From the NCBI GenBank assembly GCA_030704615.1, contig CM060731.1:38502001-38566000 (forward strand): a stretch of 64,000 nt of DNA, in the 5' to 3' direction. Below are positions 1 to 64,000 of this stretch, one piece after another. Within the stretch, counting starts at the first letter, position 1; each line of letters begins with the position of its first letter. The position numbers were made by a program, and so were the translations under genes. The notes beneath the pieces are model-generated. The model was not told the origin of the DNA. It ran no database searches and saw nothing but the letters and a program-made list of their open reading frames with translations. The stretch comes from Takakia lepidozioides. Taxonomy: Eukaryota; Plantae; Bryophyta.

Positions 1-676
1 GAATTTGCTATCATTTGGTCCTCAAAACGAATGATTGTTATCCACTGGGTTTTCAAATGTCTATCCTGATTACTGAAAATAATGGATGCCCCATGCCTCA
101 GATCTTGATAGCAACTCTACCTATTCCTCCCAGTCTTATCCTGTTCTTGACAGTCCACAGGTTAAGTTTGACACACGTACATGATTGAAATAAGCCAAAA
201 CTCATTTATTCCAGTGGAAACTGCTCTACGTCCGAAGCAAAGGACTGCCAAATGGCACTTACGCCTCTTTGATGGGAGATGCCGCCTCCAGTGGCGCCTG
301 CAAAACTGCGCCTGGCCCTACCTGTACCACCCCCTTCCCCTCAGACATCCCTGCATTTCAGGCAAAGCCAGCCTGGCACTACGCAACATAGAGCAAACAC
401 TTCAAGGAACAACAAACAGAAAGACAACATGAAGCCAACAGGGACCCTCCCACATTCAATGCCACCCAATTTGAGTGGTTCTCTTACTGGGTCCCCTTAC
501 CAGCCTCCCAAGCAGGAATAAACTTTTCCTCATCTTCTTCTCTTAGGGTTCTATAAGTAGTTGTGCCATGGGCCTCCAGCACATACACTCACATCAAGGG
601 ATTCTGGTTATCCAACTTCCTTACCACAGAAGTTCCTGATCCATATGCAACAAGGAAGCCATCCTAATTTACTCAC

Positions 677-3600
677 ATTAACATTGTAGAACAGTGAGAT
701 AAAAAGACGTTGTGCTTTGATACAGTCTCCACGACCCGATAGCTTCAATAGGCCCTGCCCGTGCATGCCCAAATTTGCATTTGACTGGATCAACGACCCT
801 TCCTGATACAGCCACCCCACATCACCCTTCACTTTCACATACAGCAGCTGTTCAAGGTCTTTTGGCATTTTACTCAGTTAGGCCCTGTTAGTATGAGGTA
901 TTTCACACACAACATGAAATTGGGTGGATGTCGCAAATAGACCTGCCTATCTGGCCCCAAATTACAGTTTCACTTTGCCAGCTTCTTCAACAAATAACCA
1001 CTCTCTGTCTCACAGTGGTCCATGATACACACAACAACAAATTTCCTGGCCTCACAATGTGGGTTGGCACAAGCGATTCCAGCAGCAATCTTTGCTAGAG
1101 AACAACCATACACGAAGAGCTTAAACCATGGTCGGGTTGGGGAGTCACACACCCTCAACACCACCAGATTGCTCGTCTCAATAGAGGATGTAGCCACCAT
1201 GAAGTCATCTGGATTTCCTTCTATTTGAATCACAGAGTTCCACATCAGCAGCATCTTTACCGTGAGCTTTAAAGCCCCGTATACCTGTGCACCCACAGCC
1301 AGGTGACCTTCAACTCTCTCTCTTTGTTCTTTCACACACAACATGTCTGGTTGAAGCTGCTTCCCAAGTATATTTATCTAACAACACCCAATCACTACCC
1401 CACTCAACACTACCAAGTTTAGTACCATGAAAACAGATATGAGTTCACAGTATTGATAAATAGACCTGCAGCGTGCCGCCTGTCCACAAAAGCCTAACAA
1501 CAGCGCATCTCCATACAAACCTTTTGTAGAACCAAAAGAAAAAAGAAACAAAGAAAGCCAATTGCAGACTTGTACTATAGAGAGCCAATTGCAGAATGCA
1601 CGACATTTGAACCATGGTGAAAGGTGCCTAAGGACCTTCATAGTAGAGTCACTCATAAGAACCTCCTCCGCTAACAACTCAAACTCTGAAGTGGAGTACT
1701 CTGCAAGGCCAAAGATGAGTATGCCCCCAGACCCCAAGGTAATCATTGAGCGAACCTGAGAATCCCATGCAAGACCGACAACCACAAGAAATGTTAGATC
1801 ACCGTCTAATCACTTTCCCAACAGTTAATCGGTTGGTATTGTCAGGTATATAGTGTCTCGCAAGACTCCCAATTTCTTTCGTGTCGTGGCCTGAGACATG
1901 TCAATCATCTGATCACATAGAAAACAAGAAAATTGAGCTGTCATTAGTTGGGTTTCCTACTCAGCTTGACCAGCTGCAGTAACTATTACAAATTGAGACA
2001 TGGGGACAGTTTTTATTAAAACAGGCTGCTGAGCTGTGCGTTCTCTCTTTACTTTCCATACGGTACCTCAACTTTTATCACCAAGCTAGGAAATCCGGCA
2101 AGGGATGAAACCAATGTTTAAGTCTGCAGAGCCACAATAAACTGCAAATAGAGGTATGAGCCTCATAAGATAATCAGGGTGACAAGTAGGACAGTGGAAA
2201 TTATACTACCAATTTGGTGCAATTTGTCTCTTCCTATTTTATGTAATGCTCCCTACCTTTCCTGCTGCCTACACTAAACCCAACACGAGCCAAGTAACCA
2301 GAAGTTCACAAAACCAAGGCAGCAGACCTTTGTAGCCGCCACATGGATATCTCAGTATGCACTGCCTAACCATGTGCATTGTTATGTACCAGAAAAGATA
2401 ATTCTTACACAGAGTATGTTTTGCTGTCGCCGTGATCCAGGCCGAAGACGGGATAACCTTGTTTGAGCACAAACAAGCTGGCATGTAAAGAGGAAAAGGA
2501 GGGTGAAAAATAAAATCCACAATTTCATCACACTGACCTGCACTCTGCTCCACAGCAGTGGAACCACCACACTTGCACAGCTCTCCACATACACGTTTGC
2601 CCACAACGGGCGGTTGGGAAACTCTAGTAATAACGTATCAGTTTGTGTCGTCTTGTTACTATTAGACACATACAAGGACTGTGGCAGAACTTCAAATCGT
2701 GTTCCTGCAGCTCCAGTGTTTTCTGGACACCCTAAGCTATCCCCACCTGCCAGGCAATGACAGCACAAAATGTGATTTGAGCAAATGTGGGGCAATCTGA
2801 TGCACTTAAACAGCTCTCAATAGTCCCTGTTTCTGCAAATGTATTGAGCCTTTTCTAGGTTAGTACAACTTCAGTTACTGGAGCCCAATGTACAGATATA
2901 GGCCATATGTATCCACAAAACATATAACCATGTGCAGACTAAATGAGAGATTTCGAAACATAACTGAATAGTTCTAGAAGCTTTCTCATTGATTTTGTAT
3001 GCCTATGATAAACCCAGTTCATCCACAGAACCCAAAGGGTAAGAGTAAGAGGGGAGGGAAAGAGAGACTGGGAGAGATGAGCCCTAACCATGGGTTGACA
3101 CCGTCACACCATCAAGCCTCATGCATTCAATGGAGATGCGGCCCCCTCCGCCACCCCCACGCCCAGTCCCTCCAGAGGCAGAGATTACACCATTTCCTTT
3201 GCTGCAATCAAGTCCATTTCCGCCACTGGGTTCAGCAGGATTGGCTTGTACAAATATGTGACCCCTCTATCACTCAATAGTCTTTCAATAATCACTGAGG
3301 TCACCAATTGCGCTCATTACCTGTTCGACATGATACAAGAGCTAATGTTTGGGAGTACGGATCAGACCACAGGGCTAATGCGTGGATTCTTTCCATAGAA
3401 CAATATGTGGAACCCAAAAGTACGTTTCTCTATAGTAACCCACATAGTCCCTGCACCTCTGTTCACCAACTTTCAAACTCTTGAGGCTGGGCCCAAAGCC
3501 CTGGCCCTGGTGGGGTCTGATTGCTAGGCAGCTTACACACAGCAGATCGATGCTTGTGGCTTTCTAGAGGATATCTGGAAAGCCCAAACTAATTGTTTAC

Positions 3601-4830
3601 AACAAGGTAAGTCACGCTACTGAAGTAACCACCTGACAAAGGTAGTGCCTGTTTCCAATGTTTCCGTCCAAACTGGGCGCAGGTTCTATGGCCACAAGGC
3701 TACGGCAAACAAAGCCATATAAGTACATTCTATAAAAACCCATCTGCTGACCTACACTGATACTTCGACTCAGCATGGGTGCAATATGGCTGATGAAACG
3801 TTGAAAACATCAGTGCATACCTGACATACACATGCATACTAGAGAAACACCCACAACCAAGTTTTACTCTTCCCCTCCTTCAAGGTGTACACTGTTGAGA
3901 TGGGCCCCTAATTGTGAGCATGGACATCTGCTAAGCAAATGCCACAATGAGAGAAACTCACATCCGAGATGCTTTTACATAGATGCTGCCTCCAGAACCA
4001 CCACCACCCTCGTTTCCAACAGAACCGCCATTGGCCTCTATAGTACCATTAAGCACCAAGTTCCCTTCCACTGTCACAGCCACACGGCCCCCTCCCCTTC
4101 CTCCAAAGTCTTCTGTTCTATTTGTGCTCCCCCCTTTACTCCCATAGCTCCAAGGTTTGGCAAGGGCCGCCCAGGAATACACATCCCCACCCCAGGTGTC
4201 GTGCTGGTCTTTGCCATCATCTTGCACACAAGAAGCTCCTCGGCCACCATGGCCCCCACCCCCTCCATCAGTCCCCATGGGTGTCCCACTCGTTTGAGGA
4301 GGTGGGGTTCCTGCCAATGCAGTGGTGTTGAAAGTGGAGCCATCGCTAATGCTCACATTAGCCGCTTCCATTAACAGAGTTCCACTTACAATTGACGAAT
4401 TTTGACCCACATTCAGATTCCCAGTCAACAATACAGTCAAAGTGCACCCATCAACCATGCAAGTGATTGAGACATTGGGTAGAATCTCTAGGGTTCCTGC
4501 TCCGACAATCACTGAATCATTAGTCAAAGAGACTGACTGATTGAGCACACAGATGGTATCAAAAGATCCTAACCCACCTAAATCAGTCTCACAGGAGAGA
4601 GATTGGTTCACTAGATTGTGGAGGCAAATAGGTTCAAGGACAGGTTGGGACAGTTCGCAACTGGGGGGCTTTCTGGGAGGTCTCTGTGAGATCCCTGGTG
4701 CATTGGTAGGGCTTGGCGGAGTCCATAGGGCAATTGATTTGTCTAGAAGGCTACATGATAGAAGAGGAAAAAGGTGAAACAGTGAGAGTAAGATCCTAAA
4801 TACGCGGCCTTGGAAGCGGAGCACCATCAT
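677..4830 (-). CDS. Large Gly-rich secreted/membrane protein of the plant At5g11700/At4g32920-like family; 5' part of a multi-exon gene that continues off the left edge
   Basis: GT-AG exons join in frame: 4830-3962, 3201-3089, 2746-2538, 1755-1636, 1284-1153, 802-677. Hydrophobic signal-like N-terminus, SCETDLGGLGSFDTIC, GGGHGGRGASC, GGGGSGGSI, GCPENTGAAGT, VVVPLLWSRVQV, SEFELLAEEVLMSDS, IQSNANLGMHGQGLL. Confidence 0.85.
3440..3630. repeat. Dispersed repeat, copy 1 (intronic); related to 24855-25050
   Basis: ACATAGTCCCT(G/A)CACCTCTGTTCACCAACT...ATCTGGAAAGCC...GGTAAGTC occurs at both loci in the same orientation. Confidence 0.7.
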
Positions 4831-6844
4831 CCTGCAGGTTTACCCTCATAGTCAAGCCCTCGATGCAAATCCTTCTGGAGCACCTAGAGATATTTCACAA
4901 CCAAACCCCCCCACAGCGAGGAGATCTTCTCAAACACCGGCCAAGTTTAGGGTCCCCTCGCGCTTGGTAGTTCAAAAGTGGCACGGCTCTATCCATCCTT
5001 CGAAACACTGCATGGCTTGAGCATGTTGAGGCTGTTCAATGCCAACCAGCAACACTGGGAGGGAGAGGAAACTGGCTCCCAATTACTCTCCCAGATCCGT
5101 AAGTCCCACGTCTAAAAATTGTTCTGAGCTCAAACGCCAAAGTCCTGGAGAACCTGCTGCAAGTACATTTGATAGGAGAAGAAGATTACCTGGGAGATGA
5201 ATGCATGAGACGATTCTAAGGATTATACTTTTGCTTAAATCTCTGAGCTGCATGAAGAGTTGAGATTGGGGCATAATGGAAATTTAGCTTCTACATACAT
5301 AACCTGGTTCTCCATTCAAACAGAAATACCATGCACCTTGACCTATCTTGACTCGAAGCAAAAGGCATTTCCAAAATCAACCCTAAACTTTAAAGAAACC
5401 TCTATTACTCTATCTAGAATTTCCTCAACTCATGAAAAAAGAGCCTCAAAACATTGGAAGTGCCCAAGAAGTCCCTCATACCTCCTTTGCAAATCCGCTG
5501 ACATCTACTTGTGCCCCCTGATGAAGACCCTGTAATGACCATTTCTCACTCCGTAGAAAGCGCTCGATAATATCACGACATACAACTCCCAGCTTAACCT
5601 CTTCACTCCGTCCATCCAAGAGGCAACCAATTTGCAGCTAAGACAAGACCTCCGTCTTGCATAAAACACATGTCGAACTACGGACCACCACCTGCAGCGT
5701 GTGACCTCCGATTCACGACCTGCGCATTGTCCATCCCCATCCAATAAATCCCTTTCCCCTCAGCTGCAGCTGATTGCATAATCCTTCACACAATTGCAAA
5801 ACCCCGACTAAGTTAGCGATGCAGCAAGCTCATGAACCCTTCCTTCCTCTCCCTCTTCTCCACTGTTCACCTCAATCTCTTCACCACGGATGCCTCCCAC
5901 GTCGCAGACAGAGAGAGACAGAGAGAGCAAGAGCGATCCGAGCAAAGATTGCAAGCAACGGGAGCTGCCCTCCCTTTGCATCGCCCGTTACCGTTGGGCT
6001 GACGGAAAGCTGACCGCGCGGTCCCAGCGCGGTCCCTCTACGTATTCTGAAACGCCCGTAAATACGTATATTCAAGTGGGATGGATGAACTATGCCTACC
6101 TACTTTGGACGAAAACGTGCGCTTCCAGATGATAACCAGGATGAGCTTGGGCTGAGTTATAGACATGGCAAGAACGAGGTGACGCTTTTCCATGCTGTCA
6201 AGTTTTCATTGGCTTAAAAACTGTAAAAACATATTTTCGTGTCGGAGGTGACGTGGCTGACATGCCCGTATCGCAACGGATGTAGCAGTTTATCTCATCC
6301 AATAGGCTTTCCACCGATCAACTGACGTACTACGTTCATCGAGGCATCTTTCTGGGGAACATTTATAACGGGGAGCAGGTGTGACGTGGAGGGAAGACAG
6401 GGACACAAGTGTTGTGTCACGTTGCGGGCGGTGCATGTGCCACGTGGAGAACCCCAGGTTTTCCAGGGTGACCTGGCAATCTTCAGGCCTCTGCTTACTG
6501 TCGTTCACTGCGGGTGACCACGTCACCCGGCCCGTTGACAATTTCTTATTTTCTCGATAATCGGGAACGATAAGATATATGAGCGCTTTTGAATAATTAT
6601 GTTCTAGAAACCGGATGAGGGCGTGAATGATGTAGCAGTTTTCATTCGTATCTGGCGAGGCCCACCATTCATTCCTCGTAACGGAAACGGAAAGTGATTC
6701 TGGGTCGTTAGTCGTTAACAGCGCGTGCCCAATATTTGGACACTTGCGATGTGGGTTGTGGATAATGCAGCACGTGTCCCGAAGGAAGAATCGGTCAACG
6801 GTACGGGCAGCGCAGCCAAATTATCTTGCCATGCTCAGGTTCTG

Positions 6845-6865
6845 TAACCCTAACCCTAACCCTAA
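6845..6865. repeat. (TAACCC)3.5 telomere-like microsatellite
   Basis: taaccctaaccctaaccctaa. Confidence 0.7.
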
Positions 6866-7808
6866 GATTGAGGCTGGCCTCTAGCTGATTTGATTTTTCG
6901 GGTGTTTGGGGCAGATATTGAGTTGGTTATTTTTAACGCTTAAAAAGGAGAAGAAAGAATGCGGAATTTGTCGCGGCATGGATGATGTTCGGATAATGGT
7001 ATGTACGGTGTTGACGGGTTCGTCCATATAATGCCGACCAATGCATAGCGGATCGATAAGTGACTTCCCCAAGTACAAAGATATATCCGAACTTGTCCAA
7101 AAAGTATAGGTAGTCATACAACAACAGGGTGGCCCCTCAACATGGCACATATGACAATCTGCTGTAAGGCTGGCCGACTAATGTCTTTGTAAATACCATA
7201 AGACCTCCGCTTTAGTGGTCACTTCTTGTTAGAAGTACGAACCGATGTTGAGATGGTGGAACATTGTGGATTAGCATCTCGTAGCCTAGTTAGCAACCAC
7301 GCTGCTCTTTGATGAATCCTGCGATAGACACCATTTATATATATATGATGCCTCCCAAAGGAAGCAAATATTATGGTGTCTCTTCACCCGGAAGGCCTAT
7401 TGCCTTCCGGCAGGAAGGCGGACACTTTGTGACAACCGTATAGCCCGATTTATACTCCAGTATCGGGTTATACTAGCCACCCATCGAGGTTGGGTAGCGA
7501 GTGATCATGGGAACAAGCGAATATACCGTATATTCCTAAGATGCCTTTCGAATATTCTTCAGCGAAACGAAAATTGAAAAACTAAAAAATTTGCGAAACT
7601 ATTTTAACTGCTCACATAGGCCCTCAAAACAACGATTAAGAAACAAGTAACCCCTATACATGATAAACATGTTACCCTATAGGTGTGGGATTTCCTCACG
7701 CTATGCTCACCCAATACTAAGCCCTTTCCATGATAGACTTGAGAAAAGGGCGCTGAGACTCCTAGAGACCTTAAAGGTTGTCACGTCCATGGATAATTTA
7801 TCGAGACG

Positions 7809-7970
7809 AAACTCTCACTCCCGAAACGACCACTTAATTTTTAATTTCTCAATGTGAAATTAAAACTCTCACTCCCGAAACTACTACTTAATTTTAATTT
7901 CTCAATGCGGAATTAAAACTCTTACTCCCGAAACTACTTCTTAATTTTAATTTCTCAATGCGAAATTGAA
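7809..7970. repeat. Tandem repeat, 3 x 53-54 bp
   Basis: Unit AAACTCTCACTCCCGAAAC...TTAATTTCTCAATG starts at 7809, 7863 and 7916. Confidence 0.9.
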
Positions 7971-8602
7971 AGATAGATTAGATAGTTTATCGTTTTGGTG
8001 TACTACACCCTATAAATGCACCGTGCCTCAAAACATGTAACTCTTATGACCGCGGTTTAAAAACATACAACCCCCATGACCGTGGGTTGTGCTTATGCCG
8101 TGCTTATTCCCTTCTCTTCCCCATATACACATGATACACTCTTATTGCCCGGTGTACTATCATGCAGAATCTTGTCCGTCGTATAAAGAAAGATCAACGA
8201 TCAGCTGACGAGCAGTTGCATCAAGTAGAACATCTCAACATCACTTCTTTTCTAGCTTTCTATCTCTTAGGATCAACGCTATTAGTTTTGATTCCTTGGA
8301 TCTAGAAATCTACAAGTTTTTTCAAGGCGCCGTTACCGACCCCCCTAAAAACGTGTTGGTTCGGGTTGTGTTCTTATTGCACCCAGTGCATTCGCGGTTC
8401 GCATCCTGGTGCATTGCTACATTTGTCTCCATTCTTTTGAAGATCCTAAGCATTTTTATAATGTTAGCTGCAACACCGTCTCCATTCTTTTTATCACAAA
8501 GCTTTTCATTCATCCGATGAGGCGACAAAGACGAAGACCGAGTACTTCATCTTGAACATCGGAAGATAGAGACCATGGCGGTTCATTTTCAAGAAGCACG
8601 GT

Positions 8603-9470
8603 TGTAGGCTTCACCGAGATCAGTGCTCACGTGAGCATGCTCACCTTGTGCTCACATGATACCAACCCCCCACTTATCAAAAAAATTGAACCCGCCAGCT
8701 TGCCACCTACACTGCCATCTACGAAAGCCCAAAAAGGCCAGAACAACAGCCATGGCAAAGCCCGGGACAATACCCTAGTCCGGGCCTAAGATTCCGTACG
8801 TCGTGCGCATGCATATCGCTACACAACTACATCGCTGTCCAAAACCACACAACACATGTGCACGCCACACACTAGTATATTACTAGTCCAACCACTAGTC
8901 CAACCACTAGGCTACAACTAGTCAGTCACTAGGCTGCCACTATACTGCCCACTATGGCAGTCACTAGTCCACACAATGATAAAGAAGAAGAATACAAGCA
9001 CAAGCTCATGCGAGCTCACAAAGCTGAAGCATAAACTCATGCATATATAAACTCATCACTCAAATACAAGTCAAGCCAAGTGCATCCCACGCCATGGGAA
9101 ATCCACACAACAGCGCCATAGCTAGGCGCGGTGAGGCTCAACTCGAGAAAGATGAGCCTCCCACGCTTGCCGTGAAGATAACCACTCCAGGGCCTAAATC
9201 TGCCTTGACCCCTGGATTGACACTTGGGCCAATCCCAAATGTCAATATGTAAAAGCTAGCTATTTCCTAGCTAGTTTCACACTAGTGGTAAAATAACTTG
9301 ACAGCTGTCGTGCGCATACATATCGTTACACAACTACATCGTTGTCCAAAACCACACAACACATGTGCACGCCACACACTAGTATATCACTAGTCCATCA
9401 CTAGTCCAACCACTAGGCTACAACTAGTCAGTCACTAGGTTGCCCACTATGGCAGTCACTAGTCCACACA
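8603..9470 (-). repeat. Candidate 3' LTR containing an internal ~170 bp direct repeat (8800-8977 and 9307-9472)
   Basis: Begins TG right after the PPT on the minus strand. The duplicated block GTCGTGCGCAT...CACTAGTCCACACAAT is visible directly. The left end (TGTAGG at 8603) is a guess. Confidence 0.55.
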
Positions 9471-9730
9471 ATCGCCCCCCTAGCTGGTGCTTAGGTCCCT
9501 CTAAATTCAGGTAGCCACAAGATGTGATAGTTACCATAGCCTCACTAAGTCCTCCACCACTGTCCCTACTACACTCAAACTCGATAGATCAAGAGGCCGG
9601 GTGCAAGAGTTGCCCCATCGTTAGTCGCCGTCTTGCAATCTGTGAACTTGAGCTTGGGATCTCGTGTATTGACTCCTATGAGTTTGGCCTCTCATGTCTT
9701 GTTAGCTGCCTCTAGTCATGTCCACTGCCA

Positions 9731-12700
9731 TTATCCCAAGCAGTGTGGACACAACCAATCTCCGTCAGGAACCTTCTCAAGAGGTGGTGTCAAGCATCCC
9801 ATATGTCAACCCCTTGAGCATCGATCACACACCAGCATGGTGACTGCCCCTTTGGCAGACCCACAGAGCATGCACCTCAAACCTGCAGGTACCATTGCCA
9901 AGTTTGGGTCAACTCTGCCATCGACATTGGGAAGGTGACATGACGCACAATTACGCACATGGTCCTTCCAAGTCATGTCATCCCGACCCTCCAAGATCAG
10001 GACTCCTAAGGGCAACACCTCTCGAACCCTCAGAATAACACGCCTTGCAGTGACATCCAGGGTCGTAGGAGCAGTCTGCTGCAAATAAACATAGTCACCA
10101 GGGCTAAACCTCCGAACCCCAGGACGATATCCTCCACCACATATAGTGGCATACCTCAACGTATCACGGTGTTGTGCAATGGCAAGGTTCTCAAAAGCCA
10201 TGGGCATGACTTTCTTGAACAACTCTGCACGCTGATCACATGCACGTACCCACACGTCCGGATCATCAAGATTAAGGACTTGAGCAGTGTCCCTACGAAT
10301 GGCTGCAGGCAAATCCGGCTCTCGGCCAAAGAGAAAGAAATATGGTGAGAAAGATGCAAGTGATGCTTGTTTGCTGAACCTGCAGCCCATGGCTAACCAA
10401 GGCACCTGAAGATCCCAATCTCCTAGGTGTCCTTTCTGCAAGCCATACTTGCGCAAACCCCTCTTCACCGTTTGAACAACTCTCTCTGTCAAGCCATCGG
10501 CCTCAGGATGATCCCGAGAAGTGGTGCGGTGGTCTATCAAGGCTTTATCACACAAAGCCTGAAACTCCCCCAAGAACTCTCTCCCTTGGTCCGTGAGTAC
10601 CTCAGCTGGAGCACCGAATCGGCTAAGCACACGATCCAAGAATGCATACGCAGCCCCCTCACTAGCCTTGTCAGGCAATGAAACCACTCAATCCACTTGG
10701 AGAAGTGTTCCACCATCACCAACACATATCTGTGGTGGCGCATAGTTAGTGGCAACGGTCCTGCGAAGTCAAGACTCCACCTGTAGCCCAATCCCATGAT
10801 TGGTAAAGGATGCAACTGTGGTGTAGGGGCGTTGAATGAAGCATGCACCCTGTCACACACCATGCACCTAGCCACGAACTGTTGCACCTTTGTATGCATA
10901 CCACGCCACCAATACTACCCCTGCAGTAAACTGTGAGTGCGTCGCACTCCAAAATGCCCCAACTCCTCATGGGCATGCCGCACTAACCGTGTACGATATG
11001 TGGGGTGAGGCACAATCCTCACCCGACCATCTTCCCATACTCGGAGCAGGTGTATCCCCTCCCACTTGAACCTCTTGGTTCGTTGTAGGATCCGATCCCT
11101 CTCATTGGCAGTCACAGTGGCTGCCATGTCTCCAGTACGGAGGTAGTCCAACACAGCCGAATCCTCATGTATATCTCTAGTACCACCTGGCTCATCACTA
11201 GCCTCAGGGTCCTCAGACACTCCGTCTACAGTCATCCCTGTTGTAGGTCCAACCTGACCTCCCAGAGATCTTGAGTTCTCATCTGAATCAAAGACCTCTC
11301 CATGTCACTGTATCTATAGGGTCTCCGAAAGATTGGCGTGTCAGTGGCCAACTCAATATGGATCTCTTGACCCTTCAGTGCTCCCAAGTCCTTCAAACTG
11401 AAGGCAAAACAATTCATGTAAGCCCTCAGGAACCGCCGTATATGTCATCTCTCTCCTCCGGTGACAATGGGTCCAATGTCAGGCTCCCAATTGTCCTCCG
11501 TAACTACAACCTTAAGTCCAGTGGGCTTAGAGGTAGAGGACGCATCCAGTGGTTGCTATGTTGCAACCTCTTGAGCAGTACTCCATACCTGCTCAGTCAA
11601 TGACAAGGCCTCATCTTGCCCCATCATCTCATCCTCGAGGACTTCCTCAACCTGAGAAAAATCCCCAGCCTCATCCATCACCGCCACCTTGGCGGCACTC
11701 CCTCTGAACCTCGAGCACCTCCCACGTGTGCCATGGATGCCTACACCCCGTGATCCTCACATGCTCGCCCCCACTCACTGCCTGTACCGTCTCGGTAGGC
11801 AGAGAGACCAGCGAGGGAAGTGCACTCCGCACTCTGCATTGCTCAGCCATAGCCAAGCTGATAATGCAGGTCAAGCAATTGAGATCCATTGCTTGCCCCA
11901 ACACCTGACGACGTGCTGCTTCAGAAAGAGATGGCACCGCCATGGTACCAGTGATAAAACCCATTGCCCGCTCACGCTCGTCAGCATTAGGCTCCACTAA
12001 CTGCTGCAACTGAGCATCCCACAGGAGGCCAGGCCCACAATCCCGGAAAGCATGCGATCCTGGGAAGCTGAGCGGTGTAGGTAATGCTGCTCGTGGTTGA
12101 CCCACCTTGTTGACCACTGCCAAAGGCGAACGGTCATCGTGTCTCATACACTGAGACTGCCTCCTTGTCTCCAGAATGCTATCCACTGTGAGATGTGTTG
12201 GCCGCTGCACCCCATCAAATGCACGCTTGAGCAGTGCGGGTGGCATCAAGTTAGTCCACCATAGCCGTGGACGATGAGCTCGTGACCCCACTGTAGCTGC
12301 ATCTAACAACACTGCTGACCCAAGCCACGACCGGACTTGATGCACACTGGCCATCATTCTGGCCCGAGAATCGCCCATCAGTGGCACATTCTCCAAGATG
12401 TATGCTGGAGATACAACTTGATGAAGCTACAAGTAGCGCAAAACCCACACCATTTTCCAAAACAGACCCGACCTCAAGTCTCGCAATCCATTGTCATGCC
12501 CGGCTGATGAATGCCCTTGGCAGGGCCAACCTGCCACTACCAGATCAATGGAGCCAACCCGCTCCAAATCTTGCGCCCCCAATAACGAAATGTCTGCTGG
12601 CAAGGCCTGCTGATATCCACGAACTGTAGCCGCCGGCAACAACTCAGGGTACCGCTGCACCAACTGAGCAACATGGCAAAGTGAAACGCATCGTGCAGTC

Positions 12701-15663
12701 TCATCCCTCTCCACATACATGTGATGTCGAACTCGTACACCTGCCTGTAACAAAGCAGCCAATCTGGTGCTGATCCCGCCAAACAAGTCCAGAAGAGAAA
12801 TGTCTTCATCCGGATACTGCCACACAATAGGTATGGTGTCCAATGGAGACAACTGAGGTGGTCCTGGTGCAATCCCCGCACTCTCCTCCTCTCCTGATGG
12901 TACAAAAACCTCTACCCATGTTTGTTGCACCCGTCAATCAGCAATTCCTTGCTCGTGCCCCACAATGGAGTCTGAGCAACCATGGCAGGCAACTCCGCCA
13001 TATCATACATGTCATCATGTTCTCCTGGAGGTATGTCATTCTCTGAATGAGCGTTTCCCTCAAGCAACTCTCCAGGCCAAGTCACTGCAGCTGTGAATGC
13101 TGCTAGTGTTGGCATCTTGCCCTGCTGGGCAACCGCAACTCCTCCTATAAACGTCACAGGGAGCTGCACACGTCGGCCCTCCCCTGACTGCCATCCAGGC
13201 CTATAGGAAGCTGACTCCTCCCAAAAATCTAGGGTGAAGCCCATGGGGTACAACATTGCCCCACCAACCAGGACATCGTACAAGACCGCGTCTGTCACAA
13301 TGGCCTTGGCTCGCATCACTGAGCCATCTGTAGGGTGGTCTGGCCGTAGTCTGATAATCAACTCACGCCGTGTCATGCCCCGAGCCTGCTCAGATCTTCC
13401 CAGAGACGTCTGTATCTGGAAAGGACAAGGCTCCATATCCGCCTCCGTGAAGCCCAAGCCTGCAATAGCAGCTCTGCCCAACATCAATGGCTGAGCTCCT
13501 GAGTCCAACAAGACCCGCAGTGGCCAGTACCTCTTGCCTGTCGGTCCTCTCAAACAGAAAATGTCATCCTGGTTGTCTAACATGTCAACTCCAGGTGTCA
13601 CCATGGCGCGCTCAATGGCTGGCCTAGCTGGCAGCTCCATCAACCTGGCAGCTGCAGTTTGTCATGGCGCCGTCGTGGCAGTCTTGACCCTCAAATCCGA
13701 GGATCCCTCCGGCACTACACCTCCCACTATCTCCGCAGAATATGAAGTAACCTCCCCACTCTCACAGAGTGTAGCTGCCAGCCTGAACACCTCAGCTGGT
13801 CTTACCTCCGGCGTCGCAATCATGGTAGCCGAGAACAATGGAGCCTGACACACAGATGTGGTCGCTCCCAGCAGTACACTAGCTGCCGTAGCCTTGGCAA
13901 CACTAGGTAGTGGTGCTACCCGTGTAGCTCTCCCCAATGGCGTAGTAACCTCCGCCTCGGTAACAGTCGGGCGAGAACTAGGTGCCATGGATGGCGTCGA
14001 CACTGTCTCCGCCAATGTGAATGACTGAGGGAGCCTAGCCTGACGGCTTGCCTCCCCACGCTGTGGATCCAACTCCACCTCTGCACCTCATGGCTCAGGA
14101 ACTCGTGCTGCTCCTCGAGTCACGGCTGCAATAAACTCCACCTGCACTAGTGGTAGTGCTGCTCCGCACATGAATCCCATGCCTCCCATATCTCCTCCCT
14201 CAGGAACAGAAGGTGGACCATCCGGCCTTGGAGCCGGTACCACCTGAGCTGTAGTCATGGCAGCGAGCCTCTACTCTAGTTGCTAAAGCCGGTTGGCCAT
14301 GCCTTGGTCAACACCCTGACCTCCGCGTCCTTAGCCATATTGAGCTTGCCCTTGGCCTACACCCCGTGCCTGGCCACCTCGTCCTCTTTGGGCTGCTCCC
14401 CCTCGCCCCCAGCCACCATTGTTTCCTTGGAACTGGCCTGGGCGCAACTCTGGATACAAACCATAATACTGGGCCTCTCCATGCCCGTGCTTGCCACAAT
14501 GCCCACACTGCAACTATGCAGGCTGTGCATGCGCCGGCCCTTTGCCTCCCTCTGGGCAATCCTTCTTGACATGGGGTCCAGCACACCACATCCGCCCGTT
14601 GTTGGCCAGCAAATGAAGGGAGAGACCCTTGCATCTGAGGTCCTCTCTGCCCTTCCCTGAGCTTCACCTGAGCCCCTTTGTTGCCTTGAGCACGTTGAGG
14701 TAGTGGTTGGCTAGGAGCACCACTACCCCGTGGTGTCTCCTTAGCAAATCCCACCATGACCACTCGTTCCTCCACCATGTTGAGCTCTATCCGCTCTGCT
14801 AGCAAAAACACATTTACTAAGGTAGGTTGGGCCGCTTGTAGGAGAGTTGCATCCCGCACCCTTCTCCTCAGCTCCTTGTCCAATATCCCATACCAGAATT
14901 GGACTGCCTGAGCTTCTGTAACCCCTTGGGTTACATTTATCAAGCGCCTCATGCGAGTGAAAGCCTCCCTCAAGCTCTCAGTAGGCTTCCGTTGGAACTC
15001 TTGCAAGCTCCGCAAGTTCTCTGTCCTCACCCCTTGGTAGTTCCCTCTCAACTCTTCGAAGAACTCCACAACAGGGTTAAAGGCAGGCACGGGTACTGGT
15101 GCTGGTGCGGTAGTGGCTTGGATGGACGTCGTAGCTACGGTACCACCAGTCCTACTAGTCCCACTGCTGCTTGCTGAAGCTGCCGGTGTAGCGGCAGGTG
15201 TAGCCACTGCCCTCGTGACTCTAGTGCCCCTAGTGATGGAGACATAGTCGGGTGACCGGTACATCCTCCACTCCTCGATCTCAACCTCATGCCCCCGCCT
15301 GAACTCATTGTAATCATCCATAGGCGGCCCCTCAAGGTGCTGAAACAGCCCTTTCCATGCCATGAAAGGCGTAAATAGTTGTGGATTGCGCATTTGCTGC
15401 AAATCACACCAACTATCAAACTCTTGGATCAAATCATCCAACTCGATGGTGCCCACCGCCCCAGAGTACCTTCGTGGCCCCTTGGTAGCTCCATACATCT
15501 CCTCCATTGTGTCCCACAACAATGGCAAAGAAACAACTTGCACCGCCGGTATGAGTCATCTTGATTCACAATCCGAATCAGAACCTTCCGTAGAAGACAC
15601 AGGAGGTGAAGGTGGCAACAGGTTCTCTACCCGGTTACCTTGTGGAGAGGGGGTTAGGGACAT
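9731..15663 (-). pseudogene. gag-pol polyprotein pseudogene with frameshifts and stops; RT core and RNase H deleted
   Basis: Gag 15543-14308; knuckle CGHCGKHGH; protease VLLDSGA (~13500); RT start IELATDTPIFRRPYRYS (11417-11260) jumps straight to the pre-integrase region; integrase HEELGH..CMVC, WSLDFAGP, VLTDQGREF, DGLTER; PHD CMLC..CDRC..HMGC..WLCPHC ending at TAA 9731. Confidence 0.9.
11800..12810 (-). pseudogene. C5 cytosine DNA methyltransferase domain inside pol, between protease and RT
   Basis: Motif I LLDLFGGI, II YVERD, IV VVAGWPCQGHS (catalytic PC), VI ENV, VIII AHRPRLWWTN, IX/X ERERAMGF..RRQVLGQAMD. One frameshift near 12430. Confidence 0.9.
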
Positions 15664-16379
15664 GTTCATGACCGGTTGAGTGTCAACACGGAGGTGCCAC
15701 TAGTTGCTAGGGACAGTGCTGGTTCGAGCACTAGCGATACTAGTGGGTACACGAGACGAGGTGTGCGCGGCTTATGGTTTGGAATACTAAGTTCCTAACA
15801 TAGCCTACACCTATACCTGCATCCACCGCAAGCACTCCTATGGTTGGCTGGTCATCACCTCCAACCTCACCACAGGAGAAACAATGATGGTCTGGCTGGT
15901 CATTACCCCAGCCTCACCATCGACAGCATGCTCTAGGACTGGTCGGTGATCAAATCCGGACCAATCACCTATAAAAACAAGCGCCCACACAAAACTAGCA
16001 TGGCGCACAGTCAAGCATGCAGGTATGGAGGGGATCCAAACACAAGAAATCAGAACGACAACTCCCCCACACCAAAAACAACTCCACGGTGTTGCTCCTA
16101 CAAGGACACCCCAGCCCAAACCCGGACTGACTCTTGCCTCCACCTACGGGAAGGTCTTGGCCTAATGAGAGGGTGGAAACTACGAGGAAGAGAAGCTAAA
16201 GCAATGCCTAACCCCAGCATGCCCTCATCCCAACACTCTTCCTCTCCTCTCTTCTCTCACTTGCATGACCATGGGAGTATCATGAAGATACTCCTCAAAC
16301 CGCCCTCCACGAGCTTCAAAATTCGGCCTTCAAGACCACATGCCAGTCCTTAGGCAGTCCACCAATGCCTCCATGAGTC

Positions 16380-16880
16380 AACACAGGCCGTCCACATGTC
16401 AACACGGGCCACCACAGACCAGCACAAGCCCACACAGCTCACTGGTCACAGCCGTCACAGCCCTACACAGGTCACAGGGTCACAGGGTCACAGCCCCACA
16501 GGCCGCAGCCTGTCACAGCCCCCACGGCCACAGGTCACAGCCTATCACAACCCATCACAACCCCAAAGGCCATAGGCACAGCCTGTCACAGCCCCTCACA
16601 GCCCCTCACAGCCCCACAGGCCACAGGGCACAGCCTGTCCCAGCCCCACAGGCCACATGGCACAACTTGTCATAGGGGTCACAGCCCCAAAGGCCACAAC
16701 CCCTCACAGCCCGTCACAGCCCCACAGGCCACAGGCCACAGCCTGTCACAGCCCCTCATAGCCCATCACAGCCCCACAGGCCACAGGGCACAGCCTGTCA
16801 CAGCCCCACAGGCCACTGGGCACAGCCTATCACAGGCCGCCATAGCCTGTCACATCCCGTCACAGCCCCACAGGCCACTC
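16380..16880. repeat. CACAGCC/CACAGG minisatellite in the retrotransposon 5' region
   Basis: Dozens of cacagcc(c/t), cacagg and gtcacag units. Confidence 0.9.
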
Positions 16881-16966
16881 ATGACAGTTTAGCCATTTCT
16901 CCAAGGGGTTTAGCCACGAAGCTAGGGTTTGTGTCTCTTGGACTCTAGGCTTCTTTGCACCGAGCT

Positions 16967-17300
16967 ATGGCGGTTGTGAAGAAATCAGCAAGGTATTCTT
17001 GCTCTTTCGGCTCCCACACATCACCAATAGTCCATTGGGCTTTTGTTTTCAAGCTTTAGAGAACTAGAAGAGAAGGTAAGGGGCTGATCTGCTCTTATGT
17101 GAGATAGTGAACAGTACCCGGGATCCGTCCTTCTGTCCTCTCCAGGATACACTCCTCACTCTCCTCAGTATGCAGTCCTTGTAAATTCTCCAAAATATGT
17201 CCCTGCAGATTCTCAGTACGTCCCTGGAGATTCTCCAACATATACCCCTAGAGAGTACTCCCCTGAAACCTTGAGGATGATTCGAGAGAGCCTTCTGTAG
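16967..17300 (+). pseudogene. Small ORF with Tyr-x-Pro-x-Ser-Pro repeats resembling the RNA Pol II CTD
   Basis: The frame 17103-17300 reads DSEQYPGSVLLSSPGYTPHSPQYAVLVNSPKYVPADSQYVPGDSPTYTPREYSPETLRMIRESLL*. It is preceded by ATG-TGA at 17097 and a possible first exon MAVVKKSA (16967). Not in the ORF track. Confidence 0.45.
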
Positions 17301-17509
17301 TTATTGTAGATACAAGAAAATGAAAAGATGAAACTCATCTTACAAAATAACATCGATTTCTTGTAGAAATTATGTATTCGTTATAGGAACAATTTTGAGA
17401 CCGCATGATATATGGAATGGTGAGATGAGCCTTCTTTGAATAAATGTATTATTCTTCTTATAAGTGAAATCGTTTTTTCCTCCTGAATTGAACTCTTTTA
17501 TTTGTCAGC

Positions 17510-20500
17510 TATGAGCGTGTGAATTGTTGAACCTCCACTGGACAGTGGAGGTTACTGTCATAGGAATCTTGTATGGTTGTCATGATATGTGTCTGACGAC
17601 AGAGGTGGTTTGTTCTGTGGACAACAACATCACCCCAAGGGATTGTATTGTTGGAATGTGCAAACCTATCTGTGGTTCATTTGTTTCTCGAAAATCTCCG
17701 AATTTCAAGAATGATCACCTGGCAATTTTTGAACCCGGAGATCACAGAATGGGGCATTGTACCAGTTGGCACACCTCCGAACCATAAGTTCCGGTTCGAA
17801 TACAAGATTGGTGCAGAGGTCGCCGAGCTCAAATATGCAGATGTGGTCGACGTAGAGCTGGAGATGGATGTGGAATTTCCGATGTTGGTAATGTTCATGA
17901 TGGAAGATGGTAGATTTCCCAGAACGTTTGGCTTCAAACTGGAGGTACGAATTCTAAGGAAGGCCATGATGAGGGAGTCCATCACATATTGCGACGAGGG
18001 TACTCAATTTACAGATGAAGGTTTTTGCATGGCTTGGGGTATTTTCTTGGATGTGCTTTACTTAAAGGATAAGGAGATTGCAAAGACGCGGGAGGAGGAG
18101 GCTGCAAGAGCGAAGCCAAAGAAGGGAAAACGGAAATCCATTGACGCCGATGGTGATGACAATGAAGCCGGTACATCAGGAGGAAAGAAGAAACAAAAGG
18201 AGGAGATGGATCCTGCGTTCATGACAGATACCAAGAAACCCGAGGGCTGTAGACATATTCGACAAAGACAAGTGTGAGAAGATGCTGGAGAGGCTGGAGC
18301 AAGAATACAATGACATGTTTCTTTTTGGGTTTGAGGCAACCCAGGACGTCAAAGTTTCCATGATGGAGCTTGCTCCCAAGGATATGATGTACAGGCCCCT
18401 AAATGTGAAGCACAAAGACGAAGTCAAAGCGTGTCTTTACCGGCTCCGGGTGTTCGACTCCAAACATCCAGTTTATTTGATTCCCGCAAACCCCGAGAAG
18501 CCTATGGAGGTTTCTAGTTCGAAACCTCGAAACTGGAAGGAGGTGGAAAATTCCAGATTCTTCGTCATCGGTGGACAACACACGATCATTGCTGCTAAGG
18601 TGAATTTCCCGACAAAATCCAATTTTTATAACAGTGGAGGTTCATGAACTTTAAACAACATGCTTGTTAGGTCGATATCATTTTTGACCTTATTCAATTC
18701 TGTCGCAGGAACTTGTGCAAGACGTGGACGACGACAATCTTAAGAAGTACTACACTGACTGGCCCTCAAAGATTACATGGTCAAAGGATCTGATGAGGCT
18801 CGTGAAGCTATCTAAGCTCCTAAACAACCCGAATAAGGTGCAGAAATTTGACACAATATTTGCCGAGAAAATTGCACATGCCCAAAATTTCTTCGAGCTG
18901 AGGGGAGGCCAAAAAAGTACAACGATCACACAACGAAGTCGGAGACTAGACAATGGAAGGTAAATGATTCATTGTGTTTTCCGTTCCTTTTGCTAGAGAA
19001 CCAAAATATTTTCAAGCTCGGATTTAATGTGACGAACGGAGACCGCATTACGAAGCAGGAGACACTACAAAAATAGCTTCATAAGGGAGGGTGCTACAAT
19101 GAACGAGCGGGATGGTTCAGCATTCGGAAATTCGACATGATGGGGTATTTTGTAATGTGTCTTGTTTGGTAATGAGGTGCTTGTCCAGCTCTTATTTTCC
19201 CAATCTATTTATGTTCTCCACCTGTAACAGTTCCGCAAATGTGCCGCAAAAATACTTGAAACATCATATGAACATGAAAACGTGATGTTGCGGAGAACGC
19301 TTCCAAAACTTTTCATGCTCATTGGGTTTTTCAAGGATTTTCTAGGTACATTCCTGGAACTGTTCCTGGTGGAGAACATGAACAGATTGGACAAATTTGA
19401 CTTGGAGAGATGAATTGACAATCGAATCATCACTTGGTGTATAGTATAATTGACATGATAGTTGTGACTATTGTTTTATCTAAAAAATTAATATCAAATA
19501 TCGAATGAAATGTCTAACTTTGGCCCTGATAATTTTCGTAGGAATTTATGCAAGCATGTCAACTCATATTGGAGATGAGTAGCGTGAAGGAGGCCATGGT
19601 TCTGGTTCTCTGTGACGAAGACGTATGAAACCTATGGGAGGAGGTTTTCAAACAGTGGGAACAAGGGAAGCTTATTGATATTTTCGGGATTCAGTGCAAG
19701 GGTGAACAGCTACCGCTAAATAAAACCGCTATCGCGAAACTGCAAGGACTTAATAGCAGGTAGTTGAAAAGAGTGGCGGAGAAAATCCTAAACAGAGACA
19801 TTTGCATTCGGGGAACGAAATTCAAGGGCGAGGACAAATCCAAAAACACAATGGGCGCGTATATTGACCAAATAAAATTGCGACAGTTTATTATCGACGA
19901 TGTAATGGAAGTCTTAGGGTGGCTTCGGAGGAGCAAACATAACCCGGAACCGTATACTAAATAGAAGTGGCGTGATGTTAAAAAAAAATACAACTTCAAC
20001 AAAGCTGAGTTTGAAACATTTCGAGATAGGCTCGGGAACGACTACATTGTTAGCAAACAGAAGATGAATATGGAGACGCAGCCAATGACTGCTGCCTTCA
20101 AGAAGTATGTCTTGTCATGCAAGCAGACCTTCGAGGATAACCAGAACGCCCTGGCGATTCTACGCACGAGCTTCAGGTCCCATTACACACAGCTGGGGGG
20201 GAACCAGAAATTTGTTGATGCCAGATCACGGTTGGGACTTGCACCAAAGAATCGGTTCGACGACATATCCATGGTGTTCGTCAATACAGTTTGTGATGAT
20301 GACTCTGTTATCTTCGAGGCAAAGGACTACTCAAATATCCTGGATGCTTTTGTGGCTCGGAAGCTCATGTCCAGTGCTTTTGTGTTTTTCTCGACACAAG
20401 AATCATCGGGAAATCTTGTGTCATACATCCGGAATGGCCCTGGATCAAAATCGTTTATTATCCGACAGGGTTATTACATTCTCGGCGAGTTTGAATCACC

Positions 20501-20604
20501 TTACAAGAGCTGGACGACTATTTTCTCCCGGACGGTCCTCTGCCTCGACTACGTATTTCCGCCAACAACTGAGGAGATGGTGAATCCGGACGACCACATT
20601 CAAA
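17510..20604 (+). pseudogene. Multi-exon ParB/Srx-like domain gene (copy 1), disrupted and 3'-truncated
   Basis: YRPLNVKHKDEV..HPVYLIP..FFVIGGQHTIIAAK (18282-18600) fits the ParB/Srx nucleotide-binding strand-loop. Further coding segments at 17648-18277, 18715-18960, 19230-19430 and 19560-20600 with splice-like junctions and stops. Confidence 0.6.
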
Positions 20605-20929
20605 CTGTACCATCTCGGTAGGCAGAGAGACCGTCAAAGGAAGTGCACTCCGCACTCTACGTTGCTCAGCCATAGCCAAACTGATAATCCAGGTCAAGCA
20701 ATTGAGATCCATTGCTTGCCCCAACACCTGACGACGTGATGCCTCAGAAAGAGAAGGCACCGCCGTGGTCCCAGTGGAAAATCCCATAGCCCGCTCTCGC
20801 TCGTCAGCATTAGGCTCCACTAACTGTTGCAACTGAGCATCCCACAGGAGGCCAGGTCCACCATCCCGAAAAGCATGGGATCCTGGGAAGCTGAGCAGTG
20901 TAGGTAATGCTGCTCGTGGTTGACCCACC
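20605..20929 (-). repeat. 325-bp fragment of the Gypsy DNMT C-terminus (paralog of 11782-12106)
   Basis: Colinear, ungapped, highly similar DNA encoding GQPRAALPTLLSFPGSHAF...ERERAMGF...RRQVLGQAMD. Confidence 0.92.
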
Positions 20930-21168
20930 CTGAAAAAAACCATCTCATACCAAACTTGCACCTGATGTGGCAGTAGGCTTAGGTGGCTCTTTTGACGGAT
21001 ATTTTGACGGTCATTTTGACTGGTTAGTTCAACTACTATTTTGACTAAGTAATCTTAATGGTCTTTCTACGGTACTTATTACACCTCGGCGCCACCATGT
21101 TTGCCACATGTATGTCAAAGGGAATGCCACGTAATAGAGTCCATCAGAATTATTAAATAAATAATAGA
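20930..21168 (-). mobile_element. Possible Helitron-like 5' terminus
   Basis: The minus strand reads A|TCTATTATTTATTTAAT...ACGTGGC, with TTTTGACGG repeats. No matching 3' CTRR end was identified. Confidence 0.3.
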
Positions 21169-21764
21169 TATTAAGGGCTCTTCTTACGGACTCTCTCACA
21201 CAGATTTAACACCAAGTTCAAGTCGTGGTGTGATCGCAATGACACTAGTGTGAATACTGTCACATCCACTGTTTTGTTCCTATTGGATGAAAAGTAAACA
21301 ATTATTATTTGTTGACAAATGCCAAAATGAACAGTCATATTATCATTATTATTATTCTTATAATAAATGGGATAGCACCCCAAAAGCCATTGGCTGCTTG
21401 ATTTAATATGTAATATATTATTGTTTTAGAATTTTGATTTGATTTGTTTCATTTAAACAAAAGCTTATTTAAAACATGGATAATAATTGTATTATGAACC
21501 ACATTGACCAGTAGTAATGTTATTAATATTAAATATAGCAAACAACCAGCAAAATACCACATTCATGTCTACACAAGTTTAATTTGGCTTGATGTGGGAA
21601 AATGAAGTTGCCTTTGAACAAGGGGATCTTGTGATCATACATGAGAATAGCAAGAGCATCAATTCAAAAAATACTGTTCATGTCAGAAGAGCAGTTTTGT
21701 TCACCTGTCTTAGCAACCTTCAATCCATAAAGAAAACTAAACTAAACTTGTAGCATCTTCAATA

Positions 21765-24310
21765 TCACGCGTGTTTAATAAACTTTTCAGACCATAAGGT
21801 GGCACTTCCCTGCGTGTCACCCAATGTGGTATGATTAGGGGTAACAGAGTAGTCCGGGTACGGCAACACAACCTCTGAAATCATGACCGATTTCACATGG
21901 ATATGGTAATAGTTGTCTGGCACATTTGCTTTCGGAAATCCAGTAATATATCCCACACAACCTGTCTCTATACTCCATGCTGACATGATCAAAGGTGGAA
22001 CAGTGCCATACCTAGTTGATAGCAGGTTCTGCATGGTCAACATGGATGTGGTAGGACGATGTCACAAAACTACCTTTGTAGGTTGTCAATCCTGCAGCTA
22101 CACAGCGATACATAGGGGGTGTATTGATCCAGCATCAGACAAGGAAACAAAAGAGGACAAAGGAAGTACTTACACTGTGCGGATTTTGTTGGTCACCCCA
22201 TGGTTCAGTTACATCCACTGTGGTTGTAGTCTGATTGATAGCACATATTGTGCTTTCCCTGCCCATTGAACGCTTCACTGGTTTCACCATCTGCATATTG
22301 AATGACACATGATCAAAAAATGAGAATAGCACGAATGACACACATTGTGAAGTAGCATTAACAATACAAATCCACCCACGCGCCCAAGCATTGAATCTTT
22401 TGCTCTCACCTTTCTTTGATTATGCTTTGTTGTTGCATCGGGAGGCAAAGTCGTTGGAACTCTGGCAGCAGGAAGCCCTGGTTCGGATGCCTTTGCAGAT
22501 TGTTGTGATCCACTATCCATGGCTGCAGTATTGAACAAGTAGTTGGGCTGCCCATATCTGTATGGGTGCCCTGACACATACTCAGGGATGTGTGCAGCCT
22601 TGGATACACCCTCTAACCAAGGCAGTAATTCTTCATAAGCCTCTTGCAGTTTGGCTGATCCCTCAACTTCCATGGATACGGGAAGATGCAATTATTTGCA
22701 GGGTTGGGTAAGCAAGTGAGTGGGGAATCGTCCACCAGCAAAGTATTGGTTGGATTGTAATGGCTGTAGTCCTTCCAAAACTTACATAAGTTCTTGTACA
22801 TGACAGTTTTAGAAGGATTGAGAGGGTCCACCATTCCCACAGGTTGGTCACAATAGTCTTGGTGAAGCACCATCTTTGGTTGCTTCCCAGGAAACAATGC
22901 TTTCACAATTGGAAGGACATTACTCAATGACATGGAAGACCATACACCTACATCAAAAATCTGAAGGCATCGGTCCAGAAACTCCTGACACCCAGGTCTG
23001 GAGGTGACAGTGGGCTCTAGGTGTTCCCTTGTTCGTAGTCTGCTCTCACATAACAATCCATTCAAGTCAAGTATAAGGATGTGTTTCTGCCTCTCAGTTG
23101 CCGAAGGGCAATTACCAACAACTTGTACATGATTATCATGTACAAAAGACACACCTTTCTGTGGGGCACTCTGCAAATTCATGGAGACCTCACAGGCATA
23201 TTGAGAGGGTAGTACATATGCCGGGAGTGCTACTGGTGTAGGGGACAACAAAACGGATGAACACTTTGCAGTTGCCTCAACAATATGGGGGGATGGATTG
23301 AGTTCACCTTCAGACCAACCCTCCATGTCATCATCCCCCTCCATTTCTGAAAGCCCAAACAATGAGCCTATTGTGTTTGGCTTTGGTGGCGGTGAAGAAA
23401 CTGCCTTGAACAGGTTGAGTGGTGAGCCCATAACATGAGAAATAGTCTCATTTGTTGTGTGTGGCGCAAAGGTGGTGCATGGTGGACCTGTAGGTTCCGA
23501 ATCTGGCACATTCATGCCAAGTTTAGCTGCGAGCGCAATGTTGAATGCAGCTGAGGCTGGAATCCTGCAAGGTTTCAGCAGTACCATGCATGTTACCACC
23601 TTCACTCTGTTGGGGCTGGACTGCTGTCTCCCACCCCACAGGATGATGCGGAGCAAATGCATCCTCGGTCTGTTTCAGAATGCCTTTCCCTTTCAGGGTA
23701 TTAGGTGTACCTGGAGATGTTGGATAAAGAGGTGGCCGCGGTGCAGTGAAGCTCGAAGGTGCCAGCAGTTGTACTCCACTGTAGTTGGATCCTGAAGGTT
23801 GGTGGCCACCATACTGGACCTGCCCCTGGTGTGGTCTTGCAGGGCTGGTAGGATAGAGGGAGGAAGTAGGTTGGTTGTACATAGGCCAAGGAGGATACAT
23901 ACTATGGGGATGCATTCCATAATGGTGGTAAATGGAATACCCACCTTGACTAGGATCATGCATTGGAGCGCCTGCAGGTGGAGCAAAAGAATTGTAATTC
24001 TGGCACTGAGAATCATTGTTTGGAGGTTGATAGTGAGGATACGGCATGTGCCCATGCAGATTATACCCTGACATGGCAGGATACTGTGGGTACATAAGCG
24101 GATACGAGGGAGGAGCCGATACTGGTGGATACAAGGGAGCTGGAACATCAGTCTGTGGAGTGGGCGGGGCTGGTTTTTTGTAAGGGGGAACAACCGCGCC
24201 ACTCGTCACAGCAGTTGGCGCAATAGTTGGTGCACACTTTGCTGGAGTAAGAAACTTATGCTCGTTCGCATCCTTCCCTGCAATTCCCTTCCTTTTTTTT
24301 TACTAAACTC
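21765..24310 (-). pseudogene. Pro/Tyr-rich region + FCP1/NIF-type HAD domain + C-terminal Tnp1/En-Spm-like domain (HAD copy 1)
   Basis: KHILILDLNGLLC, SRPGCQEFLDRC, VGVWSS, YKNL, NTLLVDDSP, NP (22613-23100). The last exon VVLPYPD...TTLGDTQGSATLW resembles the Transposase_23/TnpA C-terminus. Confidence 0.7.
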
Positions 24311-24854
24311 TGCACACATTGCTCAACAGAAACATGTGAAACAATACGACCATACTACTAGGGATGGCAAACCACGTGGGTAAGCCAAGCCCAAAGGCCT
24401 ATGCAAGAAGACCCTGTCAGTCAGACCTATGGTACAGTCAGCTGAATCGCATGCCTCATACCAGCGACCCTATGATAAATACCTGAATATTAGGAAGGAA
24501 GAACTCATCCTGCTAGATGAATCTGACGTGGAGGCTGAAGTGTCTAAGGCCATGTCAAAAGCATGAAGAATGTCCGAACAAAACAATATTAGGCATAAAC
24601 TTCCCTGAACTCATTTCCAGTTTGTGACATGGGTGAGGACTTTGAGGATGATCTGAAGGGCAGACCTACCCTTGGCACTAGACTGAAAATTTAACCTCCG
24701 GATGGGGAGTCTACCTTGAACAATAAACAGATGCAGAGAGGAAAGGGAGATTGTCGATGCTCACTGGTGTGGGTGGCCTGAAGACAATGTCCATTTTGTG
24801 ATACAAGTCTGGGGTATTCTCATCAGAGAGCGACCCTCTTCAGGACCATCAAGA

Positions 24855-25050
24855 ACATAGTCCCTACACCTCTGTTCACCAACTGTCAATATCTCAAGGC
24901 TGAGTCTAAAGCGGTGGGCCCTGTTGGGGCTCATTGCTTGGTAGCCCACATACAACAAAACTGATGAACGTGTGAAGGGCTTTCTAAAAGGAATCTGGAA
25001 AGCCTGAACTAATGTTTATAACATGGTAAGTCCTACTAATGGAGTGAGCC
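24855..25050. repeat. Dispersed repeat, copy 2; related to 3440-3630
   Basis: Shares the blocks listed for copy 1. Confidence 0.7.
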
Positions 25051-25082
25051 CCTCATTCTAATGGCAGACAGTTAATTAACTG

Positions 25083-25640
25083 TCTAGAAGATCTTCAGCT
25101 TTTCACCTTGAATATCAGGACAAGAGGTGACCAAGTGCAGTGGACTCGTGAGAAATCCCAAACTGGGGAACGCTCCATTGTGGATTATATCATAATGGAC
25201 AAAAATTTGTTCCCCCAGTGTGCGAATGTGTTGATCGACAGAACTGATATTGCTACCTCTGACCAGTTCCTGGTTTGGAATGAGATCAAAAGGTGTTTTC
25301 CCAACACCAAGAGATATGTGAAACATTCGATTCGGAAGTGGCGCATAGAAAAACTTCATAATGAGGAGGTCAAGGTTGAGTATGTCCAGGCCTTGCAAGA
25401 GGCTCTCCCTCTCAATGCAATCGCTCCAAGAACTTCAGTCTCGCTCTGATAACGCAAGAAATGAAGTCGAAAGAGCAGGGGACTCTTGGGAGAGTTTCGT
25501 TTCCTCCGTGGTTGACAAGATCATTGGGATGAAACTAATTGTCTGTGCTAGAGCTGTTAATTGGTGGACCAATGAGATTAAACTCAAGATAGCTGAGAGA
25601 CGAGCCCTCTATAAAGAGTGTTGCAATTTCGCCGGACCCA
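25083..25640 (+). mobile_element. LINE ORF2 fragment (end of AP endonuclease plus linker)
   Basis: QWTR..RSIVDYIIM..IATSDQFLVW (SDH-type motif), then WWTNEIKLKIAERRALY; frameshifted and truncated. Confidence 0.75.
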
Positions 25641-28493
25641 ATTAATCCCGTTATCCAAGAACCAGATGTAGACCCGACCTCGTAGGAGAAGGAGTGCCGG
25701 ACTTACAATCATGAGCTGAGGCCAGACATCTACGATTACCTGGTTTTTTTATTTTTGCAGCGACGGAATGTCTTGTGTGAACATTTTTGGAGGACTGGCA
25801 ATGACATACATTCTGCTTGTAAGTGGATTCTGCATCTTGGAATTGTCTGTGTTTTCAGTTCTCCCGGATTTAACTCTCGTATTATTGACGTTGTCGGAAT
25901 AGCGTGTTTAACCCGTGTCTGATTGTTTCCATTTTGTTAACCTCCGCTGGGCAATGGAGGTTCATGTTATTGGAGTTGTGGGTGTTTTGGGTGTTTGTTA
26001 TTCTGCAATTTGGTGTGTTTGGTAGTTGTCTCAAAAGAAAGCCTAACCATTTCAATCTTTCGATGGTTGGTGTTCGTCGGATTTATTTTGATATCATTGT
26101 TTGGTTTCATTACAGGAAATAAATATTCGTGTGCTCGACATAACTTTGTAACGAAAAAGAAATTTTGTAGAAGCAAGGTGGAGGCCTATTTCAGGACCCT
26201 CCAGATTGACAATCAGACTATTGCAGGAGACAGAGATTACGGAGACTCATTGCAGGATGACGAAGTGGATGAAGAAGATGATGACAAAGGACACGACAAG
26301 GATCAGGATGAGGAAATGGAGGAGAAACAAGAAGAGGACGACGAGGAGGAGAAAGACGAAGATGAGAACATGGAAATCGTCAACGGAGTCCAGGGGCAGA
26401 TACGGCTAATGTGGAAAAGGGAAAGAGAGGGCTAGGAAATTTCACGGTTGGATAATCTAGGTAGTACTCCAAATACCCAAGAACGCGTTGCGCCACAAGA
26501 TGTACACAATCTGGACAACTCTTCCTCCAGTTCCGATAACACCACGAATAGGAATCCGGCTTCTCCAGGGGGACAAGAAGCGACATCGAGGGAGGTAGTT
26601 GAAACTCTCGGTCAAGGGTTCACACATGTGGAAGGTGACGAACCATTGATTATGTCACCGGATCCCGTTAACAATCGTCGTGATTTGGTGTCCCAGAATG
26701 TCACCCAGGAAGTGGTTCTGGATGTAGGTAACAAATGACAATTAGTGAATGTTTATTCGTACACACTTCTGAATACAATATGACAATATTGTAATTATAC
26801 ATACTTGTGAGTGGAATAATCCAACTGTTTTTTCCATATGACAATATTGTAATTATATATAATCCCAATGTTTTTCCCATATCCGTCTTTCTGGACTTCC
26901 GAATAAAACATATTTCCACCCGGATACATATTTCTGTTCGCACATCTTTGTGGACAACCACTAACCGATTTGGGATAACTTTTCTTGTAGATCCAAGAAT
27001 CCAATTCGGAGGAAATGACACACACAAGAAAAGGATCAAAGGAGACTCAAACGGTGAAGAGACACGTGGATCTGACAGTGAGAGCCAGGTCACCTGAGCC
27101 GGTTCCGCAAGTAACCTTCCACTGTCCAGTCGACGTTGCCATCAAGGGACGCAGGGATTGAGTCGGAGAATCCTCCTAGTCACGGAGAAGGAGAAGAGAC
27201 AGAGCACCACAATCGCGTAATCCAACAACAGATCCCCATTCGGATAAAACATTGGCTTTATTCTTATTACTCTTATTATTGGTCTTTCAGTCTCATCTTC
27301 GGTATTGCTCCATTCGGTAATTTTGTCAGATCATTTTGGACCACCATAGTCGTCATCCGTGGGATTTTTCATTAATTTCCTGTAGATTCGTGAGACGACG
27401 TCTGAGGAGATCAAACACACGAGGACCGACTCCATCGACACTGAGACGGTGAAGAGAAGAGTGGATCGAACAATTACTGTCGCTCTATCTGAGCCGGTCA
27501 TACAAGTAACCTCCACTGGACAGTCGAGGTTGCCATCTGGCTCCACAGAGAAGGACAATAACGTTGGACGTAGAGATGGGAAAGAGGAGGAGCAGCACTA
27601 GTACAGAAACTGGTTTTTTTAACGGCTCTTCTCACACATTTTGGTGTGAAAAAAACGCAAGTTCACACCCCCCCCTTGGTGTTAGGTTAACCTAGTCCTT
27701 TGCACCACATGTGAACTTTCTTGGTCATGTCAATAGAGAATTGTGGGCGAGGTACTACCAGCTCCGTAAAGATATCAATCAGCTTGTTAGGTCTCAGAAC
27801 CCTAAATTATACTGGGACAAGTTATATAGTGTTTGAAACTCGGAACTTTGGTGCAGATCGCAAACCTGCTGATGGGTTGGGGAGTTTGCAGGGTGCTTTG
27901 CGCGCTTTTTCTTTTGTTGGGCTTCTTTCATCGTTTCCATCTCTGACTCCGAGCTGGTCTCATTCAAGTCTTCATGTGCGGCATAATCTTGGTCTCGCTG
28001 CAATTCTTGCTCTCGTGCCTCCTCTGTGTCTGACTCCGCTACCACCTGCGCTCCTCTTGCTCTACCTCTTTCTCCGTTGTGACATTGCAGAGTGCAGGAG
28101 TTGAACTCTATGACTTCGGCGAGGAGGACCTGTGTGTTTGAGGATTTCCTCAACGAGGCGTTTAGGGCGACTCAATCTCGCTTCAACGCTGCAAAGAAGA
28201 AGAAGAAAGACAATGTCGGCAGCAGCAAAACCCTAACATATCCTCTTTGCAGGTTGGAGCTTTTATGCGGTTGGAGCTTTTATGCGGTTCATGGTAGGGG
28301 CTAGGTATATGAAAAAACGCAAGTTCGGACCTCTTTGCAATGTCGTAGATCTTCAGTCGTGCGAAGAATGCCTTGTTCTCCGCTTGACGCTTTGCTCGTT
28401 CTACCTCCCTCGCTGTAGGCTTGCGCCCTGGTGTAACTTCTGGACACTCTATGTCTGTCTCCATTTCCTGACGAGTCTCACTCAGTCGCCAAG

Positions 28494-31400
28494 ATGATCC
28501 CTCCTACTGCCCATCGATTGCAAAGGCGGACACAAGCAGAACATGACGATGACAGATTGTGGAAACTAGAGGAAGCGCGAGCAAGAAGACTGGGTCTTCG
28601 GAAAATTCTATGTCCATGCAATGCCTGTCATGGTGGGAACTGGCAAACCATTGGCCGGGCTAAGCGTCATCTGCTTTTGAACTTGCGAGCGGTGCATATC
28701 TATGGATTCTCTTCCCTTAACCCTGATGCATACTTTGAAATTATAAGAAACAGTTCAAATTCCTGGTAGCGGGATTGTTGTAAGGTGTAGAGTATTGTAC
28801 ATGCCCGTTTTCCTATTGCCACGTGCCTGTATTATGGCACGTTCCACATCCACCATTTCCAACCCTAAACTCCTCATCTTATTGTGGATTGACATGTGGA
28901 CTGATATGCTTATAAGCAGGAAAACTCTGGAGACGAACATGAGGGGTTTAGAACGGAAACCAGCCCTGCATGTGGTCCTGATACCTTGGATCGTAATCTT
29001 GACATGCTTAGAATGCTCCGGGAGACATTCGCAACTACATATAATGGGGTGCAAACTGGTGCACATGAGGAACCGGGAGATGGAACACAGGGCCAATGGG
29101 ACACAGATGGAGTGCCAGAGCAGACTGATGGTGGACTGAAGAGCGATGTTGATCGTGGTGCAGCGAGTGCCTTACGTTTTGAGCAGGAGGCATCCAGGGC
29201 TTTGTATGTAGGGAGTTCTTCCTCTCGATTGTCTGCTACCTTACTGCTGTTAAATGCTTGTCAAACCCATGGTGTGTCAAACACCTTTGTCGATGAACTC
29301 CTTACATTGTTAGGAAGACAACTGTTGCCAGCAGACAATTGCCTGCCAAAGTCCCACTATGAGGCAAAACAACTCATAATGGAATCCGGGCTTCATTACG
29401 AGAGTATACATGCATGTCCGAAAGGTTGTGTGTTGTTCAGAAGGGAGCTTCAAAATTTGGAGGTTTGTCCAAAATGTCAGGCATGTCGTTATGTGGTGGG
29501 TACGAAGACACCAGTACCTCGTAAGGTCCTTCGACATTTCCCTATCATTCCAAGGCTGCTTCGAATGTATAAAGTCAAATCCATCTCAGAGTTATTGTCA
29601 TGGCACTTTAAGAATCGAAGTTTGGATGGCTTGGTTAGGCACCCAACAGACAGCAAGGCTTGGGCCCACATTGACCAAAAATGGCCTGAGTTTGCAGCGG
29701 ACCCCAGAAATCTGCGATTGGGTCTCGCATGGGATGGTGTCAATCCTTACAGTGATAAATCAAACAAATGGTCAACTTGGCCTGTCATGTTGGTAAACTA
29801 TAATCTTCCACCATGGCTGTGTACTAAGCCATTTTCACGATGTTGGCTTTATTGATTCCTGGACCACAATCTGTGGGAAATGACAATGCAGATGTTTATT
29901 TGCAGCCCTTGTGGATGAGCTGAAATTGTTGTGGGAAGTTGGTGTGGAGGCATTGGATGGAAGTAGCCTAGTGGGGCAACAGTCATTTCGCATGAGGGCC
30001 ATCTTGATGTGGTCAATCCACGACTTTCCAGCTTATGGGTTGCTAGCAGGATGCGCACACGGGGGATACAAGGCCTGCCCAGCTTGCGGCCCTAATGTTG
30101 ATTCCAGGTACTCCAAGGCATGCAAAAAAGTTTTGTATCTTGGTCATAGGAGATACTTGCCTGCTATTCATCCCTATAGGAATAACTCGTCCCACTTTAA
30201 TGGACATGTGGAACATAGAGCAGCTCCTATGGTGGTCACTGCAAGTGAGCAATTTGACCGGGCTACAACCAGAGAGTTTGTATCTCGCAATGGGAGGGGC
30301 TGAGGGGGGAACTGGACCCTTCAAAGGAACATGGCATGAAACGGGTCACTGTTTGAACCGATTGCCATACTGGAAAGACTTACTCATCCGATACACACTG
30401 GATATGATGCATTGTGAAAAAAATTTGTGTGAGAATGTGCTGAGAACCATTCTTGGGGAGAAGGACACAGCCACATCTAGGAAGGATATGGAACTCAATG
30501 TCATTCGTGAACACTTGTGGTTGAGACCCCTCCCTCTCACCCGAACAAGTTGGTCAAGCCTTTGGCCCCATATGTTCTTACTGAAGATGAGAAGGTGCTG
30601 TTTTTGGAAACATTGGCTGCAGTAAAGGCCCCCACAGGTTATGCTGCCACATTCCAGAAACATGTGGCTGACAATAAACTGTCTACAATGAAACCCATGA
30701 CTACCATGTAATGATGCAGCAGATTTTACCTCTTTGCATTCGAGGGGTATTGGGAAAGGGTCCACGGATGGCAATTATGAGGCTTTCTCGAGGCTTCCAA
30801 AAAGTGTGTGCAAAGATCATTAATCCAGCTGAGGTACCGGCCCTTAAAAGAAGATGTTGCAATCACTATGTGTCTGCTGAGAAAGAATTCCCTCCGTTAT
30901 TTTTTGATATCATGACTCACTTGCTTGTACACCTTATGGACGAATTGGAGGTGTGTGGTCCCGTGTCTAGCCGTTGGGAATGTATCCTATGGAACGGTAT
31001 ATGAAGTACATTAAAAGGCTATGTAAGGATTATGAGCCGACCTGAAGGGAGCATGGGCGGAAGGGTATGCTTTGGATGAGGCCCTAGGGTTTCTAACTGA
31101 GTATATGGCTGAATTTCATGCTACAAGCCGAAGGGTGTGGGACTCCAATGAAGAAGACTCAGTTAGTGGGGAGGTGGTTGAAGGATTGGGAACTGTACGA
31201 GTCCTCACCATTCAAGAACGAGACAGTGCACACGAGTATATTTTGCACAACACAGATTGCATGAAACCATTCCTTGAGTAAGTATGTTGCTTATCATATC
31301 CTGTGTGTTTCATTTCTGCCAATGGTATAAGCTGTAATCCTAATTTGCAATTCTCATTTGGACAGGGCCTATGAAGAGGAGATGGCACTCATAGAAGCAT

Positions 31401-32278
31401 CCCGCACTGAGTTCAGAACAGCATACCTTTGTGGACAAGACCAAGACCACCACAATGGAGAAATTCCATACCCAACAGATATGCGCTTACTGGCTCCATT
31501 CCATGAATGGATTGAAGGTGCTGTCCAACGCAAGGTGAGTTCAGGTGAGTCCTATGATTTGGACATATGCCATTTATGTATACCACCAGCAGTACAGTCA
31601 TTGGGCTTCAAGTCCATGTATGCTTACGGCAATCACTTTCGAGCAATAAGTGATGGGACTGGTGCCAGAGACAGGGTGACATTTGATTCTGGAGTTGCTC
31701 AAGTATTCCATCAGGAAAGCGAAAACAGAGCAGGTATGTCCAGACGAGTGTTATCCCAATTGGAATATGTGGGTGTTGTAAGAGAAATAATTCAACTGGA
31801 TTACGAAATTCTTCACCCAATTATGTTCTTGTGTACATGGGTGAGGTCACACATGGTGGGCCGGAATGCCACCATGAAATGAGATGATTATGGCTTTCTC
31901 TTGGTTGACTTCAGTCGCATGTTGCCTGGGATGGAGCAGCCCTGGACATTCCCTAGTCAGGTGGAGCAAGTTTTTTTCTCGGATGAAAAAAGTTCACGAG
32001 GGAACTGGAAGGTGGTCCTTCACAAGGACCCTCGATCCCGACGAGTGGTTCACAATATTACAGAAGTGGCACTGGGTGAGGGAGACATTTATGTAGGCAT
32101 GGTGCCTCCTGAAATTCCTCATAACATCATGACTGAGCTTGATGTTTGTGTTCCTTTGAGTGAGGCAGATGAATTGGCCATTGCCAACTTGAATGCACCT
32201 GCAAGGCAGAGGCGAAATGGTAGAAGGCGGAGGCAAGCTCCACATGGGAGGTACCAAGCCAGTTGTGCTATGGTGTAG
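28494..32278 (+). pseudogene. CACTA TnpD-like transposase (Transpos_assoc, Transposase_21, DUF4218, DUF4216), frameshifted
   Basis: ILCPCNAC; IHACPKGCVLF..CPKC; RHPTDSKAWAHID; PRNLRLGLAWDGVNP; WPVMLVNYNLPPW; WSIHDFPAYG..CPAC; LDMMHCEKN; FFDIMTHLLVHL; FPSQVEQVFF. Confidence 0.92.
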
Positions 32279-32419
32279 AGTTGGTTTCTCCTATTGCATG
32301 TACTTTTCCAGGGTTTATACTTGATACAGCATGGTACCTTCCATGGGTGGGAGTGACTGAGCTGTTGGGGTGGGCAAAATTCTGACAAACACACTTTCAT
32401 TTGTGACAGTGAACCCTAA

Positions 32420-33378
32420 ACAGTCATGAAGCTCTGGCATGAATACTTTTCTGACCCTAATCAATGGTGGCCCAATTGTGGGAAAAAGGTGAATGCATGT
32501 TGGATTATAGAGAGTAGCAGATGCAATTGAGCATAGGAACTAGTGTGAGAAGTTGAGTTGGGTGTTTCCTAGAACAAATATAGGCTGTTATTGTCAGTTG
32601 CTACCAGCAAGGCAAAGATGTATGCATGATTTGTGAGAGGCATGGATAGCTGAAGGAGCAGGGATAGAGTGTGGGTCCAGATTCATCCAAGAGGGCCACA
32701 TTTCAAGCACAACATTGCCTATGATTCCTTGTGGAAGGATTGGTACAAGAAACCTGCATGGGTAGATGGTCAACTGGAAGCCGCAGCTAGCAGCGGCACA
32801 ATTGTAAAATCGGGCGATGAGGGCACCTTCTTCAACACATTTCAGCCTGTTTTTCCCCCTTATCACAATCGGCCCTAAATTTCCATGTTGAATTCTGCAA
32901 GTTAGCTGGTGGTGGACACATGTATAGCAAATGTGGGAGCACTGAGGATGCGTGTTCAACACTATGGCTGAACGAGATTGTGCGTTTGCAGTGCGTGTGC
33001 AAGTCTGGCAGCTTTGGATGCATCACCAAAAGTTGGCAGCTTTGGATGCATCACCAAAGTTGGAATTGTAACAGATGCGATCCAAATGTGGGGAACATCA
33101 AGGGTATGCCAAATGCCTCGTATGCCAAATGTAGGAGCATCAAGGGCAAACCTGGCAGCTCTGGAAAAAGGGAAGAGGTCCATGGCTTCATTGTCAAAGC
33201 TGGAATTCTACCTGATGTGATTCTGAACAATGCCCTCGTGGACATGTATGCCAAATGTGGGAGCATCAAGGATGCGAAGGCAGTTTTCCATCACTATGGC
33301 TCTTGGAGTGATTTTGACATGTACCAGCGAAGGGAGAAAGTGGGGCCCTCAGTAGACGAGTTGAAAAGCACTAGTTAA
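32420..33378 (+). pseudogene. Captured host fragments inside the CACTA: an OSB-type PDF motif and PLS-class PPR repeats
   Basis: KLWHEYFSDPNQWW (~32430) and PRGPHFKHNIAYDSLW..KPAWVDGQL (32669-32790); MYSKCGS, YAKCRSI, VHGFIVKAGILPDVILNNALVDMYAKCGSIKDAKAVF. Confidence 0.7.
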
Positions 33379-35689
33379 AAAGCACTGGCGCTTGATAGGG
33401 TGGGGCAAAATTCAGGCTGGGGTGATCATTGATATCCCGGACGCAATGTAAAAAAGACGGTTGTGAGTGAAGGACACCCGTAGCAAAAAAACCCTGCTGT
33501 CTCAAAAAAGGAGGCAGTCACAAAGAGCAAGGCACTTTGTCCAAGCTTCTCGAATCTAGCAACAATGTGGACAGGGATTGAGTCATTGGGAACAATTTAT
33601 GTAAGGTGGCGAAGAAAACCTTGTCTGAGGATCACTGGATATTTCTCTAGTACGGTTGGACTAGTAGAGATTGAAATCCGTGCTCAGCTCAGCTTCAGAC
33701 TGTCTCATTGTGAAGGGTCACGGTTGACTGGACAGAAATGGGATTGACATTGCCGGGCTCCAAATCTCTGAGACGACATGTGGTAGTTTTATCTATAGCT
33801 TCTCAAAGCAATTGTTTTACATTGTTCATTATAGTGTGACATTCTCATAACGATATTGTCGTCAGCTGCATGAGCAGTGCATCTTTTTGGATTGTTGGTC
33901 CCCATAACCCTAATAACCTTTTTGAACTTTTTAAATTCTCTAAACAAAAGTCTATGTGTTATGTCGTCCAGGGCATGTTGAATAGAGGTGGAAGTCATTT
34001 TATCCATCCATCTTCCACCTGGATGGTCAATGGGCCAAGTCATATCCACCTTGATGGTCAATGTGCCACGCCATATAGTTGCCCCAAATTCCTGTAGGAC
34101 ATCTGACACTCACCTCACACTCCATGACTCATTTGACACTCATGTCAAATGCCCCATATGAATTATCTTGGTCAACATTTGTTGACCGTATGGGTGTCAT
34201 TCGAGTGTGAAATTTGTAACACCATGTGGCTTTTCCTACAATGATCCAAATCACACCTTGCCTCGTCTCACATGGGTGTAAGAAGAGCCGTTCAAAGTGC
34301 CAGGTGTGAACTATGGGTGGTGTTGGAAAAACCGGTTTCTGTAGTAGTGCAGCCTGCCCAGGGATCTCAGCAGCCGACTCCAAAAACGGTAATGATCTCA
34401 ACTCCATTCTTCCGTTTGTCTACTTTGGGATTTCTCAAATTGAAATTAATAATGAACTCTTCTGTTATTCCACAGGACAACATGCATTACCCTCCAGTCG
34501 ACTATTCCCTTTCTGTCAATCCAAACGATCTGCATTTCCTTCCTTGGGGACCGAACGGATGCCGGCCAGGATACTACGTCCTGGTTCTGGACATCGGTTA
34601 CCTTTGTGAGGTTTTCCTAAAGGATGGAAAGAAAACACGTCCTGCCATCTAGCCTTGTATCTCCGCAGGGAAATTCAAGTTAGCTGCGCGAAACGGTCTT
34701 GACGAATTCGTTAAGTGGGCCGTCAAAAAGTTTGCCGTTTGTTTTTGGAACACTGGACCTGAAATGAACGTCGAGACTATCGCCAAGACCGTGTTCGGGA
34801 AGTACTATTCCCAGGTCAGAACTTACAGCAGTGAGAATTCCGTCATGCATAGATCGACATTCAACGAAAAATGGCCTAAAGCTCCCAAAAATCCCATCTA
34901 CTTTAAACGTCTTTACGACATTTTCGTTGAGGAATACCCGACGGCTTACAAATCCAATACTCTCCTCATCGACACTGTAGACAATATGTACAAGTCCTAC
35001 TTAAACCCGTTAGGACATACCATCTTCCTTCCAAAATATAAGGCGAGCGTGGACCCTGACAGAGATAAATTTCTATTGGAAGAGCTCAAGCCTCACCTTA
35101 ACATGTTCCGGTTATCGGGGATGGATGTCATGCCGTTCAACGGCCCTCGAAGGATTTCTTCGAGGACGACCCAGCGATCAAATTTCTTAGAGACTTTGAT
35201 TATAGATGGCAGAAGTTCCTTAGCAATCTCGAGTTGTGTGCCGCTGCATTGGGACATAAAATATTTAAACTGAGTTTGGTGAACCTTGGCTGTCCAGTGG
35301 ACGTTCTTGTTCACTTGCCTGGTGTCGGTTTTTCCAATGCATTGTACCGTTCCCGTTTATCATCCTAAGTATGAATGACTCTCTGGCAGATTGGAGCACC
35401 TGTTTCTCCTCCTGCGCAAGGGTTGCATTTGATTATTTTTGACGTGAATGGAGTCTTGTGCAAAATCTTGAAGCACCAGAAGAGCAGGGATGCCTCGGCG
35501 TGAGCCTGGTCACGTGAGCGCGACTGCGCTCACGCCACGTCACCTTGCGCAAATGCCACGTCACGGGGCTCAGTCCACGTCATCACACGTGGAGGCCGAG
35601 TCACCACGCACCCAGAAAGAAGTGGAGTGTATTCCCGCGGATTGGCACCCTTTACCGCGGAAACAAGCTGGACGACATAATAAAAGGCA

Positions 35690-36050
35690 TTGAATAAATG
35701 ATGGATGAATGTACAGTTGGATGATAAACAGATGGATGAGTTTGAAAAATCTATGTAGATGGATGAATGACGGATGGATAAGAGTAAAATGGATGAATGT
35801 ATAATGGATGTTGAGCAATGACAAAAATTCATGACAGGAAGATGCATGACCAAATCTTTTGACGAATGCACAAAGTATATGAAATGAGTGTGGAAGGTTT
35901 GTGGGGTGGATTAAAGAGTACAGAGGATGAATGTACAATGGATGTTGTACAAAGGAAGCTTTCATGAATGGAGCACGCATGAATACAGTGTAGATGAATG
36001 CACAATGGATATGAGAAGAGTCAGGAAGGTTTGTGAGATGGATTCATACA
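35690..36050. repeat. Degenerate (ATGGATGA) low-complexity tract
   Basis: Repeated atggatgaat / gatgaatg units downstream of the MTase gene. Confidence 0.7.
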
Positions 36051-36173
36051 TATAGCAATTTAAACGAAAGTTGATTCTGTGATTATTATTTGTTCTAAAG
36101 GAACAACTACGGTAGAGTAAGGGGATTCAACGTTTTCCAGATAATATGAAAATGAATATTAAAAGAATACAGT

Positions 36174-39100
36174 TCAGTCTGACTCAGAGTCAGTACAATG
36201 TATCCCCTCTTCCTCTGCATCTAAGTCTAAGTATTTTAGAACACCGGATCCACGCTGGATACACCTACGGCTGGCCACTAAAAAGTCAGGGGATAGGGAC
36301 TCGGACGCGTGAAGTGCCATTGCTTCGGCATAAACAGGAGCAGAAAATTGGAAAGGGGGCTGTCGAAAACAGACTCGCCAGAAATGACTGTATCTCCTGA
36401 AGATCCACCGCTGGCTTTCCTGAAAGACAGCCGGAAAAAGTTATTACTGTAACTTTGATGTTATCGAGAAATTGAGTATGACTCCCAAAGAGGGTTTAGC
36501 ACTTACTCACATGAAAAGTCGTTGTCGACCTGCTTATCTTCGGGATCGTCATCATTTCGAATATGAATCCGATCAGTCTGTGTGCCTGAAGTGGAGCCAG
36601 ACAAAAGGGGGAGGAGCACTGTGTTGTAGAGGTCAGAATCACCCTCCATACCAAAAAGGCTTCTTCCGCCTGCCTTGCATGCGTGGTAAGTTGCTCCTGC
36701 ACCAGACAGGAGAACATAAGCAGTTTGGAGGAGGGGATTTAAGCAGATGAAACTGTTGAAAGGAAACCAATTCGGAAGGGAGAAAACGAACCTGTGGACA
36801 CAGAAAGATCGACCACCCGTGCAGAGCGGTGGCTGCATGACTCCAGCAGTATTTGCATGAATGCTGGTGACTTTTCCTTTGCACCTCTCCAGGGAGTGCC
36901 ATCTGGTCTCTTCAGAGTCTGACTGGACTGCATGAAGTTGTACAAAATGTCATCACATGGGGCTCATAGGGGGGTTGACGAAACAACCCTGGTCAGAAAT
37001 CTCAAAGCTGCGGATGGAGGATGGTGTCTTTGATGTGCGAATCCTCCGCAGGCAGATCGCCTCGAACATCCTCGTCTGCCAAAGATAGCAGGTTAGTGTG
37101 GTAAACACAATCTAAAGTGGAAGTGTGTACATCGGCTATTCAGAACTCTGACACCAAAAAAACCATGAATCGTTGATGATCGGTGTCGATCATAAAACAT
37201 TCTACTAGAGTGGAGCTGCAGAGAAAATTGAAACTCATGATCAAAGCATAAGCAGAAGGCAGACGGCATACCAGCTGACCAGGGAAACCCCCTTTCACAA
37301 GGTAGAGGCTGTTCACACAATTCCATGTGCGCAAAACTTCAAACCCTGAAGACTTGAGGTATGATGCCAATGCCCGACGACTATCATTGTCACATGACTG
37401 AAAAAGCAGAAGTGTCCCTGCATCAGAGAGGAAATTGTTACAGAACCCGAATACCCAACTCCAGTAGTTGTCCTCGAATTGTTCCACCCTGGCGTCTTGC
37501 CCTTTGGAAGAACTTCTGGCACAGCTGGCCATCCGGGATGTCGAGAATGACAATGTCGGCCGCATAAGTTTTCTGCACACCGCACACGAAGGTGGGACCT
37601 GTGCTCACCTGCAACAGACATGTTTTTTATAAGAACGATGGCAAGAATGTTTTCAAAGAACGAGACTGAAATACTGCCAACGAAACATTCAGAGAAAAAG
37701 GAAAGAAACTGGAATTCTCACCAGATTGAGGAATGAGATTATATTGTCCCAGGTAGGGGATGGCACCCCAGTGTATCCTCTCTTTCGACTCTGCATCATC
37801 GAAAGCCAACCCTCATTAACAATTTTCATCTCTCCTGCTGAATCAGAACGGGAAGGGTGTGGCTTGGCATCGAACACGCACTGAAGAATGCGGGTATATC
37901 TTCCAGCACTAAAGTCCTGCCCGCTCTCCATCTCCTTTTCATTCTCCTTCCCCTTGTCCTTTTCCTTCTCTTTGGACTTGTCTTTGTCCTTTGGCTTTGC
38001 TGGTGAGATGGCTATGACATCAACAGCCTTGTCTTTTGGTTTGCGGCCCGCCTTCTTTCCCTTCTGCGGCGTTCCCTGAGCATCAGGCTCCTTGGCAGCC
38101 AAGGTTGCTATGTTTCGTTGATACTCTTCGTCAGTCAAAGGCGCCAGCATCTCAGCGTTATTGTTCAAGTATTTCATATGCTGTTCTTGAAAGGTCGTGT
38201 GCTCAGGTGGGCAGTCAAGGTACCACCCACAGTCTCTGAAGTGAGAAGGACTCCAGTCCTTCAATATCCCTGCAGTATACATGGTTGGATCGTTTGCAGG
38301 GTCCGACCACATGTCAAGATAGTCGGGAATTCCGCTCAGGTGATTTCCTTCCATAAGCACATATTTCGTGTACCTGAAAAAAGGAGATGAATCCCAACCC
38401 ACAAAAGCGCTCAGTGAGTAAGATGCAAGTAGAACAGAAAGAATAAAACATGGATTGAAATGGCTCTGACAACTGCTCCAAGGACCTTTCAGGACCACAC
38501 TACTGCTCCAGATATGAATGTCGTCAACGCCATTCAGAACATTCCATTCCATGACACTGTAAATACATCCTAATCCAGGTGAATGCAAATAAGCGATTAG
38601 AAATGACACAGACATAGAAGTGAATGTCGTCAACGACATTCAAGAATGAAGCCAAATTATTACTGAAATGAAGCAAAATCACAGGATGGAAATAAAAAAA
38701 TTGAGTAAGGAACCATCCAGGAAAACTCAATGCACATTCATAACGAACCTATCACTGAGGACCTCACAACATCACTGTATGTGAATGGCGTCAACGCCAT
38801 TCACAAAAATACAAAAAAGAAACCAATTACTTAGCTCCCCAATCCATGAAAATTGAATTTGTCGTTTTTGAATAATACAGACACAGCTGTGAATGTCGTC
38901 AACGACATTCACTTTGGATTTCTTAAAACAGAGCTTATCAAGCCTCCATATTCATCGCAAGAGGAAAAAACAATGCAGAACAACTGAATGTCTGCATTGA
39001 CATTCAGCAAAATGAAGTGATCAACCGTCATTGTAACCTCTATGGACATTACAAAAATTTAAATAACCTTGAGGACCACACAACAACTCCGTATGTGAAT

Positions 39101-41803
39101 GTCGTCAACGCCATTCAAGGACATTATCAATTCTAATCAGGGACAATATAATTGCACCCTTAGATCCTAACCAGGTGAATTCATATACTCGCTTAAGAAT
39201 GACTCAGACAAAGAAGTGAATGTCGTCAACGACATTCAATCTGGATCTAAGATTGCAATCCATATGAAGCCACAATTTTTCCCAAAAAAACAGTAGAGTT
39301 TCAAGTATGACATTTCACCTGTACACAACTCGCATCATGGCCCACTCTCCTCCAACCTGACTGTCAAAGTCGTTGGACCGTAAAATGTTACCATCTTTGG
39401 AGAACTCCCGGAAAAAACAGTATCTCCAGGTGAGACCTCTCCACTTCCTTATGTATGCCTCCAATGACATTTGGGGAGGGGAAACAATCGCAATGTTCAG
39501 GTCCTTCAAAGTCTGATCCAGCACAATGACGGCGCGCTTTTCGAGCTGCAAATAATATATTTGTCAGAATTGCAAAAAAGAAACACATCACATACTTGAA
39601 GAGAAGAAACAGCATGTTCGAATACACACCTGACTCCAAAATGTAGCCTTGTGGAGCCAGTTATCAAACACCAAATCACTGATTCCTTCCACCTTTGTGC
39701 CAGGCTGTATGGTGCTCTTTGGGAACTGATTCAAGTCCTTTACTGTTTGATCTGAGTTCCATATCTCCAGCCACCTTATTTTTGTTTGTGGGTCGACCAT
39801 CGATATGGCCAGCCGGTGCAATTTCTCCTGCTGCATCTCCGGATGCACATGCTTGTCATAGTGTGTTTTGATCTGCTGAAGGAACTCAGGACCAAGTCCA
39901 GGATCTACTATTCTAAGCTGCTTTCCGAAGGCTGACATCAATTTGGTTCTTCGCATCTCAAACTCCTTCTTTATTGCAGCTTCCACACCCTTTGATGTCC
40001 TTAGTTCCGCTGGTGTAGTGCGGTAATATTCGGATTTTCCCTTCTCAGCTGCCTCTGCCAGTTCTTGCTGCATTCATTCAAGTAGTGATTAGCTCCGAAG
40101 GGACTCTAAACATGTATTCGAAAAGTAAACAGATTACAGACTCGGGCTTACCGCATACATGTACTCCAGAAACGCCTCTCGTGTCAAAGAATACCAAGTG
40201 CCTGCAGCTCTTCCTGTTTCGCACTTCTTGATGATATTGGGTGGTAGTACTGTCCGAAAATCATCCAGCTTCATCAGACCAATCCTCTGAATTCGGAATA
40301 GTGTGTGAACCAAGCTTGTTGTCACATGCGATTTCTCTGTCGATCTGCAAAAACATTGAAAACATTGCATTCCTTAACACTGTTTTTTGAGGATCAACAA
40401 GACACTACAGAGGGAATCAAATCTCCTGGATGACTTACTTGTTCACGTCGTGCATAGCTGTAAGAAGCCTAGCGATGTCGTTTCCTGGATCCAAAACCAT
40501 TGCCTCCACAGCAACATGCTTGTCTTTGTCTTTCGAATGGTGTTTCTGAATGTATCCCATCCATGCCAGCAATCGGTGGTTGCCGTCCCAGACGTAGAAC
40601 ATGTGGTTGCAAAATTGCTGGGTGTTCTTTCCCATCATGAGGCCCAGCTCGAACTCCTCATTGGCATCTTTCCAGCACTCATCCCAGTTATCACTGATCT
40701 CTGGAGAAACTAATGTGCTTTTCCCATTTATATCCGTCAGTGACACATAAAAAACTTGTGCACCAAGTCTATATCCATGCACAAAATCACTCTCCAATTT
40801 TGTTATGTCATGGGAAAGAGGTGGACGCACAACAGGCATTGATATCATCCGGCACAGAGGTATGTCCAGACGCCCTCCAGATACGAGCATGTCCCTTATA
40901 ACCTCCTGAGAGTTTACCTTCTGGAATGACATGAGTTCTTTCACCTTGTCAAGGTAGTGCACTTCGGATTCATCTGCTTCATCTGTATTCTCTGAGCTTT
41001 TTGCGGACTCGTCCCCATCTCCAGATCCTTTCCCCTCTGATCCTGTAGGCTTCGACCTCACAGTTTTCTGCACGATGCCATTCAGTTCTGACTAAGTGAT
41101 TTGCAAATAGTGAATGGCGGTAACGACAATCACTCTGTATCAAGGAAACTCACCATGAATGGTGTGAATTCAGCACAATCTACACATGCAAAGCCGAGAC
41201 TGCCGTATTCAAAACAAAAGTGAGAGCGATAGCGAACGGCGTTAACGACAATCACAAAAGATAACAACCTGCCGGATCGGTGTTGTGTAATGACATATAT
41301 GTGCAACTGATTGGCGGCAACGACATTCAGTGTAGTTTAGGGAGAATAGTAAGTGCAGACTCTCTCTTCAAACACATAGGTACATAAATCTCATGAGCAG
41401 AATCGAATGGCGTTAACGACGCTCGCGATTCAGTAGTTCCTGCTAAAGAATGGAAGAGGAAGGACTCCTTGAAAGGCAATCACACAGACTATATGATAAA
41501 ACTTACTGGCACCTTCTTAGGTTTTGAAATTTGATCCCCTTTTGCAGCTTTCCTCTTCCCTCTCACATCTGCTGGAGTTTCTGTCTGCGCAAGGGTTTCT
41601 TGACCTTCTTCAGGTTCGGCGTTCCGCGTGCTTCCACCTTCTTCAGTGTCCCTGCGATTCATCTCTGCCTCCACAGGCTGGCGCACTCTTATCGCCGACT
41701 GTGTCGCAGCCGCTGCCTCAGTCTCCGTCTGCTCTTGTGAATCAGTCTCCGCGTTCACCTGCTGCCTTGGCCCTGTGTTCTCCAACAAACGACGCCTCGT
41801 CAT
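36174..41803 (-). CDS. ParB/Srx domain fused to a beta-class N4/N6 DNA methyltransferase-like domain (about 10 exons, a few frameshifts)
   Basis: Approximate exons 41803-41510, 41090-40439, 40344-40152, 40105-39630, 39545-39319, 38373-37722, 37608-37272, 37075-36792, 36696-36511, 36420-36174. ParB: VRPPLSHDITKLESDF..FYVWDGNHRLLAW. MTase: ADIVILDIPDG (DPPY position), FLSDAGTLLLF, EKSPAFMQILLESCS..RVVDLSVSTG|ATYHACKAGGRSLFGME (motifs X-I-II as in N6_N4_Mtase). Confidence 0.78.
38515..39238. repeat. Intronic array of 7 x 22-bp palindromes TGAATG(T/G)CGT-CA-ACG(A/C)CATTCA
   Basis: Copies start at 38515, 38621, 38782, 38890, 38985 (degenerate), 39096 and 39217; spacers 73-139 bp. Confidence 0.92.
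41111..41425. repeat. Second intronic cluster, 4 variant copies of the same 22-bp palindrome
   Basis: 41111 TGAATGGCGGTAACGACAATCA; 41233 CGAACGGCGTTAACGACAATCA; 41308 TGATTGGCGGCAACGACATTCA; 41404 CGAATGGCGTTAACGACGCTCG. Confidence 0.8.
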
Positions 41804-42658
41804 TTTCTCTCTTGCTCTGCGTCTCTCTCTAAGGGAAGTAAAATAAAGAGACTTTCTTCTCTTTCGTATTCTAGAAGGAACCCTCTCCAGCTTGACTACC
41901 ACTCTCCCTCTAAGCGCGAAAAGTAGAAAAACGCAGTGACTCTCGATTTCTTGCGGGATTGCCTGTGTTCTTGCGTGTCTCTAGAAGCATCGGATTCCCT
42001 CCCGCGTGACCGTTACACATAGTCGTTTCGTTATTAGTGCACATGCCAGCAATTGGTGTACAGCTGTTCGTATTCAGTTATGGATGTCTGACGTGTGCCG
42101 CCCAAAACAAAACGGCGTGTTCTAAATTATAACTGGTTCAATATTTAAAAAGAACAGCGAATCCCAGAAATTGATGCGCAGTCTTAAACAAATAAATATA
42201 AATGAACGAGAGTTTGATGACAAATTTTGGAATATCATACACGGTCATCCTTGTTATCCAAACCCCACATTCGTTGCACATTTGGAACTTTCCAGGTGCG
42301 CATGATCATTGGTAGTAGTATATAGATACATTTACTTAATCTGCAATCCCATTCTCGGATCCTGTGGCATGCTTCCAGGAAGTCGGCTTTGTTATTGGGT
42401 TTATTGATGAGGTTCTGATTAACGGTTTAACAGTTGCCGACACTGCCCCTATGGATTCTCTGACCACTGGGCCCACAAGAAAAGTAATTAAAATGGACGG
42501 CTGCATATCTGGAATGAATAACAGAATATGCACAGTCGTTATCTGAGCTTCCTCCGCCATATGCTCTGCTCATTCTTCAACTGTGTTCTGGAGACAGCAG
42601 TAAACCGATTTACACTAGATCTGCGATAGCAAGGTACAAACATACTCGAGGAAGGAAG

Positions 42659-45600
42659 ATGGCTTCCTCTGAAGCGGAGTTCTTCTCAGACGACAAACCA
42701 GTGCCGTTCTCCCAGGAAGTCCTTGACAATGGATTTGCAATTGTTCTGGAACATGTCTTGGCTACCCGTTTTCAGCTGCAGAATGGCTCCATCTTTTTGG
42801 AGAAAGAGGTTTACGATCTGAAAGGGAAGTTGGTGAAATATTCTTTCCAAAACCGTGATGAGACGGCTCATATCAGCCAGTGGAGAGTGCGTCCTGGTCG
42901 ATACAGAGTACTTGGAGAGCCTCGGCGAAAGTCCCTTGGGTCATATGTGACGCCCGGGACTGCTGCTTCGGTCGTTGAAGACAAGAGGGAGGTGGTGGTG
43001 AAAAAAGAACAGACTTCCTCCACTCCAATCGTTGAGCTTTCGGATTCTTCCGATGATGACATAAGTGAAATTCCAAATCCAGTCCTTCCTACTGTGGTTG
43101 CAGAAGCTGATGAAGAAGAGATTTGTAGTGTCATTCCAAAATTGCGGGCGATGGGAGGAATGGCTGGATTCAAAAGTGAGTTGCGGGGAATTGATTGGGA
43201 ATCTTTGAAGCAGGTGCCTGTGAAGTTCTTGCCGGAGACTTTTGATGGCGATATCCTATTCGAGCTGCCTCCTCCTCCGCGAGTTGGAGGTGTAACAATC
43301 ATGATGCATGGAATGGACAAGAAACACGACGGGCACCCGTGGTGCAGAACAAAAACATCCAATATTCAGAATGATGACAAGCTTGTTTTCAGGAGGACAG
43401 TTTGCAATGGACACCTTAGGTGTGATAATTTGAATTGCAGACACTTTCTTCAGTCTGGAGTTCATAATCAAAGCGAATGGAAGGGTCTGGCGGAGAATCC
43501 ATTTCAGCCTGGGACTGCCCCTCCACCGGCAAACACTTTCGTCTGCAAATTCTGCAAACTTGTGCCATCCTGCTTGGCGCTCTGCGGAGCAAGAATGTAC
43601 TATGTTGTCCACCGTTTGAATACAATGACGAGAGCTTGTGTGCATTTTGGATTCCATAACCATCCTGTCTCGAAGGGGGATTACAGGGAGAGTGTTGAGA
43701 CAGTATCGAGGTTGATCAAACAGGAGTTCGGGAGAAACCCATCCGCAACAATATCTGCAATTGCTCTTGGCGCAAGCAAGTCATTCTTGGAAAGCCATAT
43801 TTTGAGTGAAGGAGATTCTGTGGGGACTAAACTTGACGGTGCAGCATTGGACCTGGTCATGGATCATTTCTCCACTTTAAGTTCACCTAACATTCGGCAT
43901 CAGATCAATGCATTGAGAATGGGCTCTGGGATCAGAGGCTACATAGACAATATTTTGGAATTGAAACGACTGAGCAAGTACGATTACATCCAGGACAATG
44001 TATTCCCAGGTCAAGGTGCCATCAAAGTTTTTCTTTTCAAAATGTCGACTGTTGGGGAGGGCAGTGGGGTTAGCCTCGTGAAGCGGATGCAAAAGACTGG
44101 GGACTTGCAGAACTGTTTTCTTATGTTTGATCATGTGAAACGAGTGAAGGATTGGACGACAATGGCTTGTCATGTCTACGATCCAGTGTACCAACGAGTT
44201 ATGACAATTGCAGTTTGTGACATGCAATCCGAGGATACGGAATCCCAGAAGCTCATGTGGAATTCCCTGATACGTGTCATGGGCTGCCATGGGCTGCCAT
44301 CTCCAAATTTCGCAGGTTTCATGGCGGATAGTGCTCAAGCAAATTTCAATGCTATTCGTATTGTCTTCGGATCGGGCGACCCAAAAGTGCCTATGCCAGG
44401 AAGAGAGCGTACATGTCTATTCCATTGGACACAATCTCTGGAAAAACATACAAAGTCGGACATCAAACCAGAGATGCAGACTCAGCACCGTAAATTGTGC
44501 AAAGAGTACAAAGATGCTAGAACAATGAAGGAGGCGGACACTTTGTTCCAGACAATTCGTGCCTGGTGGTTCTCTTCTGGAGCTGCATCACTTGAGAGTA
44601 TGAGAGCATTGGAAGATTGGCTGGCGTTTTGGCACTTCCGGTATAGACAGTGGGGAGCAGCCATGACAATGGTACGAGGCTTCTATTTCATGCTTTATTC
44701 ATACATTTGCTTTCCATATTTTTGACTCATTGCTTTCTTTATGTTGTTTCCTGTGCACTATTCTGAAGTGTGGTTATCCTCTTTGCAGAACATGTCCATT
44801 GAGGAAATGGCAGACATGCCATCTTGCAATTTGGCAGAAACTGTGCACAATGCATGGTTGCAGCAGTCTGGGAAACGAGGTCGGGATTTGTATGTGGCAA
44901 CAACAGATGATTTGATACGTGCCTTGCAACAACAAACCCGATACCGTGATTTCTTACGAGGTGGGGTTGGTGGCAAGGGTCCGGACAAATCGGAGTTGAT
45001 GTTGCGTGCTGCAAACAGATCTGGGGATCCAATCAAGATAGCACGGGCGGTGAGCATGTATGCCCAGGGAACGCCACTTGTTTCTAGAGTTCCACATCTT
45101 GAAGGGGAGGAGAGATTCGGCTCCTGTAAGAGGAAATTGAACACTCCACCTGGTTCGGATTCAGATTCCCACAGGGCAGACCGTGATAACTTCTCGAAGC
45201 CTCGTGTTCCCCTGCATGACAGCTCCGTGTCCGGAACCTCCATTGTGGAGGAACCTCCAACACGACGGCAAGCTCCAGCATCAAACCGTGCCACTGAAAT
45301 GGTGCAGGAGAGAAACAACCCCCTTGATGTGCTTGAGTCCGCATGCCCCGACCACGTTTGGCACATAGAACGCACAAGTGTCGGGTCTCGTGTGAAATGT
45401 ACAGCGATCAGGGCAACTAATTTCGAGAAGTGCACTTCATCTATATCCAGAGGTGGTGCCCGAACTCCTGCTCCGACTTTCACGGGCTTGATGCGTCCAT
45501 ACGGTCAACCAGAAGCCAAGAACCACAAGTTCTGGTTCTGCGCAGATGATTGTGCCAGATGTGTGCATGGAACTGTGCGTCCTTCCGTAGTGATGAAGCC

Positions 45601-46173
45601 ATCTCCTCCAACCGTTTGGCCCGTGAAGGTGGGAACACATCTCAGCTTTCAGGAGATTGAAATGCTGGAGGAGGCAGGTTTTTCCCTTGCGAGACAACCC
45701 CAACTCCATGCATGTGCTACTACTCCTGCGTCCTCCCGGGTCCCCCCGACAAATCTGACTTGTGGCCAACCAAACGAGATGGAAAGCTCGTTCGGCGTTT
45801 CCCTCCAACCGCTGAACACTTTGGCAAAGTGGAGTCCGCAAGAATGCTCCAAGCTCGTGTCGGAAGCACCACGGAAGTACCCGATCCAGGATATGGTCGG
45901 GTATTCACAATCATCACTTCCACATCTGCTGTTCATGACAGGACCTACGACATCATGGTTTCCAATTTCCCCAATTGCACATGTCCTGATTTTGTGAATA
46001 TGCTATCAACCAGTTTGGGCAAGAGAGGTAAATTCATACCCTGCAAACATTTGTATTTTATATTTTTGAGGAGGATGGTTTGCGATCCCAAACGTGACAA
46101 CTTCATTCACCAGGCCACTATGAGTTTCAACGAGGTCGATACTCTTTTGCAGCGGGATACAACACATGGGTAG
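42659..46173 (+). CDS. Mutator/MULE-like transposase: GCM/WRKY-like Zn domain, DDE core, SWIM finger
   Basis: Exon 42659-44671, intron 44672-44788, exon from 44789, frameshift near 45750. DGHPW..CNGHLRC..C..CKFC..C..HFGFHNHP; FDHVKR (D1); FMADSAQ (D2); TCLFHW (CxxH); NLAETVH (E); CTCPDF..PCKH (SWIM). Confidence 0.82.
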
Positions 46174-48949
46174 CATGAACTATGTAATGTGGTATGTGGA
46201 TGACCATGATTTGAAATGTGTAATTCACATCAATTCGTCGGCTGTGCAATGATATGGCCTCCAACTATACGGAGTGAGGTCTGAGTGACAACTTTTAGGT
46301 AGTGCACATTTGTCATTGCACCGTTCGAAGTCTACATGTCTTGCTGTCGCTATGCACTACAATCATCTTTTGAAGATGATCATAACTCTCATTGTTATTT
46401 GAGGAGGGAGGAAGTCTTCTCGTGGCAGCCTTTATGGCGCACACTTTGTGAGGATATTTTGTCGTCTTCGTAATTGTAAAAGTGAAACAAACATTTGTAA
46501 TTGCACAATGTTGGATGCTGCAATTGTAGGCCTCAACGCTCATCTTGATTCTATTTAGGCAAGATTCCCTGCATTAATTCCACGGTCATAGGACCATCCA
46601 CGGTTATAGGCGGCGCATGTTAATGCTGACGTGGCAGTTGACGGACAGTGCCACGTCATCATTTACCGCCACATTAGCATGCTGACATGACGCTCACGCC
46701 ACGTCAGCATGTGTGCAGGCTCACGCCACGTCAGCTGGCGTGAGCGTACGCTCACGCCACGTCACTCCTGCGTGAGCGTACGCTCGCGCGCTCACGTGCA
46801 ACGCTCACGCCATTGCGTCGTTGCCAGAAGAGCTACAATGTCCCCCGGTTTTCAGAATCGGACTACAGAATTCTAGCTCTTGTCAGATTCCGACTTGTCT
46901 TTAGACGGGAGAAATATAGCGAAGTGTGGACAGAGTTGCACAAACACTACCGGTTAGGGATTTGGAGCTCTATGATGTACAAGAACTTGCAGCCCATTTT
47001 GGATTTTTTGCTTCGTGGTCTACCTCAACCGGCCTTCGTTATGTCTCAAGAGGATTGTATTTCATGCCCTACTTCGGTTCACCCTCAATTCAAATCAGGA
47101 TTGGACCCTCCTCATTTGTTTTTGAAGCCACTGGTCAAGGTCTGGAAGGGATTTGGTGGGCAATACACGAAGAGTAACACTCTGCTCATTGACGACACCG
47201 CCATGAAGTGTGTATTGAACCCGCCCGACTCATGTCTTGTTCTCAAACCGTTCCAGACCGTTGAGACTGATGGTTGCTATCTTCTCAAGGTTCTTCAGAC
47301 CTATTTGCTTGGAATGAGGAAACATCCTACTGTTTCAAGCTATCTTAGGAAAAAAATGATAGGGTTGAGTTTTTTTCCCAATGTTTTAAACGATCCCAAG
47401 TTTAGCCCACTCTGGGATTTTATTGAGGACAACGGTTTTAAGAGTCTCAGATATGATGCTTCAAAATAAATTATTTTTTATCAATCCCATCTCACTCGAA
47501 CTATTGAATATCTTCATGGTTTCTCTTTTTCATTTCCTTGTAATCACACACGTGAAAGATATGGTATGCTCATTTTGACTCATTTTCAGTTGAATTCTTG
47601 ACGCACATTCCGGGCAATCCCAAGACTCTGATACAGGCCTTCATACGGGGACATGACTATATCTAGTGACCTCCACTGTTCAGTGGAGGTTCACATTTTT
47701 GCATTCCTGGATTTATGATTATGTCTCTTTGGCAAGTTCAAGGAGATGCTGACAACGTCATCTGTTCCTCAAGTCCCCTAAAGGAACCCTCCGGATCAGC
47801 TGTGAGTTGGAGTATTGAAGGCTTTCCGAGAATTCACGATGGATCCTCTGTCAGACCCTTGTCCTCCCGAGAAGCGGGCGACACTCTTCTCCTCTTCGGG
47901 TCCTCCTGGGGGTAAAGTCCAAGGTGCAGGTCAAGAACACAAATATCCCGGAGACTTTATCGACCTTTCCCAACATTCCTCACCCTCCCTATTCAGTACG
48001 CAGGGTCTGGTTTATCCAACCCGCAGGGCAACCGTTGGGGACTCGGCTACGGCTCCGCTGCACCTGCTTCCGTCTCTTCCTCGCACAGCACGAGGGTTGG
48101 ATAGCCCAAATCCGTAGGAGTCAGGTGACTTAAACTCATTTCTCGCTCCTTGCTTATTCTCCTAGTTTTACTTAGTTTGGGGTCTGATATTCATCTGTCG
48201 CTCCAGGTAAGAAAATTTGCAGATTATGACCTTCCTGTCAAACGACGTCTGCATTGGAATGCAGTTCCGAGGTAAATTATTCCTTCGTTGCGTTTTCATT
48301 CCATCCAGGATGTCGAGTGCTCAAGGGACAATTTTCTGTGCTTGCCTGTTGTTGCCCCTCCACTTCTCTCGTCGTTCAATGGCAAAACATCTCCAACATC
48401 GACACATCGTGACCCTGAACTGCTCGCACAATGTTATGCACCAAAGAGGCAAAAAAGAGCCCTCGAGCCATTTCCTTCCTCTGCAGGGAATCATTCCAAA
48501 TGACAAAAGGCTGACAAGAAAAAAAGAGCGGACTCCAAACACTTGAGGACTCCCTCGGATGTTGTGGCGCCTCGTCAATCCAAGCCCGCGGGAATCCACT
48601 GTTCTTCTGCAAGACATTCCAATAAGGCTTCAATGGTACATTTCAAAACAATTTCTCTACTTTCGTTTGCAGTTTATTTTTCTGTCCCAAACTAACTCCG
48701 TAATTTTTATACAAGCGAGTAAGGAGCCGCATAACTTCTTGAATGCGCCTCCCGACAAGGTGCGTTCACTAACCTCCACTTGACAGCCGACGTTCATCTT
48801 TTCGTGATCTCGAACTCTTCGATATATGGTCTATTCTTGGTCCTTTACAGTAGTCCATTGTCGGGACACTTATGTTTCCGAAAACGTAGAGGTCATTCTA
48901 AAACTAAGAAACACTTGTTTTTGACGGCATGAACACTTAAATTGCGCAG

Positions 48950-49690
48950 GATGGTATCGTCCATCAACCTTCATTTGCCACATCGGGGAAGAGGAAACGG
49001 ATGCTGTTAATATTGAGTGTCAACGGTCTCTTTTGCTACCGGCCACCTCCAACCGGCGGTGAATTGTTTAAGGAGAAATTTTGTTTCAGGAAAGTTACAG
49101 TTCATGTTCCCGAAAGACCTTTTGTGGTTCCCCGGCCTGGAGTCTTGAAGTTTCTCAACCTTGCGTTCATGCATTTTCACGTGACAATCTGGTCATGTGC
49201 TGAAAGACATGTTCTTTGTAGGATGCTCGAGTGCTTAGTTCCTACGAAAATTGCGAAGAAGTTTTGCTTCATCTGGTCAGCTGAGGATTGCAAAGACACT
49301 ACTGGTTACATCATGCCTGGGATGAAATATCTCGTTAAGGATATTCGCACTGTTCTTGCCAAGTACCCTGGTACACCCTTTGCAACGCAGGGACAAATAC
49401 TCCTTGTTGATGATGAGCCATCAAAGGGCCTCCGAAACCCACCAAATATTGGATTCTTCCCTATTCATACAAGCCATCACCAAAAGGATTGGTTGACTAG
49501 GATGATATGACAAAAGCTGTGTGGCCATATATATTGAAAATGACAACAGTTGTAGATTACATCAGCGAGAACCCTGCCAAGTGTTCTCGTAAGCCTATTG
49601 GTCGTGACCATGCCTATTGGGCTTGGTATGGAAGATATGTTGATCCTCGTGTTTGGATCCCACAACAAAAGGAACCTGATTACCTTGGTA
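48950..49690 (+). pseudogene. NIF-type HAD domain (copy 4)
   Basis: Exon after AG at 48949: MLLILSVNGLFC, PRPGVLKFL, VTIWS, WSAEDC, LVKDI, ILLVDDEP..RNP; frameshift near 49460-49510. Confidence 0.75.
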
Positions 49691-50563
49691 TGTACTTATC
49701 CCACTGTTTGTTGTTTATGGAGAATTTGATCTTGAAAGTGTCTTCCACTTGCACTTTTACTTTATCATTTTTTCTACAAATGTTCCACATTTCAGCTGAC
49801 ATTTGTCATATGAAAAATTGTTTTGCCCAGTCACATTCAAGGAGCGAATTCGAAAAGAAGAAGAAGAGCTTCGTGATTGGCAAGAATGGCGGGCTTCCCG
49901 GCGGGCTTCCCGGGCATCAAGAGATTCAACAAGTAGAGTTCCAAGTAACATTTCGGATGATAATGTTACTACTAGGTTCGAGTTCTCCGAAAGTATTTCC
50001 GTTTCATCTGGTGTGGAGACCGTTGCAAGTGGTTGTGGTAACCGGAGGCGTCTTCGAACACATGCCTTGACTGCGAGCCGTTTGGGAGGAGGCTATGTAA
50101 TATTAATGGGTTAGTGTAAGCCGTTGTATGGCTTCGAGCCGCTGGATAACATTAAGTCCAACGGATGTACAGTTGACGTTACATTATGTCTGACTGCAAC
50201 GCCAAAGTTGCAATCTCTAATAAAATATGAATGTTTATCAATGTATGCCGACACATTCTTTCATATCATCCTCTTCATCACATGCCATGATTGTTCTATG
50301 TTTGGTTTTGTATGTCATCTGATATGACAACCATTTTTTGCAAAAAGTTTTATATATCTGACCTCACATCATGGTGTAATTTATTGCATCCTCCCATTTT
50401 TTTCGTGAACGTCAACTTGGCATTGGATGTTCTTCTAAAACCACAATACATACTTATATTGTCTCCAAAAAATGTTTGGAGGATTATATTGTATATAAAA
50501 TAATCAAAATAATCATATATATCGCTTTATTTCAATAATAAATTTTGTTTATTCATATTTCTC

Positions 50564-50664
50564 ATATTATTTCTGGACCAAACAAAAGTCCAGAATTAGT
50601 TAAAATAGTGTTCTAATATTATTTCTGGACCAAACAAAAGTCCAGAATTAATTAAAATAGTGTT
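50564..50664. repeat. Two tandem 52-bp units, each with an 8-bp-stem hairpin
   Basis: ATATTAT-TTCTGGAC-CAAACAAAA-GTCCAGAA-TTA(G/A)TTAAAATAGTGTT at 50564 and 50616. Confidence 0.9.
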
Positions 50665-50759
50665 GTATATAGGCATCACTCATTTATATATCTCTCTTAA
50701 AAAAAAAAAAAATTAACAACTCACTGCAGTATTACTTAAGACTTTGCATCACTACTATG

Positions 50760-51450
50760 TGATATTTTGATGATTGTTTGCATGTCGACAAATGGACCAG
50801 CCACATCGAGGATTTACATCATGCAGAGACACCAGATCACATATGAACACATGATTTGAGATCACCACGCGGGAACCAGTAGACCTGTATAGACCATAAC
50901 TCGTTTGGCAAGACTTAATTTGGATATCCAACAGGTCTTCACATTATGGAACACTCGTGACAACATTTGAAAATGTAAATGTGACATTGTGCCCCCACGC
51001 TCCATTGCAGATAGCCAAGTTGTCAAACACCCGTCTTCAATGAATTTTTGTATTACAGTGAAAGAGACCGATGTCCATATCACAAACGCCGACCCCAACA
51101 GTGCATGAAATTTTGAAGACTTTGGTAGCATTCATATTCTATTTCGTTGGATCATTATTTGGACGACCCCATCCCCTTTTCACGACGTCTTGTTATATGT
51201 ACACTGCAATGCAATCTCCTTAGATGTCTCAGTTCTGCAACCTCAAATTCCTGTTCGAGTTCTAACACATCACAAGACCCTTCGATTTCTAGATCTTCTA
51301 ATGGAGTTATATACAAAGTCTATCTTGATATCTATTCGGTCTCTCAATTCCCATTCTCTCATTGAAATTAGGAATGGATCCCACATGGCAATTGCATGTA
51401 TCGCAAGAGTGGCGATTGCATGCAATTGCCATCTGGGCCCGCATGTAGGC
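50760..51450 (-). mobile_element. Replitron-like HUH endonuclease remnant
   Basis: Across one frameshift: TKVFKISCTVGVGVCDMDIGLF/VIQKFIEDGCLTTWLSAMERGGTMSHLHFQMLSR. ERGG...HLHFQ is the HUH motif; the catalytic Tyr segment appears deleted. Confidence 0.7.
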
Positions 51451-52989
51451 TACGCGCCCACCACCCTGCTCCCCCTCCACTGCATATCTATCCCCATTGG
51501 CCGATTTTCTTTTTCCTTGAGATTGGGATGCATAATATTCATTACATAAACAATTAAATGAATAAATCTTCATACCAATAACTCTCGTATTGTGCTTGAA
51601 CTTTGGAACCAATGCGAATTCCCATTAATCCGCCCAAGAGACCGTTTCGGGTTTTGATGAAGTAGATTTTTCAATATTTTTTTTTTCAGATTTTAAGTTT
51701 ATAATAGTTCCAATACATTTCTGAACACGGCCCACCTTCTAACATTAAAATTAGTGAATTTTACCGAATTATCTGACCCTGCAAGTTTCTTAGAAAACAC
51801 AGGGGTCACGAAATTGGAGTATGCGGGGGGCACGTGGAGTTGACTGTCTAAGTGGCGAGACATAATTTGGCCCATAGTTGGGCTAAGTTTTGTAAATTCT
51901 ACCTTGGATCTAGAATTTGTTTTGACCAGGCTCACTATTGTAGTGCATTCCACTTCCTCACCAAAGGATTGAGTAAAACATCTCCTTATCAACGGGTCAA
52001 TTGTTGGAATGGGCTCACCTTGAATTGCCAAGCTATGGAAGTCATTTTGAACCCCCCCTAAACACATACAAAGGACCGTTCATAAAAAAAAATTGTTGTT
52101 TGGCTTGAAATTTTCATAATAGCTGGCTAAGCACGATACCATACCCATTTTTATGTGGGAGGCAAAAGCAAGGAAAATCAACCCGTCACTCAAATAGCTT
52201 GGTCAAAGCTCAAATTATATACTTTGCAAAATCCAAAAACAAAAGAAACATTAAAATCTCTTTAGTCGTATGGTGAATTTCTCTGCAATTTGTTGAGTTG
52301 ATGTAATGGTAGCAAAGATGAATTTGGCAAGGTTCTTTCTTGGGATGTCACAATGTAGGTGCGTAGCCTCAGTTAATTCGCCAGACGTCAATTTTTTGGG
52401 AGGTGAAATTTGCCCAATTGGCGGGCCCTAAGGGCTAATTTGCTGCCATGCCATGCAAAATAAATAAAGTCAATTATTGTTTAAAAAAGGGCCACTTTGT
52501 TGGCCTGCCTTTGGCTAATAGGGCCAACAATGATCGGTCTATGCCTTCCAAGGGCAGAGTTAAGCCATTGGCCCAAGTGTCCAGTGTCATCTAAGTCCAA
52601 GTGCGTCTCCTATGTCGAGGCCCATGTTTGAAGAATTGAAATCGATATACTTGAAAATGAAGTTGGATGTTTGTTTAGTTACCAAGAATGTGTCGTACAT
52701 GAATGCAACTAATGTTTAAAGAATAAAGTGTAAACATGAGATGTGATTCAGAGATTGGAATTTGGTGAAAAAGTTAAAAGTTATATTAATACTTTTATAT
52801 ATACAATCATATATCGAAGAAACCAATTTTTTTTTTCAGGAATTTATTTAGTAGTAATATATCCATATATCTATGAAAGAGGTTATTTTCTCCTCTCACC
52901 ACAATTAAGGGGCCTGATTTGTGAGCAGTCGCTCCTAGTGTTTCCCTTATATATATATAAATATAGTTAGTTAGTTATTGTTCCAAAAA

Positions 52990-53219
52990 CTTAGCCCACT
53001 TTGCTACTTTTCACGGATTTCCAAAGACCAAAAGTACTTGAAATTCCAAGTGTCCCTCACCGCAGGTCCAAAAAATTATGAGACCGAGGCCATGCACCCG
53101 TCCTTATGGAGGGCTTTCCAACGTTACCAAGCACGGGCCAGGGCTTGGAGATCTCAACGCTATAAAACAAAACAACACTAAACAAACAAAGAAACAAACT
53201 ACCTTGCTACATATATTGA
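52990..53219. repeat. Probable short non-autonomous dispersed repeat upstream of ALDH3
   Basis: GCACCCGTCCTTAT..GAGGGCTTTCCAAC..GGAGATCTCAAC..AAACAAACTACCTTG resembles a repeat I recall from moss genomes. Single copy here, so it cannot be confirmed from this window. Confidence 0.3.
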
Positions 53220-53930
53220 TCTCATGGTTATAATGACCCTTTCTATTGAAAAAAACATCAACAAATTTGGACATGAACAAGCTCAAAAAAGAACCACCAT
53301 TCATGTGGCAGCATGTTCAACTCTTTTGCATCCGGCATGTTGTGGAAAGAGTCATGCTGAGCATTCATACATTCAAAAGTCCAGTTCTTTTCAAGCCTCT
53401 ACAAACTTACAAACAACCAAATGTATTTGCAAGGACTCTTGAACCATCACCATCACCATCACGCTCTCAAACTTCTGCTCAGTAAATCGCTAGACTCCTT
53501 TGCTTGTTTTGTCCAAGCCAAAAATTAGGTGGATCATGATCCGTTATGTGTGATCTGTCAAAAAACCAGCAAAAAGATTGTGAAGCTTTCCAGGAAGAGC
53601 TTGTGATGATGAGGAGTTTGGTGGAAGTGAGTGTTTTTTGGGTCTCCTTTGTGGACGGCAAGGCAGCGGCTACCCGTAACGCCCCCATACCTATAAATAT
53701 TGAAATAGGTGGTCCTGACTCCTGTCACCTCAGACTTGTCTAAGTTTCGAGCCTGCTCTTTCTGCCTGCCCTCTGATAGAGAATCAGAGAGAAAGAGAAG
53801 ATGGGTACCACTCCTGAGTAGCCTTTTCCTCAAACCTCTCATTCTCAAAGCACGGAAGACGTTTGATCTGGGTACAGACAGCGGTGAGAATCACTTTCTG
53901 AAAGACTATAATCAGCTTTCGTAAGGAGCT

Positions 53931-56900
53931 ATGCTAGCCTTAGCTGGCACCCAGCTGCACATACCGTCTCGCGAACTGAGTGGAGAGGAAGGGCCAACTC
54001 GGTTGGATGCAGCTCAAATTGTGAATGACCTCCGAAAAACAATCAAAAGCGGTCATACTAGGAGTGAGGCTTGGAGATTGGAACAACTTAATGGACTTCT
54101 CACATTGGTTACAGAGCAAGAGGAAGAGATAACAAAAGCAATTCTTGAAGACCTTTGCAAGCCGGCCTATGAGACCTACATATCTGAAGTCAGTGTCCAT
54201 CACCTCTTATTTTTCCCTCCTCTTCTTTCTTTTATGGCAACTTCCATGTCACCTTGTCACAATTAACATTGTCTTCTTAACGTGGGGCCCTACACGACAT
54301 TTTGAGTTTCTTCGTATTTTTGAGTATTTCACTAAAGTATTATGAAGATGTCTTATTATTATCTCTGTATAGAAAGGTGGTTGTTTTAGGACAGCCAGCC
54401 TTCTGATAAAGCATTTCAAGTTCCAAAAGCACGGTAGTGGGCTTTCGTTTTGGGGTGAAGTGTTGCTTGTAAATTTCATGACATGTTAGTGGTGGTGTGT
54501 TTACGCTGGATAGATTTTAATGCCGTTCACATAGCAAGTGGGCAGTGTGCCTCTCTCAAAGTTGCAAAGCCAGTGAAGTCACTCTTTAAGTAGAGCTGCA
54601 AATCGGAGTGAAACGTGACATAAAGAGAGTGTTTTGTCATTTCTAGGTGATACTGAGCTGTGTACTCTAGCTTTGTGAAACCATTTTAGGGGTCATTTTG
54701 AATCAGTTAGGAGATTTGTCTAAGGCCGTAGTGTCAGCTCATTGTTTTTACCTTTCCTAGCTCTGATCAAGTTGTGAAAAGGTTGGCGATGGAGATAATA
54801 TTGAGCCATTGCTGATTGTGCAGCTGTCTGTGACGACTAATGCATGCAAGCTGGCCATCAAAGAGCTCAAGAACTGGATGACGCCACAAAAGGTGTGGTG
54901 GTTGATTTGACTAAAATCTTTTGATAATTGCAAAATGCTTTTGGCCAAGGGAACCAAAACATCAAACTATTTTAGGTTTGTTCATGTTAGATTTTGGTTT
55001 CTTCTGTGGTGGCATAGACCAAGTACATATCTGCGTAATTGTACAAGTGGATGTCTATGTCTTGTCCTCAGTTTAGGAATGTTTGTCTTTCTCATTCGTG
55101 TTGAGTCTGTGTCTCTTGGTCTCAAAGAAGACCCTATTGCTCAAGGTTGGTTATTTGTAATATCTGCGAGTAAAGGAATGAAAGGCACGCTGCTTGGGAT
55201 TTGACACAGGTGTCAGGAACACTAGCAACTTACCCATCCTCAGGTGCCATAGTTCCAGAGCCGCTTGGAGTTGCATTGGTGATATCTCCTTGGAATTTTC
55301 CCTTCTGTAAGTTGTTGGGAACCACTATGCTACTGTTATTCTTGACTCCTGAAAATTTGACTCCTTATCACTAGGACTCTTGAAGCTCTATGCTGAGCTC
55401 TCATTCTCTAGGTGTGAATATTATGTTTCCATTATGTATGCACTACCTTGAAATGGGTACAATTTTAGGGCCTGGTTTTTCTTCATGAACGCCATGTTAT
55501 GGATACAACATGCCATGTAGACACTACTTTCCCCTCCGCTGCAGTTGGGACCTTTGGGTTAGGCAACTAGCTATGTGCCAGGTGAGGATGCTGACCTCTG
55601 TTACGGGATTATGTTGCAGTGTTGGCCATGGATCCTATTATAGGGGCTGTTTCTGCTGGTTGTGCGGTGGTCCTGAAGCCATCAGAGCTTGCACCAGCTA
55701 CTTCAGCTCTCCTTGCAAAACTTATTCCGATGTATTTGGACAGGACTGCAATTTGCGTGGTAGAAGGAGCTGTGCCTGAAATTACTGCTTTGCTCGAACA
55801 AAAGTGGGACAAATTTTTTTATACAGGTGGACATGTTGTATTCATGGTTGCCAAAGTCTGACAAATGTGTCACTCTATGGTCTGGTTGTTTTGTTTAATT
55901 GTTTATCAATCTGTTTCTGACTAATTACCATTTCAGAATGTTGTGAGAGCTCTTTAATGAGCTGCCTCTATTGAACTTTTCAGGTAATGCAAGGGTTGGA
56001 AGAATAATAATGGCTGCTGCCTCTAAGCACCTCATTCCAGTGACACTAGAACTTGGTGGGAAGTGCCCAGCATATATGGATTCCACAGTGGATTTGAAGG
56101 TATAGCAGGCTACTGAGTTTATGGGAGCAGAAAGTAAGAGGTGGTCTTCTGTCTCAGAATACTATGAGAGCTGCTTGGGAGGAGTTTGTGGCGCACCGGA
56201 GGTCAGATTTGTTTGAAGATTCTATAGTGGCTCCTAAAACACTATGTAGAACATAAATTTGTTTTGGAACTGATGGTATACTTGGTGTCCATTATGGGCT
56301 AGGTGGCTCTAAAGAGAATTGCTGTGGGAAAATGGGGGAACAACAATGGACAAGCATGTATCTCACCAGATTACTTGTTGGTTGAAGAATCTATTGTGCC
56401 CAAAGTGGTAAGGTCCTGTTTTCAACGTCTTTCATTTTCTGTTCTCTGCCACCCTCACCTTCACCTGCTGATAGCGTCCTTTCATTATGTGGATACTACG
56501 TGAGTACTGGCCCAGGCCTGTGATGGAGTTCCCTAGTGACAGGGGGACTGATACCCCCAAATGCAAACTAATCTGGTTGGTACAGGTATATTTAAACTTG
56601 GGATGGATATCTGTAAACTCCTAGAGGGTTTATAATTTGTGAGGACCACTTTTTTCACATTTGCAAAGGATGGGAAATGTAGACACTTTCATAAGCTTTC
56701 TTTGAATGCAAATGGTGTAAGTTGTACGATGTAGACATGGGGAGATTACTGTTTGTGAACTATTTCTGTGTGGCATCCCTATGCAAGATAGAAGACGCTG
56801 ACTAATTTAGTGTACTTGCACCTCTAGGTTGAGACTCTAAGGAACACTATTGTGGAATTTTTTGGGGAGGATCCACAAACTTCAAAAGACTTGGCACGTG

Positions 56901-59900
56901 TCGTTAATTATCACCACTTTTTGCGGTTGATGGGGCTTCTGGATGATCCTAGGACAAGGGATAAAATTGTACATGGTGGTGAGCGAGATAAGGAGAGTTT
57001 GTGAGTACCTGCCTTTCTATGCACACTTCCATGTGTCTTTGTGGCTGCTCCATACATTCTGGATATCCTGGCCTTGGGATTCATGGGCATCTACTTCAGT
57101 GTAAGGTTTATGGGGATCATTCTCATGAGAATAGGAATTGTGAAGTCAGTCGATTGCTATAGGAGATTACTGGTTCTCATGTTGGGCAAGTGGGTTTTAC
57201 ATTATTGATTGCAGGTATATTGCTCCTACAGTCTTGCTTGACACGAATTTGGATGCCCCCATTATGACTGAGGAGATCTTTGGCCCCTTGCTTCCCATCA
57301 TAACGGTGTCCTCTCTCTCTCTTTATTTTAAACTAAATTTGATTTGATTTGCTTTTGTTTCCATATCCTTTACAGGTTGTGATCTCACAACTGGCTCCAA
57401 TTGTATCGATATCTCGTGGGAAGTGCCTGTGAAGTCATCCGCAAAACATAAGGGCTGGTATGGTGGCATCACCCACCCTTAACCCAAACCCCTCACTTTC
57501 CACTTCCTCGAGGAGTTGATTGAAAAACACTGAAGAGCAGATGGGAGGGGGTACATCCTTGAGCTATACCTTGGTCTATGTCAAAGAATTTAGACTTCTG
57601 TCCATTAACAGTGACACAGCTTTTGGTGTGAGCATACAAGTTATGGACCACTCTCCACATCTTTCCCTTGATCCCAGATGACCAGAGTCAGAGCCATAGA
57701 TCATCCCTCCACTCTGTGTCATTAGTCTTTTTGACATCCAAGAGACAAAAGTGTGTTTCCCTTCTTTTTTCCTTCCCTGGATAATCTGACTTAGAGTGAA
57801 GATATGATCCACACAGCCCCTGTTTCTCCAAAAGCCAGGGCACAGAGAGAAATGAAATGAATGAAATGAAATGGTACTTTATAACGTCCGCGGAAAGCTC
57901 ATAGAGCTTATGGGACAAAATGGAAACATGAGAGAGGAACAAGTCCAGAAACCACAATTAATGTTCTAGTGAATGTCGAAGGGTGAAGGCCTCGTGCAGG
58001 TAGGCTGCCAAGCATTTTTGATCCTCATAGTGGAAGACATCAGTGAGAGTTTGGGTTCCACTGAATAAACAGTGGAATCTCCCACGGATCTCGTAGTATA
58101 GAGGGCAGTAGAAGAAGAAGTGTTCTTCAGTTTCGATTTCCTGGCTGCGCCCTATGCAAGCTGGACATAGGCGGTCCTCCCGTTGCAGGTTTTCCCATCT
58201 GCCAGTCTCTATCCGTAGGTTGTGGGAACCCACCCTGAACCGCCCCAATGCCCTCAGGAGGGAAGGAGATAAGGATGCTGAAAGGTAATTTGGTCTCAAG
58301 ATTCTATTGTCGCAGAGCACCAAGAATGTCTCTCGATAGAAGTGGAGCTTTGTTGTGAGATTGGGTAGCTTCCAAGTTCTCTGGACATGTAATTCCATAA
58401 GCTCTCTCTTAATGAGTCTGTTGCGGTCATGTCTGTACGTGATGTCCACCTCATCTGGATTCATTGGTAATAGGAAAGCAATAGAAAGTCCGTTACGTAG
58501 AAATAAACTGTCCACTCGAGCATACCAGGAGTTCCTGAAACCTGCAGCTTTGAGCCTCATAGATGTTGTGAGGGCCCTTGCCACGAGCGCCTTGGGTGGA
58601 AGGGCCTGTAATCTATGGAGAAAGATTGTAAGCCGGAAGAGGGCCTCGGAGAGAGAGAAAGAGAAAAAGAGAAAAGAGAGAAACTTTGTCACACCTATGG
58701 AGAGCTTATGGGACAGAGCAGAAGGCGCTTGTGGTGGCATATCTGTGTGGAACTTGCATGCCACCTATCGATCTTGTAGCTCTATAACGAGATTACTCAA
58801 AACCAACTACCATCCTTTCGCAGGTGTCACACGGTCACAAACTACAGTATGTTTTGATGAAACTTGCGGATTAATGGTGCAGACTGCAGACTGGGTCTTC
58901 TGGGTCTGTGTCTTTTTGGGTTCTAGGTGGGCTAAGGGTCTTGGATTGAGCATAGTCTGTGAGGTGTCAGCTCCTGGTAAGTATGTCTGGCAAGGGATTT
59001 ATGTCAACCTCAACTACGAGATGCAAAATCCTCCTGAGGGAAAAGGTACTCTCTAGTTGCCATAGTATTCATTTCCAGGGAAATGCTGGATACAGATATG
59101 CTATCATTTTGGTTAATTTGGTAAAAACCTTGGAGGTGGCAACCTGAGGCTTGCACCTCTTCAGTAGTCTCTTGTGATGACATGGCTCTGTCACCCTGTG
59201 GTACTAAAGGTGGCTTGATGACTAGCAAGTGGAGGATATTTTTGACCATTTTTCAATGAATTGCTAATCAAGCAACTTTCGATTATCTGTGGACTAGGTT
59301 AAGGGGGTGGATGAAGCCATAGACATCATTACTGAGCGGTCAAAGCCCCTGGCACTCTATGTCTTCACCACCAACAAGTATGTGGAGCAGAAGATGGTGT
59401 CAGAAGTACCTGCTGGTGGCATGGTGGTGAATGATACTATCTTACATGTCTGTCTTCCTTTAAACTATTTGAAGCCTTTGTGTTTTTTTTTCTGTCTGCA
59501 TGATGGTGGGCAGTGAACTGAAGTCCGTATGATTATTTTTTGTTGATTCTGGAAGCTCTAGATGCATGTTAGTATCTTTTGACATAACTTCTGAAATCTA
59601 CATTGCCCGGAAAATCAGCAGGCCTTCTGTTGGAGGTGACTTCTCTTTGAGAACAGGATCTTATCTTTGGTTTGATGGAGGATTTTTCAAACCCATGTTG
59701 ACAGTGATACTTATCCTTGGCTGATGTGGGACCGTGGTTTCTGCAGTTTCTTGTTCCTGGTCTACCATTTGGAGGAGTTGGGGAGAGTGGGATGGGTGCA
59801 TACCATGGCAAGTTTTCCTTTGACGCTTTCAGTCACAAAAAGGCAGTTTTGTACAGGGGTGTGGGAGAAGATATCTCTGCAAGGTATCCTCCATATACTA

Positions 59901-59956
59901 GGACAAAGCAAAGCATTGTGAGAGGTTTTCTGGCAGGGGACATGGCCTTGTCCTGA
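53931..59956 (+). CDS. ALDH3: Aldehyde dehydrogenase family 3 (ALDH3H/I-like), 10 exons
   Basis: Exons 53931-54188, 54824-54892, 55210-55306, 55620-55826, 55984-56099, 56303-56407, 56828-57000, 57215-57305, 59298-59447, 59747-59956. Motifs [43 protein letters not shown] (catalytic Cys), [15 protein letters not shown]. Confidence 0.95.
57480..57840 (-). mobile_element. LINE reverse transcriptase fragment in ALDH3 intron 8
   Basis: [42 protein letters not shown], with a frameshift and a stop. Confidence 0.8.
57844..58660 (-). mobile_element. 5'-truncated LINE 3' end with a (CATTT)n tail
   Basis: Open frame [35 protein letters not shown] (C-terminal Zn knuckle). Tail gaaatgaaatgaatgaaatgaaatg at 57849-57872. 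Possible TSD AGAGAGAAA at 57844 and 58652. Confidence 0.85.
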
Positions 59957-60958
59957 AAACGTGACTTATGTAGGAGGGTGTCACTGGATGATAAGCTGTT
60001 GAGCTGTTGCCATCCTATAATAGTGTTTCTACAGCATGCAATCACTGTGGAGGATGGATGCCTCGGCGTACTGCATGGAGTCATACTTCAACCCCATAAT
60101 GACACCCATGGCCCCAAAACGCTTTTTAATATTGATGGCTGGAGTCAGTTGGGCGTGGTATATTTTGAACCGAATGATATACTGTAGTACTAGTGTGGCC
60201 TGTGGCGTTGAGCACAGCTTGTACAAGATGACAGTTCACTTTTAAAAGGTCCAAGACTTTGGTATCTATCACCATCTTGCCATGCTCCTTGTATTGTGGA
60301 TGAATTGCCTCTGCAAGAGGTTTTGTGGCAATGTTTCATAACATCTACTAACTGCATACATTACGGAAATTGCTTTCCCCTATATCATTTGTTCTATGAA
60401 GACTGCAGGAATTATAGTATCTCGGCATTAGCACACTTTGACTCTCAGTAATCAGGATTATTTGGTGGCTATGTGTGAGCAATATGGCACTTTCAACTTC
60501 ATTCATATACAGTTTGGAGAGCAGACACTCCATACTTAGCTCTGAGAACTGTAGTTTCTGGGCTTGTCTGCAATGACTGCTCTGATTGTTCTTCGTTTCT
60601 GCTCTATGGACTTGGTTATAGGACTTAATAAGAAGATAACTACACCCAATTTAGAGGCAGTGTTATTTTGTGGTTATCCCTGGGTGGTTTCCCTTCTACA
60701 AGATTATTGTTCCTTGTCTTAGCAAAAAAACTACAGGGCTTCCTTCCCTTTTCAATAAACAAATCCCAAAGCTGGTTTGTTTCCAGCTTGCTATATTGAT
60801 TATATACAGAAGTGTATGTTTACAGAGAGATTGTATCATTTTCTCTGCGTGCATTGTCGATGCGTGAGTGTGATTGCTGAACCAAAAGTTCCGAGTGTCT
60901 GGAAGATCAGAAAAAGAGAGAGATGAGGGTCAGCCTATTGTAAAGCATAATGAAATCA

Positions 60959-63309
<2,351 letters not shown>

Positions 63310-64000
63310 TGTCGCTGCTTATTTGATCCCCCGAGTTTTAGAAATTATCCACGAAGACCACTAGAGAGCCCCACAGAGAAGACTTGGACACGCAGACTTA
63401 CTGATCACTACTTGTTTTCTCTCATAAATTAATATCTAGGATATCTTGACTGTCGATCGCGAGAAAGATAGTCTCTGAAGATGAACAGGGCGATTAGCTG
63501 CTTGCAGCTCCCGAGCATATGGGTTATGCAGCAAGTGACAGGGGCTTCAAGTAGACGTGCTAAGGACGTCTAAAAGAAGGAGAGAGCTAGAAATCCACAG
63601 ACTGTAAGAAGAAGAAGAGAGCTCAAGATGGGAAACGTGTGTATATGGCGGCGTTGGTTTTTGTAGTAAGTACTCACTTCTCGTGATCCTCACGGGGGGC
63701 TACGATCTCATTGGCCAAAGCATAACTAACACTGGAACGTGTCATTGGTCAAAGCAATTCATCTTCTGGTAATCCATGATTTGCCCCAATAGTCTGCAGG
63801 TGGTTAAGTCGGTTTAGAAGTCTAAAACCTCTCACAAAATCTTCACTAACTAACTCATGGACCAACCGGCGACCAGTGGGGGTTTCAATCTACAATCAGA
63901 AACCGATTTGAGTAACATTCAGACTTCAAAAACACGGGGGAAATCTGCCAACAGCAAGTGTATAGAGAAACGAATCTCTGTACTGGTCAGTTTTGGGCAC

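Follow-up and report, generated by a model that had tools for sequence, protein, structure and literature searches.

The window, a stretch of 64,000 nucleotides of the Takakia lepidozioides genome, contains on its minus strand a Gypsy retrotransposon with the gene order gag, protease, DNMT3-like methyltransferase (DNMT), reverse transcriptase (RT), integrase, PHD finger. The element spans about 16,950 to 8,800; an earlier sequence-only reading placed it at 9731..13643, and missed the split terminal repeats and the stop codon described below. The 5' untranslated region (15508..16950) contains a tandem-repeat array at about 16,400-16,890, and the family sequence stops near 16,950, where the read depth drops (bin 16,876-17,192). 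The gag gene (14470..15507) starts with the ATG at 15507 and is 46% identical to relatives P0377 and P0048. Both of its CCHC knuckles (near 14583 and 14507) are damaged, a frameshift lies near 14,575, and its match to Pfam Retrotrans_gag (E 0.0033) is below the curated cutoff. The aspartic protease (13149..13560, LLDSGA at 13511-13494) is also below the cutoff of Pfam Asp_protease_2 (E 0.036); this region matches Klebsormidium P0436 at E 2e-14 (tblastn). Then follow the C5 cytosine methyltransferase domain (11851..12810), the conserved stop with its context TAG CAA CCA (11550..11558), a predicted readthrough site in frame with RT, and an N-terminal remnant of RT identified by tblastn (11258..11420, PIFRRPY at 11336). 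The integrase (10100..11217) has an HHCC zinc finger and a catalytic core with motifs at 10977-10475 and is 64-72% identical to relative P0393. It is broken by a stop at 10917-10915 and a frameshift near 10,687, and each piece is below the cutoffs of Pfam Integrase_H2C2 and rve. The integrase C-terminus is a PHD finger (9734..9880).

The terminal repeats are split. A polypurine tract (9472..9481), identical in loci L008, L015, L017 and L022, precedes the first copy of repeat B (9306..9471), and between this copy and the beginning of repeat A lies the dinucleotide GC; the same B/GC/A junction is present in L008, L019, L022 and L023. The first B copy is 90% identical to the second (8800..8977), which forms the 3' end of the element, where the depth climbs (bin 8,634-8,950). 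The 3' copy of A (8978..9303) is assigned because it lies between the two B copies, where L022 has it: blastn with repeat A of L022 gave no match in the window, and short common words are seen by eye only. The A-coding-B-A-B arrangement is complete in L022, L034 and L037, and the window has B-A-B without the 5' A, as no match of the 3' repeats was found there (blastn, word 7, E<1). A 4-bp target duplication is present in L022, and three of four positions match in L037; none was found for the window copy.

The window copy is dead. It has many stops and frameshifts, including internal stops in DNMT (12429-12427) and PHD (9808-9806), and lacks the 5' repeat. At about 11,258 the tblastn alignment with P0393 jumps from residue 95 to residue 535, and a deletion of about 440 residues has removed most of RT together with RNase H: only the first 60 or so residues of RT are left, and RNase H is entirely gone. 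Loose ends are seen at 11258 in runs X1, X5 and X6, and one contig of X12 continues for 1,500 more letters. The order protease-DNMT-RT given by the sequence-only reading is correct; the RT itself, however, is reduced to this remnant. The other features that it named were recovered, namely the DNMT motifs, all on the minus strand, the C4HC3 PHD finger after the integrase (9874-9740), and a related, non-identical fragment at 20605.

The DNMT domain contains motifs I, IV, VI, VIII, IX and X (DLFGG at 12789-12775, GWPCQG at 12531-12514, ENV at 12393, HRPRLWW with the RxR pattern at 12276, ERERAMGF at 11979, LGQAMDL at 11901). Pfam DNA_methylase scores E 4.5e-10 and Pfam PHD E 2.2e-12, both from translations with X at one internal stop each. 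The best PDB sequence matches of the domain are DNMT3A, and its predicted model (pLDDT 91.1), which matches DNMT3A/3B with E 4e-18 and TM 0.74/0.83, has the DNMT3 fold. The domain is intronless and DNMT3-related, and its catalytic residues are conserved; among near-complete relatives, motif IV is present in 37 of 39, VI in 39 of 39 and VIII in 38 of 39. Codon comparisons show the domain to be under purifying selection: three pairs of intact relatives give omega 0.095-0.12, and three pairs of decayed copies 0.31-0.37. The fragment at 20605..20932 (minus strand, 328 bp) is the DNMT C-terminus of another family member, 92% identical to 11782-12109; of the changes between the two over 108 codons, 13 are synonymous and 13 non-synonymous (omega 0.31).

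The family is abundant. In one run 102,329 contigs fall on 9.5 kb of the window, and the summed depth is 0.4-1.2 million along the element versus 1,000-6,000 in the flanks. Relatives are present in Marchantia, Calypogeia, Riccia, Sphagnum and charophytes, and the order PR-DNMT-RT-RH-INT is common to intact relatives and Klebsormidium P0436. In Marchantia, there are uninterrupted Gag-protease-DNMT frames. A scan of viral contigs found no relative of the element.

The spacer between DNMT and RT contains the motif TAR-CAR-YY in 25 of 30 comparable copies, that is, those with both domains visible (24 of 29 loci and the window); these 25 represent about six families, many rows being one peat-moss family or one insertion seen twice. 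The strict form CARYYA is found in the window, L018, L019, L023, L035, L036, L058 and L077. The peat-moss family has CAR-YYC/T, often with UAA. The second codon after the stop is CCA, CCC, CTA, TTA or TCA, encoding Pro, Leu or Ser and always starting with YY; comparisons between families find synonymous sites saturated or nearly so. The motif is missing in L027, where it is mutated, in L080, and in L034, L037 and L038, which form a second peat-bog lineage with a single open frame across the spacer. As controls, the background of the motif is 0.32 per kb, it accompanies 6 of 243 decay stops inside domains, and the strict CARYYA occurs upstream of RT in 0 of 22 type-B loci, a group set apart from the window/Klebsormidium clade in the Pol tree with support 100. 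Apart from this one stop codon, the DNMT-bearing frame of L019 and L023 continues in phase into a Pol frame of 1047 codons. No variant at a frequency of at least 5% was seen at window positions 11549-11560 in three sequencing runs. Five Marchantia frames of 1278-1281 aa, known as protein frames, end at the equivalent place without RT. The apparent excess of proteins ending after DNMT is biased by the 2,000-residue ceiling of the protein search, and thus the argument for the stop rests on the DNA loci. No RNA stem common to the copies was found after the stop (z from -0.2 to -4.3).

CAR YYA is the readthrough signal of TMV, with 6-10% readthrough in transgenic Arabidopsis according to the available part of PMC2754532. 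It is likely, given this pattern of conservation, that the stop between DNMT and RT is a readthrough site. The UAG-CAR-YY stop at this position is a new observation. It places DNMT and PHD in different translation products, and thus the proposal that they form one coupled module does not hold.

The best explanation overall, with a probability of about 0.6, is that the window contains a decayed copy of an abundant Gypsy family with a leaky stop, many DNMTs per particle and predicted cDNA methylation. Ribosomes would mostly halt after the methyltransferase and sometimes read through UAG-CAR-YY. DNMT would then be on the abundant Gag side, and RT-integrase-PHD would be the rare readthrough product. 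Each particle would contain many copies of the methyltransferase, which may methylate the new cDNA of the element, so that copies would arrive pre-marked. Taken separately, this last step, in which cDNA is methylated inside the particle or close to it, has slightly less than even odds. The broadest version seems unlikely: a bryophyte-wide clade in which the leaky stop loads Gag-level DNMT3, the cDNA is methylated before integration and the PHD-integrase places it, so that hundreds to thousands of copies would supply mosses and liverworts, including Marchantia, with de novo methylation from a source so far unrecognised.

Equally unlikely in our estimate, the enzyme may act elsewhere than on cDNA, either methylating existing copies or host DNA in the nucleus, in a self-limiting or host-manipulating way, or binding nucleic acid or acting as a structural component within the particle. 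Gag-level amounts would exceed the need of one cDNA per particle, and GWEC replaces GWPC in 40 of 90 type-B relatives. Moreover, CpG depletion does not set the element apart from host DNA and no special signature is seen, observed/expected ratios being 0.46-0.53 in the coding parts of the element and 0.43 in the host-gene region. On the other hand, the type-A clade retains its catalytic motifs under purifying selection. In retroelements, domains fused to Gag-protease are packaged alongside the cDNA, and the Gag-protease fusion would do the same with DNMT. Biochemical data on related enzymes (PMC5890265) fall on both sides. The Klebsormidium enzyme produced no methylation in yeast, a result its authors call inconclusive, and they list host-benefit and RNA roles; however, the related SymbioDIRS-Dnmt3 methylates CG de novo.

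Phylogenies with Klebsormidium, which the sequence-only reading proposed as a check, agree with the placement of the element in this lineage. The Pol tree, a fast search with SH-aLRT support only, joins the window, Riccia, Calypogeia, peat-moss loci, Coleochaete, Closterium and Klebsormidium at 95.5; in the DNMT tree, support for grouping the window clade with Klebsormidium is only 0.70. The claim of a multi-copy Gypsy DNMT family in a land plant, akin to that of Klebsormidium, is thus borne out by the depth, the Pol tree and the domain order. That the lineage persists in this plant is true as to its presence, but understates its spread. Nor is its descent simply vertical, as the peat-moss copies cluster with those of Marchantia or Calypogeia instead of the moss-like window. 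Horizontal transfer into or among bryophytes, instead of continuous inheritance from charophyte ancestors, is somewhat less probable than a role of DNMT outside cDNA. It would account for the disagreement of the element trees with the presumed host tree and for a DNMT 69-71% identical to liverwort copies next to a host gene about 50% identical to its moss and liverwort homologs. Likewise, no named protein of Physcomitrium, Ceratodon, hornworts or vascular plants is among the 65 and 120 matches listed. However, synonymous sites between the window and the peat-moss copies are saturated, the bryophyte group has a Coleochaete sequence as its nearest neighbour, Closterium and Klebsormidium being farther out, and several coexisting lineages could produce the same incongruence.

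Less probable still, the stop may be tight, and ribosomes may reach RT-integrase-PHD by reinitiating at a nearby AUG or translate it from a transcript that is separate or spliced; DNMT would be abundant here too. An ATG is found three codons after the stop in the peat-moss family and at codon +5 in L018 and L077, several database Pol frames begin with Met near the junction, and the annotation of a Coleochaete transcript gives it a complete frame with Pol only. However, the ATG is not conserved: L019 and L058 have none in the first 100 codons, the window has it at codon +47 and L035 at +48, and L017 has GTG. Moreover, reinitiation leaves the invariant CAR-YY unexplained. That a host DNMT was captured just once, or that the contig is algal, the outcomes that the sequence-only reading had named as fatal to it, can largely be dismissed, since the depth over DNMT is like that over the rest of the element, the domain order recurs in Marchantia, Calypogeia, Sphagnum and Klebsormidium, and the neighbouring DUF8003 gene has its best matches in moss and liverwort, with no algal name among the best 120 of 561. 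This gene groups with mosses at 91/88 (unstarred) in a tree without algal outgroup.

The PHD finger is also present in Klebsormidium P0447 and in distant type-B relatives. The nearest solved structures to the PHD of a relative are the fingers of CHD4, PHF12, PHF21A, KDM5 and UHRF1, types that fit readers of unmodified H3. H3K4me0 readers use an acidic residue ahead of the first PHD cysteine, and the bryophyte PHD has none there. The finger may tether the integrase to unmodified H3 tails, a tentative assignment that we rate a little below cDNA methylation. No chromodomain is present at the integrase C-terminus, where Pfam finds the PHD, and chromodomain-bearing matches lie outside the clade in the Pol tree. 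As far as the available parts of the sources go, PHD in retrotransposons is already known from REM1, and chromoviruses, REM1, CopiaMBD and EpiLTRs have a chromatin-reader domain on or near the integrase; chromoviruses and CopiaMBD differ in having a chromodomain or MBD. EpiLTRs carry DNMTs too, but theirs form the sister group of DNMT4 and are described as distinct from streptophyte Gypsy-DNMT3.

The closest known system is KnitGypsy-Dnmt3 of Klebsormidium nitens (de Mendoza et al. 2018, PMC5890265). It has a Gypsy Pol of the same clade, an intronless DNMT3-like domain under purifying selection, A-coding-B-A-B repeats and, in KFL_009030040, the same domain order. The window family differs in its land-plant host, far higher copy number and conserved stop, whereas the Klebsormidium DNMT shares a frame with RT and RNase H (authors' reply, PMC5890265 supplement). 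The element very probably belongs to the same lineage and inserts by an integrase-type mechanism (TG..CA ends, 4-bp duplication) despite its DIRS-like repeats. The DIRS order was rejected, as the integrase is of the rve type rather than a tyrosine recombinase and L022 has the 4-bp duplication. The literature searched contains no description of the KnitGypsy-Dnmt3 family outside algae, and the available part of PMC6317226, on plant REXdb lineages, names neither DNMT nor PHD.

The predicted signal resembles the tobamovirus UAG-CAR-YYA, as described in the accessible part of PMC2754532, in its amber stop, CAR-YYA context and frame with a downstream polymerase. Here, however, it is in a retrotransposon, after protease and DNMT rather than gag alone, and the peat-moss family has CAR-YYC. 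From the portions available of PMC5009743 and PMC2194720, in Moloney MuLV and Candida Tca2 too one in-frame stop yields high Gag-side and low Pol-side products; their stop, however, directly follows gag, and MuLV has a pseudoknot, whereas the bryophyte copies have no common stem.

Why retrotransposons carry an enzyme that normally silences them has been a question since 2018, in part because the known hosts are hard to manipulate. The position of the stop predicts the amount of DNMT relative to Gag and Pol, and constrains the role of the enzyme. According to PMC6338049, land plants, of which it names the tracheophytes, lack such elements. Many DNA_methylase gene models of Marchantia and Calypogeia are transposon frames, not host methyltransferases. 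Marchantia polymorpha, with uninterrupted frames, CRISPR tools and met1 mutants, makes the question of self-methylation testable.

A minus-strand Gypsy retrotransposon copy (about 16,950 to 8,800) with the order gag-protease-DNMT3-like-RT-integrase-PHD was found in the window. All DNMT and PHD motifs named in the sequence-only reading are present on this strand, and Pfam detects DNA_methylase (E 4.5e-10) and PHD (E 2.2e-12) domains, with X substituted at one stop in each. The solved structures closest in sequence to the methyltransferase are DNMT3A and DNMT3B (E 1.3e-5), and the same two lead the fold comparison of its predicted model (pLDDT 91.1; E 4.2e-18, TM 0.74/0.83). The copy is dead. 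Internal stops interrupt the DNMT, integrase and PHD, frameshifts occur near 14,575, 12,940, 11,697 and 10,687, and a deletion at about 11,258 removes some 440 residues of RT/RNase H. Family contigs run on past this deletion and are set apart from the window at 11,697 by a short indel. The window element is genuine but decayed, and it belongs to a variant branch of the Gypsy-DNMT3 lineage.

Where the window copy departs from the family, it mostly carries C-to-T and G-to-A changes: from window to contigs of sequencing run X1, 111 A>G and 119 T>C substitutions were counted, versus 35 C>T and 44 G>A. This excess would fit a methylated, ageing insertion. Family contigs link positions within 15617-15767 on opposite strands, which suggests an inversion of about 150 bp in this copy.

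The family is abundant in its host. In X1, possibly the run behind the assembly, 102,329 contigs were placed on 9.5 kb around the element. The summed depth, which is not a copy number, is 0.4-1.2 million at about 8,800-16,900 versus about 1,000-6,000 in the flanks, where single pieces have depth 68-86; it suggests that copies number in the hundreds or thousands. The depth bins of the DNMT (0.69-1.0 million) are similar to those of gag (0.63-1.0) and integrase (1.06-1.18), and thus the domain is present in most copies. The predicted multi-copy family is therefore supported, as opposed to a one-off capture.

Among the 65 proteins from the DNMT search, Calypogeia fissa comes first (71%), followed by Marchantia polymorpha (57-70% in long matches) and Sphagnum (46-54%). 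One related locus, L008, shares a stretch of 141 residues with a Sphagnum fallax protein at 100% identity. The Pol search added relatives in Riccia, Klebsormidium and Closterium, and a Coleochaete transcript is also a Pol relative. Proteins named as coming from vascular plants, hornworts, Physcomitrium or Ceratodon are absent from the 65 DNMT and 120 Pol matches listed, which is weak as evidence of absence. One Pol protein of the window's clade (P0508, cluster of P0390) is catalogued under an uncultured cyanobacterial bin, likely due to eukaryotic contamination.

The relatives fall into two layouts, PR-DNMT-RT-RH-INT-PHD (101 proteins), shared by the window and Klebsormidium KFL_009030040, and RT-RH-DNMT-INT-PHD (type B, 90 proteins). 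In a Pol tree from a fast RT+RH+INT search with 57 hand-picked rows, to which the window contributed a single integrase stretch, elements of bryophytes, Coleochaete, Closterium and Klebsormidium form one clade (SH-aLRT 95.5). Type B is monophyletic (SH-aLRT 100), and a few elements with the window's layout sit outside both clades. In the DNMT tree, the window, Calypogeia, Marchantia and peat-moss loci group with support 1.0, and the node that joins them to Klebsormidium has 0.70. Thus the proposed descent with Klebsormidium elements holds in the Pol tree and is weaker in the DNMT tree. Another possibility is horizontal spread of the family. Three loci from peat-bog contigs (L034, L037, L038) represent a second lineage with the window's order, split repeats and a stop-free DNMT-RT spacer; in the Pol tree it is closer to algal elements.

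The land-plant range of Gypsy-DNMT3 is new relative to the literature searched. In the parts seen, PMC6338049 states that land plants, tracheophytes being its example, do not have methylase-encoding transposons; bioRxiv 10.64898/2026.05.21.726589 names streptophyte Gypsy-DNMT3, the terms 'land plant' and 'bryophyt' being absent from the text available; and PMC12344493 gives the range as 'streptophytes and dinoflagellates', although bryophyte copies may be among those drawn in its trees. Neither the family in bryophytes nor the conserved stop discussed below is described in the accessible text of this literature (including PMC5009743, PMC6317226, PMC11982613, PMC10952607 and 10.1101/363937; subscription journals and Repbase lie outside this scope). 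The PHD reader on the integrase is present as proposed; however, it is not a novelty, as PHDs are reported to be widespread in retrotransposons (PMC6673714).

The window is of land-plant rather than algal origin, and its host is probably a moss. The exon of a DUF8003 host gene (3958-4839, minus strand) has its best matches in Physcomitrium, Marchantia and Ceratodon, with no algal names among the 120 of 561 matches listed, and groups with mosses (91/88, node unstarred, tree without an algal outgroup). A PPR fragment (32821-33378, plus) and an alpha-tubulin-like gene (60959-62252, minus) were also found. Four separate long frames containing an NIF/FCP1-like phosphatase domain (PF03031, E 1e-15 to 2e-5) lie within 27 kb amid DNA-transposon remnants, at 22616-23674 (minus), 34653-35270, 46744-47466 and 48941-49507 (all plus); possibly this phosphatase is carried by transposons. 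Other features are a CACTA-type Transposase_21 remnant (28905-29855, plus; E 9e-29), a run of long frames lacking annotation (42518-46173, plus), at whose end a weak SWIM zinc finger is seen, probably a Mutator-like element, and three tandem telomere-like CCCTAA units (6848-6865).

The terminal repeats have the arrangement A-coding-B-A-B in L022, L034 and L037, as in KnitGypsy-Dnmt3 of Klebsormidium nitens according to a figure legend of PMC5890265. In L022 the ends are TG..CA and the target site is duplicated over 4 bp (3 of 4 bases match in L037), which indicates integrase-type rather than DIRS-type insertion. The window copy retains the polypurine tract and B-A-B and has lost the 5' A. The internal B-A junction (9299-9313; also in L008, L019, L022 and L023) is a near-palindrome in which both end sequences are joined with two extra bases. 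It resembles an LTR-LTR circle junction.

A stop with the context TAG CAA CCA (11550-11558, minus) lies between DNMT and RT, in frame with RT. From 116 confirmed matches 80 loci were kept, 36 of them with the window's layout and 29 of these with visible RT. The pattern TAR-CAR-YY occurs in the spacer in the window and 24 of these 29 loci, and in 4 of the 7 where RT was not seen. It is missing from L027 (a single base changed), the second lineage L034/L037/L038, and L080. The background is 0.32 per kb, decay stops have the pattern in 6 of 243 cases, and strict CARYYA occurs in 0 of 22 type-B loci. The stop-positive loci represent about six families with synonymous sites near or at saturation. 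In three runs the window's family has no variant of at least 5% at 11549-11560, with variation at 28 of 361 places overall; the invariance therefore shows no more than that the family shares the stop. In L019 a Gag-PR-DNMT frame of 1369 codons runs up to the stop codon, which alone separates it from a Pol frame of 1047 codons; the L023 junction is the same. Five Marchantia frames, read as protein only, finish at the same place without RT (1278-1281 aa). According to the part of PMC2754532 seen, TMV readthrough needs CAR YYA and reaches 6-10% in transgenic Arabidopsis. One rival possibility is that the Pol side is made by reinitiation: an ATG soon follows the stop in some families and is absent close by in others.

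The type-B group is large (e.g. L039, L054, L061, L065, L070) and is not described in the portions of the literature examined. Its catalytic loop is GWEC in 40 of 90 proteins. Some type-B elements have a single in-frame stop (L060, 4141-4143; L061, 1397-1399; L062, 2796-2798, in locus coordinates), upstream of RT and in contexts different from the window's, so that the DNMT of these elements falls on the rare Pol side.

Like the anatomy of the element and its family, selection on the methyltransferase is shown: omega is 0.095-0.12, similar to the protease (0.10-0.13), with RT lower (0.03-0.05), and the catalytic motifs are kept in 37-39 of 39 near-complete relatives. Under readthrough, most ribosomes would make Gag-PR-DNMT and few would continue into RT-RH-INT-PHD. 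The protease would then release the domains inside the particle, the DNMT would methylate new cDNA, and the PHD may hold the integrase to chromatin. Two observations count against this mechanism: the Klebsormidium enzyme showed no activity in yeast, as reported in the part of PMC5890265 seen, and no distinctive CpG signature was found in the element. Alternatively, the DNMT may act on chromosomal DNA or have a non-catalytic role. Judged from sequence, the new feature is the conserved stop of apparently leaky type, by which the methyltransferase would be produced together with Gag; as a Pol-only frame of Coleochaete belongs to the same clade, this stop may be older than land plants.

Follow-up and report, generated by a model that had tools for sequence, protein, structure and literature searches.

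The window analysed here, a stretch of 64,000 nucleotides of Takakia lepidozioides, contains an outer element that lies on the forward strand from 17100 to about 50700, in four segments (17100-20608, 25630-27595, 34353-35484 and 46833 to about 50700). It carries a ParB-like pseudogene, ParB-1, and three NIF genes of HAD fold. Between the segments lie a composite insert of 5,021 bp (20609-25629), made of a Gypsy fragment, a CACTA-like subterminal motif, a fourth NIF gene on the reverse strand (22616-23674; Pfam NIF, E 1.1e-15) and a LINE fragment; a forward-strand CACTA element with Transposase_21 (27596-34349), bounded by CACTA...TAGTG ends and a CAG target duplication; and a Mutator-like element of 11,339 bp (35485-46823), called the inner element below. 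The sequence-only reading had taken the island for one giant mobile unit and had suggested removing its nested insertions in silico. This removal takes 23.1 kb out of the 33.6-kb span and leaves about 10.5 kb of native DNA, so that the giant size is unsupported; excision based on the target site duplications (TSDs) restores open frames at the points where the CACTA and the inner element sit.

The idea of a single unit fares better. Read contigs join 20608 directly to 25630 (depth 768 in X3, 382 in X2 and 10 in X5) and link the parts of ParB-1 across the 5-kb insert, which is missing from other copies of the outer element. The X3 contig depth is 839 and 1023 over ParB-1 and 1020 over NIF-1, versus 38 to 44 in the single-copy flanks, and the X5 pieces range from 7.7 to 12.3 between 17771 and 49681; depth is equal along the element, at about 20 to 25 times single copy. 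Run X7, presumed to be RNA, covers short stretches only. The CpG o/e ratio is 0.81 (0.74-0.88) in the outer element, 0.62 in the inner element, and 0.37 to 0.51 in the CACTA, Gypsy, insert, LINE and host DNA. High ratios also occur near host gene starts and in a repeat at 7543-8650 (1.04) that is free of the palindrome described below, and the value of the outer element may reflect its origin rather than protection. Taking together the junction contig, the restored frames, the equal depth and the common CpG signature, ParB-1 and the NIF/HAD genes form one repeated, multi-copy unit.

On its left, the outer element is cut off against a Gypsy; its right end falls at about 50660-50790, and a single-copy contig starts at 50794. 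No contig spans the whole element, contigs having been placed up to 26800 and from 33500 onwards, and an empty site of the inner element is not among the 15 joints listed of 389. As to mobility, the proposal finds less to rest on: neither a transposase, nor terminal inverted repeats (TIRs), nor a TSD was found when three candidate left zones were compared with the right end or when 63 more frames were scanned, in an element that lacks its left part. The same holds for a ParA family match among the scanned window frames. The Pfam blank for a transposase is weak evidence, since Pfam also missed the transposase core of the inner element. Two matches that pair the left repeat with the right end, an 8-bp direct one (7482/50804) and a 12-bp inverted one (7598/50598-50609), were judged to be at chance level.

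The outer unit could then be a segmentally amplified gene cluster, or the cargo of a larger unit such as a tyrosine-recombinase element, with ends beyond view. Besides the blanks for transposase, TIR and TSD, this would fit a match of the ParB-1 exon, by Atlas features, to DUF3723 (score 0.92, 164 of 256 features, rank 8), an auxiliary gene family of Starships in the part of the source available (PMC11162782). We nevertheless hold it to be very unlikely, given the sharp right edge onto single-copy DNA, the 20 to 25 copies, and the presence in the window of a sister ParB-bearing element, a Mutator-like transposon flanked by a TSD. The resemblance to Starships is at the level of features and of an accessory gene in a large eukaryotic mobile element; unlike them, the outer element is in a plant host and is much smaller, Pfam DUF3723 does not match ParB-1, and no DUF3435 captain was found in the scanned frames, the 5' end being missing.

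ParB-1 and the NIF genes

ParB-1 (17597-25830, + strand) is an intron-containing pseudogene of the IGGQH type, with frameshifts and stops. Its ParB domain occupies two exons (18225-18599 and 18709-18900), its central exons are decayed, and its tail (25630-25830) lies beyond the 5-kb insert. Pfam ParB_N does not match it. A homologue, P0014, matches the ParB-1 exon at E 5e-5, and the model of this homologue (pLDDT 80, its alignment including the two window exons) resembles Noc/ParB in Foldseek (E 8e-4) and 7bnk with a Z of 10.7 and an rmsd of 2.1 over 91 residues. As modelled on the homologue rather than on the window protein, the ParB-1 family has the N-domain fold of ParB/Noc.

Classic CTP-binding ParBs have an Arg-rich GxxR motif with a pair of arginines. 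This motif of the CTPase clamp is found neither in ParB-1 nor in its homologues, which read GGQH or NGQH with T, S, I or M as the next residue (GGQHT in ParB-1). ParB-1, with its decayed central exons, showed no helix-turn-helix and no other domain for reading DNA. The tail resembles methyltransferases at the motif level only, does not score against the methyltransferase profile, and has no detectable similarity to the tail of ParB-2, the ParB-like gene of the inner element. A HMMER scan gave 24 relatives, and the ten looked up are all unnamed or hypothetical. Word-index protein searches for relatives returned nothing, viral contigs contained no related loci, and PDB sequence searches, phage tblastn, PHROGs and an Atlas search with the ParB-1 tail gave no relevant match.

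The three NIF genes of the outer element, all on the + strand, are NIF-1 (domain exons, 34353-35273), NIF-2 (35382-47469, split by the inner element into 35382-35484 and 46833-47469) and NIF-3 (domain exon, 48941-49700); their Pfam NIF matches, at E 2e-5, 1.6e-7 and 8.6e-9, and that of the fourth gene are all above cut-off. NIF/FCP1-type HAD phosphatases have a catalytic DxDxT motif. It is absent from every NIF gene here, motif I reading LDIGYL in NIF-1, FDVNGVL in NIF-2, LSVNGLF (first Asp absent) in NIF-3 and LDLNGLL in the fourth gene, and these genes, having no full DxD motif, are predicted to encode pseudo-phosphatases. NIF genes are not exclusive to the outer element, since the fourth belongs to the 5-kb insert, which is free of palindrome A.

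Palindrome A in the outer element

Palindrome A, AACCTCCACTG-NN-CAGTGGAGGTT, is 24 bp long, with two 11-bp arms and a 2-bp spacer. The copies that had been picked out by eye were all recovered: an exact one at 17530-17553, in a predicted intron, rich in AT, that precedes the first long exon of ParB-1; two with one mismatch, at 27508-27531 (within a predicted exon that is open and precedes the NIF-1 domain) and at 47668-47691 (about 200 bp past the NIF-2 stop); and four degenerate ones, at 27113-27137 (a 25-mer, its left arm lengthened by one inserted base, in a predicted coding exon that is duplicated), 35282-35305 (four mismatches, 9 bp past the NIF-1 stop), 48771-48794 (four mismatches, in a predicted intron ahead of the NIF-3 domain exon) and 50408-50431 (five mismatches, downstream of NIF-3). 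To these we add a site with two mismatches at 25939-25962, 3' of the ParB-1 tail, and a half-site with a perfect right arm at 18631-18642, in the ParB-1 intron 18600-18708, which brings the total in the 64-kb window to eight sites and one half-site. Relative to genes, three sites lie past gene ends, three in predicted introns and two in predicted coding exons.

None of 100 shuffled sequences gives any match at three mismatches or fewer. With a position weight matrix scored by leaving one site out, the eight sites obtain 16 to 39 bits, and any other position of the 64 kb at most 10.7. All eight are inside the 10.6 kb of DNA counted here as outer element; as the earlier reading had noticed for most of these regions, the matrix finds none in the host flanks (about 21 kb), the Gypsy, the CACTA, the 5-kb insert or the inner element. 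The sites at 27113 and 27508 belong to an internal duplication (71% over 164 bp), which leaves seven independent sites, and the chance of seven being so placed is about 3e-6, a post hoc figure.

With the inserts removed, successive sites are separated by 1090, 2298, 1174, 395, 1018, 1038, 1103 and 1637 bp (CV 0.42; P = 0.014 versus uniform placement, again post hoc). They are scattered singly across four genes, at intervals of about 1.1 kb and not in tandem, a layout that differs from the short, dense tandem motifs of the VANDAL/VANC type. An X2 read contig (depth 264) runs from 18633 into a full palindrome, and an X5 contig shows 20 gap letters over 18245-18838; it is therefore likely, as far as these contigs tell, that other copies of the outer element hold a full site where the window has the half-site.

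Could these sites act as hairpins, in RNA or DNA (transcript 3' processing, splicing, cruciforms), or be neutral footprints of tiny repeats? The two best sites do fold as DNA at about -10 kcal/mol, and 27113 and 27508 did arise by local duplication. However, site 48771 does not fold, 27113, 35282 and 50408 barely fold, and among 16 deviating arm positions none is compensated, with C/G variants that recur at positions 4 and 7 of the arm. Leaving aside the duplicated pair, the flanks share few bases and no TSD. We reject the hairpin model on the 0/16 compensation, which favours a protein-binding dyad, and give little credence to the wider alternative.

Beyond the window, palindrome A has no match in viral contigs, nor in GTDB with the 24-bp degenerate pattern; an 18-base pattern gave five GTDB matches, about the chance expectation. 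The single match in a metagenome contig falls, as we read it, in a gene that is unrelated, rich in introns and devoid of ParB and NIF, and was taken as chance.

The inner element and palindrome B

The inner element has short imperfect TIRs and is flanked by the 9-bp TSD CCAGAAGAG (35476-35484 and 46824-46832); its excision yields a continuous NIF-2 frame. Mutator-like elements make TSDs of 8 to 11 bp (PMC6446971), a range into which it falls. On the + strand it has a transposase-like gene (42518-46173) with a SWIM domain at E 0.0025, below cut-off. DDE and CxxH motifs were recognised by eye, Pfam MULE and PDB give no match, and the element likely carries a DDE transposase. On the opposite strand lies ParB-2 (about 36500-41800), of the DGNHR type, with a methyltransferase-like tail. 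Local ParB and family profiles do not match it, and since the single-sequence model is poor (pLDDT 34.5), its identity rests on motif resemblance, namely the DGNHR motif and a layout judged by eye. The tail scores 11 bits against a local beta-class methyltransferase profile, in two colinear segments (shuffles at most 1.5), and reads DIPD where DPPY/TSPPY is expected; Pfam, PHROGs and PDB give no match for a C-terminal DNA-modifying domain.

Palindrome B, TGAATGTCGT-NN-ACGACATTCA, occurs at 11 sites (38515-41425), all within the inner element and in two predicted ParB-2 introns, seven at 38515-39238 and four at 41111-41425. The TIRs and the transposase gene of this element have none, and palindrome A is absent from it. 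The two palindromes are, as claimed from the sequence, alike in geometry (24 and 22 bp, both with a 2-bp spacer) and different in sequence. That each ParB-bearing element has a private palindrome holds for the two elements of this one window, where the sites are mutually exclusive (A 8/8, B 11/11).

This arrangement bears on two further explanations. Palindrome A might be the target of a host transcription factor or chromatin protein exploited by the element, and three sites past gene ends and three in predicted introns are what host motifs could give. But 22 informative bases are long for a plant transcription factor, the 21 kb of host flanks hold no A site, and the nested element has an unrelated site of identical geometry, which makes such a factor improbable. 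Alternatively, the reader of the A site may be the missing transposase or some other protein that the element has lost, with the copies serving as internal binding sites in transpososome assembly or self-activation and the ParB-like gene as separate cargo. Transposase sites usually cluster near element ends, and all 11 B sites are in ParB-2 introns, with none at the TIRs or the transposase gene. In favour of it, ParB-1 has no identified DNA-reading domain, the element lacks its left part, and a preprint, in its accessible part, describes a Mutator transposase that activates cognate copies sequence-specifically (10.64898/2026.08.24.746577). We judge this possibility unlikely.

A possible self-marking system

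We put at an even chance the reading that the four outer segments represent a single, truncated copy of a repeated element, 10.5 kb or more in length and likely a DNA transposon, whose palindrome likely loads its own ParB-like protein and so marks the DNA, probably against host silencing. A dimer of this protein would read the two 11-bp arms, and a spacing of about 1.1 kb would allow a clamp of the ParB type to load over the full length of the element, after which a C-terminal methyltransferase-like domain, or recruited host factors, could alter chromatin. If protein and site diverge together, each family would have a private address and would not mobilise others; palindrome B would likewise probably serve as a docking site for a protein of the inner element. 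More speculatively, the NIF pseudo-phosphatases would act on Pol II CTD signalling. The outer transposase is predicted to have stood to the left of 17100, oriented away from ParB-1 in the manner of the inner element, and to have gone in the deletion that also took the Gypsy 5' LTR. The reading as a whole is suggested by the confinement and mutual exclusivity of the sites, by the absence of compensation, the spacing, the depth, the restored frames, the P0014 fold and the CpG o/e ratio, and by the precedents of PAG3, the ParB plus methyltransferase of Sola1-1, VANC and VirB. Counting against it are the blanks for a DNA-reading domain, an Arg pair and a methyltransferase score in ParB-1, those for an outer transposase, TIR and TSD, the two sites in predicted coding exons, the NIF gene that occurs free of any site, the high CpG o/e of other regions, and a comparison limited to two elements.

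ParB-like accessory genes on algal transposons are already published, and the present locus is a land-plant case with two sites. PAG3, found on red-algal Plavaka transposons of Bostrychia (and on Chondrus Mutator transposons), has a ParB-like N-domain and inverted repeats beside its gene, and its binding to them is a hypothesis proposed in that source, as far as its available text goes (10.1101/2025.02.11.637652). The likeness is one of N-domain (best HHpred 7BNR, versus 7bnk/7bnr here) and of inverted repeats located within the gene or beside it (A in and around ParB-1, B in the ParB-2 introns); PAG3 differs by its 2OG-oxygenase tail and tandem arrays, as opposed to single A sites dispersed over four genes, NIF genes, and two nested families with different sites in a land plant. 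In Ectocarpus, the accessory protein of Sola1-1_Ec32 combines a ParB-like part with an N4C/N6A methyltransferase (PMC12477816, whose main text lacks the word 'palindrom'). It has a ParB-like N-domain fused to an amino-methyltransferase-like domain, as is predicted for ParB-2, and is likewise encoded opposite to the transposase; unlike ParB-2, it belongs to a Sola rather than a Mutator-like element, and ParB-2 has DIPD for DPPY/TSPPY.

Anti-silencing by an accessory protein through family-specific motifs is experimentally demonstrated for VANDAL/VANC, according to the text available (PMC5735166). There also the elements are Mutator-like, with motifs in introns or non-coding DNA that differ per family; however, VANC motifs are 8-9 bp, non-palindromic and in dense tandem, in contrast to 22-24 bp dyads and a ParB fold. 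In VANDAL/VANC the accessory protein brings about a loss of methylation that is sequence-specific, on which the higher CpG o/e of the outer element bears only indirectly. VirB, a ParB-family protein of a mobile element, is described as an anti-silencer working without ParA (PMC10653881, in part). With bacterial ParB/parS, Noc and VirB, the ParB-1 family shares the N-domain fold and a putative palindromic site, whereas ParB-1 differs by its GGQHT motif, its eukaryotic introns, the lack of a ParA in the frames scanned, and a site longer than the 16-bp parS.

The question addressed is by what means a transposon finds and un-silences its own copies and no others, which in the sources at hand is experimental for VANDAL/VANC and a proposal for the ParB-like algal genes. 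With its two ParB-like proteins and two long sites that exclude each other, this one genome offers a built-in comparison of specificity between two elements. If the self-marking reading is true, a ParB/parS-like system would work in a eukaryotic nucleus, and could be a source of orthogonal protein-DNA pairs of 22-24 bp.

A broader statement, that land-plant DNA transposons use a bacterial-style ParB/parS address code (a clamp per family, a private long palindrome about every kb, spreading, no CG methylation) and that NIF pseudo-phosphatases and a CTD-mimic peptide manipulate RNA polymerase II, seems rather doubtful to us. At the left edge of the outer element, an open frame on the + strand (17103-17297) without family match has a Tyr every 5-11 residues and five Ser-Pro pairs, which we take to resemble Pol II CTD heptads.

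Palindromes of two nested ParB-bearing elements

Palindrome A, a 24-bp dyad of sequence AACCTCCACTG-NN-CAGTGGAGGTT, is found at four positions of the window with at most three mismatches (17530, 25939, 27508 and 47668), versus none in 100 shuffles at this threshold. Four further sites (27113, 35282, 48771 and 50408) are degenerate. With a symmetric PWM and leave-one-out scoring, the eight sites reach 16 to 39 bits, against at most 10.7 bits at the best other window position, and the palindrome claimed by the sequence-only reading is confirmed. Its perfect right arm also stands alone at 18631-18642, within a ParB-1 intron. At this place, a contig of sequencing run X2 (depth 264) passes from 18633 into a complete site, and a contig of run X5 contains 20 gap letters, so that the family of the outer element, which carries ParB-1, likely has nine A sites in total. 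Once inserts are removed and the half-site is counted, successive sites are separated by 1090, 2298, 1174, 395, 1018, 1038, 1103 and 1637 bp (CV 0.42, P = 0.014, post hoc and half-site included).

Palindrome B, TGAATGTCGT-NN-ACGACATTCA, has 11 sites. All of them lie in the nested Mutator-like inner element, where they fall into two introns predicted for ParB-2. The two PWMs are mutually blind, neither scoring the other's sites; the proposal that each ParB-bearing element may have a private palindrome is supported for the two elements of the window.

Such dyads might act as hairpins. However, arm deviations are mirrored in 0 of 16 cases for palindrome A (2 of 19 for palindrome B), and half of the full A sites (4/8) fold weakly or not at all. 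This argues against a hairpin for palindrome A and for a double-stranded recognition sequence.

Anatomy and copies of the outer element

The window consists of intron-rich eukaryotic DNA, in which alpha-tubulin, PPR fragments, and CACTA and Gypsy domains were recognized; one of the read runs containing it is labelled plant metagenome. The host is probably a land plant, perhaps of a seed-free lineage. The outer island spans 33.6 kb, of which 23.1 kb belong to three insertions. The first, at 20609-25629, interrupts ParB-1. Contigs joining 20608 to 25630 are present in run X3 (depth 768), in X2, from the same sample (382), and in X5, from a separate study (10); therefore, other copies lack this insert, and ParB-1 resumes at 25630. 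The CACTA insert (27596-34349, CAG duplication) and the inner element (35485-46823, 9-bp TSD) were removed in silico, from the window sequence alone, as the earlier reading had proposed: the former removal leaves a stop-free exon holding the A site at 27508, the latter an uninterrupted NIF-2 frame. The empty site of the inner element is absent from the best 15 of 389 read joints.

The remaining 10.5 kb of native DNA encode, in a single orientation (plus strand), a CTD-like peptide followed by ParB-1, NIF-1, NIF-2 and NIF-3. To the right, the element ends at about 50660-50790 (a contig from 50794 is single-copy); two 52-bp tandem units, 96% alike, are found nearby at 50559-50662. At about 17100, the element begins mid-exon and abuts a Gypsy element devoid of 5' LTR, suggesting that its left part was likely removed by deletion. 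No TIR or TSD of the outer element was found on comparing its right end with three candidate left zones, and no transposase by Pfam scans, which also missed the inner transposase core. Of the giant mobile unit initially envisaged, one element with a private palindrome is supported; the attributes "giant", most of the span being later insertions, and "mobile" are not.

In X3, single-copy flank contigs are identical to the window and have depths of 38 to 44, versus 839 and 1023 on ParB-1 contigs and 1020 on NIF-1. Given the identical flanks, the assembly may derive from this very sample. The outer element is thus present in roughly 20 to 25 copies, a rough figure since depth is an imperfect measure of copy number. 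In X5, depths are 7.7 to 12.3 for nine listed pieces between 17771 and 49681, 14 to 17 for the first insert, and 86 to 152 for three inner-element pieces (5.5 for a fourth, divergent one). No single contig covers the whole outer element, so that direct evidence of linkage in other copies is confined to the first-insert crossing. Altogether, we consider it very probable that a single element family with a private palindrome is involved. At 19042-19407, read contigs jump back 366 bases with the depth of the whole family (1023 in X3), which points to a tandem duplication in other copies; the unit includes an intronic 97-bp inverted repeat.

The CpG observed/expected ratio is 0.81 [0.74-0.88] across the native DNA (0.74 to 0.91 per segment, unmasked), 0.62 in the inner element, and 0.37 to 0.51 in the CACTA, Gypsy, insert, LINE and host flanks. 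It reaches 1.04 in a repeat at 7543-8650, which has no A site and could be either the lost left end of the outer element or another element. This separate repeat has moderate depth and 53-bp tandem units (7785-7997), and a motif similar to the TIR of the inner element lies at 8620-8655.

ParB-like proteins and a possible protection from silencing

Among 1.84 billion proteins, the ParB-1 exon has 24 relatives at E <=0.001, and no Pfam family is significant for any of them; comparison with these relatives indicates that the second exon prolongs the same domain. The model of one homologue, P0014 (pLDDT 80.3, 24-row alignment), resembles Noc and ParB (Foldseek E 8e-4; Z 10.7, rmsd 2.1, 91 residues), sulfiredoxin ranking below (Z about 7). 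The motif shared by the family, GQH, lacks the Arg pair of CTP-binding ParBs. ParB-2 has the motif DGNHR and is not matched by the ParB-1 family profile; judging from sequence, it is a distinct subfamily. Against a profile built from 32 bacterial sequences of beta-class methyltransferases, its spliced tail reaches 11 bits (shuffles, at most 1.5 bits; 300 made per query, 152 to 181 reported), and the ParB-1 tail gives no score.

A homodimer would be the natural reader of a dyad, and a ParB-like protein is the candidate we propose, since this is the sole candidate family encoded by both elements and the B sites lie within ParB-2's own introns. Such a protein may load at the palindromes, then spread along the element, and local protection from silencing would result, as described for VirB in bacteria (PMC10653881) and VANC in Arabidopsis (PMC5735166). 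The CpG signature is consistent with such protection, and no proof of it. We give this whole mechanism, from predicted loading at private sites to protection, an even chance of being correct.

ParB-like accessory genes of large eukaryotic transposons are already published. Red-algal PAG3 is described on a large transposon with adjoining inverted-repeat arrays (10.1101/2025.02.11.637652), and Ectocarpus Sola1-1 has a gene of the ParB-plus-methyltransferase type (PMC12477816); self-binding is proposed in both accounts. Our literature search, beyond whose reach most subscription papers lay, found no report of a land-plant element combining a ParB-like gene, a NIF cassette and dispersed long palindromes, nor of two nested families with differing palindromes.

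NIF genes and neighbouring elements

Four NIF genes score above the Pfam cut-off. NIF is a CTD-phosphatase family; the second Asp of motif I is missing in all four, and NIF-3 also lacks the first. The fourth gene (22616-23674, minus strand) lies in the 5-kb first insert, whose depth is about twice that of the outer element, so that at least two repeat families of the genome carry NIF genes. A Pro/Tyr-rich frame is also present in this insert (23523-24299). Just upstream of ParB-1, the peptide at 17103-17297 (plus strand) has a Tyr/Ser-Pro spacing that we take to resemble the Pol II CTD. Together with the three outer-element NIF genes, which lack a full DxD, it possibly forms a CTD mimic plus pseudo-phosphatase module.

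The very high-copy Gypsy element (8660-17077, minus strand), whose 5' LTR is missing, encodes, between its protease and integrase regions, a domain of C5 cytosine methyltransferases (Pfam E 2.7e-8), and a 328-bp piece of it is repeated at 20605-20932. A LINE-like 3' fragment without Pfam match (57900-58900, minus strand) lies within one intron of the host gene on the right, which, read by eye, we take to be an aldehyde dehydrogenase. Finally, the CACTA element contains captured PPR gene fragments at 32821-33378 (plus strand; weak Pfam matches).

Follow-up and report, generated by a model that had tools for sequence, protein, structure and literature searches.

Clustered 22-bp palindromes in the introns of a ParB-like accessory gene as candidate binding sites in a land-plant Mutator-like transposon

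A high-copy Mutator-like DNA transposon in the window—the 64-kb stretch of Takakia lepidozioides DNA analyzed here—carries eleven 22-bp palindromes in two introns of its ParB-like accessory gene. From sequence comparison and structure modeling, we consider it probable that these palindromes are double-stranded binding sites for a dimer of the gene's own product, for which a ParB fold is predicted. Docking sites are the likely function because related elements keep the shape of the palindrome while spelling it in letters of their own. In 2025 this design was already put forward for transposons of red and brown algae, and with the comparative evidence given here it extends to land plants; a search of the literature, mainly outside subscription journals, found no description of such a system in a land plant.

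The palindromes and their conservation

All eleven palindromes lie where the original prediction had placed them. Seven are in intron 5 (38374..39318, minus strand, 945 nt), starting at 38515, 38621, 38782, 38890, 38985, 39096, and 39217, and four degenerate ones are in the predicted intron 1 (41092..41506, minus strand), starting at 41111, 41233, 41308, and 41404. The intron-5 sites had been described as seven copies of one 22-mer. Their number and start-to-start spacing (106, 161, 108, 95, 111, and 121, hence 95 to 161) hold up, but only three of the seven match the quoted word exactly: the copies at 38515 and 39096 each have one unpaired arm position, and the copy at 38985 has four changes at its center. 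The four intron-1 copies keep just 6 to 7 of 10 arm pairs. With up to three mismatches allowed, the 22-mer finds eight matches, compared to none in 100 shuffles, and CG is retained in 20 of the 22 half-sites. The element is otherwise depleted in CG.

In the intron-5 array, a unit of two palindromes occurs as three old copies, with one further site besides, and the length of the array differs among genomic copies of the element. Between the three duplicated units, the palindromes show 0, 1, and 1 mismatches in 44 positions, compared to 55/147, 76/147, and 63/149 outside them (37 to 52% spacer divergence), which bears out the earlier claim that divergence is far greater in the spacers. Comparison of genomic copies points the same way: among the 40 variant sites listed, of 63, 39 fall in intron 5, and none of these 39 is inside the palindromes, which span 154 of the 945 nt (naive P of ∼0.001, which takes no account of the shared descent that links the sites or of variants that may be masked where contigs end near repeats). 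The spacers are close to shuffle level, with units 1 and 6 as exceptions.

An origin of the palindromes in an unrelated MITE or satellite, which the original prediction had named as a refuting condition along with palindromes no better conserved than spacers, was rejected: Tandem Repeats Finder made no call on the array, the spacers are near shuffle level, and the sites belong to the element's copies. The element contains every one of the 11 copies in the 64-kb window, and the matches outside it are scattered singles at 5 to 7 mismatches. Across 596 Gb of prokaryotic genomes, the exact motif has nine single matches (∼2 expected by a rough count) and forms no array, and it has no match in viral contigs.

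The element and its ParB-like accessory protein

The transposon spans 35485..46823 (11,339 bp), with a contig depth of ∼10,000 within it compared to 50 to 150 in the outermost bins (run X1). Its ends are in register with a flanking 9-bp target-site duplication (35476..35484 and 46824..46832, plus strand), although a 7-bp duplication, with the element ends shifted one base outward, also fits. Mutator-like elements have terminal inverted repeats and target-site duplications of 8 to 11 bp (PMC6446971); the 9-bp duplication of the present element falls in this range, and its terminal repeat is imperfect, with 17 of 30 terminal bases complementary. At the left end (35485..35600), this imperfect terminal inverted repeat is accompanied by subterminal GCTCACGCC / CACGT repeats, which bear no relation to the intron palindrome, and the right end (46620..46823) likewise has a terminal inverted repeat and subterminal repeats. 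The ends thus bear a repeat different from the palindrome.

The element has two genes, the ParB-like accessory gene and, on the opposite strand, a transposase-like gene (42518..46173, plus strand). In the latter, DDE- and CxxH-like motifs were read by eye against the usual patterns, a C-terminal SWIM finger scores below the cutoff (E value of 0.0025), and the core has no match in Pfam and PDB searches. No ParA family was detected among the 45 open reading frames scanned, and no gene for a partner ParA ATPase was found in the element.

On the minus strand, the seven exons of the accessory gene, joined at GT-AG sites, give 848 stop-free codons. Exon 1 (41507..41803, start codon assumed) encodes a low-complexity N terminus; exon 2 (40439..41091) encodes a predicted ParB/sulfiredoxin-fold domain, assigned from the model, structure matches, and conservation, with conserved VRP, DGNHR, and terminal N; exons 3 to 5 (39319..40344; individually 40344-40152, 40067-39630, and 39545-39319) encode a helical region that is a candidate for the DNA-binding and dimerization part; exon 6 (37722..38373) encodes a lysine-rich linker and a conserved segment; and methyltransferase-like exons follow at 36300..37608 (approximate limits). 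Intron 1 is a prediction, and intron 5 is documented by one contig of run X8 that skips exactly its 945 nt; that X8 represents RNA is a guess, none of the listed runs being recorded as RNA, and run X11 has no contigs over intron 5.

The ParB-like exon is unrecognized in Pfam and PDB sequence searches, with no Pfam ParB match, and its predicted fold comes from the models. All ten VIA matches of the exon-2 model are ParB/Srx-fold proteins, and KorB is the best match of both the first model (Z of 5.8, root mean square deviation of 3.1 over 90 residues) and the second (Z of 7.1, 2.6 over 91), middling scores in that every Z is below 8; Foldseek gave no match at an E value of ≤0.001. Conserved in 85 to 100% of aligned rows are R89, G170-N-H-R173, and N217 (exon-2 numbering), which presumably correspond to the CTP pocket. 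The ParB/Srx fold also includes enzymes that do not bind DNA. No helix-turn-helix could be made out after the ParB-like domain in the models, the second of which has a pLDDT of <50 at residues 184-201 and 222-230, where the alignment is shallow; that model says nothing about the chain past residue 180, because the exon-3 and exon-4 fragments failed to align on the first row of alignment A3. The exon-3 profile found nothing in PDB or Pfam.

Both the window's protein and its relatives have the methyltransferase-like tail. Motif IV precedes motif I, the beta-class order by eye; no Pfam family matched any exon above the cutoff, and PF01555 matched the corresponding piece of the relative L001 at an E value of 0.0046, below the cutoff. 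Active beta-class motif IV reads [DSN]PP[YFW], with an aromatic residue. The window's tail differs from active beta-class N4/N6 DNA methyltransferases in that its motif IV reads DIPD and lacks this catalytic aromatic. In the relatives, most of which are decayed copies, the motif reads DIPE, DVPR, NVPS, DVIG, and similar, with an aromatic only in L050 (DIPW) and P0062 (DVPF). The methyltransferase-like exons of this copy also contain several one-base frameshifts that are not common to other copies.

Related elements and competing readings

In elements whose accessory proteins share 29 to 45% identity with that of the window, the clustered 22-bp palindrome is a different one, although its 10+2+10 shape and its CG core are the same. 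Repeated 22-mers of this shape came from a palindrome search without a sequence prior across 80 loci; none of these 80 loci has a cluster of the exact motif of the window. When only the left half was searched for, the complementary right arm was present in 151 of 189 nearby matches compared to 2 of 32 distant ones. Over 42 distinct loci, site density is 10 to 26 per 10 kb between −2000 and −500 of the DGNH codons, peaks again downstream, between +2000 and +2500, at 14 per 10 kb, and falls to 0 to 2 beyond 3.5 kb; at least three upstream sites are present in 16 of the 30 loci with at least 2 kb of upstream sequence, and fewer than three in the other 14. In many relatives the sites occupy the first intron. 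The arm variants CAAC, CTAC, GTAC, CTTC, GAGC, and TGAA sort by clade, with CAAC, CTAC, and CTTC each found in more than one clade; clade-wise sorting follows from shared descent alone. Our searches found no full-length relatives, which is weak evidence, and no relatives in viral contigs.

The relatives also bear on whether it is instead the transposase of the element that binds the palindromes, either as a sequence-specific activator or to help bring together the ends. Of the 21 distinct loci that extend at least 3 kb upstream of the ParB-like exon, 8 have a transposase homologue there; where found, these homologues are always of the same family, so that the relatives cannot separate ParB from transposase as the binder. 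Moreover, a 2026 preprint reports that the AtMu1 transposase activates cognate copies (10.64898/2026.08.24.746577). Nevertheless, we regard a transposase as an unlikely reader, given that 3.0 kb and 5.4 kb separate the sites from the ends, that the ends bear their own repeat, and that the relatives' sites cluster on the ParB-like gene and not at the transposase.

Variation within the arms speaks to a role in RNA. At the T/G arm position, G is present in seven copies and is matched on the opposite arm in only one of them; in the other six, it is unpaired, and the mismatch gives no G-U pair on either strand. The T>G/A>C pair at 38782, put forward originally as compensatory, is real, but since the G is mostly unmatched on the other arm, it represents a tolerated half-site variant. 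Hairpins in the pre-mRNA or the excised intron, with an effect on splicing or a role as a source for small-RNA pathways, are therefore hard to reconcile with the commonest variant, which produces non-wobble mismatches, even though the sites are intronic, perfect copies with flanks fold at −11 to −18 kcal/mol, and the intron as RNA folds better than shuffles (z of −5.7), as any palindrome cluster would. A center of 2 nt makes a poor loop, folding of the intron-1 copies reaches only −5 to −8, the letters themselves are conserved and not just their pairing, the relatives' sites occur in mixed orientation (CA and TG centers), and an Rfam search had no match; taken together, we judge the hairpin explanation quite improbable.

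The element is itself inserted into another, which has its own ParB-like open reading frame (18225-18644), unalignable to that of the window element, and a different palindrome, 24 bp long, in eight copies that all lie outside the inserted element. Two nested elements using different words in one genome make it very unlikely that the palindromes are host transcription factor sites forming an intronic enhancer for a given cell type, a reading that would suit clustered, conserved, palindromic sites located in the first intron of many relatives; in addition, 22 bp is long for such a site, and the arms differ between element clades from the same collections. Least credible, and already largely refuted, is the notion of functionless tandem-duplication relics whose symmetry is maintained by gene conversion or hairpin-templated repair: the intron-5 array did originate by duplication and varies in length between copies, but its spacers have diverged by 37 to 52% where the cores have not, CG persists in 20 of 22 half-sites of a CG-depleted element, asymmetric variants persist, and the shape recurs in elements at 29 to 45% protein identity.

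If the palindromes are bound by the ParB-like dimer, each half-site (∼TGA[A/T]TG[T/G]CG[T/G]) would be read by one subunit, and intronic clustering would concentrate the protein on the members of its own element family while sparing the coding sequence. The likely purpose would be to counter silencing by the host so that the element stays active, which is what VANC does in VANDAL elements. More speculatively, the protein may load as a nucleotide-gated clamp and spread as bacterial ParB does, and the methyltransferase-like domain may be a CG-binding or shielding module and not an enzyme. The original suggestion of cognate loading or methylation sites in a self-recognition module gains from the relatives and the neighboring element, which pair a ParB-like gene with a palindrome of their own; its methylation part is doubtful because the methyltransferase motif lacks the aromatic residue.

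A broader claim can be made only tentatively, and we lean against it: that land-plant transposons carry working ParB/parS-like pairs, in which nucleotide-gated clamps load at family-specific intronic 22-bp palindromes and slide over the element in plant chromatin while a dead methyltransferase fold shields or reads CG, and that nested elements in one genome use orthogonal protein-site pairs, a natural set of programmable modules against silencing beyond the flowering plants. The 2025 algal papers went no further than to propose binding of ParB-like transposon proteins to inverted repeats of their own; the present case adds defined candidate sites, conservation evidence, clade-matched natural variants, and two gene-palindrome pairs in one genome, and these defined sites, variants, and pairs make the hypothesis directly testable by cross-binding assays. 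Should that hypothesis hold, sites would be recognized in the ParB manner inside plant nuclei, and non-seed plants would possess a counterpart of VANC anti-silencing made from bacterial parts.

Comparison with known systems

Bacterial ParB/parS, Noc/NBS, and KorB/OB resemble the present system in the N-terminal fold (here predicted), in the arginine, GxxR-like, and asparagine positions, and in having palindrome clusters near the gene. The bacterial ParB site is ∼16 bp, compared to 22 bp in the window. The window element further differs in lacking ParA and in having a fused methyltransferase-like tail, and no segregation role is expected of it.

The N4-cytosine methyltransferases MpDN4MT1 of Marchantia are of bacterial type, act on CG, and have an intact TSPPY, and the paper does not mention ParB (bioRxiv 10.1101/2021.02.12.428880). 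Like the window's methyltransferase-like tail, whose motif order looks beta-class by eye, they represent the bacterial type in a non-seed plant, but MpDN4MT1 is a host gene with TSPPY, whereas the window has a transposon-borne gene with DIPD.

Also similar by description are the algal elements. In Ectocarpus, the accessory protein of Sola1-1_Ec32 (∼1,100 amino acids) fuses a ParB-like domain to an N4/N6 DNA methyltransferase domain, is encoded opposite the transposase strand, and has been suggested both to bind the element that encodes it and to modify that element (PMC12477816). Both the fusion and the gene orientation recur here, although Sola1-1_Ec32 is a Sola element of a brown alga and not Mutator-like, and the Sola passages name no binding site. 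PAG3 (and PAG2), from red-algal Plavaka and other transposons, is a ParB-like accessory gene whose adjoining tandem inverted-repeat arrays were read as self-binding sites, and PAG accessory genes move among transposon families (bioRxiv 10.1101/2025.02.11.637652). The likeness, again by description, lies in a ParB-like accessory gene with inverted-repeat arrays at the gene. As described there, PAG3 carries a fused 2-oxoglutarate oxygenase, with the methylase a separate gene that has a SET domain, whereas the window's protein has a methyltransferase-like tail; and the PAG3 arrays are adjacent and tandem, whereas the window's palindromes are intronic and dispersed in diverged spacers.

In layout, the window element resembles the VANDAL Mutator-like elements, in which the motifs bound by VANC have multiplied through tandem duplication within introns, those of the VANC gene itself among them; these motifs differ between families, and VANC function was shown experimentally (PMC5735166). 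A Pfam search of all exons found no VANC-type domain in the window's accessory gene. Both systems thus combine a Mutator-like element, an accessory gene, and duplicated intronic motifs, but the VANC21 motif, as described there, is a 9-bp non-palindromic word, whereas the motif here is a 22-bp palindrome.

Palindromes in two introns of the accessory gene

All eleven predicted palindromes were found in place, within a minus-strand accessory gene whose seven exons, joined at GT-AG sites, give 848 stop-free codons. Seven, spaced 95-161 bp apart, lie at 38515-39238 in intron 5 (38374-39318, minus strand); four degenerate ones lie upstream at 41111-41425, in intron 1 (41092-41506, minus strand). Eight sites match the 22-mer (10-bp arms around a CA centre) with at most 3 mismatches, compared with 0 in 100 shuffles; the remaining three are more degenerate. 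The original prediction described the same 22-mer seven times in one intron: the seven sites are present, but only three of them are identical to that sequence. Similarly, the copy at 38782, said to carry a compensatory T>G/A>C pair, has symmetric arms, each with G, yet this G occurs in seven copies and is matched in this one alone. All four intron-1 copies retain pairing at no more than 6-7 of 10 arm positions. CG is kept in 20/22 half-sites of the window's palindromes, and the CG ratio of intron 5 outside them is 0.34.

Exactly the 945 nt of intron 5 are skipped, with correct ends, in a single contig (95-99% similarity to the window) of sequencing run X8, one study tentatively taken as RNA. 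At the modelled intron-2 junction, homologues lacking intron 2 read straight across. Beyond codon 848, the one-base frameshifts are private to the window's copy, which is therefore either decayed or affected by assembly errors.

Within intron 5, a unit of two palindromes is present in three old copies, and there is one additional site. Compared unit against unit, palindromes have 0, 1 and 1 mismatches in 44 positions, and the remainder differs at 55/147, 76/147 and 63/149, in agreement with the original observation that the DNA between the sites is far more diverged. Genomic copies in runs X3 and X6 differ at 63 variant sites; of the 40 that were listed, 39 fall in intron 5 and none in a palindrome; the naive chance of this escape is 0.001, a value to be read with the linkage of the sites and a possible bias from contig ends in mind. 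A loose end in X6 represents a copy with one extra palindrome, so array length varies between copies.

The ParB-like protein and its surroundings

Exon 2 had no sequence match in Pfam or PDB, and Foldseek returned no match at E <= 0.001. Its model (pLDDT 74.7), compared with 48,161 chains, gave 10 matches, all of the ParB/sulfiredoxin fold and led by KorB (Z 5.8), and the model of a relative, P0115, reached Z 7.1 with KorB (rmsd 2.6 over 91 residues); these are middling scores for a predicted ParB fold. Among the ESM Atlas neighbours of exon 2 are a cluster of fungal DUF3723 and another in which ParB_N accounts for 11%. No helix-turn-helix downstream of the domain was demonstrable by models or profile comparison. 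The C-terminal part is similar to beta-class N4/N6 methyltransferases: the order of motifs fits, and a relative has one weak match to PF01555. Motif IV reads DIPD in the window and lacks an aromatic residue in all relatives read, most of them decayed copies, except L050 and P0062, so that enzyme activity appears doubtful.

In run X1, contig depth, which is not copy number, is about two orders of magnitude higher between roughly 35.5 and 46.8 kb. The element's ends are at 35485 and 46823, with an imperfect terminal repeat (17/30) and a 9-bp duplication on both flanks (a 7-bp reading fits too). On its plus strand, a transposase-like gene matches SWIM weakly. The accessible part of PMC6446971 gives target duplications of 8-11 bp as typical of Mutator-like elements; since the duplication size fits but the transposase catalytic core matched no family, we call the element only Mutator-like. 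The host is probably a non-seed land plant; named homologues are Adiantum (fern) proteins only.

As read by eye, the element interrupts a NIF-like frame that belongs to a larger, probable giant CACTA-like element at about 17.5-50.5 kb, which holds Transposase_21 (28905-29855), DUF4216, a PPR fragment and at least five NIF-like phosphatase frames (22613-23674, 34653-35273, the split frame 35430/46830, and 48941-49510). A second, decayed and very divergent ParB-like multi-exon gene lies there at 17597-20620 (plus strand). Its ORF at 18225-18644 has an RPL...GGQHT pattern, does not align with exon 2, and shares the Atlas neighbour sets of exon 2, fungal DUF3723 included; by this Atlas result it is a candidate ParB-like domain. 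DUF3723, named in Starship papers, may itself be ParB-like, a hint taken from its cluster being among the top Atlas neighbours of both domains. Across this larger element a different palindrome, the 24-bp (11+2+11) AACCTCCACTG-NN-CAGTGGAGGTT, occurs eight times, at 17530, 25939, 27114, 27508, 35282, 47668, 48771 and 50408, and never within the 11.3-kb element.

A lone right arm of this palindrome lies near 18633, and an intron of the second gene holds a 97-nt inverted repeat (19184-19406; 76% complementary, 29-nt spacer), possibly a small insertion. A Gypsy-type retrotransposon at 9800-16900 (minus strand; gag, protease and integrase matches) includes a GC-rich tandem array (16413-16887), and a 328-bp piece recurs at 20605-20932. 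The window's sole clear host gene encodes tubulin (60959-62252, minus strand).

Palindromes at related loci

A scan of metagenome contigs gave 181 loci, of which the best 80 were retained (42 distinct; 29-45% identity in the ParB-like exon); these have the exon layout of the window's gene. The window's own word forms no cluster in any of these 80. A search without a sequence prior recovered recurring 22-mers whose 10-bp arms flank CA, TG or CG: L005, for example, has CAACTTTCGG-CA-CCGAAAGTTG, and L011 has a GAGCATTCGG form. Their common core is [T/G]CG[G/T]-YR-[C/A]CG[A/C]. The pattern built from them gave 132 sites near the gene versus 16 far, a count circular by design; in a less circular search with the left half, the complementary right arm followed 151/189 nearby versus 2/32 distant matches. 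Site density has two peaks, one upstream of the ParB-like exon, the other 2-2.5 kb downstream. Where flank sufficed, 16/30 loci had at least three upstream sites and 14/30 did not. The L011 cluster sits between donor and acceptor, immediately ahead of the ParB-like exons, and the second L005 cluster lies in the intron just before the methyltransferase exon, which is not the one used in the window. Arm variants sort by clade on the ParB-like domain tree, with some recurrence, which is not proof of co-evolution because shared descent explains it. CG is kept in just 43/234 half-sites, as expected of dead, methylated copies.

Upstream clusters of L005, L007, L034 and L053 alternate the 22-mer with a second palindrome-like word (TTGGAGCTCGGAAGCTCCAA type). 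Upstream of the match by ~600-1700 bp, L065-L067 carry four copies of a different, odd-length palindrome, ATGGTT-N5-AACCAT; on the downstream side they have the usual 22-mer.

A putative reader of the sites and known systems

The fixed length and centre, the held sequence, the tolerance of asymmetric variants and the occurrence in either orientation fit a site that a dimer would read as two half-sites. We consider the element's own ParB-fold protein the probable, putative reader, because the sites track the gene's position and differ from the terminal repeats, and because another word recurs beside another ParB-like gene. The transposase, of which the same divergently oriented kind is found in 8/21 related loci with at least 3 kb upstream, is an improbable reader. 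RNA hairpins are unlikely, the poorly paired intron-1 copies being set against them. A host factor as reader is less likely again, the arms differing between clades of related elements, and neutral relics, with palindromes so much less diverged than their spacers, are very unlikely. Of the predicted cognate loading, the part naming the element's own ParB-fold protein as likeliest reader gains comparative support; clamp loading, a property of bacterial ParB, might occur at these palindromes in the same way. Downstream, the most likely role would be to shield the element from silencing, by analogy with VANC as presented in the accessible part of PMC5735166.

The literature searched contained no land-plant description of such a ParB-like accessory gene with palindromes. 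In Ectocarpus, the accessible part of PMC12477816 describes an accessory gene with ParB and N4/N6 methyltransferase parts opposite a transposase, an arrangement like that of the window's gene, with its ParB-like and methyltransferase-like parts. Red-algal ParB-like PAG3 genes, according to the accessible part of 10.1101/2025.02.11.637652, are accompanied by inverted-repeat arrays, as the window's gene is by palindromes, and self-binding is proposed there for red-algal transposons, so that the same idea is not new here.
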